Shown: one piece after another, positions 1-64,000 of the stretch
How the letters are laid out: every line of letters begins with the position of its first letter
How positions within the stretch are numbered: position 1 is the stretch's first letter
Assembly (NCBI RefSeq): GCF_023055435.1
Contig: NW_025963890.1
Location: forward strand, 34,472,001 to 34,536,000
Direction of reading: 5' to 3'
Source: Haliotis rufescens
Taxonomy: Eukaryota
Length of the DNA stretch: 64,000 nucleotides
Notes under the pieces: model-generated
The model's input: only the letters and a program-made list of their open reading frames with translations
What the model was told of the DNA's origin: nothing
Database searches by the model: none
Position numbers and translations under genes: made by a program

Positions 1-899
1 GTGTGTCATGTTGATTAAGACGGGTGCATTACTTTATCCCTAACCAGCAAATAGAGATATAGGACATGTCAAAGGAAATATTTATGAAAAATAACATCCA
101 ATAGAGAGATAAAACTGAAATAAAAAGACAGCGTTCGCGCACGTGTCCTGCCCTGATGTAATTTATTTTAAAGCTTTAATTTGAATTGAATTCCTGTATC
201 TGCCCATTATCATTTCCACATTTTGCAATATGAAATTTATCATACAGACCTGTCTCGAAGTTTACACGAAACTCCAACTTATCACATTATTTATTCTATG
301 TTTTTGTAAGGGTGACGAGTTGTTGATATTATTGTATAAGCGAAGGCAAAATCGCAATGACCGCACTGAACATTTAAGGGCTGACAGATGTTTGTTATCA
401 TTCTGTGAGTCATCCAAAGATATATAATAAGCCTGATACTGTTCATTGTTTTAAGAAAAAATGGAACCTTTTTGTTGTCATGGTAGCAGACTTAAAGGAC
501 ATCCATCACTTTGAAAGAAGAATAGGCTGTGGATATTGCTATTAAGTTCCATAAAGCAATGTGGGGTAGTCCAAATAACTGAAGAAACAGCTCCTCCAAA
601 TATATCTAATAATGTTGTGGTTTTACTTCAAATTGTAGTGAAATATTGGGATATTATACAGAACGTATGGTTAAAAGAGACGCGTATCCCAAAGTGAAAA
701 ACAATCTACAATAATCGTTCTTGTACATGTATATATTTATCTATATGACACTTGTCTGAACACCACTTCTATTTTGCTAAGTATGTTTATTTAACTAGTC
801 TGTACAATGTATGATGTAATTTTTATAGGGGAGTGATATTCATAAAGGGGAAACCTTGTTTATAAATCCTCATCCACTATGCATATGACTGTTGAAATA

Positions 900-1621
900 T
901 ACTAAACCGCAAAAGAAACGTCACCATGGATAACTATACGAGAAACCGTATTTGTCCAAACACTGTAAACATACTTTGAGACATATTAAAAAGATGAAAC
1001 TTGGCAATACTGATCATCACAGTGTCAAATGTTCTTAAAGTGAAACACACAGTAGTCTCTTGGAAAATGGCATCACAAGTCAGTATCTCGTGTGTCCGAC
1101 ATGTGCATTGATGACTGCCGTGCTACGTCGATACATGGGATGGATGAGGCGGTTGATGAAGGCCATAGGTACTTGAGCCCACACTCTAAGGAACGCCTGA
1201 CGCAGTTCAGTTGCAGTTGTCGGCCTTGGTCGAACCTCATTCAGCTGTCTTTGAATCTCGTCCCACATGTGCTCAATGGGATTTAAATCGGGACTGAGGG
1301 CAGGCCACTGCATGGTTCTGATGCCGTTCTGCTGGAGGAAGTCTCTTGTTGCTCTCGCAGTGTGGGCACGGGCGTTATCATGCTGAAACTCGTGGGTGCG
1401 GCGACGTGCCAAATGAGGTATTGCGTGTGGTCTCAAGACTTGATCAATGTACCGAGCTGCTGTGACACCATTGCCTCTCCCTGGACTGATGTTCTGGAAG
1501 ACCACAGGGCCGACCCTCTGTGCAAGACCAATTCCACCCCACACCATGATGCTCGGACCACCCTACGAGTCTCTCCCAACAACACAAGCATCCGAATAAC
1601 GTTCCCCACGGCGTCGCCAGA

Positions 1622-1652
<31 letters not shown>

Positions 1653-2330
1653 ATCTGCTGTTGAGATACAGTAACGGCTCTCGTCTGAGAAGAGGACTCT
1701 TTTCCACTGCTGGTGCTGTGTTGCCCACTGAAGACGGTCCCGGCGATGACGTGGTGTCAGAATGGGTCCTCGGTGTGGCCTCGGTGTGGAGGTGTCTGCT
1801 CGTCAATCGTCGACGCACGGTGTCCGCACTTATGTGTCGCTGGTGTGCTCCCATGGTCTGTCGAGCAGTTTCCGCAGAAGTAACAAAGCGATCTTGAAGA
1901 TGCTGTCGCACAATCTGACGATCCTGACGTCGGATGGTGACTTTTGGTCTTCCAGTACGTGGTCGGTCATCTGTAGTGTTGGTGGTCTGGTACCGTTGCT
2001 GGAGCCTGTATATAGTCCTTACGTAAACTTGAAATGCAATGGCTACTTGCCGGGCGGTTTGTCCAGCTTGCAATCGTCCAAGGGCTTAGTGTCGGTGATT
2101 TCTTGTCAATCTTGGCATGTGGTAGCAATTCAATAACGAATGAATGTTATCCGATCTGGGTGATTTTATAGGGTAAGAAATGGGGGAACGCATGTGCATT
2201 TCAGTTTGCACGTGCATCGGGTTACCATGGCTGTTGCCGTGATGCCTTTGGGCGATCGGTTTTATTGTCATCTGCTTTTTATCATCAAATTTCATTTTTC
2301 CGGACAAGATAATGTTAAATTTTAGAAACT
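900..2330 (-). mobile_element. Tc1-family (DD34E) DNA transposon, frameshifted; 3' TIR present, 5' TIR missing
   Basis: ORF 1444..2073 gives the paired/HTH region (QVAIAFQV..GRPKVT..QDRQI). ORF 1080..1547 gives the catalytic region (VWGGI, FQHDNARAH, SPDLNPIEHMW, GHTRY). Terminus TA-CTAAACCGCAAAAGAAACGTCACC at 900 matches the end of the copy at 10219. A (CT)n tract at ~1622-1648 disrupts the frame. Confidence 0.93.
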
Positions 2331-2923
2331 ATATATATATATAATTTTATATAGAAAGTATATATACTGTTTAACTTAATATATATATTTCTAAATACAA
2401 ATACATTCCCTCTACAACATTCTACTCTGTAATAAAAAACAATAAAAATTGGAATTTAAATCTCTGAAAGGGGGAATTGTGTGAGTTGGGTGGTGGTGGG
2501 TGGTTTTTGTGGGTGGAGGTGGAAATCAAGTCTCACAATGGTTTCTATAATTGTAATGATAATGTGCCGTGAACGTTGGCACATATTGTGGCCAGCGACA
2601 ATATATGCCCAGCGACGATAAATGTCGTAACAGGCGGGCCCAGATCATCGACGGAATGTACGGCTAGTCACGGCACCCGCTACGGCCGCTGCCTCCTCAA
2701 CGTCTTTCAGTGTATGTGCAAGTGACAAAGCGAGTCTCCAAACCCGGAACATATGGACCACTCGGTCCCGGTGTGCGTTCTGTCACGTGATTGCCATTAA
2801 TTGTATCTTTTCGACTTAAATTCCCCCATTAACATAAACCATTGCTGGTTTCGTTTAAACTTCACCCCTGCGGGGTTTTCTTCAAAAATCACCCTGAGCT
2901 ACCATCCGACATATTCCCGAGGC

Positions 2924-2997
2924 GAGAGTTAACAGACTATAAAAGTCCAGTTTCCACGCAAGGGTGGAAACTGGACTTTTATAGTCTGTTAACTCTC
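2924..2997. repeat. Perfect palindrome: 34-bp arms, 6-nt loop
   Basis: GAGAGTTAACAGACTATAAAAGTCCAGTTTCCAC-gcaagg-GTGGAAACTGGACTTTTATAGTCTGTTAACTCTC read directly. Confidence 0.95.
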
Positions 2998-5422
2998 TTG
3001 CCTTTGCAGATTCGACAAGTTCATTTTCACAGGAAAATGTAAACCTACATAGTGAACCAAAGTGTGAACCTACATACGTCCGTGTTTCAAACATAGGGAG
3101 AAGTAAACGTTGTACATCTGAAGACAATATCCACTGTAGCTCCTGTGCCAGTCTCGCTCTTACTTTTAATTGTTATGTTAAATTTCTAATCGACACATTT
3201 CAAATGTCAACCAATCGTCTACATATATAGTAATCAGGCTTTAATTTCAGTCAAATGTACCGCTGTGAAACACTCTGTGGCACGATGACTCTAGTACTTG
3301 TTTCATACGAGAACAAAATGTCTAAGATTGTATAGCAATAGGAAACTCTTTGATGATAAAGGGTCGTATTTCATTGTCTATCGATTAGAATGTATATCAC
3401 TGTTATAATCATTAGGTCAACATCATTCACATGTAGGGGGCGTCCCGTATGGATGCAAGACAAGTCGGGCTTTCCTCTCACATTAAGCTGACATGACACG
3501 ATGTATATGAAACTCATTTAAAATCGGTATGTACGAAAAACTCACTCACACATCTTACATGGGTACGGGTTGACATTAAACGTAACATAATGACCAAAGA
3601 GAATATATCGCCTGCAGGCAGCAGGACATATTTCTCTTATCCAGACTTATTGTTTGCATTGTACAAGTCACTGAAACTGTAAACACCCCTTTTATGACCC
3701 CTTATAAAGAGGTCGCCTCATCGCGGCGATTACATATTGGCTTTTCTAATTCGTTTTTGTTCTGTCTTTGTTGCATTGTTATAGATCGTTAATACAGAAG
3801 CAACAGAGAGCACGCATCCTTCGGCTGTATATACAAGAAATGGTTCTTGTTAAGAGTATCTTTTTTGTGTCATGTATAGATTTTTAATACTAATAATAAA
3901 AAACTATGACTAATATATAACCAACCAACACAACAACACACGACCTATTACACAACCAGAAAATATTTTATATAATCAGTCAACAATAGAATGCTTACAA
4001 TTAATTATCAATTATTGGATTTATTATTTGTTTACAATCAGTTATAGACGTTCATATAAGAGCATCAGCTGAACATGATATAGAATTGTTACACAAGATA
4101 TTACATTAGTCACGATACATATCCAAGGTACACAACGTAACACAGCAGTTTACAAGTGATTGAAGGTAGTATACCCGACACACTGTAACCAATACATTAC
4201 CTGAGTGGGAATTGACAGAAGATATATACTAGCTCAGCCACAATACATATTCCAGAAGGTAAACAGTGTCATAATTGACACAATCTATTCACCGCAGTAT
4301 TACAATGGGAATATCTAAGATATACACACAAGTATGACATTTTCAATTACCAAATAAACTTGCAGGTGGTAACATATTTGTCAAATTTTGTCCATTTTCC
4401 CATATTAATAATTCACCAAAACGAAGCATTTCAGTGTTGATTGAACATTATCAGAAACCAAACGTGACCAACTTGCCTACAGCATGTGAGTAGGTGAGTG
4501 TGTGTGCCTGTTTAATCACAACGTACCAGCCTGACATTCTGTCACTTTGTAGAGTTAAGATATAAATATACTCTTCTCAGTGCACACAGTTCTTAGCCTA
4601 TGCATAAATTATGTGGTTGGTTTTGCACAATTGGTATTCACATAGCGGCATCAAACTAAATGTCACAATCTATCTACAGTAACACTTCTATTTATCAGTC
4701 ACTTTTACTCCCTAATTTTACCATCGCGATATTGATGCAATGTAAAATTTTAGCTCACTTATAATTACTCTCTTCTTATTCATTGCAGTTTATATGTTTC
4801 GCCCTCCAAAGGCAAAAAACTGTCATGCTACTCGATAGAACATTCAAGCCGACATGAATAAGGGGATGTTGTTTATAGCAACAGTCCGCTTGTAATGGCG
4901 ACCTGTAAATTAATCTGGCAGAAAATAGATCAAGGCAGGTAACAAGTCAAGGCCACCCGATCATAGCAATCGCTTCATTTGGTCTTTACAATATTTGCAT
5001 ATACGATTTCGTAAAGGTGTTACAGCTCCAGTAAATCTACCAACCTCTACTTCTAATGCCCAATTTAAAATTCCACATATACAAAGAGCAATGGTATCCT
5101 AATAATATAAGCATTGCTGCATGTCAACACTGCATACCTAGTAACTGATTGTGTTTTGAATACAGTGATTAGAGAAGTCGTCCACACACGACGTCGTGTA
5201 AACAAAGTAGATCGGGTTGTCCAAATGAACAATGCCACCAGCAAAACAAGGTTAGGGCCTCACGTACATGTGCTCAGCAAGAGGCAATACAACCGCTCGA
5301 TCGAGACATGTTGATATATATATGTGTGTGTTTTTGTTTGTTGAATTAGGTCCGGTATTGCCGATACCTCCAGGCGACAGAGGACCACATCAACTGTTAA
5401 TGTGAGAGACTTACCTTGCAAC

Positions 5423-7400
5423 ATGCAAACAGTAAGTATCTAGATTTTTAATCCATGCATAAAATACACCGAGCAGCGTTTATAGAGATTATGGTCTTGT
5501 TTAACTAAATAAGTTAAAATAATTATCCAGTATGACATAACCAGCAGTCAATTATGATTGATTAGACAATAATTTAGCAGTGCATTGTCCGATCATGATA
5601 ACAATGTTTTGAATCCTTGAGTTTTGCGTAATACAATAGGCTATACTCCACGGAGATGGAGATTTCACATTTTCATTTTCTTTGCAATTTGTTTTATGAA
5701 ACGCTAAGGTAGCTAATGGAGCGAAGATGGGCCCAGTTTGACGAAAATCCGATATCACTTTGTTATTACTTATGTTGGGTTGTTTTGATGGTATTAATAA
5801 AAAAACAAAGGCTGCGATCATGCATTCTTTAACCCATTTGCAAATACGTCACATCCTCATCAATGCCATGTCCCTCATTAATAGAAACTGTTGCATCCAA
5901 GGTTACACGTATGACATCTCACAGTTGCGGATACTGATTCTTCAACCTTTAAACTATAACTCCTTTCTGCATAACGTTCACCTGCATATCTTTGCAACTG
6001 CTAGGTCGCGATCGTGAAACAGGAAAGCAACAACAACCACTGTCAATTGAAGAAAATACATGTAGTGGAGCAATGCAAACCTAATAATAAGTGATAATGT
6101 GTCTGATTTGTGAAATTTGTTTTTTTCGTTTGCGTAAGCCTTTTTGACTTCTCATGAAAACTTGAGATCATGACTAATCTATCCTAATGTTTATTTTCAG
6201 CAGGGCTTCTTTGTGTCTGCGGTCATAACTATCCTAACAGGTAAACCTCATTTATCTCATTTCGATACAAAATCTTGACAGCGCCTTTTTATTTACTTTA
6301 TGATAATGTGACATTGGGCTAATTGTAATCACTATTTTGCAGGTGGAACATTGGCCCAGAATGGGTGCAACATTAAATGTGCAGACTGCATCAGAAGTCG
6401 TTGTAGAGAGTGCTACTATGGGTTCTGGGGCTCCGACTGTACACACAACTGTGTGAACTGCTGGCTTGGAGGGTGCAACAAACACACGGGCAAATGTGTC
6501 CAGTGTAGCCCTGGGCGGTATTCTACTGACTGCAGTAAGCTGTGTCCCAACAACTGTAGATATTCAAGCCACGACAAGGTCACACACTGTGGGCGTTCTG
6601 AAGGCAGGTGTTTGGAGGGGTGTAAAGAAGGTTGGTGGGGGACGACATGCGGAATGCCGTGCAGTACAGGGTGTAAGTCTGCTTGTTATCAGGCAGACGG
6701 GGACTGTATTTCGGATTGTAGACCCGGCTGGTATAGTATGCGGTGTGACACACAGTGTTCTATGGGCTGCTTGTCAGGCACATGTGACTGGTTAACTGGC
6801 GTCTGTGTTGGCGATTGTAAGAACGGTTATGATGGACCAAACTGTGAGGACATATGCAGCAAAAACTGTCAATCTACATGTCAATATGACGAAACATCTG
6901 ACGGACTGTACTGCTCTGCTGGCTGTCGTGATGGGTGGACATCACTCTACTGTAATGAAACATGTGGGAGTAGATGTCACGTGTGTCCTCAACACAGTGG
7001 AAGCTGCACAACATGTAAGACTGGATATTATGGCAGATTTTGTCAGCTGACATGCCCTGAGAAATGCAAAGCCTGTGATCAGATATCCGGCCTGTGTACA
7101 GAATGCATTGAAGGAAAAGTATGTGACAAAGATGCCAGGTCTTACGAAGAAGCGGGGTACGATGGAAACAGTCCAGAAGAAAACGATATAGAGGAATCCT
7201 ACAATTCTGCAGAGGGTAAGTTTCTGAGACAAAAATGTATCTAATTCATAGTAACATAGGATATTTACTATTTCAAGAACATATATAATTCATGCTTGTA
7301 TACCAACTGTTTTTGTATACTTTCAGGGCACCAAGACGATTCACGAAGATTGTTTACTGGATTGATTCTGCTCTTTACATTTTGGACAAAATATCGTTAA
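5423..7400 (+). CDS. G1: multiple EGF-like-repeat surface protein (MEGF10/11/SCARF-like), probable GPI anchor, ~331 aa; exons 5423-5431, 6201-6240, 6343-7215, 7327-7400
   Basis: GT-AG splicing gives signal peptide MQT|QGFFVSAVITILT|GGTLA-QNGC. It is followed by repeated C..GC..G(W/Y)(W/Y)G..C motifs (ORF 6351..7244), an acidic stalk and the tail GHQDDSRRLFTGLILLFTFWTKYR*. The 9-nt first coding exon is the least certain part. Confidence 0.85.
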
Positions 7401-7839
7401 GCCCATCAGTGATTTATGTTTTTGTGTGAGAAGTACGAATCAACCAATTCAGAAGGACGAATATCAACGTCGTGCATATCTTGAAATATTAATACCCTTA
7501 CAGGCTTAATATTAAGATAACTGGAATGTGTTGAGTATTTGTAAGTGGTAATTGTGCCTTTCACGTAACATTGATGTTGGAGGAAAGCCCGAAGATGTGC
7601 ATGTCTTACAAATTCACCACTTTGGTAAAACCAGTGATCACGGGCAGGTACAGACCAACCGAAAACTAAAATCATGGCAATTGTGGGATTTGAACTTCTG
7701 TCTTCCCCAAGGGACGTAACTCTGCACAACGAATTCCGAACCGCCTTCGCGGATTGTAACAGGAAGTGACGTATAGCTGGAGGCTTGCGATATCCTTCTA
7801 TAACAGCTTCATGAAAATTTGGGGATGGACCCTTTAGAA

Positions 7840-7995
7840 AAGATGTAGGCATCTCTACGGGCACCAACTGCTCTCCCCTCTTTGCTGATCTGTTTCTTCA
7901 TCAGTATGAATAGGAATTTCTGCTCGGATTGGCAAAAATAAAAACAAGGCAATTTGGCCAAGAACTTAACGTAAGCTTTATATCTATGAGCTGAT
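7840..7995 (+). mobile_element. Penelope-like retroelement RT relic
   Basis: Translates VGISTGTNCSPLFADLFLHQYE*EFL, matching the GIPMGTNCAPLLADLFL..YE motif of Penelope-like RTs; contains an in-frame stop. Confidence 0.6.
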
Positions 7996-8540
7996 ATCGT
8001 TCAATGGTAACCAAGTGTCTCCCAAGCAGGTATTGAAACCAGATCATATTTATATTTGCTTGTGTTTTTAAGCACTGTATTTATTATTTATTACAATTCC
8101 TGATTTGAAATAAATATTTGCCTAACTGTACAGGTATGTTCTAACAAGCTTGTGTGCTCAAATGTTATAAGAAGATGTTTACTGCTTTTGATTGGCGCTA
8201 GTGGCAAAGGGCTGTATGTAGTTGTATTTGTCAACAACGAGGCCTCTTTATATGTGTGGAAATATTACAAATATACTAGTATTGTATGCATTCCTGTTGA
8301 ATTTCATTATTTGGAGATGTATTTGAAAAAAACACCACATATTGATCTGTATTTGTTATAATCATCAGAGTATCCTTTCATTGCCTATTGCTTGATGTTT
8401 CACGCTATACCTTGATGCGATGACTTGCTTTGTACAGTACGGTTCCTTAACTCACACCAACCATTAGCTCAAAATTGGAAACTTATTCCCAGATATAACA
8501 TTACTTGAATAATTAACTTACATATCATAACAGATTATGT

Positions 8541-8735
8541 GCCTGTCGTAAAAGGCGACCAACGGGATCGGGCGGTCAGGCTCGCTGACTTGGTGGATGC
8601 ATGTCATCGATCCCAATTGCGTGGATCGATGCTCATGACATTAATCACTGGATTGTCTGGTCCATACTCGGTTATTTACAGACCGCCGTCATATTGCTAA
8701 GTGCGGCGTTAAAAAACCAACCAACCAACCAACCA
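8541..8735 (+). mobile_element. SINE family A (5'-truncated)
   Basis: GTAAAAGGCGAC..CGGGATCGGG.GGTCAGGCTCGCTGACTTGG..GGATTGTCTGGTCCA..GCGGCGTTAAA + (ACCA)n tail. Recurs at 18469, at 20185 on the minus strand, and as fragments elsewhere. Confidence 0.8.
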
Positions 8736-8749
8736 TTACAGATTAGGGT

Positions 8750-10221
8750 TGGATCAATGCACGTGAGTTCCATGCAAATTGAAATGCACGTGCGCTCCCC
8801 CATTTCTTGCCCTATAAAAATCCACAAAGAGCGGATAACATTCATTCGTTATTGAATTGCTACCACATGCCAAGATTGACAAGAAACCAGCGACACCAAG
8901 CCCTTGGATGATTGCAAGCTGGACAAATTTTCCGGCAAGTAGCCAATGCATGTCAAGTCCACGTAAGGACCATATACAGGCTCCAGCAACGGTACCAGAC
9001 CACCAACACTACAGATGACCGACCACGTAGTGGAAGAACAAGGGTCACCACCTTGACAGAAGGACTGTGTGCAGAAACGCAACGGTAAAACGAACATGAA
9101 ATGGACATGAAAATGTTGTGTTTCACGTGCAAGATGAACTTTAGATGTCACGTCACTGTGGTTTTCAGTTATAGTTGTGCTAAAGTTGTCAGGTGGAAAC
9201 ATGTGCTTAAAGCTTCGTCCCAATACTTGAATTTAGAATAGAAACGTTGTTACAAAACAACATAGTAACTGAGTTCACATATAAAAGTGAACTTATCCAC
9301 AATTAGTGGAGAAACTGTGTTCATTATAGAAAATAGTGTAATTGATTAGATACATTAAAAGTATGAATAGTTTCAATAGTTTATTGTTTTGAATTTAGGG
9401 GTTCTTCACTCCACCACCCGACGTCAGAATCGTCAGCATCTTCAAGATCGCTTTGTTACTTCTGCGGAAACTGCTCGACAGACCATGGGGACCCAACACC
9501 GACACATTAGTGCGGACACCGTGCGTCGACGATTGACGAGCAGACACCTCCACTGTCACAGGCCACACCGAGGACCCATTCTGACACCACGTCATCGCCG
9601 GGACCGTCTTCAGTGGGCAACCAGAACATCGGTCCAGGGAATGGCAATGGTGTCACAGCAACTCGGTACATTGATCATGTCTTGAGACCACACGCCATAC
9701 CTCATTTGGCAAGTCGCCGCAACCAAGAATTTCAGCATGATAATGCCCGTGCCCGCACTGCGAGAGCAACAGGAGACATCCTCCAGGAGAATGGCATCAG
9801 AACCATGCAATGGCCTGCCCTCAATCCCGATTTAAATCCCATTGAGCACATGTGGGACGAGATTCAAAGACGACTGAATGACGTCCGATCAAGGCCGACA
9901 ACTGCAGCTGAACTGCATCAGACGTTCCTCAGAGTGTGGGCTCAAGTGCCTGTGGCCTTCATCAACCGTATCGACGTATCGACGTTGCACGGCAGTCATC
10001 AAGGCACATGGCGGACACACGAGATACTGACTTGTAATGCCATTTATCAGAGACTAGTGTTGTGTTTCGCTTTAAGAACATTTGACACTTAAATTTCAAC
10101 CTTGATGAGCAGTTTTGCCAAGTTTCATCTTTTTAATATGTTTCAAAGTATGTTTACAGTGTTTGGACAAATAAGGTTCTCATATATCTATCCATGGTGA
10201 CGTTTCTTTTGCGGTTCAGTA
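8750..10221 (+). mobile_element. Tc1-family transposon, same family as 900-2330 but opposite orientation; internally deleted and interrupted
   Basis: MPRLTRNQR start at 8867. ORF 9613..10092 has FQHDNARAR and NPDLNPIEHMW. Ends ..GGTGACGTTTCTTTTGCGGTTCAG-TA at 10219-10221. A 359-bp insertion lies at 9053-9411. Confidence 0.92.
9053..9411. mobile_element. Unclassified insertion within the Tc1 copy, flanked by a 7-bp target-site duplication
   Basis: CACCACC at 9046-9052 and 9412-9418. The uninterrupted sister copy reads GTCACCATCCGACGTCAG at this point. Confidence 0.7.
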
Positions 10222-10911
10222 TACTTTCTATTCTCAAATTTAGCCAAGATGGTCTTTTTTGTTACTGTTTAAGATAGCGCCACACATATATGACTGGACC
10301 CGCACAGTTACACGTTCCAATCATCTGCTCACCAGTCTGGAGCAAAGAGGTCAGTCTGTCCTACTGTTGCAGGAGATGACGATGGTCAACACCTGGATAA
10401 TTACATGGACAATGTCATTATTTCCTGATAACGGAAGTAGTCTTAAATTATTGTATCGACAAAGATTAGTAACTATATAACTCAGAGGTCTTAAGCCAGT
10501 AGACGAAGAGAAATGTTTAATCCTCATCTACAACTTCGACACAGACACAGATATGTTTTGCCTCGGTTTCTCTATGCAAATTATCCCCGACCAGACATTC
10601 AAGTCACTAAAACGTGTGCACAGTTAACTGCCTTCTTCATTCAGAAACAAATCAATTTTAGTAGATCCTTATTTACAGGAAGCAGCAAGTGAAATCGCGT
10701 CAGTGTTATTTCCGTTTTGCCTGATATTGAAATCGCAGGTGTTGATTCGAAGACACATGTAAGTATGAGCATGCTTGTCGATGTTTCATATAAACTATTA
10801 AACAGAGTATAACCAATGATAACATGAACAATACAATACAATAGTGTCAAAACAACTGTTGAAATAACATGTATATGTATATGTTGTATATGATATTTTA
10901 GGGCATCCAGA

Positions 10912-13539
10912 ATGACAACACAACCTTACCTTCTGCTGCAACTGTTGTGTTTGCGTGTTCTGGTCAACGGAATGACAGGTAAGGTCGGTTGCCGACTGAT
11001 ATGGCGACTCAACACTCTTAACAAACACATGTGCTTAGATAATATACAGTACTAAAAGAGCATCTTCCGTAACAACGTTGCTACTTGTACCTGTATCGTC
11101 ATTGTCATGTTAAAGTATGTATGTAACCCGAAGAATTGTATGTTATTCTACATAATAAGCCTTCAGTCATAGTATCGACTTAATTTCCTCATTCCCGGGC
11201 ATGGACTTGAGCGTATAACACTTTTAATTAAAGAAAACCTTGTACACTTGTTATATGTGTTTCTTTCAGATGCACCGACTCCTAAGCCATTGTGTACAAG
11301 ATCTCAATGCAAAGGAGATGTTTGTGCGGAGGACATGTGCCCCTTGGGGTGCAAGGATGGATATTATGGCAGGCACTGTGGATACAGATGTAGTAACGGG
11401 TGTATCAGTAAGAGATGTTCCGACTCTGGATTCGGTACAGGAAGCTGCACTGATGGCTGTATCTCAGGATATTGGGGAAGTACTTGTAGCTTCGAATGCC
11501 CAGCTGATTGTATACACTGTTCAGTCAAGACATGTAGCAAATGTAGAGCCTTTCTTTTTGGGCCATTCTGTAGTTCAAACTGTAGAGAATTATGTCCAAG
11601 TAAAGGATGCAACATGGATGGTACATGCAGGGATGATGAGCAATCCATTGCCTGCAATAATGGAAACTTTGGGTCTAAATGCCAGTTTGGTTGCAACGAA
11701 AACTGTGCCTTTCATGCTTGCAATCGTTCCTCTGGTGTTTGTCTGCATGGTTGTGAAACAGGACATTTTGGGGCAACGTGCGAATTCCGATGTAATACCA
11801 ACTGTAAAGACGCATTATGTGATTTCCAAGGCAGGTGTCTAGCAGGCTGCAAGGCGGGGCGCTATGGGCGTGATTGTGATGAGCAGTGCAGTGGGCACTG
11901 TCGTCAACGTATCTGCGACCCGGAAACAGGTTACTGTATCAACGGCTGCCATGACGGGCACTACGGCTTTCACTGCAACACGTCATGTTTGGGGGATTGC
12001 TCTTACTGCAACCGAGAGAATGGACTATGCCTCGAAGATGAAATGCAACCAGGTAGTGTTTAAACGTAATACATATTAAAAACAGTTCATATCATGTAGA
12101 TGACAAGGACTGCATATTACCTTTAATGTTGTTGCAGTGTTGCTAGTGTTTTTTTTAAAAGTTTTAACCATGTCTTAACCTAAGTACTAAACAACAATTA
12201 CTTAGTGAGAACATACACTATTGACTGGGACAAGTGAGCTCTCTTAATCAATGAATTCAACTTGCGTAATAATTGCTGTTCATATATAAAGTTAGTTCCC
12301 AATTTCCCCTACCCCTTGATATAACTGGGATACAGCTTTACATCTTGTAATCCATTCCTATGATCTAGATATTGCACATGAGGTATCCCTGGCAGGTGGG
12401 AGCCGAAACTATATATAGATATATATTTTCAAAGAGTAATGCTAGCCACGTGTGTGTATAAAGCTATTTCGATTCTGTTACATCAGATTGTTTCTGAGAA
12501 AGGGTTAGTGAACTGGCATTTTTTGTTTGTGGGATTCCGAAATACCTGTGCCTTTCGTTGGAGCTGATTGAGAATTGTACAGACTGTGTGACTCGGCTGG
12601 CTGAGCATCATCTTGCCCCGGTAGTATTGATCTTTCCGCATGCTTTCAGTCACTGGTTTGTGTGGCCCAGATTCAATTAATTGCCGGTCCCCGTGATACA
12701 GCTGGAATATTTCTGACTGGGACGTTAAACCACATGAATGACGATTAACATTTCTGTTTGTAGAAACAACGCTGATTTCCACTGAAGAAAACACCCAGAC
12801 GACACCGTCAGTAAACTATGTCATAGGATCTGTTGTGTTCCTGCTGGTTTGTGGAACAGTCGCTGTCCTGATAACAAGGTACCTCACACAGCAGTGGTTT
12901 TGTGTCCACAATTTCCATGCTTTGTGTTTGACACAATTTGTGTTTTCTTGATCGGATCTCATTTGATCTATCTTTTTTATTTTCAGATCATGTAAGTCAT
13001 CGTTAAAAAGGAAGGACAGGCGTTTGCTGAGCCCCCAAGACAGACAACTGCCAGAAGTACCGGTGTCTGCAAATGCCTATGATGACATCAACGAAGACGA
13101 CATTGATGCAAGTGATCGAGTCACTGCAGGTACCAGGAACAACACATGCCAAGCACGTGGTCATCGTCCTCTTGCTCATGTAACGATGTGTCACACTACA
13201 TGGTCCAGAAAGGACAAGACTGGGCATTTGCATGTGTTCAAACCATTCCCACAGAGGGCTAGGTCCTTGCCAGTATTCACCACTGATGTACTTGGCTGCA
13301 AATGGAACAAGTCGGATGGTTCTTGGACGGAATATACTGGGCTTCAGGCGAGATATGGGAATCTACATACAAAGACATTGCCTGAACGAGATGACCGAGC
13401 CAACTTGGAGGGAAATAGTTGCCTGGTTGATAACGTAGCGTATGAAAGTAACAATAGTGCTACATGTACTCCAGCAGGCCCGCGAGGATACCTATCTCCT
13501 GTAGCCAGTGATTCATGTCTAGATTACACTGACGTTTAG
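10912..13539 (+). CDS. G2: type I transmembrane EGF-like-repeat receptor with Tyr-motif cytoplasmic tail (MEGF10/Draper/SCARF-like), ~505 aa; exons 10912-10978, 11270-12052, 12764-12878, 12987-13539
   Basis: Signal peptide MTTQPYLLLQLLCLRVLVNGMT, then EGF-repeat exon (ORF 11248..12063). The TM exon reads ETTLISTEENTQTTPSVNYVIGSVVFLLVCGTVAVLITR. A basic juxtamembrane SCKSSLKRKDRR runs in frame into ORF 13024..13539, which ends LDYTDV*. All junctions are GT-AG with consistent phases. AATAAA at 13633. Confidence 0.9.
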
Positions 13540-15759
13540 ACATTGCACAACAAACATAGCTGGCGTCAGAGGTCACGTAAACTTTCAATCCCTTATAAGA
13601 ACAACTCGATTGCATAGTTTATTGTGTAGTCAAATAAATTTAAATTGTTAGAATATTAGCTATTTCAAAATATGCACGAGCATGTCTACTGAGCATATGA
13701 GATATTTTTCTAACTGACTTCTTAGACATTTTTAAAGTTGAGAATATTGAATTAAATAGTTTGTGGTCTTGCATGGCGTGCATGGTTTATATACCTATCG
13801 AGGAGTCACGTTGTTAGTAGGACTAAAGATTGCACATCGAATGCTGTAGCTAACGCTGAATGGTTTATGAATGACTCATTCTCAGAAATGTGATTGTATG
13901 TATTTGTTTTGACTTGTTTTTACGCTAAGCTTAAATATTTGTTCAATGTGTATTGATCAAATATCGATTGTATCAAATGATTTTGATGTCACTCGACATT
14001 GCCGCGATTAAGAAAAATAGCTTACGTTTGTACATGTCACTGTAAAGCGATGGGTATTTTGTATCCTTTATTTTGTTTTTTATTGAGGCGGTTATCATTT
14101 ATAATGTTTGAGCCTCTGAGCACTGATATAAACAATGTTAATATATACTCGTGTGCAAGATCCTGATTCTCTCTTTCAAATTTGAAATGGTAATTATTGC
14201 ACCAAGCATACAGTCCGCTTGTATGTGGGTGTTGAGTAACTACACCACAAGGTACATGGCAATGTTAATGAGGAAGTGGGAACACCAGTTGTAATGCAAT
14301 AACGGGAGGGAACTCGTGCAGTCTTATCGTGTTCACTGTGGGTGCGATGCAGGGTAGCCTACGTATACCTAAACGGTCAGATAACATGATACAATAACGA
14401 CAAACAATCAACTGATATTAACATTCCGACTTCACCATCACTTTTTTCAACTAGAGATTTGAGATAGCTAACTACAATCTTTATTTATAATCATTTTACA
14501 GCTGTACATTTGCTGGTGTTCTTATCGTCATATATTTGCATATTCCTTGTGACACATACACTGCACACACATGGAAAGTTGTCATTGCTTATAAACGCTG
14601 GATCTAAATAATCCAGAGACATAAATATGTGAACGTCCAGTTGTGAGCATGACAGCACGTTGTGTTGTAAATCACTGAAATAAAAGTATTATTTGCTTCC
14701 AGATGTGTTCTTGTTTTTAGATGTATATATCAATTACCGGATACGCCCACGTTTTGATATCTATACCGAAACACTTTAAAAACAGATGTTGCTATTGGAA
14801 CACACATCCTCTGGTCTCCTGACTGATACAGTGGCAAATTCAAATCTGGATTACAATAAGGGTGCATCAAAACCTTTCGCAGTCTTTCTGTGCACTGTGG
14901 CTTAATATCATCCTGAAGCGGTATGTCGATTTTGTGATATTTCATGCAGTGAAAATCTGTTTCATGGAATATATATGAATAATAGTACTGCTTGGCCTTA
15001 AATCAAACGACATAGACATAGGCCCCTACCCCGGCCACTCGGCCACTCAGCCGCCCGGGCACCTGCAGAAATATCTAGGTCAGTGCAAGGCTCATATTGC
15101 ACGATATAACGTTCTACATGAGTGGTCGGCTGTCAGTCGATAACTGCGCTGGTTGAATATGAGAATCCGGTAAGACTATTCAGTTCTTATCCTCCGTTTA
15201 ATATGTAATCATTTTGAAACTACGTACTGAAATTATTCTAAAAGCATTGAATGGTTTACAAATATTAATACCTGTAGATCTTCATATGACGTACATTTCT
15301 GTTATCTGGAATATTTGTTGTACCTGTTTATATGTGTACAATGTATATTAATATTTATGCTTTTCTTGTTTCGGAAGACAGTGATTCGATTCCCCACATG
15401 GTAACAATTTTCTGGGGCACTTTCTGGTGTCTCCCGAAGTGATATTCCTTGAAGCGGCATAAAACCACACTCATGCACTCTTGGTTCAGATACAGCTCTA
15501 AACCTATGGTGGTATATCTGTCGGAGGAAGCAGCTTGAGAAACCTGGGGTATGTGCGAGTTTCGAAAATGACATGTGATTAGCGTGAACAAGAAAATGTA
15601 AATTATTCGTTCTTGTATTTCGCATATGCTATATAAGTGAGGTTAAGTCATGTAGCAAGTGTCTCCGCTAATTAATGACTTCAATTACAAATGCTGTGAT
15701 GATATGCTATCCGATGTCTGTCTGTACTTGCAGAACGAGCCAGACCTTTGTGTCACAAG

Positions 15760-17962
15760 ATGTATAAGGTAGGTACAGGTCTGTCAAACAGAGCCATTGC
15801 ACTGGCAAACAATCTCACATTGCAGAAGAGCGCGCAGCCATGTGCTTTCCCACCTTAGTTCTGTCAACATGGCAGTTGCTGGGGACGTGAAGTAGATTAT
15901 AGTTATGCCCCTTTACCGAATGCTTAATAGTTTGGTGTTTGCTCTCAGTTGTTAACTGAGGTAACTGTAAGACGTGTTTAGTGTATTGAAGTTACGTTTA
16001 AGAGAAGCACCCTTTTATTGTATATCAATGTCTAAGTAACATGTTTTATTGGCCTGTTTACTTGCGTTGGTCACTGCTATGTTATGAGTGAGTGAGTGAG
16101 TATGCTTTTAGCAATATTCCAGCAATATCACGGCGGGGGACACCAGGAATCGGGAATCGAACCCGGGGCTTCGGCGTGACGAAAGGTCCGAAAAGATTAC
16201 CCGGCCGCCCCTGCTGTGTTATGGTTTGAAATATATGTATCATGTTGTTGATCACAAATATTAATTGTATTTTTGTATAATAAAATATCAATGATTGTAC
16301 GTGACTTATTCCTCATTAAACCGGAATTCACTTCCAAACATGCCCACGGTTTCCTTCCCTTCTAGTGCATAGAATTGTGTGAATCAACGGACACACGATT
16401 CCAACAGTGACACCTTTAACTAGATTAGCGATTACATTCATGGCTTCTACTTCATGAAACTTTTTGTTATTTCAGAATACACCTGTCATTCCGGCCTGGG
16501 TGTTGATCATTCAGCTTGTCAGTTGTAAGTTGTTTTAGCCTTGACGCGGTTAAGTTGATCAAATAGCTATTTTGAGAGAGACTGAATACATAAAGGGACT
16601 AAATTGTTCCAGAACAACCTGAAAAAATAAATTGTTCGCTGCGTGTGCTGGATGGACCGGGAAAAATGAACTGTTCTCCTCCTTTCCTGTCTCTAAACAA
16701 ATCCACCGCTTACCTCCCATACTATCACATGATAGGGCCCTACGTCCAGTATCAAAGAGTGAAAAACGTTAGACAATGGAAATAGTGTATGCAGAATATT
16801 GTACTTTTTTGTGTGTTCAACTCATGATGCATTTGGTTGAAGATGTATTTGGTATGATTTTTGCAGATCGAACCAGTGCGAACCTCTGCGATGACTCTAG
16901 ATGTAGAGAGTGCTTGTATGGGTACTGGGGGCCCCAGTGTAACAACGACTGTACTAGCTGCTGGTTGGGGGGCTGCCATAAACACACTGGGCGCTGTCAC
17001 CAATGTCTTCCTGGCTGGTATACCGAGGACTGTGACACACTCTGTCCCAGTACCTGTCGTCTTAGCTACGACAGCGTGAGAAACTGTGACCGGAGCAGCG
17101 GCAAGTGTCTGGAAGGATGCAGAGAGGGATGGTGGGGGGCCACCTGTAACATGACGTGCAGTCCAGGATGTAAGAGCAAGGCTTGCTACCAGGAGGACGG
17201 TGTCTGCATATCGGATTGCCTGGAAGGGTGGCGTGGACCTAAATGTGACTGCTCGGACACCTATAACTGCCGGAATGGTAGGTGCTTGTCCGGTCGTTGT
17301 ACTGGTGGCTGTAAGGACGGTTGGACTGGCGAGACATGTACATATAAATGCAGCTTAAACTGCCTGACATGCCACCAGTCCACAACTCAATGTTCCAGTT
17401 GCAAAGAAGGTCTGTATGGTCCCGACTGCATGTCCGAGTGTACAACGAACTGCGTGGACAACAAATGTAGCATGGCAGGACACTGTATTAATGGCTGCAT
17501 CAGTGGATTCCACGGCAGTAAATGCGAGACAGCGTGTCCCTACAGATGCCGTGACTGTGACCAAGATACGGGCAACTGCAAGACTTGCTATACTGGATGG
17601 ACGGGACTCCAATGCAAAGGAATTGTCTCTGGCAGTTTGACAATAGACCAGTCTGTCACTGATACAACCAACCAACCATATAAACAAGGTCAGCACATTG
17701 TCTAAGGCATGTTTCTTGTTAATCTGACCTGAAAAAGTGTATGCTTATCTCAGTATGGAATAACGTGTTGTTGTGTTTAGTTCTTTAAAGTGAGTCTAGT
17801 ATCTAAATCCATATTCTGTGACAATCTGGTAAACAAGAACTATTTGTCTAGATATATACTAGTCTTTGTTTTCTTGGGTCTGCAGATTCATCGAGTGGCT
17901 GTGCAGAGGTTAAACTAGCAACATGTGCCATGGTGTTGATGTCATCAGTTGTCTGCAAATGA
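15760..17962 (+). CDS. G3: EGF-like-repeat surface protein, probable GPI anchor, ~318 aa; exons 15760-15768, 16476-16524, 16867-17688, 17886-17962
   Basis: Signal peptide MYK|NTPVIPAWVLIIQLVS|YRTSA-NLC, EGF repeats in ORF 16776..17705, tail DSSSGCAEVKLATCAMVLMSSVVCK* (small omega-type residues then a hydrophobic end). Confidence 0.87.
16085..16215 (-). mobile_element. tRNA-derived SINE family B (intronic)
   Basis: Reverse complement has B-box GGTTCGATTCC, TGGTGTCCCCCGCCGTGATATTGCTGGAATATTGCTAAAAGC and a (ACTC)n tail. Confidence 0.8.
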
Positions 17963-18468
17963 TACGAAGGGATAACGCCGTGGAACTTTGGACTTGTGAC
18001 TATTGGCATTTGTATAAGATGTTATCTGCAACACGTAGGAAAAACAACTAGGAATCAAAAGACTGAGGAAGTTGATTGATTGAACTATAAACATGTCTGT
18101 AGAGATATGAATGAAGCGTTTTCATTTGCTGCATTTTATTCATGTAAAAATAATGCATTATATCTAAACAGAATACATTTCGCCGCTGTTAGGTTATTTC
18201 ATGATCAACGTAAGTACTTATCTTTATTTCTGATTTGCCGTCTTATTTACAATTAAACGTCTCCGGTCCATGTTCGATGAAGGTATACATGTACGGTCTT
18301 GGTCACTTGCTTATTTGTAAAATATGTCCTTGAATATCCCCTTCCAATCAATTCAATTCAGTTCAATTTATTTACTGGAAAACCAAGAAAGGGCACATTC
18401 CGCTTTCTGAGATACATATTTGGCCATTCATAGATCATTTCTTAGGGAATGTCAATAGTTCGTTGCTG

Positions 18469-18730
18469 GAGAAGAGCTCCGGGGTAGAATAGGTCTTCAA
18501 CAACCAATGCTTGCGGTAAAAGGCGACTATGTTTTTCGTTAGAGGCGACTAAGGCTCGGGTTGTCATGCTCGCTGACCTGGTTGATGCATGTCATCGTAT
18601 TCCAGTTGGGTGGATCGATGCTCATGATGTCAATCACTGGACTCTCTGGTCCAGACACGGTTATTTACAGACCACCGTCATATGGTTGGAATATTGCCGA
18701 GTGCGGCGTTAAACAATAAGCAAACAATCA
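18469..18730 (+). mobile_element. SINE family A, near full length
   Basis: GAAGA..TCCGGGGTAGAATAGGTCTTCA..CCAATGCTTGC..AAAAGGCGAC through GCGGCGTTAAACAA; matches the 20185-20449 copy. Confidence 0.82.
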
Positions 18731-20184
18731 AAGATAGTGAAACTCAGCCCCAACAGCCGGAGAGTTACATAGTGTACACACTCGCTCCACTCTCGAAAGG
18801 TGGTTTCATAGGGCAACTTATGGTTATCAGCTCCAATTTGAGAACAGGATAGTATACATTTTGGGGCAATAAGAGATACGTTGCTAAAAATCAGGTTTCT
18901 TTAAGTTGTTTGTAGTACAAATGATCAACAATCTCTATGGGCTATTCACCTAACATGAATGAAGATTTTTGTGTTTTTAGCAGGCATACTTCCAAAAATA
19001 ATTGCTTTGGTTTCCACAAAGTTCAGTATTCATGAAATGCATCAAGTGATTTTTGTAACTCAACTGGATCATCACTGAACACAACAGCGCCATCCTCCTC
19101 CTCCTCATCATCATCATATAACGATAATATATACTGTAGTCAGAGCAGTATGTCATTGCCTTCCTTATATTCTTCATTCACAACTGATGCATTCTTGTTT
19201 GAGTGATTTTTACCTTGAGTTCGTTGCAATTTTATTATGTTTAGCATTATTTTTGGCACTATGATTTGTCTTTTTGTTCAAACAGTTAATTGTTGGGGGT
19301 GATTATTAGCAGCTTCGGATATAATATTATGCAAACAAGTTTTTGTTGAAATATATTATTTTGGATGAGTTTAACTTTACAAATTGTAACATCCGGGATG
19401 ATATGATGGGCTAAATTATCAACACATCATCATAATATACTTGATTTTCATCCTTATTACAAGCATTATCATAAGGAATATGTGGTTGCAAAAATGTGAA
19501 ATGTATCTTTGTAATGTTTCAATACAGGTATACAGAAACCATGTCCTTCTTAGTAGTTATTCCTTATGAAGAATGATACATATGCACATAAATAGACATA
19601 AACCCACTGGGAAAGGTGTCCCATTCATATATATTTCAAATAGTATTAATTTTTATATTGATCATTGAAGTTGAAGCAGTATCACAAGGTTTGTGGTTTT
19701 ATGCATCCCGCGGTTTATGCGTCGTGGTTTTGAACCACGAGGCGGAGCCTGTTTTCTTTGTGGCGGGGTATAAAAGGTATATTCTTCAGCTCAGAAATGT
19801 ATTTCACGAACAGGCGGGTTACGTAGTATGTTATGCTGACATAGATTACATGCTGTCATGCAGGTAAGATAACAGCATTTACATGGCATGCCCTTGACGT
19901 TTGATATAAACGCACAGCCCTCACACATACAATAACAATGGCTTAACAATGCCTTGAAAGCAACCGATATATTAATAGTCTTCACAAGCTACCCCCTACC
20001 TGTGATTTCGTGGAAAGGCCCAAACACGCAATACAAACAACTTCTTTGATAGGCATTTAGAAGTTGGAGTACTAAGTAAGGATAAGAAGTGATATATAGA
20101 GTGTTGTTGTTGCATTAAGTGTTTAAGAAGTCGCCTTCTGCTTTAGCAATTTCGGCTGACCTGTCCCTCTTTGGGACTCCTGTG

Positions 20185-20449
20185 TGTTTGTTTATGTTGT
20201 TTGTTGTTTAACGCCGCACTCAGCAATATTCCAGCTATACGACGGCGGTCTGTAAAATAATCTGGACCAGACAATCCAGTGATTGACATCATGAGCATCG
20301 ACCCACGCAATTGGGATCGATGGCATGTATCAACCAAGTCAGCGAGCCTGACCACCCGATCCCGTTAGTCGCCTTTTACAAGCATAGTCGCCTTTTACGG
20401 CAAGTATGGGTTGCTGAAGACCTTTTCTACCCCGGAATCTTCACGGGTC
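20185..20449 (-). mobile_element. SINE family A, full length
   Basis: Reverse complement starts GACCCGTGAAGATTCCGGGGTAGAAAAGGTCTTCAGCAACCCAT and ends GCGGCGTTAAACAACAAAC. Confidence 0.85.
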
Positions 20450-20719
20450 ACTCCCGTGTGTGAGTAGGGTACACATATCTATTGTGAGTTTGGTATTCAC
20501 ATATTTTCTCTTTTTGTATTGAAATGATTTCCAGTTGTTTTTATATTGATATGATTTCATTTTTATCCTTGGCTGCTCTGTTTATATACGTTCGAGTAGC
20601 TGTCCATCTCTCAGAAATAGAGTTAGTTTGGCCTTCGCTATTGCATCTCATGGCTTGAGGCGATTTATGACAGATAGCGGATCTAACTGCAATTCTTGTT
20701 TTAACCGAGCCCGGGCTGG

Positions 20720-23310
20720 GGCGTGGTCTTGACATTCTAGTAACACGTGAGCAATGGTTTCAGCCTGATTGCAAGATGAACAAACCTTGTCATAGTGCTT
20801 TTTGTGATCGAGTCTGAGGCGTGAGATGGCAATTTCAATTTTTCATTTGAGTATGAGTTTGGCTTTTGTTGGACCTTGGGTTGCCGATCTTACTTGCGTC
20901 CCACTGAGTTTGCCATCTTTCTGCTTTCTAGGCTTTGATTTTGCTTTTTATCTCTAGTTTGCTAAAGGGAATAGGCTGTATATCTGCTTTGTCTAGAGCT
21001 AGCTTTGCCAGTGAGTCTGCTTTTTTATTTCCATGAATATCTATGTGAGAGGGGATCCAACACAGCCCCACCTGTTGTCCTTGGTCCGATAGTTTTGTAT
21101 GTTCGTATAGAATATTGTTGACTGTATTTGGCCTGGATTTTGATTTTTGCCACTGATGGCTTGAAGTGCACTTAGCGAGTCTGATAGGACGACTGTCTTT
21201 GCTTCCGGAAATTCCGGTATGGGTTTGAGTGCATGATGAATTGCCTCCAATTCAGCCGTGAATACTATCTTTTAATGGTATCCCTAGTCAAAAATTAACT
21301 AAGATATTACAATTCATCTATCAAAGTCTACGAGTGCGTAGTAAATTACTTAGTGAATCCGATATGTCCAGAAAAAAATAGTTGTTTTGAAACTTTCGCA
21401 TCTACATCAGGAGTATCTACATTTCGTTTTTGTCTGTTTGTTTCTACTAGAAATGCATATACATTTAAATTGTCAAATTTTCATGACATGATGAGTATAT
21501 TACTGATAGATTATTTTGTACTGAACGTCGTGCTATGCTATTCCATTCCTTTTGTATTTTATACTACTACTGCCACTGTGGTTATTTCCACTGTTATTAC
21601 AATACCTCTAATACATGTCAAGCATCATATTAGTTATCCAATAATTATATAATAAGCTGTACAGCTGTAAACGATATTGTTTATCTGTATGTGTATATGG
21701 GCCAATGGCCTTTCATACAATAAAGATTGATTGATTGACTGACCATCAGGCAAGCGAACTGAATGTGCTTGGGGTTTGGAGCTCTGGATGTGGATCCCGT
21801 AACCAGCACTGTTGTTGATAGAATTCTTGGATCCATCAGTGTATATATGGGCCCAGCTGTCCCAGGTAGTTTGAATTTTAGTGATAGCTACTGATCGTAG
21901 TAGGGTTGGGTTTTCTTTTTTAGTAACTTCTGATGTTAAAGCATTGACAGCTTAGGGAGTTTTTAAAAGTTCAGGGAGGGTGTAACCCTTTGTAGTGACT
22001 TTCAGGAGGCTGAATGTCATCACAATTGTGACTTTGGATGAGTTCACGTACTAATATCCCAGATGGCTTTAGTAAGGGATCTTTTCGTGATAGGGCTTCA
22101 TCTCGAGTGTTTTTGTCTTGCCATATCTTTTTAACCAAAGGGTTTGATGTTCGTCCCCAGAACGATAATATTGCCTGCTCTCTTCTTAGTTTCAATGGGG
22201 GACACGGGTGGCCCAGTCGTCTAAGGCGCCGCGATTCGCTGTGCAGAGTTGCGTCCCTTGGGCACGCTAGAAACCTATGATTGTGGGTTCGAATCCCGGT
22301 TCGCCCCGATTATGTTTCTAGGTTTGTCAGCACCATACCTGTGCTCGTGGGTTTCACCGAAGTGGTAAACGTCTGAGACCACAATCACTTCGGGCTTTCC
22401 TCCCACATTAAGCTGACACACCGTGATATAACTGGAATACTGTTAAAAGCGGCGTTAAACCCAACTCACTCACTCACTATTTCATTTTCCAATCTTAGAA
22501 TATCTTTGCACGAATGTCCCTTCCTGAAACCACTTTGGTCAGGTTTGATGCGGTTGCCAGTTTCAAGGTGATGCATGAGCCTTTTCGTAACCATGGCTTT
22601 CACATGTGTGAGGTGAGTGAGATCGGTCGATAAGAGTTTGGCAGGGCTTCGTCTTTCCCTTGCTTTAGAAGCAGGATAACTGCAGCATGTTTCCATCCTT
22701 TTGGGACTTCTACTTTGGACCATACACGTAAAAGTAAGCTTTTGGTTTGATCAGGAAGTTTTTTCAATATCTCGTAACTGGTTGTGTCAACACCAGGTGC
22801 TGTGCCTTTTCTATGTTGTATATCATCATCAAACTCTGTAACAGTAAATGGTATATTGTATACCAGATGCTTGCTTTGCGGCTGTTTTGATATCTTAAGC
22901 ATAAGCATTTTTTCCTGTTTGAATTCTTTGCTGCAATTTGTGTTGCTGCTGACAGATGAGAAGTGCTCGGCTAGAATGTTAGCCTGTTCTTTGACTGTAT
23001 GGGCGTTGGCTAACTTGGGAATTTTTGTGGGTTTACGCTTTTCCCTGATTGCGTGTGTTTTGCTCCAGACTGTTTTAGGATTTGTTTTCTCATTTAGAGA
23101 TTTGCAGAAGGTCTGCCATGACTCTTTTTTAGAATCGTCTATGAGCTGTCTTACTTTTGTCCTGGCTGCTCGGACTTGGGCGTAGGCTGATTTATCCCTT
23201 TTTTACCTATATAGGGCTTTCTTTCTCACTCTCCTAGCTTTTGCTATTTCCCTGTTTCATCGTGGTACCGTTGAGTTTTGCCAGTTTTTTGTTCTTTATT
23301 AGGAATTGAT
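20720..23310 (-). mobile_element. Decayed non-LTR retrotransposon (I/Nimb/Ingi-type, with RNase H), with nested insertions
   Basis: RT N-terminal motifs APGVDTTSYEILKKL, WKHAAVILLLKQGK, SYRPISLTSH and QSGFRKGHSC (22466-22908). RNase H motifs HIYTDGSK (~21830-21850), AELEAI, VVLSDSLSALQAI and WIPSH..GNKKAD (21010-21260). Interrupted by a SINE (22197-22478) and a +strand fragment ending AATAAA-(GATT)n (~21270-21742). Confidence 0.85.
22197..22478 (+). mobile_element. tRNA-derived SINE family C, full length
   Basis: A-box-like GTGGCCCAGTCGTCTAAGGCG, B-box GGTTCGAATCC, tail GCGGCGTTAAACCCA(ACTC)n. Decayed relatives at ~3460, ~28160, ~58680 and 61222. Confidence 0.85.
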
Positions 23311-23589
23311 TTTTCAGCTGTGGCAGTAATTGGTATTTTCGATATTTATGGAGGTACAGCTGTCGTGGACAAGGGTGATAGTCCTCCTCCCTTGTTGCCA
23401 AGCATAAGTCTTTTTCATATACAGAGTGTGGTTGACAAGTATATATACAAGTAGGAGGCAATGTTTATACAGTGGAGTAGATATTGTTTTACTGGAATAG
23501 AGAAGCCTGTTATGTTTACAAAAGGGTAGTGATGACAATCATCGGCGAAGTCAGTGATAAAAACAAAGGATGAAGCCAGTAATAATAAC

Positions 23590-23790
23590 AACGGAAAATG
23601 GCTGATTGGGGTCTTTGATGAGTTGATGGTACGCCGGGGGTATGTGATAGCCTTGGCCACGGTTGATTGACGGCTGGAGTCTTTTGATGTTGATGGCTAC
23701 TTGTAGTTTCCGGATTTTGAAGTCTTTGAGGTTGGTGGTGCGGGCTGTGACTCTCTCCCACTGAATGCTGTTCATTCACAAAGTTGCTCA
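23590..23790 (-). mobile_element. Penelope-like element GIY-YIG endonuclease C-terminal relic
   Basis: ORF 23551..23775 reads SIQW..KIRKLQVAINIKRLQPSINRGQGYHIPPAY, matching the R..EAI.I....P..NR..G..L/I...Y ending of Penelope-like ORFs. Confidence 0.65.
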
Positions 23791-23817
23791 TGCATAAATT
23801 CTTATCCTTACTTAATA

Positions 23818-25280
23818 TACTGAGTCAAATTAAAAACTGCACATTTTTAAAAGAAATCCCATATATGATATAAAACGGACTAATGTATCAAAGAAGGTAA
23901 TTTTAAATCATTAATGTCAAAAGAAGGATTTGAATTAACGGTGGTAACCATAATTTGTTCCAAGGTATTCGGCACGAGTCCCAAGCACGAGAATATGATG
24001 GCACAAAAGTTCAGTAGCGTGTATGGCCACCATGTGCGTTGACAACTACCACACAACGCCTCCGCATGGACCTTGTGATGCTTGTGAACACATGATTAGG
24101 AAGACGACGCCATTGTTGCTGCAAAATGGTGCCAAGATCTTGCAAATTATGTGGTTGGTCCTGGAGAGTGCGCAGACGTGTTCGATGGGATTGAGGTCGG
24201 GAGACCTTGACGGCCAGTCCATGACGTTGACTCCCGCATTCTGAAGGAAATCCCTTGTCAAAATTGCTGTCTGGCATTGTCGTATTGGAAGATCAAACCG
24301 GGTCCATGTGCTGCCATAAAAGGCAGAAGTTCTGGTACCAGCACCTTGTCGCGGTAAGCAGCGGCGTTGAGGTTGCCACGGATGACAAGAAGCCCGGAAC
24401 GTGCATTGCCACAGAAACACCCAACACCATGACACTTCCGCCTCGAAATCTGTCAACTTCCTTTACACAACACTGGGCGTAACGTTCATGACGGCGCCTC
24501 CAAACCCTCGTCCTACCATCAACAAATCGAAGATTAAATCGGGATTCATCACTGAAGACGACTTGGTTCCTATTCCTCTGACTCCATCGTAAGTGTCGCT
24601 GTGCCCACAAATGACGTTGACATCTGTATAATTGAGTCAGAATCGGCCAGCAGTATGGCCGTCGTGCTTGAAGGTGAGCAGTTCTCAGATGGTTTCGAAC
24701 AGTTTGCGCACTCAGTCTACCCCTAAACAGTTCATTTCTGGTTGATGTAGCCGTCAAAAATCGGTTACGGAGGTTACGTAAGACAATCTGACGATCCTCT
24801 GCATGTGATGTCACACGTGGTCGACCTGGCCGAGGTCGATCAGCGGTGGTACCCGTTTGCTGTAGACAGCAAACAGTCCGTCGACTACAACCAATCGTCT
24901 TTGCGACTTCAGCTACGGACGTTCCCGTGTGCAACATGCCTATGGCACGTTCACGTTGCACATTTGAAAGGCGTGGCATGACAAATGGCCGTAAAGACTT
25001 TTATTTTCTTGTTTTTTTTCTTATTTTGTTAATGACTGCTTACAAGTATGGCTGAAAACACGTGCGGTATTATGGCCACGTGACCAGTTGTACGTGAAAA
25101 AACACTTTTGCCACTATAGTGCTGTGCACATGATTTTGATCGATTCACCTGCACAAAAACGGGTGTTATCTGAAGACAATACGTGGCCATTACTTTTTAA
25201 ATACACAATAAGGGCCCACAATGATAACTGGTCAAAATGTTAAAATTTTAGGATTGTGAAGTTTTTAATTTGGTTCAGTA
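23818..25280 (-). mobile_element. Full-length Tc1 transposon (second family), frameshifted, both TIRs present
   Basis: TIRs TACTGAGTCAAATTAAAAACTGCACA and (rc) TACTGAACCAAATTAAAAACTTCACA with TA flanks. ORF 24293..24979 has MPRLS..GRPRVT..VFSDESRF..GGSVM. Downstream frames give WPSRSPDLNPIEH and GGHTRY. Confidence 0.95.
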
Positions 25281-25559
25281 TACAAACAACCTTGTCTCAA
25301 CTGACACAACAGTTTACCCTGTACTTACGCTGTCGTCCCAGTTTAGGAGCATTGTAACCAAATGCATGTTTATGTTTTATAATGCGTGCTTTTGATATCA
25401 ATACGATTTAAATCTCTGTATAATTACTGAGAAGATTTATAGTTTTAAATCATACCATTTGATAAATGACATAGTTTTGAATTCGTTGAATAATATTGTC
25501 ACACTTAGTCTTTAAATGACATAGATTGTCGCCTCCTGGAAGTTGTAAGGTTCGTGGAG

Positions 25560-26015
25560 GATGAATCCTGGTTTGGGCTGGTATACTCGCGAAGGGTGGA
25601 CCCTCACATCGTGTCGGGGAACCTGAAAGAAACCCATTAGTGAGATGAGATTTTTTCAGTGTTCATTTGAGGTTAGGTCGATAAGAGTGCCATCACTTAG
25701 ATACATTCAGGTATCCTCCTGGTTGCAGCAATTTACGTTAACGCCACTGGCGTTCCGCAGGTAATATCTGAGTGTGGTGGCAGTTACGAAGTGATGACGT
25801 CTTACTGCAATCAGGAGAAACCTGTCTTCCCGCTGTGTGTCGGGGAGCTGTCGACCACCTGCATGTCACTTGGTAGCTGATCCAAACGTCATCGATTCTA
25901 TGCCCCGCTGATCACACTCTGGCTGACACCAAAGACGTTTGCTACGTGACGTTATGTTGACCCAATTTCAAGCATGCCTTTTCATTGGCTACTTCTTCGG
26001 TTGACAAACGACATC
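25560..26015 (-). mobile_element. Tc1 transposase N-terminal relic
   Basis: Minus-strand translation GMLEIG..RHVANVFGVSQSVISGA..EDRFLLIAVRRHHFVTATTL with stops; this is the Tc1 HTH region. Confidence 0.7.
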
Positions 26016-26268
26016 TTTGACGCCGAGGGGGCATAAGTGCATTCAGATGTTGCAATCCTCAGTTGCAAATGGTGTAGTGCTCTCTGATAATGATATGCAA
26101 CGATTCGCCCACGACACATCCAAACACAGTCTTTCAAGCACCCCATGCACTTAGTCCCCATGACTGCATGCCCCTGTAAGTTCATCATGTAATTGGGGTC
26201 CTATGGGGGTTATCCAATCATTGTGTACCGGGATATTTCAATCTTCATTTGTTGGATGAATTTGTTGA

Positions 26269-27285
26269 TATGTCAAGGCGGGCTATGTCAAGGCAGGCTA
26301 TGTTAAGGCACGCTATGTCAAGGCGGGCTATGTCAAGGCAGGCTATGTCAAGGCTGGTTATGTCAAGGCAGGCTATGTCAAGGCAGGCTATGTCAAGGCT
26401 GGTTATGTCAAGGCAGGCTATGTCAAGGCAGGCTATGTTAAGGCAGGTTATGTTAAGGCAGGCTATGTCAAGGCAGGCTATGTTAAGACAGGCTATGTCA
26501 AGGCAGGCTATGTCAAGGCAGGTTACGTTAAGGCAGGCTATGTCAAGGCAGGCTATGTCAAGGCAGGTTATGTCAAGGCAGGTTATGTCAAGGCAGGCTA
26601 TGTCAAGGCAGGTTATGTCAAGGCAGGCTATGTCAAGGCTGGTTATGTCAAGGCAGGCTATGTCAAGGCAGGCTATGTTAAGGCAGGTTATGTTAAGGCA
26701 GGCTATGTCAAGGCAGGCTATGTTAAGACAGGCTATGTCAAGGCAGGCTATGTCAAGGCAGGTTACGTTAAGGCAGGCTATGTCAAGGCAGGCTATGTCA
26801 AGGCAGGTTATGTCAAGGCAGGTTATGTCAAGGCAGGCTATGTCAAGGCAGGTTATGTCAAGGCAGGCTATGTCAAGGCAGGTTATGTCAAGGCAGGCTA
26901 TGTCAAGGCAGGCTATGTCAAGGCAGGTTACGTTAAGGCAGGCTATGTCAAGGCAGGTTATGTCAAGGCAGGCTATGTCAAGGCAGGCTATGTCAAGGCA
27001 GGCTATGTCAAGGCAGGTTATGTTAAGGCAGGCTATGTCAAGGCAGGCTATGTTAAGACAGGCTATGTCAAGGCAGGCTATGTCAAGGCAGGTTATGTCA
27101 AGGCAGGCTATGTCAAGACAGGCTATGTCAAGGCAGGCTATGTTAAGGCAGGCTATGTCAAGGCAGGCTATGTCAAGGCAGGCTATGTTAAGACAGGCTA
27201 TGTCAAGGCAGGCTATGTCAAGGCAGGTTATGTCAAGGCAGGCTATGTCAAGGCAGGTTATGTCAAGGCAGGCTATGTCAAGGCA
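26269..27285. repeat. 15-bp minisatellite (ATGTCAAGGCAGGCT)n, ~68 copies, with a 240-bp higher-order duplication
   Basis: Direct inspection; the 60-mers starting at 26401/26641, 26461/26701 and 26521/26761 are identical including variant units. Confidence 0.97.
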
Positions 27286-27789
27286 GGGATGTACAAACCT
27301 GTCTCCGCTCGACCTGTATCATTCCGGATCTCCCCCGATTCTATCTCCTAATTGTTGGATTGGTAATTTAGAAGTTGGTGAGTAAACTCTTCTTCATATT
27401 GCTGCAGACGCGGGAAGAATTGGCTGGAGACATTGCATCCCATCTGCACATCGCTCGACCCCAATTCAATAACCAATATGGTAATCGGGGATGTAGACTT
27501 CGCATACTTATCGAGATTCTACCACGATAAACTTGACGATCAGTTTAACAGTAACTATTTTGTCCTTTAGCGAGCCCTTTGTCATGTGACATGTCACATA
27601 TAGAAAGTCAGTCTAACAGTGTAACTAAATAATATCGTATGTTTTGGGTATAACATGTCTACAACACATACATACGTTTGTAAACTGCATGTCACGCACA
27701 ATTATATTAAGGCACGAAGGTTGGCTGAAATAGGGTTTAACAATATTATTATTCTTATAAAGCGACGTCCATGTATGGATAGATGTGTG

Positions 27790-28012
27790 CGTATGCACGT
27801 GCGCGCGAGCGTGCGTGGTGTGTGCCGCAGTTTAACATGGATACCACCCTTCTAGCCGATAAGTCCTCGTTTTATCCCTTTTATGCCGAGCGCCAGAAGG
27901 TGTAACAGCATGTGCTGTCTTTCAACGTCTTATGGTTTGACGCTCCCAGAGGATCGAACCACCGACCGTCCGCTCTCCGGGGAGACACTCAGTCCACTAC
28001 ACCACAGAGACG
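27790..28012 (-). mobile_element. SINE family D (decayed)
   Basis: TGCCGCAGTTTAACATG..ATGCCGAGCGCCAG..GGATCGAACC shared with the copies at 54003, 55847 and 57835. Confidence 0.7.
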
Positions 28013-29389
28013 GTTATAAACGTACGAATAAAATGCGACTGAATCTGATATGGTTACATCGCGTTATATCTGTGATGGTTAACTGTTGTTTTGAGCAAAC
28101 CCTCAAGGTAATAGATGTCTCTTGCTCTGGACAGAAGCGGGCGACACAGGTAAGTAGGCAACACGCCGTGAAGATTTGCGCCCTTTGCCGTTCGTGTATT
28201 TAAATTTCGAATTCGCCCTTATTATGATTATTCAGCACCGCTCACACCCGTGCTCATGGGTTTCATGAAGTGATGTTAGTCTACACCGTGATATATAGGA
28301 AATACTGTTCAAAGCGGCGTTCACAGTTAATAAATCATAAAGTCTGTATTATTCAAGGATGAACGAGAACGTGTATCGTGATTTTACATTGATGTGTCTT
28401 GTTTAGACTAATGAATAGAGGCTGTATGTTACACTGAACATGTTGACAATATGGGTAAGATAAAACGACAGTTGCTCGCTTGCTCATCGTAAAACACAAA
28501 TGACACGTATTGCTGTGGTCATGGTTTTGGAATTGTACATTTTGAATATATATCATAATGCAATGTTCCAACTGATGTTTATAAAGCACAATGTAGACTT
28601 TCATATATAGCGATAAAATGTAGTGTATTTATGGGAACCTTTTCAAACCAACATGTACAACTGATAGTAACTGCAGGCTCTCCTGTTCGTTCAAGGTTAG
28701 ACTTAACCTAGTTGGCATGTTTGAATAACCCTTATACACTGTGTACATAATGATTGATATTGGACAGTTGGAATAAAGTTTATATTAGCTGGGCCTTATT
28801 ATAATTATTTGTAAGGCCTTAAATTGTAATCTATCCTGAACAGTTCTTTTTCTCAACTTCTACCACACAAATGTCCTATTGACGATAGTTCTGCATAGGT
28901 CGACCCTGATCATGACGTCAATAGCTGACACTTAAACACCCCTTGCAGTATGACTTACACAGTCTAAAAAAACTCAAGGTCGATCACCAGTATTTGAGTA
29001 TCTCTTGGTGTTGGATAGTGGTGTACATCTATACATTTCCGTGGAATAGGCGGACTTCATCCTCACTTAAAAACATAGTTCATTGAATTTAGTGATTCGT
29101 ACTGCATAGTCTGTGTCGGTAATATACAACGGAGGTCGTCTCAGGCATGCAGACCACTTACAAGTTACATATGAGCGTTATACAGCAGTAACAAAGAACG
29201 GTTGTTCTACAGCATTCCTTCATGTACATAGTCATGGTCGAGGAATCAGTTACCAGGGAAACGTTAAGAAGATGTTATTTAAAGATGTTCTCATCCTGTT
29301 TTCAATGCGTTTCAGTATATATCACGATTTTTATTAAAGCAAAATGAACGTCTACGTACACGTACACTGTAATAGCCTTAAAATGCAAA

Positions 29390-29895
29390 ACAGGCATCAC
29401 TGGCGGATTTACTGTTCAAACCGTTCTGTGGGTAGAAATATCAGGGAGCTTATTTAAGATTGATGCATGGGTTTTGTGTACATTACCCCAGAGGGTTCCA
29501 CATACACTGATAGTGATATGTTTTAATATACTGAAAACCATATCACTCTGGTTTACTTCAAATTAAAATTAATGATCCTGCTTGGATATGTTAATGCAAG
29601 GATGAAAAAGATTGCAAGATTATTGTTTCGATGACGAACATATAGTTTGAGATTTACATCTTGTTATCGATAACATGAGGCAAGAATCTGACGACGAATC
29701 AATTTTGGATGACCTTAACCTGCGAAGACAAAGGAAATCTAATGACTCTGGTCACCCAAATAACTGTGGAAATAATCTGGTTAAGTTATGTAAAAGCGAT
29801 AACATGTTCATTTGAAACGGTAGATTGGGCGAGGAAAAGATGGAAAGAAGAACCACATGTAAAGAGGGTACCATTGACTACATTATTTCCTATTT
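29390..29895 (+). mobile_element. LINE APE-endonuclease relic (CR1/L2-like)
   Basis: Decayed motifs GFVYITPEGSTY, MILLGYVNAR (GDFNAR-like), NNCGNNLVKLCKSDNMFI*NGRLG and TCKEGTIDYII. Confidence 0.72.
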
Positions 29896-30373
29896 TCTCT
29901 CACTCTCTCTCTCTCTCTCACTTAGTGTAGGTGATTTCCCCCTAGTGTTATATGATGTACATTGTCCTGTAAGTTGCGTTCTAAATTCATGTATTACAGC
30001 TGCAGAGGGTATAAATCAGGTTATCAACAATAACAAGTGTACAGACACCAGTCTACTGGCGCGCAGCCAAACAGGTTTGACAGTAGTTGAAAACACCTGA
30101 CCCAGAACTATCTAGGCAACGCGTGAAGGTCAAGGTGACTTAACCGAATTCATTCGCGGATAAGATCAAGTTGATTCTGCACGGGCTGCATTCGGAGTGT
30201 GTCCATATACGACACATACTACCACACATCGTGGTGTCGTACTACCTATTGATGCAAGAACCTATACTGTCACAAAGCGCACATGTGTAACCAGAAGATA
30301 AAACAAAATGTAATTTGCATGTGGTACCTACATCATCATGAATGAGAATATGGCACATTTCAGTTTAAATATA

Positions 30374-31933
30374 TACACAAAGAAAAATGTTCAGCACAGC
30401 CCTATTTCTGAACCATGACAAATGGCAAAAATCATGGCATGGGATGACTGACGACAGGAGATGGGCGATACCAATGTCATCGGATAGAACAAACATTTGA
30501 CAACAAATAAAGAAGATATTGGTGAGTTGTGATTGAAATTTACTGACAATAACATCATGGTAACTCAGGTACTGTTTTTGACCTTAGACAATACCTAAAA
30601 ATGGAGCTGCAGGATTAAGAAAACGAGTTACGTTTGATGTGAAAATGTTCCTTAAAGTCTCTACTTGGCATGACACGTGAAACAGATCAGCAGCGGGTAT
30701 AACCGCCACGTGCCCAGTCAGACGTTGGATCTGTTGATGGGCCAACGACAACCACTCCTGACGCAATGCTGCTTCAAATAGGCGCAAATCTTGTACCAAA
30801 GGTTCTCGTGCCTGTATGCGCCGCCCCAGAATATCCCAAACATGTTCAAGGGGGTTCAAATCTGAGATCATTACTGGCCAAGGTAGAGTGTTTTTTTCAT
30901 TGGCCTTCATGTAATCCACGGCTGCATGCGAACGATGAGGCCTGGCATTGTCATCCATGTACTGAGGTCGAGTAGCAAGAGGGTGGTTGTCAAAATGAGG
31001 AACGACTACTGGCCTCAAAAACGTCCTGGATGTACTGAGCCCCTGTTAAGTTGCCCCTTATGGTGACCAAATCCAATCTGTAATCATGAGAGATACACCC
31101 TCAAACCATTACCGAGCCCCTGCCGTTTGCAACAGTCGGTTTAATGTTCCTGGGGGTGGAGGCCGTGTTCCGGTGCCTCCAAACTCAGTGACGTGAAGCA
31201 GAAAGCGACGTTCGTCTGACCAATGGATCCGTCTCCAAGTTCTCAGATTCCAGTTCTGTCGCGAAATACATCATGCTAAACGAGCAGCATTTGTGGTGAT
31301 CTCTCAACAAGGGACGCTTTATGACTCGTCTAGCCCTCAGCCCTGCTGCTTTCAGCCGGTTCCTGACGGTTCTGGTGCTGAAACGACGATTGGGCAACCA
31401 CGGCTGTTTCAGACGAGTACTTGTTGAAACGGGTTCTCGGCGTATGAGACGAAGAAGGTCCCAGTCTTCGCGATGTGCCGTCACAGGAGGTCCTCCGGAT
31501 CTGGGGCGGTCCTGTACATCACCGGTCTGAGCATGTTTCTCGACTAAACGGCTTACGACAGTGTGATGATACCCCCAATTCCGACCAATGACATTACAAC
31601 ACATTCCTGCGTTATGCATGCAGATTATTTGCCATCTTCTGGCGTTTGATAATCGCCTTCGTGCTATGGTCACACAGTGTCATGGAATAACTGTTTAAAA
31701 CCGAGCTTAAGAAAGCAATTTTAACGTTTGGATATACTGCTTTTAGAGATACTCGAGGGTAGCATGCTGCACGGGCATGCCATGCATGGCACGTGAGCTT
31801 TCGTCATGCATGACTGATTACATCATCTCGAGAAAACATAATTCTTCCCGTTATTTTATCTTTCATGACTGTTACAAATTTTAGGACCAATAATGAAATA
31901 TATTAGTGTTTGCTTAACTTTTTTCTTTGTGTA
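30374..31933 (-). mobile_element. Full-length Tc1 transposon (third family), decayed, both TIRs present
   Basis: TIRs TACACAAAGAAAAATGTTCAGCA and (rc) TACACAAAGAAAAAAGTTAAGCA with TA flanks. ORF 31185..31673 has HTH and RPRSGGPPVT. ORF 30584..31018 has MDDNARPH and SDLNPLEHVW. Confidence 0.93.
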
Positions 31934-32539
31934 TATATGTAATATAGAAGCAGAAAACAAACTTATTATGAAAATTGTGTCGACTTTGTCATCCGTCAGA
32001 ATCAAGCATACACGCAGCTGAGGTGAGATTGGATTTATCGTCTCATTCTAGATTATTGCAAGTATAGTAAGTTCTATGGAAATGCTTCATGGAAATGCTG
32101 TATGGGGAAATAGGTCGGACAGAGCTACACTGGTACCCTGCTCTTCGTCCCCGAGCGGCTGCAGGCGAAGAGCGCAAGCGCTCTAGGCCAGGTATATCAG
32201 TTTAGGACAGGGCGTGGCTCCCTGTTATGATTTTTGCCGAATAACATAAACATGTGTAGTGTAATAATTTACAGTGAGGAATGTTCTCAAAAATATTTCC
32301 ATAATTACTTATGTCAATATGAATTTTGTATGTACGCATATCATTATACACATGTGAGACAACGATAAAGTTTGTTAATATCTTTCCAACGATTACTCAT
32401 CCCCATGGCGCATTTCACCCCCCAGGCAAGGGGAAAATCTATCCCTAGTTTTATTTTCCATTTGCACTTTACACAAATAGTGCCCACGCCACTGTAACAT
32501 ATATTTATGTTTTCACAAACCATTAATCCAATCAATGCT

Positions 32540-34443
32540 TCCAGTGAACAGTTTGACGTAATTTAAGATGGAAAAAACACACAGAAATGGAAAAGAACCA
32601 GTGTCGAACAGTTATCAAGTTTTTGACTTTTGAGAAACGTACTCCCCAAGAAATTCATGGCCCTTAGTCTTGACGTCCCTCAACTTCCATCAATAACGAT
32701 TCAAAGAAGGAGATAGAAAAAACTTATACTGTCAGATGGACGTATTACCATTGCTGAACTTGAGCAAGACACAGGTTAAAGCCATGGATCCATTGAAACT
32801 ATTATTCATGAACATTTACAGATGAATAAGACATATGCTCCTAGGGTGCCAAAGTTTCTAAATTCTGATCTTAAGCAAAAAAGAACTGACATTGCCAGAG
32901 ACAATTTCAGGATTTCATCAAATTCAAAAATAGATTAGTAACGGGCGATGAAGCATGGGCCTACCACAATGATCCCGAGTCAAAACGTCAAGCCGTGGAA
33001 TGGCACATTCCACTTCTCCGGCGCCAAAGAAATTCAAGTCTTCAAGATCAGTGAAGAAAGTTATGGCCACTGTATTCTGGAATGCAATGTATATGATCCT
33101 TGTTGATTACTTATAAAGTCAAAAGACGATTACCGGTGCCTACAATTTGCTTCATTGCCTGACAGATTCTATCAAAGAAAAGCGGCGAGGACTGCTGACT
33201 GGTGAAGTTCTACGATTCTGCTACTTCTCACACCTCTCGAGTTGGAAAGGCTGCTGTGCGACAGTGTAAGTTAGAAGAGCTTCCTCACCCTCCATACTCC
33301 CAAGATCCGGCACAAAGTGATTTCCACCTGATTCCTAAACTGAATGATACTTTTATCAACATAGATGATACATACATTAAGATGATACTATATTCTACGT
33401 AGATGATACATTGTACTTTCATCTAGGTAGATGATCTACGTAAAAGATACTTTCATCTAGGTAACAATATTTTTTCGAGTAATCAACACTAGTTCCGGGT
33501 CAGTTATATATAACCCCTGGTTTAATTAATAATGATCAATTTGTTTGACGTTCTACCTTGACATTATTTATTGAGGTATTATCTTAACATTGCATGAAGT
33601 AAATCTTCATTTCAATGTGTCAAAGTTGATGTGATCTAGAATGGCACACGGCCCACTCTCTCACAACCTTAATAATGAGATGAGAGCACAAAATGTTCTT
33701 CAAACTACAAACAACTACAGATCATTGTTAATAGATTTAGCGAAATTAGATATCAACCATAACATAAGCCGGATAAATAACTCTAATATGTTGATCCACA
33801 TGATTTCTCCATTACGTAAACTACGTTAAGAGGTAAGACGTGAATATGAAGGGGAAAGAATCACTCAAACTATAAACCTATATCAAACCAATACTCGTCA
33901 TCAGCCTATAAAGCACTGATCGAAGGTGCGATTCTGCAGTTTGTGTTTATATATTAGTGCTGATAGATTGACAAGTTGTAATGGTCTCGGTATGTTGTAA
34001 AAATACGGCGAAGGTCAAATGAAAATAAACGACCAACATGTTCCCAAACTATAATTTAATTAACTGTAATTAAGTAATCACCGTTATTTAAATATAAATG
34101 TTTGTATAATTTTGTATACAACTAGGGTCGCGACTGCACAAGACAATGTCACTGTCTGAGTAACGATACGTACGATTTTAATATCTCAGACGGAGATGAA
34201 AGTATTATCTACGTAGATGATAAAAATATTAGACTGTGGCACGAATACGCTTCTATAGTGAATGTGTTCTTCAGGGTGGCTTCAGAAAACTTCTCCCTAA
34301 CTGGAATTGAAATTAAAGCTTCACTATTTAAATGGGAAGTGTGTTGAAAAGCAGGGATATTATGCTGAAAAATATAATTAAAATCACTTTCACAATTGTT
34401 AGTTTTGTTTGTTAGGCTTAGAACTTTTTGACCAGCCCTCGTA
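32540..34443 (+). mobile_element. mariner (DD34D) transposon relic with ~0.9-kb insertion
   Basis: MEKNQCRTVIKFL at 32587, RVPKFL (WVP-like), LVTGDEAWAYH and PHPPYSQDPAQSDFHLIPKL (YSPDLAPSDF-like). The C-terminus resumes at ~34260-34376. Right TIR rc TACGAGGGCTGGTCAAAAAGTTC ends at 34443. The insert at ~33345-34260 has imperfect inverted ends (GATACTTTCATCT / AGATGAAAGTAT). Confidence 0.85.
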
Positions 34444-34947
34444 CTGTTAGTTTGTGAAACTGTAAGTTAACAAGTGCTTATGATTGTGCAGGGTTTATAA
34501 TTTTGTAATGTTTTCATATCATACTAAATGAATTATAACAATTTCTATTTGCTTTTTTCTTGTGACATTTTTACTATTATCTTACATGTAATACATTAAC
34601 CATATCAAAACTAGATTTGCAGCCCAACATATAATTAAATACACCAGAAATTGATGAAGCTAGGGTTATTGTCACTAGTATAATTCCTGTTTCAGATGAT
34701 TATTCATTTCCTTGTGAGGTTCTGCATTGCAACAGATCTGTGAGATAGTTTTCTAATTTTGCAACGTTGACGGGAATATCTCAGTTTTAATTTCAAGTAT
34801 GATGGGCTTCTTTTTGGTTTGGTCATGGTTCATACATGTGTAACTACAACGTAAGATTCAGCGACAGATTAATACTTTTCAGTGAGATGAGTATGATCGT
34901 GGAGTGACGTATGATCTCAATCTTACCGTGTATACGTACGTGTCAAT

Positions 34948-35976
34948 AGAGGTTATCACGCGAGTGTGTTTGGGGATGGTAAATATCCTGCATTAGGAAT
35001 AAACATTGTATTTAGCGAGCCTTGCGAGCTAAATACATAGTGTTTATTCCTAATAACAAGGCTCGCTAAATACAATGTTTATTCCTAATGCAGGATATTT
35101 ACCATCCCCAAACACACTCGCGTGATAACCTCTTTATCATATAATGTCATTCTTTACTTCTGTGCTTTAAAATCGCTTTCCCTCTCTCACAAACATTACC
35201 GAAACATTGCGAGTTTTCCTGGAATGCGCGCATATATTTTTTATTGCGTCACAGGGTAAGTGATGTGTCAGTCGGACAGTGACAGTAGCCAATATAGTTC
35301 CAACTGAAATCTGTTTCTTATACATTGGCGAAGCAACGTATTAGCAAAACAACAGTTGTTTTTAATTGCCTTTCGCGGCAATCCATCGGTCTGTCCGCTA
35401 GAGTAACTGCCCTTTGTCAAAGGGAAGCTACTCTAACCCTACTCTATGAGACATCACGGCCACGGTCAGACGTTGTTGACAGTCGGTCTGTCCTGTCATA
35501 ATGTTAAGAAGTGTAGTCAGATGTCCACACAGCGACAAAACGAAACAAGGTAACAATTCAAACATATTTCGGCCAAATCCAACTATTTTAATTTGTGGAG
35601 AAGGTTTCAAGCCGCAGAGGTTTGCAAGCGCAGATATGGCTACTGATCCCGCTTGGCAAGGCCTCCTACCCTCGCAAAATTGTTTCGAAATTTATCTCTA
35701 AAGTTGCCAAAACTTATAAAATGCCTTAGCTACGTCACATTTAGACACTGTTTTTTCAGTATATTAGACCGTTCTTTTGATAATGATAGCAATTATCCCT
35801 GTAGTTTATCAAGATTCCCGATGGTTAATTCTGACTCGATCGCCGAATGACGAGGGCGACGCCATGTTTGTTTATAAACAGTGAAAGTAGTCCTACTTGA
35901 CCTTTGATATTTGCATCTCTATCGTTTTTATCCGTTGGCTTTATCCTGCCGAGAAACCTACCCATTATATGATAAA
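34948..35976. mobile_element. Non-autonomous foldback-type element: 77-bp perfect inverted repeat (34948-35024 / 35057-35133) plus a 14-bp IR pair (TTTATCATATAATG ~35133; CATTATATGATAAA ~35963)
   Basis: Inverted arms read directly; no coding capacity seen; class assignment is inference. Confidence 0.65.
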
Positions 35977-38138
35977 GACGATCTATTAATCAACGTGCTA
36001 TTGGATTGCGAGAAAATGAGTGCAATATTGTAACTGTTCACCAAAACCTAATAGTGGCCTTTAAGGCGAATTGCACTGTAGAAAGCGTGCGCACTGTAGG
36101 CATTTACAGATGGCACTGTAACAGGAGGTATTGATGATGAGGGTGTAGCATAAAACATTGTTACATTGAATTGCAATATGAAAAAGTAGGGTCATTTTTC
36201 TTTTGAACTTATGAACTGAACACAATTATCCAGTGGGGAGACGTTTTTCCAACTATCACGAGTATGAGTTGTTTGTTAATATGCCGTGTTTTAACTGAAA
36301 TACTGTTAAAAGGCGTTAAACCTCACTCACTCACTCCCTCCCTTGGCGGACGGTAACTTACTATTGAGTCCTAGTGTTTAAAAAGGTGGCTATGCTCTCA
36401 GTATAACACACTATTATATGACGCTATTTCGCGATAGGTTTGATAAACATTTACTGTATTTGTATAATTAACCACATACATACAAAACACGAACGAAGCT
36501 CTTGTAATACAACACATACTTGGCCATGATATACGAACATATACTTACAAACTGCTTTTAAAGTGGGTCACATGGTTTATGCATATTTTTCTAAAGGCAT
36601 AAAGAGACAACCCTGTCTTGCCGGAATTGCTTGTGTTATATCAGTAACAGAAGGGTGCATTTTATTATTTTCGATTTGCAACCACGATCTCCTTTTCAAA
36701 GTATCTATGTAATGCTATATATATACCAAGGTCAGGTTGACAAGTTGAAGAACGAGGTGAACTAGTCTGACGTAGATCTAAACGATTGAACTTTGCCCAA
36801 TGTTTTCGACGGCGGTAATACCCAAACTCTGATGTAATGATCCATATATACACACAAGTAATGTGTACGTAGAGTCCGCTCATCGTCGTCAGGGTCTTAC
36901 TCAACCGCTGTTGGTGATTGTCTTGGTATCAAGTTTCTTTACCCTCTGAGTCTGCTGTCGTTGTCAGAGCGTTCATTGTAAGTATTATCAATCTCTTATT
37001 ATTTTAGCTGTATGCTTGTTTCATTAAGTAAATGTTTTACATGGGTTCCAGTAATCTTTTATATCTACCACTACCCTACTAAAGTCCAACTGATGAGACA
37101 ACGTGGCCACTGCATAGGCCTTTCAAACCTGAGACTCATGGAAATTCGCAGCCCAAGCAAATGTTTTTACAAATCCAAAACCTACAATCGTGCGATGTAC
37201 ATCAACGTAGCAGGTGACTACTCACAGATACTGAGTCCATCTATTCTGAAACACTTACTTTGCAACAATGTGTATTGTTAGCGTTGACTTTCTGCGAACC
37301 CAGCAATCTGCATAAACCAAATACTTTTGCCAGATTTCAGGATACATTTCCTAACTTTGTTCTATTTTATCTGAGTTTTCGGTTTTCCCTAGAAACTGAT
37401 TTAAACCTTTTTTAACCAGGTATTTCATAAGTCACAAACTTAGTATTAGGTAAATCATGTTAATCATATCAGGTAAAACATGCAGTGGTCTTTTATTGAG
37501 GATCGTGCAGCACTATCTTGCACTATCGACAACAGCAGTCTATCAATAATGAAACTTAAACCTCCACGATAGGTTGAACCCATGGTTCTGTAGTTCTCCT
37601 TACTAAAACAGAAACCTGTGATCGTGAGCTCGAACCCATGATTCGCACTGATTTCTTAGTTGAAAGAACCATATCAGTACTCGATTATACACCAAAGTTG
37701 GAAATGTCTAAAACCTCTATCACGTCAAGCTGACTGAAAAACTGTCTAAGAGCGGTCTTAAACAAAACTCATTCACACACTTCTATTGATTTATCTGAAA
37801 CTAAAAGGCTTAAGTTTGTGTCAGTCAGACATTATATCTATCACCTAATATGCAAAAATGTCCACCTGAATCGGGGACTGGAATATGCATTGTTGATGTT
37901 CCAGAAACAAAGGTACAGGGAAATCGAAATGAGAAGTCATGATCACGACACAGAGTCTCCATACGCCCGTTAATCATATGGTAAGCATATCTTGACATCT
38001 GTTTATAAGAACTTAACATAAAATAAAACGATTTGAGGGACACATGTCTCATTAAATTGTTGCGTTCCATTATTTTGAATTCCTTACAAAATCTACTGAT
38101 GAAACGATTGATTTATCATATTCCTTACAGGCTTTCCA

Positions 38139-39820
38139 ATGAATCACGTGATTTAGCATGTACATTGCGTGCTTACCTAACACTTGAATTCATCGATATC
38201 TAATCCTGTAAAACATTGAGAATGAATGTGCCATATTTTTGTCTTCTAGACTTTGGCGCTGTTCTCAGTCTTGGTAATAGCAGCACACGCAGGTAAATAT
38301 ATTATTCAACATTTTGTCCTACTGTTGTTACTTGATAAAGTAGTGAATAAAATCAATTATTATGGTATTAATATAAACTGAAAAAGTTAGGGATCATGAA
38401 TAAAAATAATTTGTAGTGAAGAGTGAGCACTCAATTTTATAAAAAAATATCACCCAAAATATTCATGATCCTTTTTTTGTATTAAGTATAGTTCAAGATA
38501 AATGTGTTCAATCTTACCATTACAGGCGTTACCAGCGTACAGAGTCTCCGCTGTGTTAGATGGGATGGTGGTCAGTGTGTGGAGTGTTACTATGGGAGGT
38601 ATGGGCGTCAGTGTGAGAGGACATGTACCAACTGCTGGACCACTGGGTGTTATAAGGATACGGGGATCTGTGAACAGTGTGTGCCGGGTAAACACGGAAG
38701 ACACTGTAGCACTAGATGTCCTGACAACTGTAGACCGGGTAGGGACGGGACTGTGAACTGTGATCGTTATAGTGGGAGATGCCAGGAGGGGTGTAGGGTA
38801 GGTTGGTGGGGAGACACGTGTAATGATCAATGTAATAGTAACTGTGAGGGTGGAGCATGCCATCAAACATCAGGTCATTGTATCGGTGACTGTAGGGCGG
38901 GATGGCATGGCCAAAGCTGTCATAAAAGATGTTCTGTTGGTTGTGTAAGTGACACATGCGCATGTATAACAGGGAAATGTCAGGACGGGTGCAAGCCTGG
39001 GTATTTTGGTGAAACGTGTGAAGAAGAATGTGATGCCAACTGTATGGATGGTGAGTGTGATATGAATGGGAGGTGCGGAGCTTGTGAAGACGGGTTTAGA
39101 GGCAACACTTGTCATGAAACATGCCCGATAAACTGCTTGATATGTGAACAAGACACGGGAAGCTGTACAAAATGTAAAATGAGATGGACTGGAATTTCCT
39201 GTACTGACAGAACAACATCAGAGACTGGCCAAAATCCCCTGATTAAATCACAAAATTCTCAAGATTCACCCATAGGTATGTGCATGTACAAATCATTAAT
39301 ATAAATGTTACAACTTAACCTTATTTATTTGCAACAGCTAGTTATTAACAATTTATTGCAAACCATATCTTATTCAATAATCTTTTACCCAATCCTATGG
39401 AGCAATTATATGTATGTGTTAGGAAAAAGCACAGATAACGTGAAGGAATCCTGTCAAATAACGACATTTGCCGTTTGCTGAAATGACAAGTGCATCTGTT
39501 ATTTATGTATACATGGTACCTTATGTCCCCCTACCCTTGTTTCAGGTGTCGGATGCGAGACAAGCTGCGGTGACGCATTGCTACTCATGGTTTCTGTTAT
39601 GGTTACTTTATTGACAAACATTGATGTTTCATATAACATTGGTATAGTAGCCAACATATTTATAGCTTATTTTCTTGCAATACAGAAGCTTTTACAATCG
39701 AATTATGACGCATGTCTAAAGAGAGCATATCATGGTTATACACTGGTTATACACATATTTGTAAATTGGCGGTTCCAAAGGCCGTCAATATCAAGTGTAC
39801 ATCCAGCACAGACCAGATAA
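38139..39820 (+). CDS. G4: EGF-like-repeat surface protein with hydrophobic anchor and extended C-terminal tail, ~358 aa; exons 38139-38147, 38250-38292, 38526-39275, 39546-39820
   Basis: MNH|TLALFSVLVIAAHA|GVTSVQSLRC, EGF repeats in ORF 38504..39304. The terminal exon is in frame with ORF 39578..39820 (LLLMVSVMVTLL...IFVNWRFQRPSISSVHPAQTR*). The first coding exon uses a weak donor (GTGATT). Confidence 0.85.
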
Positions 39821-42800
39821 ATATTGTCAACGAATATTATCAATGCTCTCATGTTTAAATTTTGCTGTAACAATTGATATCATATGATGTAATGTCTGAG
39901 TGTGTCTGATTAGATAGGCTATTAAGACAGCTTTATAGCTGCAGTGTACATGACTGTCTATGCGTGCATATGATCACCATGTCACTTGCCGCATGTTTTG
40001 TTCTGAAATGTTTTACTGTGTCAACTCTACGATACCCATCTGTGATATTTGTGATGAATGTTGTTTTCTACAATTTATAGTTTAAAGGTAGTCGTAATGT
40101 AATGTCTACTTTGATCTCATTTACACAACCATGTATGTTTTTGTGTAAGAGAAATAACAAAATGCTCAAAGCCTTATCACCGCAATGTAAAATACAAGCA
40201 ACGTTTAATATTGGGATAGCAAGTCAAGTGTGTAGGATTTCATTACTCTGAAAATAAAGATATAATTTTAAAAACACCTGGTTGAAGTCACTATTAGCTC
40301 GTAATTTCACCACCTTGAAAAGCAAGATGATTTCTGTCATTTTGTTGAATGTTGTCCAATGTGTAATCCGATTCTCAGACTGGGTGCTTTTATCTGTTTA
40401 CTGGAGTGTGTAAAATTATACTCCAAGCCAGAATGTTTTCATATTCATGTTTTGCATGTTTTGCTTGTGGCAGTTTGAAATCTAACAAAACATAATGTTT
40501 GTTCAGAAAATGGGGATTTTATACCGCTTGAATCAATCCAATATCAAATGACCGAGATAAGGAAAACATGCTGTTGTGCTTCAGTGCATTTCTGGGGACA
40601 CTTTGTTGTGTAAACATTGTGTAATATGAATGAATATATATAATATTTACTGTGTTTATTTTTTCAAATATTCCTTCATACTTATATGATGCTATACACA
40701 GTGTATGAATACTCGAACTAATGCGCATGGAAGCTGTCACACCTGGTACCAACGATTTGAATGACACTTAGTCTATATACCTATATCGTGCAACTCTAGG
40801 ATCCTGACATACCTCAGATCATCATGAAAGGCAAACACCTCTGTTCAGTCATGTCCTTGTTGTGATCATTTTGACCCTGAAAATTTGTCACTGACACTAT
40901 AACACATTATACCTCTTCATGTTGCACCTCTTTGTCTGCTAATATTTCTTTTTATGGCCAAAAATATCCATATTGCGTTTCTGTTTTTGAAGAGTATATA
41001 TGAATGGACCACTGAAATCAGTGATGACACCAGGTGTTCGCAAAAAGGGTAAGCATGCCCTGCCCTACCGGTAGCAAGCGCCAGTAATAAAATTTGCATA
41101 AAAAGTGTCTTCTGCCATGCGACGTCAGTCTGTAAACAAACCTGACAATCAAGTGATCGATGAACCAAAACATCCAGAAACACGAGAGTACCATACTGAT
41201 TTTGTTGAAACTAATAAAAACGATATGTGAATTATTAATTACGTCAGCTGTGTACAAGTGCAGACATTTTGCTGCTTATAAGTAAAGAAAAACGTTAAGA
41301 AATATGTTCGTTTTGCAACACAGTGAGCGCAGTTTTAAAGTCTCATTAAAACACTCCTCACGGCAAAGATATGTAACTTCATAGTATTTGTGCCGTCTAA
41401 GACATTTTCATTAGGCAACCAGCAAGTCCGCGTTAGGTAACCCATACCCTGAGGAGTTACCAATCCCTTTAAATGAGGTTTCAGGTTTTGAACAGGGAAA
41501 ATTCGGGGACCTGAAAGCCAACTGTCTGTCTTGTCCTGAATCTGTTCAATGAAAGTTGACCTGGACTCGGTATCACCTGTTTGGTCGGACAGGAAAGCTT
41601 TTGTCAGGCGATCATCTTGTAGTCGGACACCTCTCAGTGTGCAGTTACATATGCAGCTTATTGCCGTCCCTCCAAGGCGGGATGCATCGTGTTTTATTAA
41701 GATCACGTGAACCAATCAGATCTCATCATTCTGAGGTATGATAATTACGTATACACGTAATACATAAAGTATATACATAAATATACATAGATACGTGTAT
41801 ATGGACAAAGTAAATATATGTCGAACATGACATGAATTGATTGACGGTGATTGATAAACATAACATTTAATAATATGCATGGGACAATTTGCATATGATT
41901 GAATTAGTTTTGAATTTCGCATACACTACTTTAACCCACCCTGTCTAATTACACTACCAGAGTAAGTATTCACACACACAATACAGTGTACGTCAGTCAT
42001 GATACATATTCCAACGTGCAAGATCATAACATAGTTCAACATGATTGACATAATCTATTCACAACAGTATTACAAAGAAAATATTGAAATGTACCCACAG
42101 GTATGACATGTTCAAATAACCAAACTAATTGCATATATTTAAGATTTAAAACAGTAACACATTGTAGACATTTGCTTACCTGAGATAATAAATATTCAAC
42201 CACAGAGCGCAGATGATCGAGATTTCTGGTTAAAATTCGTAGGAAGTTTTTATTGTGAAGTTTAGTTAATTCAACTCAACAGAATTGTATAAATCGCGTT
42301 TCATCCGTCTTAGATATTGGAACGTTGTCTGTTTCTCATCTCCCGCCCCTATAAATTCACCTGAAGCTCTTTCAATTTCTAAATATATACCACATGGTAT
42401 TTGTATGACGCTATTTAAAAATATAGCCATCAATTTTCACAATTGAAATTAATTTTGAAAATCACTATCGAATGTATAGAATGAAACTCCGAAAATCTTT
42501 TAAAGGAACATGGGAATAAAACTGAATAGTAATTGACAAAACTATATAGAACTTGATCATGAATCCAATTTTGAATTAATATTGTATTCTTTTAAAATTC
42601 ACTTGATAGTAGGTCGTTTTAAAATTAATTCTGCGCACAGCCACCACTTGCAGCTTGGGTTGAGTGAGTTGATCAATTCTAGGTCCGGGCACTGGCATAC
42701 ATGCAACAGGAAGAAGATCAAATTCAGTTAAGACCGGACACTGTTTAAATACGCACGTGCCCATCGTTGCTTTCTTGAATTCCGAAGCACGCCGTGGGGA

Positions 42801-44404
42801 GTCACGAATATAGTTGGTCCAAAATACCATATTCTTGGATGAAGCGGTCAGACTCGGTGACTTGGGTTATTACGTGTCATCGCACCCCGACGACGATGGT
42901 CCTTTCTCCTAATGTCAACCTCTGGTTTGCCTGGCCCAGATTCGATTATTTGCAAAATGAATGAAAATAAATGAAATATTGTTAAACTATATTAACTCAG
43001 TCGCTCACTTTGTAAAAGCATAATTTATGACTTATTGTTTATAAATGAGTATTTTGAAGACTTTGCTCAAATAGATTGCCATAGGACTAGTGACATCACA
43101 GGAAAACCTTTCTACAGTCTAAATTGAAAGTTCTTTTATGCAATGGTAGCATGTATATCAACTATGTTGTATATGTGTGAAGTACGGGGAAATATCTGGT
43201 GCCAGACCGCATATTTTTTAGAAACTTGGTGAAAATGAATGGGGTAACAACTGTGTGATGGTGTTTGTGATATGACTGGAAGGTGCCTCTAAGCTTTATA
43301 GACGGGCAACACTTGTTACAAAAAGCTCAATTAATAGCTTGTATATATTTGTATATATGTTTAATCACTAATTTCATACCTATGGATGAGTCTTGAAGTT
43401 GTTTCTAGTGGTGGTCTTTTCAGTACAAAGAAATCCAGCCCATCTCATTGTAGTCCAGCTCCCGTGCCATATTCATACAGCAAACAGTTAATCGGCAGGT
43501 TTCATGACAAGTCTTGCCTCTAAAACCCGTCCACACAACCTTTAACTTTATAACCATGGGAAGCAACTCTGCAAAGCTAATCGCCTTAAACGACTAAGAC
43601 GCCCGTGCCCCCTACACATTAAAACCTTATACACATACAGTACGTCCGTGTGGGAACAGTGAGTGCTTATTAAGCGCAAATCCTCATTCTTATAGTTTAA
43701 ACAGATACCGTTTTTGCCAGGAGAACATAGGGCTAAACATAGTGTATTGTCTCGGCTACAAATGTACTATATTTGATAGTGCGGCAAGATCCACACAAAA
43801 CACCACGACATGTTTAACCCGGGTAACATGATGAACCTAATTGTTAGACTGTGACCCTGTTAAAAACCTGCTTAAAGAGCTTTTATTAGGTCAGTTTTTA
43901 CAAGCTCAGTGAGGTAGCGCTAAATTTCATTGAAAACAATATATAGTATGTTCAGAATAGATAGAACATAATCTTCAGTCTCCCTAAGAAAGAATGGTAA
44001 ATGGACATAAATAATGTCCCATGGTTGACAGTGTTTTGTCGGAGGGAACAATATACACACGGACACATGCTGGGCCACACGCTATTGTGATACAATAGCA
44101 GCACGTTTAAACACTATGCTTCAAAAATAGGTTGACAAAGATTGAGGTATTAAGAAACAAACCCTATCTTGCTTGAATTCCAGAAATAAAGATACAGGGT
44201 AATAGAAATGAGAAGCCATATGGTAGTTAATTATGTTGTAAGCGTAATTTCATCTCTGGTCACTAAGCTGTTAACGTTTTTATGTTCGATTTGAGCCACA
44301 CATGTCGAGTTAAATTATTGCGTTCCATCATTATCATTCCTTACACGAATGTTTTTGTTGTTGAAACTTTAATTTTGTGGTTGATTTTGGTTCTACCATT
44401 GCAG

Positions 44405-45400
44405 GTGCTTCCAAGATACACAGTCCCCACTGTGCTGAGTGTGTAGAATGTTACTCCTTGCCGTTTGTTATTCTCATGAAAATGATTCGTTATAAACTGC
44501 AAATTTCTAATTTAACTCGAGAATCGCGACTGTCGGTTTCGCAAAGCTCCATTTTTGTTACATGACCAGCGTATATTCTTTCTCTTCCAACAGCGGTCTC
44601 GGAGTTATCAAGAATATGTTTTGTTAAAATTGATTTTGTATATATTCATAATTATCCAAATGTATGATAAAGAATGTCAATGACCTCAAATATTTTTTTA
44701 TTACTTTTGGTTATATTTTGTAAGATTTTGCAAACTCGGAACTACTTTTTGAGTCGCAATTCCAAGGGTTGGTGAACAATGCGTTTTAGGTAGGGAGAAT
44801 TTACGTTTCAACGTTTGTATTTGCATTGAAAAATAATTCAGGAAGACAACTAAACATAAAGTACATAATAAATAGGATATTCCATGTGTCTCGTGACACA
44901 TTGTTACCCTCATCGACTGAGGGTTTGTATTTTTTCGAGTGATGTGATTTACTTTCAACAGTTAGTAAATAACAATTTATAGCTAAAATATATTTTTTCG
45001 ATAATGACTGTTAGGGCAGTTAGATCTATTTGCGGGGAAAACAGTGATAACGTGAAGGAATGCTTTAATATTTATACGCAGCATTTACTGAAATGCATCT
45101 AATGTTTAGATATATTGCTTTGTGTATTGGTACCTTATGTATCCCCTTCATTATTTCAGGTGTTGGGTGCAGATTTCTGTACTGATTACTGTATCCACAA
45201 ACATTGATTGTATTGATGTCGTAACTAGGTCATTTATCGCATCTGTTCTTGTAATACAGAAGGCGGTCAGCATCGGAATTACAACATATCTCTAAAGATT
45301 GCTTATCATGGTTATACACTGGTTCCTATATTTGTAAACTGGCGGTTCCAAAGGCCATCAATATCAAGTGTAAATCCAGCACAGACCAGTTACCTATTTT
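44405..45400 (+). pseudogene. Pseudogene of the EGF-repeat family lacking signal-peptide exons and nearly all of the ectodomain exon
   Basis: 44405-44455 (GASKIHSPHCAECVECY) matches the G6 exon start. ~44955-45160 matches the G4 last intron. 45160-45400 matches the G4 terminal exon with deletions and stops. ~44170-44350 matches the G4 upstream region (~37900-38090). Confidence 0.85.
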
Positions 45401-45822
45401 CAAGAACCGTAGCTAACTCAATGGTCTCTAGTTCAAATTGTGCTGTAAATATTGGAGGACAGTTGATATCCGTTCATCTAATGTTAGAGTCACTATTAGC
45501 TCGTTGCTCCACCAGCTTGAAAAGCAAGATGATTTCTGCCATTTTGTTGAATGTTGTCCAATGTGGAATCCACCCATCTCAGACTTGGCACACCAATACA
45601 CACGGGAAAGTACCCACATTAATATCATTAGGTATTATTGGTTACTGGTTTAAATCTAACCCGGTGTTTGATGTGCAGTGAACATATGTGTTCAGTAATC
45701 GTTTAAGTGTCTTTACAATAACATTTTTATGTTTAGGATTTGGCAATTTGGAATACAACACAACAGAAAGTGTGTTCAGAGAATGGCGATTATATATCTC
45801 TTAAATCAATCCTTTATCAAAT

Positions 45823-45985
45823 GGGGGCGGTTGGGTAGCCTAGTGGTTAAAGCGTTCGCTCGTCACGCCGATGACCCGTGTTCGATTCCCGACATGGGTA
45901 CAATGTGTTAAGCCCATTTCTGGTGTCCCCCGCCGTGATGTTGCTGGAATATTGCTAAAAGCGGCGTAAAACCAAACTGACCCAG
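45823..45985 (+). mobile_element. tRNA-derived SINE family B, full length
   Basis: GGGTAGCCTAGTGGTTAAAGCG (A box), GTTCGATTCC (B box), CTGGAATATTGCTAAAAGCGGCGTAAAACC; absent from the paralogous G4 flank at ~40548. Confidence 0.9.
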
Positions 45986-45986
45986 C

Positions 45987-46126
45987 CACCTTTACCACAT
46001 GACCTGGACAAGGAACACCCACCTTTACCACATGACCTGGACAAGGAACACCTGCCTTTACCACATGACCTGGACAAGGAACACCCACCTTTACCACGTG
46101 ACCTGGACAAGGAACACCTGCCTTTG
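45987..46126. repeat. 33-bp minisatellite, ~4 copies
   Basis: (CTTTACCACATGACCTGGACAAGGAACACCCAC/TGC)x4 read directly. Confidence 0.93.
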
Positions 46127-47716
46127 TACACGCTTCAGTGCATTTCAGGGGACAGCGTTGTGTAAACATTTTGTAATATGAATGCATATCTATTCTATGT
46201 ACTGTCTGAATGTTTTCAAATATTCCTCCCAAGTGGTTAGGATGTGATATGATTGAATACCCTGAATACTCGCACTCGTGTACATATATTTTAAGTGTGC
46301 ATATAAGTTGATACAGTCATTTATATCGTAAAACCATTTGATCCTGGCACAACTTAGATCTTCTTTATAGGCCAATTGGTCGGTACAGTCTTATCAACCG
46401 GATGAATTTATAGTGATAGGATAGGATAAATAATACATATTATAAACACTCCTTTCGGAAAAGAAAATTTGACATATAAATTAATAACAATTGAGTCGTC
46501 TGTGACATTTTTATTGAGCACCCATGGGGGCTTTGATTCACGGAAGGACTTTGACATATAGTAATGCTTACCCGGGGAATTACCAAACCCTTTAAGATGC
46601 GATTGCAGGTCCTTGATAAAGATCTGAACAAGGTGAATTCGGGGAACTGAAAGCCAGATCCTTCTCCAATGCAGGTTGACCTGCACTCGGTACCACCCTG
46701 GTGGTCGGACAGGAAAACTTATATCAGGCGACATCACTGCAGTGGCATTTGCAGTTTATTGTTGTGTCAGTGTCAGACAACGACGATACACCAGTTACCC
46801 TCTGTGTGAAGTGATCCTCAAATTGCGGGGTTGCTTGGGCTGGATGTCAGTGGCGAGAAGTTCATGTATAAATCCTCTGTCAGTAACTGGTGCTGCCGCA
46901 GACTGTCTATCTGCTTGAGAAATATCCTGGCGTGGCCTGTACCAGGAAGTTTAGGTACCAAGTTCTCTACATATACAATACTGGCAGGCTGTGGTTGAGG
47001 TGGCACACTGTTGATCTCGACTGACAGATCACTATCTGTGTTGATACCAGATGTATAATGGTCGTTAGATCATCGAATGGTTCGACAAAGTCGCTGGTGT
47101 TGTTGCCCGATCATGTTGTTACGTCGGGTGACTCGTCAGGGTCTTGCTGCTTGTGTTGTAATTAGTGGGTTGGTGTAGGCCGATTTTGGTTCCCCGCCAT
47201 TTTTGAACCAGAGAGATGGGGAATCAACTCATTAAGTAAAGGGAACCACTGTACACGATCAGTTTTTGTCCACTTTTTTATGTTAACAAAAGTATAAGCA
47301 ATAAAGATGTTGACTGCATATCTGTTCTCCGTGTAATAAAAATTACATATACACAGCTGAAACACTCCCATTTACACAAATAACATAATGACAACACAGC
47401 CATTTACCCAATTACACAATAACATAAATAAAAACCCAGCATCAAAATTTAAATGGTTCTTAACATTATTTGCTCATACTTGCATCATACAACATGCCTT
47501 TATCTGACGTGCCAACGTCCTATTATCATTTATACTATTCTTAACAATGAAATGATATAATCACGTGTACATAAAGTGTACATCACTTCTGTCTTTCCTT
47601 CCCCAACAACACAGCACGCCGTTAAATAAGTGAAATACTGTTCAAAGCCGCGTTATACCTATTCAAATTAGGGTCAGAATGTTATTTATCAAATACCTGC
47701 AATACCCCCATCCCAC

Positions 47717-47795
47717 CTCACACACACACACACTAACACACACACACACACACACTCTCTCTCTCTCTCTCATACACACTCACACACACACTCAC
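47717..47795. repeat. Compound (CA)n/(CT)n microsatellite
   Basis: Direct inspection. Confidence 0.95.
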
Positions 47796-49242
47796 AGGCG
47801 CGCGTTCAGTTAAAAACGGACACATGTGCCCTCCGTTGCTTTGATCAATTCCGAAGTACTCCGTGGGAATTCAAGGGTATAGAATGGGGCCGATGTAGCC
47901 TATTCTTGTCGTGAGAGGCGATTTAGACAGATCAATTGTCAGATTGAGGTAAAGTGCATTTATATGTCACACGTTACATAAGCTGTGTATGTACAAACAT
48001 TAGGCATATAATTGAAAAGTAAATTCCAGGCATTTAATGTTTATGATATACACTAAGACAGTGAAACACATATATACATAAAATATAAGAATGATACTAT
48101 TTGTATCCTGTGTAAAACAATATTGCGCATGGTATATTTCAGTCACATCGTGAGGAGAGAAGGTTCTATATTAAAAGTAAATACTCTTAGACTGTATAAA
48201 ATCTTGTCGTCGAAGGACAGTAAAATAACCAGAACATCACAGATTTTATTTATAACTAGTATGTAACCATAAAAAGATATTACTATACAGAACAATACAG
48301 ATGGCCAGCAACTGAAGGTAGATCAGCATACTGGGGACCTTGCTGCGTGCATGGACCCCAACAGGATTTACACCATCCCTTCAGTAAAGGCGATTGTACG
48401 CAGGCTTAGCCACAATTAAAATGACAAATATTCTGCGCTCCAAGTAGTAGATAAAAATGCATGGAGAGTGTCTAGACAAATTGGTTTCCAGTATTAAAAC
48501 GGGGCGTGTTTAAATATTCTTTGAATGACATGGACTTAGGATATCCCATCATGGGGACATTCATTTTACACTACTGTGATTCTGTAACACCGCTTTGAAA
48601 AACATTCAGCTCGTTAAATTCTCTTTCATTGTTGATACAGTTTGCTCTACGATTTAGGTGTTTCACCATTGAACCCACCGTGAATGGTATGGAGTAGTTG
48701 CCGGTGTCTGAAGACTCTCGTCATTCATTGCGTATTATTACTGCCAGTCACACATGTAGTGTGTGTATTTGTGCAACCAAAGTCAGAGGAGTCGTCGATA
48801 CGGTTGTCAGATATGTGTACAGTCCCGCAACTATTTGAGTATTTGTACGTAAAGTGACAGTAACTCGTCAAGTGGATATTTCATTACATTACGGATATCA
48901 TTAATTACGACTTTGCAAGGTACGTAATTTCACACAAGAAATACAGTTTCAACCTGATCTGAGGGTTGACGAACTGGTAAACACAACCTCTAGATCTGTG
49001 TCTACCTTTTTCCGGAACCCAGGTGATCATATTTCTAGAAATTGTTGATTTGTGTTGTCGTACTTCCACGATGTTGCTCTAATATCAATGACTGGTTTGT
49101 CTGGTCCAGAATCGGTTATTTGCGGGTCGCCGCTAGATAGCTAGAACATTGCTGCACGGCGGTGTTAAACAACACTCATTCATTCAAGTCATATGAAAGC
49201 AACTATGTTCCAGGTGCATGTCTCGAATGACAAGCCGTCACT

Positions 49243-51099
49243 ATGGCCCAAATTGGACGAATAACTTTAGTAAGTGGATATCTTGTTTTTATATTTGCTT
49301 CAAATGACAGGTCTATAACGGTATATGAATATTAACAACTTACCTTTATAAAATGTACTTCGTTAAATTCATTTTAGCTATAATGGATGCTAAATGTAGG
49401 ATATTTAGGCCCATTTTAGTTATTTCGAAATATTTGCAATAAGCCTTACTTAACGAATGGTCAAATGTTATAATGATGAGTAAATGAATTGTGCTTCATT
49501 TTCCCCTTTAGGGTGTTCTAGTGACAGTGGTTGGGATTGTCGTAGATACAGCAGGTGGGTATTAAGTCTGTGTTTCATAATTTCATATTTAGTATGGACA
49601 GTACTTGGATGGGTAATTAATTAACACCGAACTATGTTAATCTGCCTGGTTGGTCTCATGCTTGCTTCATCTTATAACGGGGCGATAGGGTAGCCAAGTG
49701 GTTAAAGCGTTAGCTCGTAAAGGTTCGATTCCCCACATGAGTACAATGTGTGCAGCTCATTTTTGGTGTCCCCCGCCGTGATGTTGCTGGAATTAACGGA
49801 CGTTAGACCATTACTCACTCACTCACTCACTCCATCTTCAATTTTTAGGTGCAGCTGATGTGGACATTGCAAGGTGCATGAGAGAGTCCAATGGCAACTG
49901 TCTTGAGTGTCAGTACGGATGGTATGGGCCTCAGTGTTTGAATAAATGTCGATTTTGCTCGACCACTGGATGTGATCAAACAGGGATATGTGAACAATGT
50001 CAGGCTGGTAGCTCTGGGAAATATTGTAACTCCAGTTGCCCTGATCACTGCAGACCGGCTAGAGATAGAAGTGTGAACTGTGAACGGGATACTGAGAAGT
50101 GCCAGGAAGGATGTAGGCGTGGCTGGTGGGGGGACACGTGTAACCAAGCATGTAGCACACACTGTAGGGAGGGAGCATGTCTCCAGATCAATGGGGACTG
50201 TATCGGTGATTGTGAGGATGGTTGGTGTGGAGTCCAGTGTATTACAGCATGTCCACAAGGATGTGTAAATAAAAGTTGTTCTTTCCTTGGCAAATGTTTA
50301 GATGGTTGCAGTGCTGGTCTGTGGGGAGAGGAATGTGATAAGACTTGTAGTAAGGCTACCGCAAAGTGCTTCCAGGGTAATGGCACCCGTACGGGTGAAT
50401 GTAAGGACGGATGGTACGGATTGCAATGCGATACAGTCTGTTCTGTAGGTTGCCTGACGGGGAAATGTGATGCGCGATCAGGGAGGTGCGAAGGTGGATG
50501 CAAAGTAGGTACCTATGGGGAAACATGTGAGCGTGAATGTAGCTTACAGTGTCGGGGTTCCCAGTGTGATAATAGTGGAAGGTGTGTGCAAGGTTGTGAG
50601 GCAGGGTTTCAGGGCAGCTCCTGCACAGCAGCATGTCCCTTCAACTGCCTGGCATGTGAACAAGACACAGATGTCTGCACAAAATGTAAAATAGCAACTC
50701 GTTGTCAATCAGCTCAGTCTGATATTTCAGGTTTGTATTCCTATGATTTCAAAGTACAACTGTAACATATCGTTCAGCCATGTGTATATATAATCAACAA
50801 GAGTTTTCTATAATGAGCTACGATGTGTGTTAAGCTATAAGCTATGTTCTAACAGTCGTTACATATATTTGCTTGTCTTCAAATTGAAGATGCCTTTCAA
50901 CTTCAAGAAAAGGCAATGGTGATAATAAAACTAAGATATATGCATTAATGCATAGTTTGACACTAATGATAATAACATACCTATTCTCTCCCTTTCAGGT
51001 AGCAGATGCTTCCATATTGCTACTATTTTAATCGAAGCCTCAGTGATAATCAGTTTGATCGGTGAGGTCGTACTGAATAGAAGCACATCATCAGTTTGA
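49243..51099 (+). CDS. G5: EGF-like-repeat surface protein, probable GPI anchor, ~350 aa; exons 49243-49269, 49512-49554, 49849-50730, 50999-51099
   Basis: MAQIGRITL|GVLVTVVGIVVDTA|GAADVDIARC, EGF repeats in ORF 49860..50765, tail GSRCFHIATILIEASVIISLIGEVVLNRSTSSV*. Confidence 0.86.
49679..49831 (+). mobile_element. SINE family B in G5 intron, ending just upstream of the splice acceptor
   Basis: GGGTAGCCAAGTGGTTAAAGCG..GGTTCGATTCCCCACATG..(ACTC)n. Confidence 0.85.
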
Positions 51100-52570
51100 C
51101 CAAACAGAAAGAGGTATTACATTCAAGGACTGTTTGGCAGTTGGCAGTTGGCAGTTTCACGAGGCTGTCAACATCCACAGTATCAAGGAGAAAGCAAAAT
51201 CGCTGCATTGTGTATATCTATTAAGCTTACCTACTACGTGACTGTTGATCTCGAAAGAGTGATCTGTACATAGTAACTGAACTGAAAATGTCGTTGTACA
51301 TGTCGTTTATGAGCATATCAAATTCATATCAGGTGTCCCGGTGAAGTGGTTATTCATTTCAATGAGAATGTGTACATTTACACTTTTTTTTTGTCTGTGT
51401 ATTTATTATTGTAAGTTGTAGCAGTAATAGTGTCAACAACGATCAGTTCTACATGCAAGAAGTTCCATCCGTCGTGAAAAAAACTGTTCCATGGGAATAA
51501 TTCCCCTAGAGAAATAGAGTACAAAGAAATGGTTTCACTGCAGGAATGAACAATTCTTTGACGGTAGCGCATATCAATTATGTGTATTGCACATACGGCC
51601 GAAGCCCAAATTCATATTATGCACGTTTGCACATGTTAGATGTTGGTATACCAGTTTCTGCTTTTCACAGCTACATTGAAAATATCGAAACGTCGCAGCT
51701 CGTTTAGTTAAACAGTTGACTTATCTACTGATTCATGGATAAGATATTTACTGGGTATATACTCCCTTAAAACGTTTTCTAATCGAGGGGCAAATACACA
51801 GGACATGAAACAAGTCCTCAGTGAGGTTTACAGCGGGAACACAGGCGATGGGAGTAGGGCGCCCGACATCTTTATTCATTTGACTTGCAATTCGAGTACG
51901 AACAAAACAATTTGCAAATTATACAAAAATGAGTAAGCTGTAAGATAATTGTGTTATAGTAATAGCTGTTACTATTAACTGTATATATGTATCATATGTA
52001 CATACTAGACCATTCCTTGAGGAATATATATGTTCCAGTGATGTAGTCTCGATATCAAGAAGTAAAAGTTCTGACCACCATAGCAAAGTGCGTTACATCG
52101 AACATCTCTTTTTAAAGGGCACATATTATCTTTCATATTTTTGCCTTTATGTATTCTTATTGATGAATAATTTGATTGTTTACATGTGTATACATCGTAA
52201 GTGTAGAAGAGAACAATTCAACAGTTTCACCTTTATAACTTATTGAACATTCATAGTATAATCTCTACCCATCGATATGTGCTACGTTATGTGTTATAGT
52301 CTTCTATATTTAAGACGCGAATCTACCGTTACCAATATGTATTATACTGGAAGATCTAGACGTTGTAAGATTATTGTGTCTGAATATTTTAGCTATTTTG
52401 TTCCATTCATTTTAACAACCTGTTAATAGTCAATGGAATAAATGGCAATGAATGTATATACAAAATTAAAGGTTTACTAAATGAGTGTGTATATTGTCTG
52501 TTATTGCTTCATTAAACAATTGCCTGTTGTTGTTTCAGTCAATAACAGTCCCCAACAGTCGTTTGGAGTG

Positions 52571-52720
52571 ACGGGCGATTGAGCAGCCTAGTGGTTAAAG
52601 TGTTCGCTCGTCACGCCGAAGATCCGGGTTTAATTCCCCACATGGGTACAATGTGTGAAGCCCATTTTGGGTGTCCCCCGCTGTGTTATTGCTGGAATAC
52701 TGCAAAAAGCGGCGAAAAAG
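52571..52720 (+). mobile_element. SINE family B
   Basis: GCAGCCTAGTGGTTAAAGTGTTCGCTCGTCACGCCGAAGATCCGGGTT..GCGGCG. Confidence 0.85.
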
Positions 52721-54002
52721 GTTAATAACTACGCTACGCCAACTCACGTCTTCAAATTAATTGTTTGACAAAGAGAGTGAGTCAGTGAGTTAGATTAACG
52801 CCGCTTTAAACAGTATGCTTGTAACATTCAGCACGTGAGCTTAATGTGGAAGAAAATCCCGAAGTGATGTGAGTGTGTATGTGTGCGTGCGTGCGTGCGT
52901 GCTTGCGTGCGTGAGCGTGTGTGTCAAACGTGTGTCTATACTCGGAGGGACCTCATGTACAGTAACTGAGAGTACAGTGGGGTACAGAAATAGAAGGGCA
53001 CATTTCAGTATTCTTACTCTCAAAAATAGATTAGTCTAATGATGTTGAAGCACTGTCAGAATACTGAATTTTGCCTGGCACTTCACATTGCACCTCCAAA
53101 CTGAGGTCCACGGCTGACGTAAAAGAGCTCTCATAGAAAGTGTATGATTCTTTCAAGGCAGAATGTTATAGGTAGGCCATTTCATTCAATGTTTAAAGGA
53201 CGAGCAATGATAAGAAAAAAAATTCACCCCCTGGAAATTTCACATTTACGAACGAACATATTTCTTAAACGTTTTTCTTTACTTAAATGCAGCAGAATTT
53301 CGCCAAAACATGCAAAACAAGCAGCCATATATTTTTTAGTTTCAACAAAACCAGGAAGCGCATTACTACAGGATTTTGCTGTTACTTGTTTAGAGGCCGC
53401 CGTCAACGTCGGATGGCAGAAGTACTGCTGAGGCAATAAACAAACATTTACTTTTGTATGCAAGTTGTGTGTGCGGCTGGTGCTACCGGTAGAACAGGAT
53501 CCATTCATATTATTTTCACTGCTTTTTCGCCTCTTCCTTTCAACGGAATCTGTTTCGGCGGATGATCGAGACTGATTACTATTCGGCGTTGACTTTTTGT
53601 ATTTACAGTTATTCAAACATGTGCTTTGGAAAGAAGAAATACACAAATGTGGCTACAGATACAGAGAGGTCGGTGGGGCAAAACGTAGAGTGCTTTGCGA
53701 GCAAGCAGACATTTTCCAAATGAGAAACCATTAGCTTCACACAATAAATTAAAATGTGGATAAGGTTTCGAACCTGTATATGTGGAGGACACATGGCCCA
53801 ATGCTACCCATACAGCGAGCAATCAGTATGTACCAAAGGTGGGTTGTGGGAGTCCGGCAGAAAGCTACCTGTAGGTTGATCATTTGCCATTCAAGGTGTA
53901 ACGTGAGGGTTTCCTCCCTGGAAGTTCCCCCGTTTTCGGGGCAAAGGCAGCAGACAATAATGACTTTTACACAGAAAACAACTGCGCAATGTTCATAGAG
54001 AT

Positions 54003-54256
54003 GGTGAGGTGAGGTGAAATGGGGTTTAACGTCGCGTCCAAGATTATTGCACTTATATAGCGACGTGCATGCACGTGTGTGTGTTTTGTGTGGCTGCTTG
54101 TACTAGTCCGGACTGATGCCGATTTATAGTGCTAGCTCACTGAGATACCATGCCGCAGTTTAACATGAATACCCCACCCAGACACAGTATACTGACTCCG
54201 AGCCGACCAGTCCTTGTTTTAGCCCCTGAATGCCGAGCGCCAGACAGGGTAACAAT
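54003..54256 (-). mobile_element. SINE family D
   Basis: CTGAGATACCATGCCGCAG..ACACAGTATACTGACTCCGAGCCGACCAGTCC..ATGCCGAGCGCCAG; repeated at 55847 and 57835. Confidence 0.78.
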
Positions 54257-55846
54257 CATAGAGATGGCGCAGAAACAGTTTGTCACAGCCTTTTCCAAAA
54301 GGTCCATTGGACAGTTCATCATACCACAGCGTGCAGCACCCAGACACAAAGGTGCCAGTCTCAAATAACCAAAAAAGGCGATACAGTGTCAATAATAATC
54401 CAAGTACTCAACAAGACTAAAACTTGAATGTGTTGTATTGTCAAAGGAAATGCAGGTAGGTATAATACTACGTTCAAACTGAACAATTTAAATTTTTTGT
54501 TGTTAAACAATCACTTGGTCTGGTGAGTGTAGCAAACTGTCAGAGACAGTTGACGGGCCCGTGTTGAGGACGCATCAAGTAACGTAGAGCTGGCCTACAG
54601 GTCGATAGATGACCTCAAGTCAACGGCTTAACCTTTGGTCATTTATGTAGAATCAGACAGTAGTGATTCGGAGTATGAATTTAGTGACTCATGTTTTGAG
54701 ATGACCCCTTTTCATCCCAACTGTGCTACCAGTTGATGCGCTCCCCTTTGTGTAAAGACGTTTGACACAACTATGTAAATACAGTTTTTTTAACAGCCAT
54801 TTCCTACGGACATTTCCAACAATCAAATTTAAGATGTGAGTTGATGTGAGGTATTTATTAACTATTGTGATGTCACTATTCAAATGCCACTTCTACTTTC
54901 TGTCTAAAGTTATGAATTCATCCGCGTTCCTTTGCTACAAACGGAGTGAACATGTTTGTCACGTCCTAGAGTAATAGTTTCTCTTACACAAATAATCCAT
55001 CTCCGAGAACATTTTCAAGGAATTTACAACTGTGGCAGGTTGTTTGACTCAAATGTCTGAAAACCCTCTGTGGCGACTTTCTATTCAGGCTACGAAGGTT
55101 CTGTGAAGGCCCAACTCTCGAGGAGATGTAACGTATTACTTACTAGCCTTTTATCAAATCACGTCTATAATTAACATAATTGTCCAGAGCGATACGACAC
55201 GACGTCATGAAGGAACACGACGTATGGTTTGTTAATGACCAATAAAATGTCATGGGTCCTTTGCCTTACATATCTGTGCAATAGATCATATGCCGCTGTA
55301 CGAAGTGTACTGTCCTATAGCTAGTTACTTCAAGAGACCTTACGTCAGACGCTGGTAAACCACAATATATACTTGTATACTGCAGCGGCTCGTGTTTTGA
55401 ACAAGCTATAAATTTAAATTGAAGACTGGTGGGGTGAGGTGAAATGGGGTTCAACGGCGCGTTCAAGATTGTACATTTAAATACTCTATTGACAATAACT
55501 GACGTTGCATGGCCTGCAGTGAGAAAGCATTATGCGCTAGGGTCGAGTCCGTCGAGACCGTCGTCTACACACATCGTTGCTACCGCATTACATTCAGTAC
55601 ACAAACCTAACTTGATAGCATAGATAAAGGAGTACGACAAATATATATGGATCGATTATCTGGTTTCCTTGTAAATTTCATGTTTTGCTTTGATGACCTA
55701 GGGTTAGGAATCATCATGCTATTGAATTAGTTTCACCCTTATCTTGCAAAAAAGCAACTGCAACGGCTTGATTATACATCACGCAGACATCTTCTCTACA
55801 TGAGGAAGAAGATATGCAAAGTGCATGTATATATTCTATTAGCATT

Positions 55847-56120
55847 GAGGTGAAGTAAGGTGAAATGGGGTTAAACGTCGCGTTCAATATTATTGCCCTC
55901 ATCTAGCGACGTGCATGCACGTATATGTGTGTGAGTGTGTATGTATGTGCGTGGCTGCTTGCATTTGTACTAGTCTGTTGAGATACATGGCACAGTTTAA
56001 CATGAATACCCAACACAGTATACTGACTCCGATCCAACCAGTCCTTGTTTTGGCCCCTTAATGCCGAGCGCCAGTCAGGGTAACAACAAAAACATCTTTT
56101 GATGTCTTTTGTTATCACGG
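55847..56120 (-). mobile_element. SINE family D
   Basis: Colinear with 54003-54256, including the GGTGAAATGGGGTT.AACGTCGCGT tail. Confidence 0.78.
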
Positions 56121-57634
56121 AAGCGGTTATTATTATAATTTAGACATTTGATATTTTGTTAACTGTTATCTATGGTTAATACGTTATGCATTGAATTAAA
56201 TAGTCAATTGGGATTTATTTTTGATCATGTCTTCGTACCTTTGTTCCGATTACAACGATACTGATCTAACGGACGACCAAGTTGACATGTGACACGCGTC
56301 GGATAGATATTCAGGCAACGATACATGATTTAATCACGCGGCTATATATCCGTCCTGTCAACCCGGACGTTGTAGTGTAGACAGCTGATTACAGGTGATC
56401 CTGTTTCTCGGGGAGCCCACCCCACTTGGTTGTGTCACGTGTCACATCGGAGTATACGCAGTTATTATGCCTTATCTTGCCACCACAGTTGTAAACATTA
56501 ACATTGAGGGCATCCTGGAAAAACACAAATCGTTCACGGGAATTCCAAGAAAAAGTTCTAATGCATGGCATTATATGTTTTAAGGTCTTAAAATGCGTTG
56601 TTATATGTTTGATCAACGTGAACCTACTGTGGAACTTTTCTGCATTACAAACTGTAGACAATTTATTCAGTAAATTATATCAATTATATTGTCTTCTTTG
56701 AATTATGATGATGCTGGTGTTAGTCAGATGACGTGTGGAAGATGTGGATGTGCAGATACCAGCATTTGTACAGCATGGACGTGTGACATTATCAGGTTAT
56801 AAACCTTTTACAAGGCCTCCATCATATTCAGATTATATCTTGTTACAGTTTCTTTACCTTACTTAAAGCAGATTTGAATACCTTACAGTGCATGCCCATT
56901 CAAGACTACTCATCGTATTCAAAACACAGTCCCTCTCATTGTACTGTGTACAGTACATCCACGCTGATGGGCAGGATAGACAACTAGGACGTAGATAAAC
57001 GGCTGTGACGTACATAGCTGATGTAATCATCTATATATACCCCATACCGCTGCCTGTGTATACAGTACTGTTTTAGTAGTCAGGTGTCCACCAAGGCTGT
57101 CGGTTGTTGACTGCCCGCTTCATGTGAAGTCAGGTGAGGCCACCCTCGCTGTTCTGCAACCCAAGCTCGCTGCCGTGTTCTCCTGTTCGCTGCTGGCTGC
57201 TGCATGACTTGGGTTAAGAAGATTTAACTGCAAGTATATTCTTTCAGTTTTTGCACGAGCGTTGATGGCGACTTGTTTCTTATTAGAGACATTACATATA
57301 TTGTTATTAGTCTGGCCAACTATGCATCACTTATCATGACTTTAATGATAACTTTTTCTCTCTGTAAGTCGGGCCAACTCAAAATCAGAGTGACATCCCT
57401 TTGCCATCCCAGGATCTGATGGTCGTGAATCAGATGCTTTGTCTGTCAGCATTATGAACTCGGGGGTTTCTTACCTGAGATGAGAGTACAGATGGCCAAC
57501 TCGCCTTCTTGACGTTTCTTCATCTGCTAGCTTTGGACCGAAATTTGGTCATTACGTAAAAGTTTGCTCTCATATGTTGTTTTGGCTCGTTTGTCTAAAA
57601 TGATTGACCTGTCAACAACCTCTCCACCTTTAGT

Positions 57635-57770
57635 GTGTGAGTGAGTATAGTTTTACGCCGCTTTTAGCAATATTCCAGCAATATCACGGCGGTTGACACC
57701 GGAAAATTGGCTTCACACATTGTACCTATGTGGGGAATCGAACCCGTGACGAGCCAACGCTTTTAACCGC
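57635..57770 (-). mobile_element. SINE family B
   Basis: (GTGA)n-TATAGTTTTACGCCGCTTTTAGCAATATTCCAGC..GGGGAATCGAACCC. Confidence 0.82.
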
Positions 57771-57834
57771 TATGTCTTCTCCACCTTTAACGCCGCGTGT
57801 ACGTATCCGGACTAATGCAGACTTCAAAGTTCTA

Positions 57835-58042
57835 GTTAACTGAGATACCATGCCGCAGAATAGCAGAAGCTCGGACACAGTATACTCCGAGTCCAGTCCT
57901 CTGTTGAGCTCCTAAATACCGAGCGCCAGTCAGGGAACAACAAGTACCATCTTTCAATGTCTGTTGGTATGACGCGACGGGATCGAATCACCAACTTTCC
58001 GCTTTCCGGGCACACGCTCGATCTACTTGACCACGGAGGCGG
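57835..58042 (-). mobile_element. SINE family D with tRNA-like head
   Basis: Family D core plus GGGATCGAATCACC (rc B box) and TCTACTTGACCACGG (rc A box). Confidence 0.72.
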
Positions 58043-58316
58043 CACTTTCAGCTTTTGAGAAGAGGAAACGTGTTGTATTCGGGCGACAGAAAATATTATA
58101 ATTTTTTTATATCTCTCCAATTTGTAATTAAAATCTCCACAATTGACATTATATATGGAGCGTTGCATATATAGAATGATATCCCCTTGATATGTCTTAG
58201 TTTTAAGGCATTTATGACGTATCGCTACCCTTCCCTCGATATGATGATATTGTAATTACCCCGTGTTGTTTCAGAATCAAGGATACTGAGGGTTAACTGA
58301 AAGAGACACCACCACC

Positions 58317-60630
58317 ATGACACGGCTTCATCATATGCCACTAAAACATCTAGTAAGTAATAACAACCGTTTTAATGTCAAATATGCCAACGATGATTAT
58401 AAGCACCAATGCAGAGACCTGAGTGTTGTAGTGTATCAGTAATGCGTCTATGTTACAGTTACAGGTGATTCCTACACAGCTATATGAAATTGGTAAAAGA
58501 AATGCCTCAAGTCTTTGTTTCTTCCTAGTGTTTGATGCTGACCATGTACGCTGGACCAGCAACAGTCGCAGGTAATTATGTGTGTTATCATACTTCTTAG
58601 AAAATGAACTACTCTGGAAAAGTTTTAGTTCTAGCCTTCATACAGTGTTATAATACCACGTATATCTCAACAGTACTGATGGGCATGGGTGGCCATGTGG
58701 TCTGGGTTGTCGAACTTGGCTGCGCTGGACATGGCAGCGTCCCAGTCACCGTGTGAGGATCCGCTGATTGAGGTTTCGCATCTCTGGTTCTCATTGGTTA
58801 GCATCACCATGAGTTTCACCAAAGTGGAACATATGTTTTAAGTTTTGAACGTCCTACAATTAAGCTAACAAAGTAAACTAACATACACAATTATTTGTGC
58901 TGTTTATTTTGCTATCATTTTAACTGGCGCCACATTGCAAAGTTTGAACAATATATTATATCGTTCTGATTTATCCCATTTCATGGATACGGGGGTTTTT
59001 GAACTACACATGACCCAGTGTGCTCGACGGCAATATGACAACTGTGTGGATGGTTACCAGGTGGGGAGGGGTGGTGGGGAGAGACGTGTAACAGAACTGT
59101 GAAGTCAGAACATGTTATCAAGGCACCGGTAATTGCATTGGTAACTGTAAAGCGAGATGGCACGGCCAGCGTCGTAGGAAAATATGTTCACATATGTTCC
59201 TTAATAAAATTGGTGAAACTATGTAAATTAGCATGGTATTAATATAGTTCAAGATACCAAAAATAATTTGTGAATTGATCTTGATCTTACCATTACAGGT
59301 GCTTCCAAGATACACAGTCCCAACTGTGCGAGGTGGCATAGTGGTCAATGTGTGGAATGTTACTACAGGTGGTTTGGACCTCAGTGTGAGAGAAAGTGTG
59401 ACAGGAACTGCTGGACCACTGGGTGTTATAAGGGTACAGGAATCTGTGAACAGTGTGTGCCGGGTAGATACGGAAGACACTGTAACACAAGATGTCCTGA
59501 CAACTGTAGATCGGGTAGAGACGGGACTGTGAACTGTGATCGGGGTGGCGGGAGATGCCAGGAGGAGTGTAAGGAAGGTTGGTGGGGAGACACGTGTAGC
59601 AAGCGATGTAATAGTAACTGTGAGGGTGGAGCATGCCATCAAACATCAGGTCATTGTATCAGTGACTGCACACATGGCTGGCACGGACTGCTCTGTGACA
59701 AACGGTGTTCAGTTGGGTGTCGTGGAAACCGCTGCAGTTGTGTGACAGGGGTATGTACGCATGGGTGTGAGAAAGGCTGGTTAGGTGAAACATGTGAAGA
59801 GCAAGAACAGCGAAGAGAATGTAGTGCCACGTGTAAAACGCATGAGTGTGATACGAATGGGAGGTGTTTGAAAGGATGTATAAATGGATTCAGAGGCAGC
59901 TCCTGTAACGAAACATGTCCGGTGAATTGCCACATTTGTCAACAAGACACAACGTCATGCACGAGATGCGAACACGGATGGCAGGGACCTATCTGTACCA
60001 GCAGAACTATCACACATCATCATCATCGCCCGTCCAAAAAGGAACCGATATTCGACTCACTTGATTCCCCATCTGTACCAAAAGGTATGTGTATCAGAAC
60101 CAATAGTGAAGCAGCCAGTCTAATCAAAATGAATGTTTCGGTCCAACTGCTTAACAAATGGATCCATCAAATTATTGTACTTTAATGGACCATTGGACAT
60201 TGAAGTTGTTTAGCTGAGGAATATATCCTGGTTAGTTGAATTCAATATATTGATGATGTATGTTCCTGTAACATAGAAATGAAAACCAAAGACGAAGAAT
60301 AATGCCTTTGCTTGTTAATGTTTTGGTATCATTCTCTTCCTTTCAGGTAGGGCGAACAGCAGGAATAATGGCAACGTGTTGCTGGTCTTGGTAGCTGTGA
60401 TTATCAGTGCGATGGGTCACATTGATCTGTCATGTTATGCCTATGAAACAGTCCGAATACAAGGAACCGTACGATACATCTTACAAAAGTTACGGCTACA
60501 CGTAAAACGGTTGTGTGTGAAGATTGCACGCCATGAGTGTACACTAGTTCATGCGTTTGTAAATTGGCGGTTTCAAAGGCCGTCAATATCAGATTGTATG
60601 TCCAGTGGTACGGTAATATTCTCACCGTAG
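58317..60630 (+). CDS. G6: EGF-like-repeat surface protein with hydrophobic anchor and extended tail, ~382 aa; exons 58317-58352, 58529-58571, 59299-60084, 60347-60630
   Basis: Kozak-like ACCACCATG, MTRLHHMPLKHL|CLMLTMYAGPATVA|GASKIHSPNC, EGF repeats in ORF 59352..60185. The terminal exon is in frame with ORF 60376..60630 (VLLVLVAVIISAM...AFVNWRFQRPSISDC..*). Confidence 0.85.
58980..59190 (+). pseudogene. Decayed EGF-repeat pseudo-exon inside G6 intron 2
   Basis: Translates in pieces as EGWWGETCNRT / CEVRTCYQGTGNCIGNCKARWHGQRRRKICS, paralogous to G4 GWWGDTC..CEGGACHQTSGHCIGDCRAGWHGQSCHKRCS; frameshifted and missing cysteines. Confidence 0.8.
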
Positions 60631-61221
60631 TTTGTTCTCACATGATGCTTCAATATCACCTGCATCGAATGCAATCTTTTATGCTAACTGAAAACATGAT
60701 TGAATTTCTATCGTTAGATTTCTTAACTATTTACAACCCAAACATCGAGTTGGTCTCACATTTAAGAATGTGTCAAGGGAAAGTAACTCCAACATACTTC
60801 ACCGTCATAGTGACATTTGGTTTCATCATCTTTTACATTCTTCATACCATTACTTCGAGAACGTATCAACTCAAGCTCAAGTGTGTTGACCATAGAATAG
60901 AAACATAGGAACTGATTGGCCGTCAAAAGTGGTATTTCTTATGATGACAAATGTGCACCATGAACAAAGTAAAAATATTCATTTGTTTATTGTTTTCATT
61001 AGAACTACGTGTGGGAGAATGAGGATTCGCCTGATTGGTCTCCTGATTTGGCAACTGTTGTACAAAGAAATAATGTGCTGTCAAGCATTGAGAATCTGTT
61101 TAATCCTGGACACTGAAAGTCCAGATGTATATGATTTTAAATAAAAAGATATTTTTTTAAAACATGATGAAGTTGGTTTTATGCTGTCCTGGCTTGTACA
61201 TGTACAGATTCGATTACATGT

Positions 61222-61410
61222 GTCTGTCATCGTGTGCAGAGTTGCGCCCCTTAGGCGGGCCAGAAATCTATGTCGTGGGTTCGAATCGCCCTTGTCAGCA
61301 ACATGCTCGTGTTTGTGGGTTTCACCAATGTGGTAAATGTCTAAAGCCTGCATCAAATGGAACTCGCCTGATATGCCGTGATATAACTGATATACTGTTC
61401 AAAGCGGAGT
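61222..61410 (+). mobile_element. SINE family C (decayed)
   Basis: TGTGCAGAGTTGCGCCCCTT..GTGGGTTCGAATC..GGGTTTCACC..CCGTGATATAACTG..AAAGCGG matches the 22197 copy. Confidence 0.78.
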
Positions 61411-62310
61411 TAAAGTAAAATAACTCACTGACATGAATAACAACCATGGAAGGGAAAAACCAAGACATATTATTTGGAATGGAAGTGAAAACTGTGTGAT
61501 GTAAATACTTCATTTACTGTTGAATATTGTATCTGAATGTGATGGTTTAATACGTCCGCTAGATCTCATTCGTATAAGCACATACTACTTTTCAGTATCT
61601 TCCTTAATGTCCAGCTCGTTTAATTTTCTGTTAACCTGTTACTTGTATACCACTACTATGAACGTATCAGCAATTTCACATCGAAATTCACCCTTTTCAT
61701 TTAATTTAATCGACTTGATGTAGTAGTTATTGACTCAGTCATGCATGGTTTCCTTTACACACACACACCCTTCCCAATGTCCCAAGTGTGACACGTTTGA
61801 GCATGTGTAGACCTGTTTCTTTTGTATGTTCAATGTTCCATCAGTTAAAACATAAAGCGAGGGTGTCCTGTTAGAGGAGGTCCAGACTAACGAGATTCCG
61901 CTTTGTTGCATCCAGCTATGAAATTCTCGAAGTCTGATTCTGAAATTGATACTATTGATATTATTTTGGACGAAAGCAGTATAGGATTACTTCATTTATC
62001 ATTAATGGCTTTCGATAGCGCCTCGTGTCACGGAAATAAAATATTACTTAAAACTGAATTCCTACAGATATCCATTTAAACTCACCTCAATCGGTCATTG
62101 TATGGTATGAAACAAATATTGAACTATGTTGCCTTGTGAATGCATCCCATTGTGATGCTGACAGGGTTTATCAGTCTGTGATAGCCAACTATCTACATCT
62201 TCGAGAATCCTCCTCGATAGATATGTGACGCGATGCATTTAGCACTGCATACCTCCGTGTTAGATCTCCATGTTAACAGTGCAACCACGAACTGAATCAT
62301 TTATCATATA

Positions 62311-62484
62311 CAGTCGAACCTCGTTATATCGAACCTAGCGGATCCGTGTTGTAACTTTGTGATATCCGGACATTCGAGATAATGAGGCATGAACATTATA
62401 TAATAAAGTGGCCTGGACTGGAGAAGAGGTTTGAGATATTAGTACGTTCGAGATATCTTGGTTCGAGACAACAAGGCTCGACTG
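62311..62484. mobile_element. MITE of Tc1/pogo type (174 bp)
   Basis: TA-CAGTCGAACCTCGTTATATCGAACC ... GGTTCGAGACAACAAGGCTCGACTG-TA: imperfect ~25-bp TIRs and a TA target-site duplication. Confidence 0.85.
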
Positions 62485-63320
62485 TATATGTTGGTTGCTA
62501 ACATGGGGATCATGGAGGCATATACAAATGTATGTATATGTAACAAAAGAATTTGACTCTATGCCTGTCGGTACATGAGCTCTTAAAACAGCGACACATG
62601 ATCTTCACCCAACGTATAGGGGATGTTGTATATCAATACACTTCATCACGCTCTTAAGGAACGCAGAATAGCTTATAACATTACGTGAAACTACATAGTG
62701 TCATTAAATGCTGAAGTTGAGCACCGATAAATGTTAAATAAACAAGAGTTATTATTGCCGTAGTTGGAGATCACTTACCTGCAAAAAAGATAATTAATAT
62801 GACATATCTACCAGGTGTGTGGACCTGCGTTTGCACAATCCAACAGTCACAAAAGCAGTACTGTAAGGATCTCTTCAATGATTGTACTTACATGGTACCA
62901 CACTGATATACACATAAGTGAAATGAAGAACACATATGACTAAGATATGTCATTAAACACCTGCTCAATTTTTTTCATTTCATTCTACACACACACATAT
63001 TGCATGCACTAACGTATGCACATGCACATGTACCTACACATACCCATACAAACATACATGTACGAAGGTTCGATCCTACACTTTATATCGCAGACTAACC
63101 TAGGGAGTATGCAGCAGTGAGCCGATCTCCAAATATCCGAGGGATCAAACTCCACTACTTGCTGATTCAGCACTACAACCACCACAAATCCAGGTGAGGG
63201 GCTTGTGCATTTACAGGTGTGCACAAAGCGGAAAGTTAAACACACCTGAAAATCATGTTTCGTTTCAACTAAGATTTTGAAAAATTTTGCGCTTTGCAGG
63301 TCTGACATTTATTGAACTAA

Positions 63321-64000
63321 CAACACTGGGATTATGCTTGTTATTTGTAGATGTGGGCAACACTGAAATTATGCATGTAATATGTAGATGTGGGCAACAT
63401 TGGGATTATGCTTGTAATTTGTAGATGTGGGCAACATTGGGATTATGCTTGTAATTTGTAGATGTGGGCAACACTGGGATTATGCTTGTAATTTGTAGAT
63501 GTGGGCAACACTGAGATTATGCTTGTTATTTGTAGATGTGGGCAACATTGGGATTATGCTTGTAATTTGTAGATGTTGGCAACACTGAGATTATGCTTGT
63601 TATTTGTAGATGTGGGCAACACTGGGATTATGCTTGTAATTTGTAGATGTGGGCAACACTGAGATTATGCTTGTTATTTGTAGATGTGGGCAACACTGGG
63701 ATTATGCTTGTAATTTGTAGATGTTGGCAACACTGGGATTATGCTTGTAATTTGTAGATGTGGGCAATACTGAGATTATGCTTGTAATTTGTAGATGTGG
63801 TCAACATTGGGATTATGCTTGTAATTTGTAGATGTGGGCAACACTGGGATAATGCTTGTAATTTGTAGATGTGGGCAATACTGAGATTATGCTTGTAATT
63901 TGTAGATGTGGTCAACATTGGGATTATTCTTGTAATTTGTAGATGTGGGCAACACTAAGATTATGCTTGTAATTTGTAGATGTGGGCAACACTGAGATAA
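63321..64000. repeat. 37-bp tandem repeat (CAACACTGGGATTATGCTTGTAATTTGTAGATGTGGG)n, >=18 copies, runs off the window end
   Basis: Period 37 read directly (units at 63321, 63358, ...); no unique spacers. Confidence 0.97.

Follow-up and report, generated by a model that had tools for sequence, protein, structure and literature searches.

The window, by which we mean the whole 64,000-nt stretch of Haliotis rufescens DNA analysed here, contains three EGF-repeat (SCARF-like) genes, G4, G5 and G6, whose spliced transcripts carry within their terminal exon an element of about 38 nt for which folding predicts a stem-loop of two helices. Taken together, the three hairpins exceed chance. On balance we favour the view that this element is under selection for its RNA structure and serves to recruit an RNA-binding protein, which would then control mRNA stability or translation. 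The best reading of it is as an undescribed, lineage-restricted, cis-acting mRNA stem-loop that is read through its stem and probably came to be overprinted by protein when a stop codon was lost. Consistent with the original prediction, the sequences given for G4, G6, G5, a pseudogene copy and a weaker G3 candidate were all recovered at their positions, and the spliced transcripts place the element in mature mRNA, coding in G4 and G6 and non-coding in G5 (Table 1).

Table 1. Positions in the window of the host exons, the predicted stem-loops and the related copies.
Feature	Position	Strand	Details
G4 EGF-repeat exon	38526..39275	+	GT..AG joints, 4/4 runs
G4 terminal exon	39546..40618	+	90-aa tail; TAA 39818-39820; 3' UTR cover at least to 40618
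G4 upper stem-loop	39765..39789	+	10 bp, loop CCAAA; coding, 28 nt upstream of stop; pair probabilities 0.71-1.00
G4 full 38-nt element	39758..39795	+	lower helix and upper stem around a 3x2 internal loop; encodes FVNWRFQRPSIS
G5 EGF-repeat exon	49849..50730	+	
G5 terminal exon	50999..52222	+	32-aa hydrophobic tail; TGA 51097-51099; 3' UTR cover to 52222
G5 upper stem-loop	51147..51172	+	11 bp, loop CACG; 3' UTR, 47 nt past UGA; two compensated pairs
G5 full element	51140..51178	+	3-bp lower helix, 2x2 internal loop; z -3.74
7-mer TTGGCAG, three in tandem	51134..51154	+	third copy is the 5' arm of the G5 stem
G6 EGF-repeat exon	59299..60084	+	
G6 terminal exon	60347..61100	+	93-aa tail; TAG 60628-60630; 3' UTR cover to about 61100
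G6 upper stem-loop	60563..60587	+	11 bp, loop CAA; coding, 40 nt upstream of stop
G6 full 38-nt element	60556..60593	+	lower helix, 3x2 internal loop
G4-like scrambled pseudogene copy	45338..45362	+	synonymous C.A mismatches at 45339 and 45357 (WRFQRP frame); z -0.35
Doubtful G3 copy	18002..18026	+	8 bp, 39 nt past UGA (17960-17962)

We took the transcript contigs as RNA because of their GT..AG joints; the G6 joint is present in 3 of 3 contig runs, and splicing of G5 is represented by a single spliced contig of 2382 nt (run X10). The products of G4 and G6 correspond to the database proteins P0003 and P0004, described in Haliotis as scavenger receptor class F-like, a name that comes from automatic annotation only. 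Another database entry, P0006, was dropped, its score being a spurious sum over repeats. Pfam gave weak EGF-type matches under the cut-off in two of seven exons and nothing else. The proteins of G1, G3 and G5, and of two neighbours outside the window, stop after 23-32 residues of tail, and the 60-residue tail of G4 and G6 has no relative outside Haliotis. In the protein tree, G4, G6 and an H. rubra protein form a clade (96/87) that G5 joins weakly (80/0), and neither an ortholog of G5 nor a G5 protein was found among 33 candidates. Across six sequencing runs there were no variant rows within the hairpins, a count that does not by itself prove invariance.

In all three genes a lower helix below an internal loop lengthens the predicted fold to about 38 nt. 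Three G.U pairs, which had been taken to point to RNA of the + strand, are identical across G4, G5 and G6 and can pair on the sense strand only; the + strand of the three copies folds well (z -3.75, -4.09 and -2.30), whereas the - strand does not (z -0.92, -0.69 and -0.08). Viewed singly, equally stable hairpins of 26 nt turn up when a 400-nt exon is shuffled, in 1-4 of 40 trials. The double changes described for the G5 stem, A-U to G-C and G-C to A-U, are present and both keep pairing. The account of its reading frame needed amendment: there is indeed one extra loop base, but G5 is out of frame with G4 and G6 on both sides of the loop, so that the insertion alone is not the cause, and the distance from stop codon to stem is 47 nt in place of 48. 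A second possible stem in G5, across the stop codon, was set aside (region z -1.1), and no slippery heptamer was seen by eye upstream of the stem.

Selection on a sense-strand RNA structure is supported by the behaviour of G5 in two respects, namely its recovery by a model that had not seen it and its compensated pairs. A covariance model trained without G5 returned G5 as its top non-training match in 374 kb searched on both strands (25.7 bits, E 0.015), and the same model gave E 0.0026 when applied to the window alone; a sequence-only model built from the same three rows did not report G5 at E<=10. By sequence alone the likeness of G5 is weak, being equalled in 10 of 300 shuffles against G6 and in 219 of 300 against G4. 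The chance that four stem substitutions would form two compensated pairs is 0.001-0.004, or 0.02-0.04 if the basal pair, which the tandem 7-mer may have produced, is left out of the count, and a looser test requiring only that every pair be kept gives 0.02-0.20. In the four-sequence alignment 3 of 15 pairs show double changes, which is a raw count. All of the covariation is owed to one divergent copy (G5), four rows are too few for a test that takes phylogeny into account, and the accompanying shuffle result of 3 in 500 is no probability. Translated as in G4 and G6, the G5 stem has its four changes at second codon positions without exception (N>S, R>Q, P>L and I>T). Of the seven third positions that are degenerate and lie within the stem or directly behind it, none has changed, compared with 41-46% in the EGF exon. 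The G5 loop and one third position in the flank did change.

Between G4 and G6 the 38-nt element has three differences. Over its 12 codons 35 of 36 nucleotides are identical, and the one degenerate codon of 11 that differs does so at the loop-closing pair; synonymous constraint here has P 0.02 against the remaining exon and P 0.20 against the EGF exon. The strong divergence reported around the element was borne out, the surrounding tail being 37-61% identical, and in the middle of the tail (42% identical) changes are spread evenly over the codon positions (23, 23 and 22 of 39). The conserved island coincides with the two-helix fold and ends with it, between flanks that are about 50% or less alike, and the first residue difference past the block (S/D) consists of two nucleotide changes, neither of which disrupts pairing in the lower helix. 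Over 12 residues FVNWRFQRPSIS, the peptide encoded here, does not vary between G4, G6 and, among the protein sequences compared, H. rubra and H. cracherodii. No stop has interrupted the tail frame in G4, G6 or H. rubra; under neutral substitution, and taking only the path between G4 and G6, this has P 0.13. It suggests a role at the protein level for the tail or for the motif at its end.

Another way to view the block is as a conserved protein motif at the end of the cytoplasmic tail with an incidental hairpin, G5 having lost the tail and then drifted while keeping its pairing by luck. This would account for the invariant residues, for a frame that is open and in register in three lineages, for a synonymous constraint that is not significant against the EGF exon, and for the two pseudogene changes, both of which are synonymous. 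It accounts poorly for a G5 stem with four replacement changes and no synonymous one, and for two compensated pairs at the low chance given above; the short tails of G1, G3, G5 and the two neighbours, moreover, make the G5 state look ancestral, and a search of 1.84 billion representatives gave FVNWRFQRPSIS in the products of these genes only. We regard this explanation as fairly unlikely. An explanation without any selection, in which a chance hairpin was inherited by duplication and kept alike through short gene-conversion tracts, draws on the patches without synonymous differences in the EGF exons of G4 and G6, on the weak sequence likeness of G5 and on the equally stable 26-mers of shuffled exons. 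It is unlikely, however, in that FVNWRFQRPSIS is invariant in H. rubra too, beyond the reach of conversion within this genome, the island stops where the fold stops, and gene conversion makes no compensated pairs.

Symmetrical variation at the tolerant positions of an imperfect inverted repeat, bound as DNA by a dimeric transcription factor, could mimic compensation. The arms do form an inverted repeat, the changed positions mirror each other, and similar short words are common genome-wide; yet at all three asymmetric positions the sense strand has G.U where the opposite strand has C.A, the spacer varies in length by a single base, the copies are all part of mature mRNA in sense orientation, and the variation of the lower helix is likewise compatible with pairing, all of which leaves a DNA element very unlikely. 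We rate just as low the idea of recoding, by which a protein-bound hairpin 40-50 nt past a leaky UGA would promote read-through and convert a lipid-anchored receptor into a membrane-spanning, tailed one, with G4 and G6 having fixed the long form by stop loss. G5 (UGA-C) and G3 (UGA-U) both use UGA and are open in frame beyond it for 57 and 38 codons (P 0.05 and 0.11 respectively, noticed post hoc), so every carrier has a frame running through the hairpin, and in the two neighbours whose element has decayed a stop comes after 6-7 codons. On the other hand, the stems of known read-through signals start 7-12 nt past the stop (PMC3159437), compared with 39-47 nt here; conservation is best in G4 and G6, where there is no stop to read through; the G5 extension has no peptide in common with G4 and G6; the homology of G3 is doubtful; and another short-tail paralog without the element is also open, for 35 codons.

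If the element is instead a structured mRNA site, as we favour, its origin would lie in the 3' UTR of a receptor with a short tail and probably a GPI anchor, a state that G5 would have kept. An ancestor of G4 and G6 would then have lost its stop codon, making the former UTR into the 60-residue tail, whereupon the element would also have come to spell FVNWRFQRPSIS; the invariance of the peptide may thus be largely a by-product of the RNA constraint, possibly with some later protein role. The putative reader would recognise the stem, with its fixed sequence, three fixed G.U pairs and AUC in the flank, and not the loop, in which no two copies agree. Candidate readers are a Staufen-like protein, which binds double-stranded RNA, or a protein that reads G.U pairs in the groove. 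Since the stop codon is never more than 50 nt away, whether before or after the element, action on the message would fall between the passages of ribosomes or at termination. What counts against this proposal is that ribosomes would unwind a 3' UTR-type element placed in coding sequence.

The pseudogene copy has the two stem-breaking changes ascribed to it, and both being synonymous, they are such as protein-level selection would allow. Free synonymous change in the WRFQRPS codons, which had been named beforehand as a sign against an RNA element, is thereby seen to a slight extent. The bin holding this copy (45215-45695) has no cover in 4 of 4 runs, which counts neither way. The weaker G3 candidate remains doubtful: its sequence aligns without gaps, with 13 of 22 arm bases identical and eight pairs in succession, but it has z -0.13, its fold vanishes in wider context and the covariance model misses it. 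Matches of this type number 13 in 748,000 nt, four of those being G3-G6.

The expectation that the element would be shared by the family failed, since only 3 of the 32 paralogs examined carry the hairpin, besides the pseudogene and the doubtful G3 copy. Model R1 found no further copies in 264 kb, nor in another 164 kb that include nine second-cluster paralogs; for these about 4.6 kb downstream of each was covered, so that their true 3' ends may lie beyond. The best stray model match (L057) has no paralog near it and was rejected. Genome-wide, the exact pattern matches three times, and looser patterns gave 24, 2 and 25 strand-matches against 10, 4 and 1 in the control; in the set of 25, 12 belong to one unrelated repeat family and three are the known copies. 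Two groups of outside loci, 14 and 22 in number, were discarded, having no EGF exon within 1.5 kb and scoring at most 19.7 and 14.5 bits with the RNA model, after selection by a pattern similar to it. A transposon terminal hairpin or MITE remnant was also rejected, given three exact matches only and looser ones with unrelated flanks and no model score. DNA and peptide searches of the genome returned G4, G6 and the pseudogene only, and metagenome scans gave no matches. The genome-wide scan consisted of sequence patterns and DNA and peptide searches, which distant copies of diverged sequence could escape.

The reach of these findings is narrow, at three genes in one genus. Nevertheless, they offer a natural experiment in which one fold occurs untranslated in G5, translated in G4 and G6 and in decay in the pseudogene, and its compensated variants are ready for use in reporters. 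If our reading holds, this clearly exemplifies how protein can overprint a UTR element once a stop codon is lost, and an invariant peptide 'motif' would be the shadow of an RNA constraint, which is a caution for motif hunting. If read-through were true, it would be a recoding element of new layout that gave birth to a cytoplasmic tail. Cis-acting mRNA structures of molluscs appear little described, with none for abalone among the matches listed, and no description of the present element was found in the literature as judged by listings and the openings of abstracts.

Rfam 15 gave no match in the window at gathering score (histone stem-loop, pre-miRNA and others), and its nine matches below threshold in three 3-kb loci do not overlap the hairpins; the earlier statement that the element fits neither the IRE, the SECIS nor the histone stem-loop consensus thus stands, on this search and on structural features. 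One miRNA-seq run placed no reads on G6, which weighs neither for nor against a pre-miRNA. As a set, the hairpins fall outside the definitions of IRE, SECIS, Roquin, Regnase-1 and LIN41 sites, for which, as for Staufen below, we use the features given in the papers cited. An IRE has a C bulge under a 5-bp upper helix and a six-nucleotide loop (PMC8466369), whereas the abalone stem is unbroken over 10-11 bp and has loops of 3-5 nt. The SECIS core, 5' AUGA and 3' GA, forms tandem G.A pairs at the base of helix 2 (PMC2761289). The abalone fold resembles it in the order of helix, internal loop and 10-11 bp helix, in the A-rich apical loop of G4 and G6 and in the upstream UGA of G5; but its internal loop is UAA/AU or CA/AU, without the tandem G.A core. 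As for the AAA/G of the apical region, AAA occurs in G4 and G6 and not in G5.

Roquin CDE and Regnase-1 sites are likewise short last-exon stem-loops, the abalone host is likely an immune-type gene, and in G5 the element is more than 20 nt past the stop. Those sites, however, are read by their tri-loop while the stem sequence is free (PMC6294493), in contrast to a fixed stem with a loop of 3, 4 or 5 nt and two copies in coding sequence. The CDE triloop YRN (best YAU) on a stem of at least 6 bp is found in G6 (CAA) only, CCAAA (G4) and CACG (G5) failing, and the 3' UTR location in G5 only. None of the three loops is the pyrimidine-purine-pyrimidine of Regnase-1 targets (PMC7407380), and the position at least 20 nt past the stop is that of G5 alone (47 nt), G4 and G6 lying upstream of theirs. 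Roquin and Regnase homologues, which had been proposed as readers, are therefore unlikely, because the loop varies from copy to copy. LIN41/TRIM71 binds a U-A closed triloop with a purine at position III and leaves larger loops unbound (PMC5908797); the pair probability for such a triloop is 0.52 in G6 and 0.0 in G4, with none in G5. G5 resembles read-through structures in its 10-12 bp stem downstream of UGA-C with the frame open beyond, and differs from those cited above in its spacer (47 nt, and 39 nt in G3), as does the set in retaining the hairpin where there is no upstream stop. Staufen duplexes are 5-14 bp long with small loop specificity (PMC7407380), a range within which the predicted 10-11 bp falls, although this feature carries little information. 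They differ in that Staufen sites have no precise sequence and their decay function needs a 3' UTR, whereas the abalone sequence and G.U positions are fixed. In yeast ASH1 and fly gurken, localisation signals read by their stem are active from coding sequence or UTR.

The hairpin is real, and its sequences in the window DNA are as the original prediction gave them. The stem comprises 10 bp in G4 and 11 bp in G5 and G6, with three G.U pairs that proved invariant across the three paralogs; G5 does carry the two double substitutions and one additional loop base ascribed to it. A lower helix beneath a small internal loop lengthens the predicted fold to ~38 nt, and RNAalifold, applied to G4, G5 and G6, returned 17 pairs, 3 of them with a double change. 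When 150 nt of flank is added, pair probabilities remain high in G4, G5 and G6, stand at ~0.55 in the pseudogene (a scrambled G4-like copy) and are zero in G3. Folding z-scores were computed on windows selected around the hairpin; a fairer measure is a shuffled-exon control, in which a 26-mer of equal stability arose in 4/40, 3/40 and 1/40 cases.

The hairpin lies within the mRNA of all three genes. Transcript contigs came from public runs whose RNA nature is guessed, support being the skipping of GT..AG introns, which G4 contigs do in 4/4 runs and G6 contigs in 3/3 contig runs. For G5, one 2382-nt contig spans three exons (1/4 runs), and a second run holds unjoined pieces; the gene is spliced, yet a G5 protein was absent among the database search returns. 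The hairpin precedes the stop codon by 28 nt in G4 and 40 nt in G6, whereas in G5 it follows the stop, as predicted, at 47 nt rather than 48; its distance to the covered 3' end is 0.5-1.05 kb. In protein searches the G4 and G6 products match Haliotis proteins that automatic annotation names scavenger receptor class F-like.

Features of the region (window numbering unless stated)
Feature	Position	Observation
Tc1/mariner-like transposase copies	895-2210, 8773-10226	Decayed, by eye; mutually inverted, flanking G1
Tc1/mariner-like transposase copies	24049-25000, 30587-31679	Decayed, by eye
Open frame past G3 UGA	17963-18076	38 codons
Non-LTR retrotransposon-like frame fragment	22603-23202 (-)	By eye
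Tandem arrays	26134-27382, 63173-63990	15-nt and 37-nt units; several frames open in the 15-nt array
Perfect inverted repeat	34948-35133	77 nt, spacer 32 nt
G4, G6 tails	39546-39820, 60347-60630	90-93 residues; resemble former 3' UTR acquired by loss of the stop; middle part open in three lineages
Second allele-like contig, run X16	39813-39915	8 differences; starts just downstream of G4 hairpin; could be hybrid allele or unassembled paralog
Pseudogene	43198-46227	EGF exon fragmented, one piece inverted, short repeat inserted in UTR
Pseudogene hairpin copy	45338-45362	
tRNA-like short interspersed repeat	45824-45978	With related copies, very high contig depth in RNA-like runs
G5 candidate signal-peptide exons	49193-49213, 49512-49554	Plausible by eye
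Second stem, G5	51100-51138	8 bp, perfect; starts directly after stop codon
Open frame past G5 UGA	51100-51270	57 codons, UGA-C
Variant patches, G6 EGF exon	59622-59838	Similar to X16 pattern
L006 sister paralog	82824-83789	
L006 EGF exon	87024-88049	24 kb beyond window
L006 arm remnant	88432-88460	13 nt equal to G5 3' arm
Second EGF-exon cluster	C112 8.6-8.95 Mb	
Second-cluster paralogs L044-L052	C112 8.64-8.96 Mb	Young; at least 9 EGF-exon paralogs, then transmembrane exons
G+C-rich dispersed repeat family	L065, L066, L068, L070, L071, L074, L075, L080, L082, L085, L086, L087	At least 1.3 kb, 77-92% alike, long proline-rich open frames

The range of the hairpin is narrow. The window spans C112 34472001-34536000, and its six single-exon arrays of EGF-like repeats belong to a cluster of 23 such exons across 374 kb, in a genome of 1.33 Gb. 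The proposal that the element is shared by the family is not supported, since only 3/32 of the paralogs examined, and the pseudogene, have it. A search of 264 kb with R1, the covariance model of the hairpin, recovered the four training copies and nothing further, an additional 164 kb gave none, and none was found in the second-cluster paralogs within the stretches covered. Genome-wide, the exact pattern occurs 3 times (control 0), and looser patterns added only loci with no EGF exon nearby. The weaker candidate proposed in G3 may be a diverged copy, though its folding support is poor. The paralog L006 retains an arm remnant ~90 nt after its stop, in the 3' UTR, with a 5-bp leftover stem in which G.U has become A-U, and the look-alike in its sister is even more decayed. 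The L006 remnant hints that the element predates the G4-G6 group and is decaying in some branches.

Without structure taken into account, the resemblance of G5 is weak, being equalled by 10/300 shuffles against G6 and 219/300 against G4. A covariance model trained on G4, G6 and the pseudogene only placed G5 as the top non-training match in 374 kb (E 0.015, a rough value; next 0.25), in the correct exon and on the correct strand, whereas the same three rows without structure matched nothing in the search beyond themselves. The chance that four stem substitutions make two compensated pairs is 0.001-0.004, or 0.02-0.04 if the basal pair is discounted as a possible tandem 7-mer product, and 0.02-0.20 under the looser criterion that all pairs are kept; this evidence rests on a single sequence, G5. 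The hairpin is probably selected as an RNA structure.

Another way to view the element is as a conserved peptide motif, with pairing in G5 kept by lucky drift, which we consider unlikely. Across the 12 codons of FVNWRFQRPSIS, G4 and G6 differ by one base, synonymous and at the loop-closing pair, so that 1/11 degenerate codons differ (P 0.02 against the exon remainder, 0.20 against the EGF exon). The proteins P0002 of H. rubra and P0001 of H. cracherodii carry the same peptide unchanged, in tails that are 37-61% identical. Over 292 aligned nt, with gaps that shift the frame, the pseudogene shares ~81% identity with G4, and both of its differences within the 38 nt are synonymous and, as predicted, break the stem, giving C.A mismatches; this pattern is expected under protein-level selection and also compatible with neutral decay. 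In the G4/G6 frame, however, all four G5 stem changes are second-position replacements, and the degenerate third positions within the stem or directly behind it are changed in 0/7 cases, compared with 41-46% in the EGF exon (2/9 with the loop and the final flank codon included). The conserved G4/G6 island and the lower helix end together, and the S/D difference that closes the island leaves both lower-helix pairs intact. The middle tail is 42% identical between G4 and G6, and its amino acids look unconstrained because change is equal across codon positions. G4, G6 and H. rubra share an open tail frame in matching register, which speaks modestly for translation of the tail and for its relevance as protein, since under neutral substitution alone the path from G4 to G6 would still be open in 13% of cases and the search that yielded the H. 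rubra protein is biased toward open tails. A profile of the tail matched nothing else among 1.84 billion proteins except one spurious repeat.

Neutral inheritance or gene conversion, which would leave the copies alike without selection, appears rather less probable still, and a DNA dyad very improbable: the + strand folds and the antisense does not, as predicted for a sense-strand RNA. We hold a read-through signal to be just as improbable as the dyad. G5 and G3 both end in UGA with open frames beyond (noticed after the fact), but the hairpin spacing conflicts with the 7-12 nt spacer that the portion of PMC3159437 available gives for known 3' read-through stems.

Returning to selection on RNA structure, a tree without three broken paralogs groups the H. 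rubra protein with G4 and G6 (96/87), a clade whose ends run to 83-93 residues, with G5 joining weakly (80/0). In G1, G3, G5 and two neighbours the last exon contributes 23-32 residues, among them a hydrophobic stretch, and the protein has no tail; these short ends have the look of putative GPI signals. On the simplest path, the hairpin would ancestrally have lain in the UTR, with stop loss in the G4/G6 ancestor coming afterwards. We lean somewhat toward a putative stem-reading protein that would tune stability, translation or localisation, because stem sequence and G.U pairs are fixed, the loop is free, and coding and UTR positions are both tolerated.

As far as searched, the hairpin is undescribed: Rfam gave no match, and a title- and abstract-level literature search, with most subscription papers outside its scope, found no description of it. 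Judged against the accessible portions of the sources, the hairpin set fits neither IRE (PMC8466369) nor SECIS (PMC2761289), as had been judged by eye, nor Regnase-1 sites (PMC7407380), nor read-through stems (PMC3159437). The predicted stem of 10-11 bp does fall within the 5-14 bp duplex length of Staufen sites (PMC7407380), a trait of little information. The relaxed rule for the Roquin CDE (PMC6294493) and the loop rule for the LIN41 LRE (PMC5908797), as far as the same kind of partial source states them, are each fitted by G6 alone among the copies.
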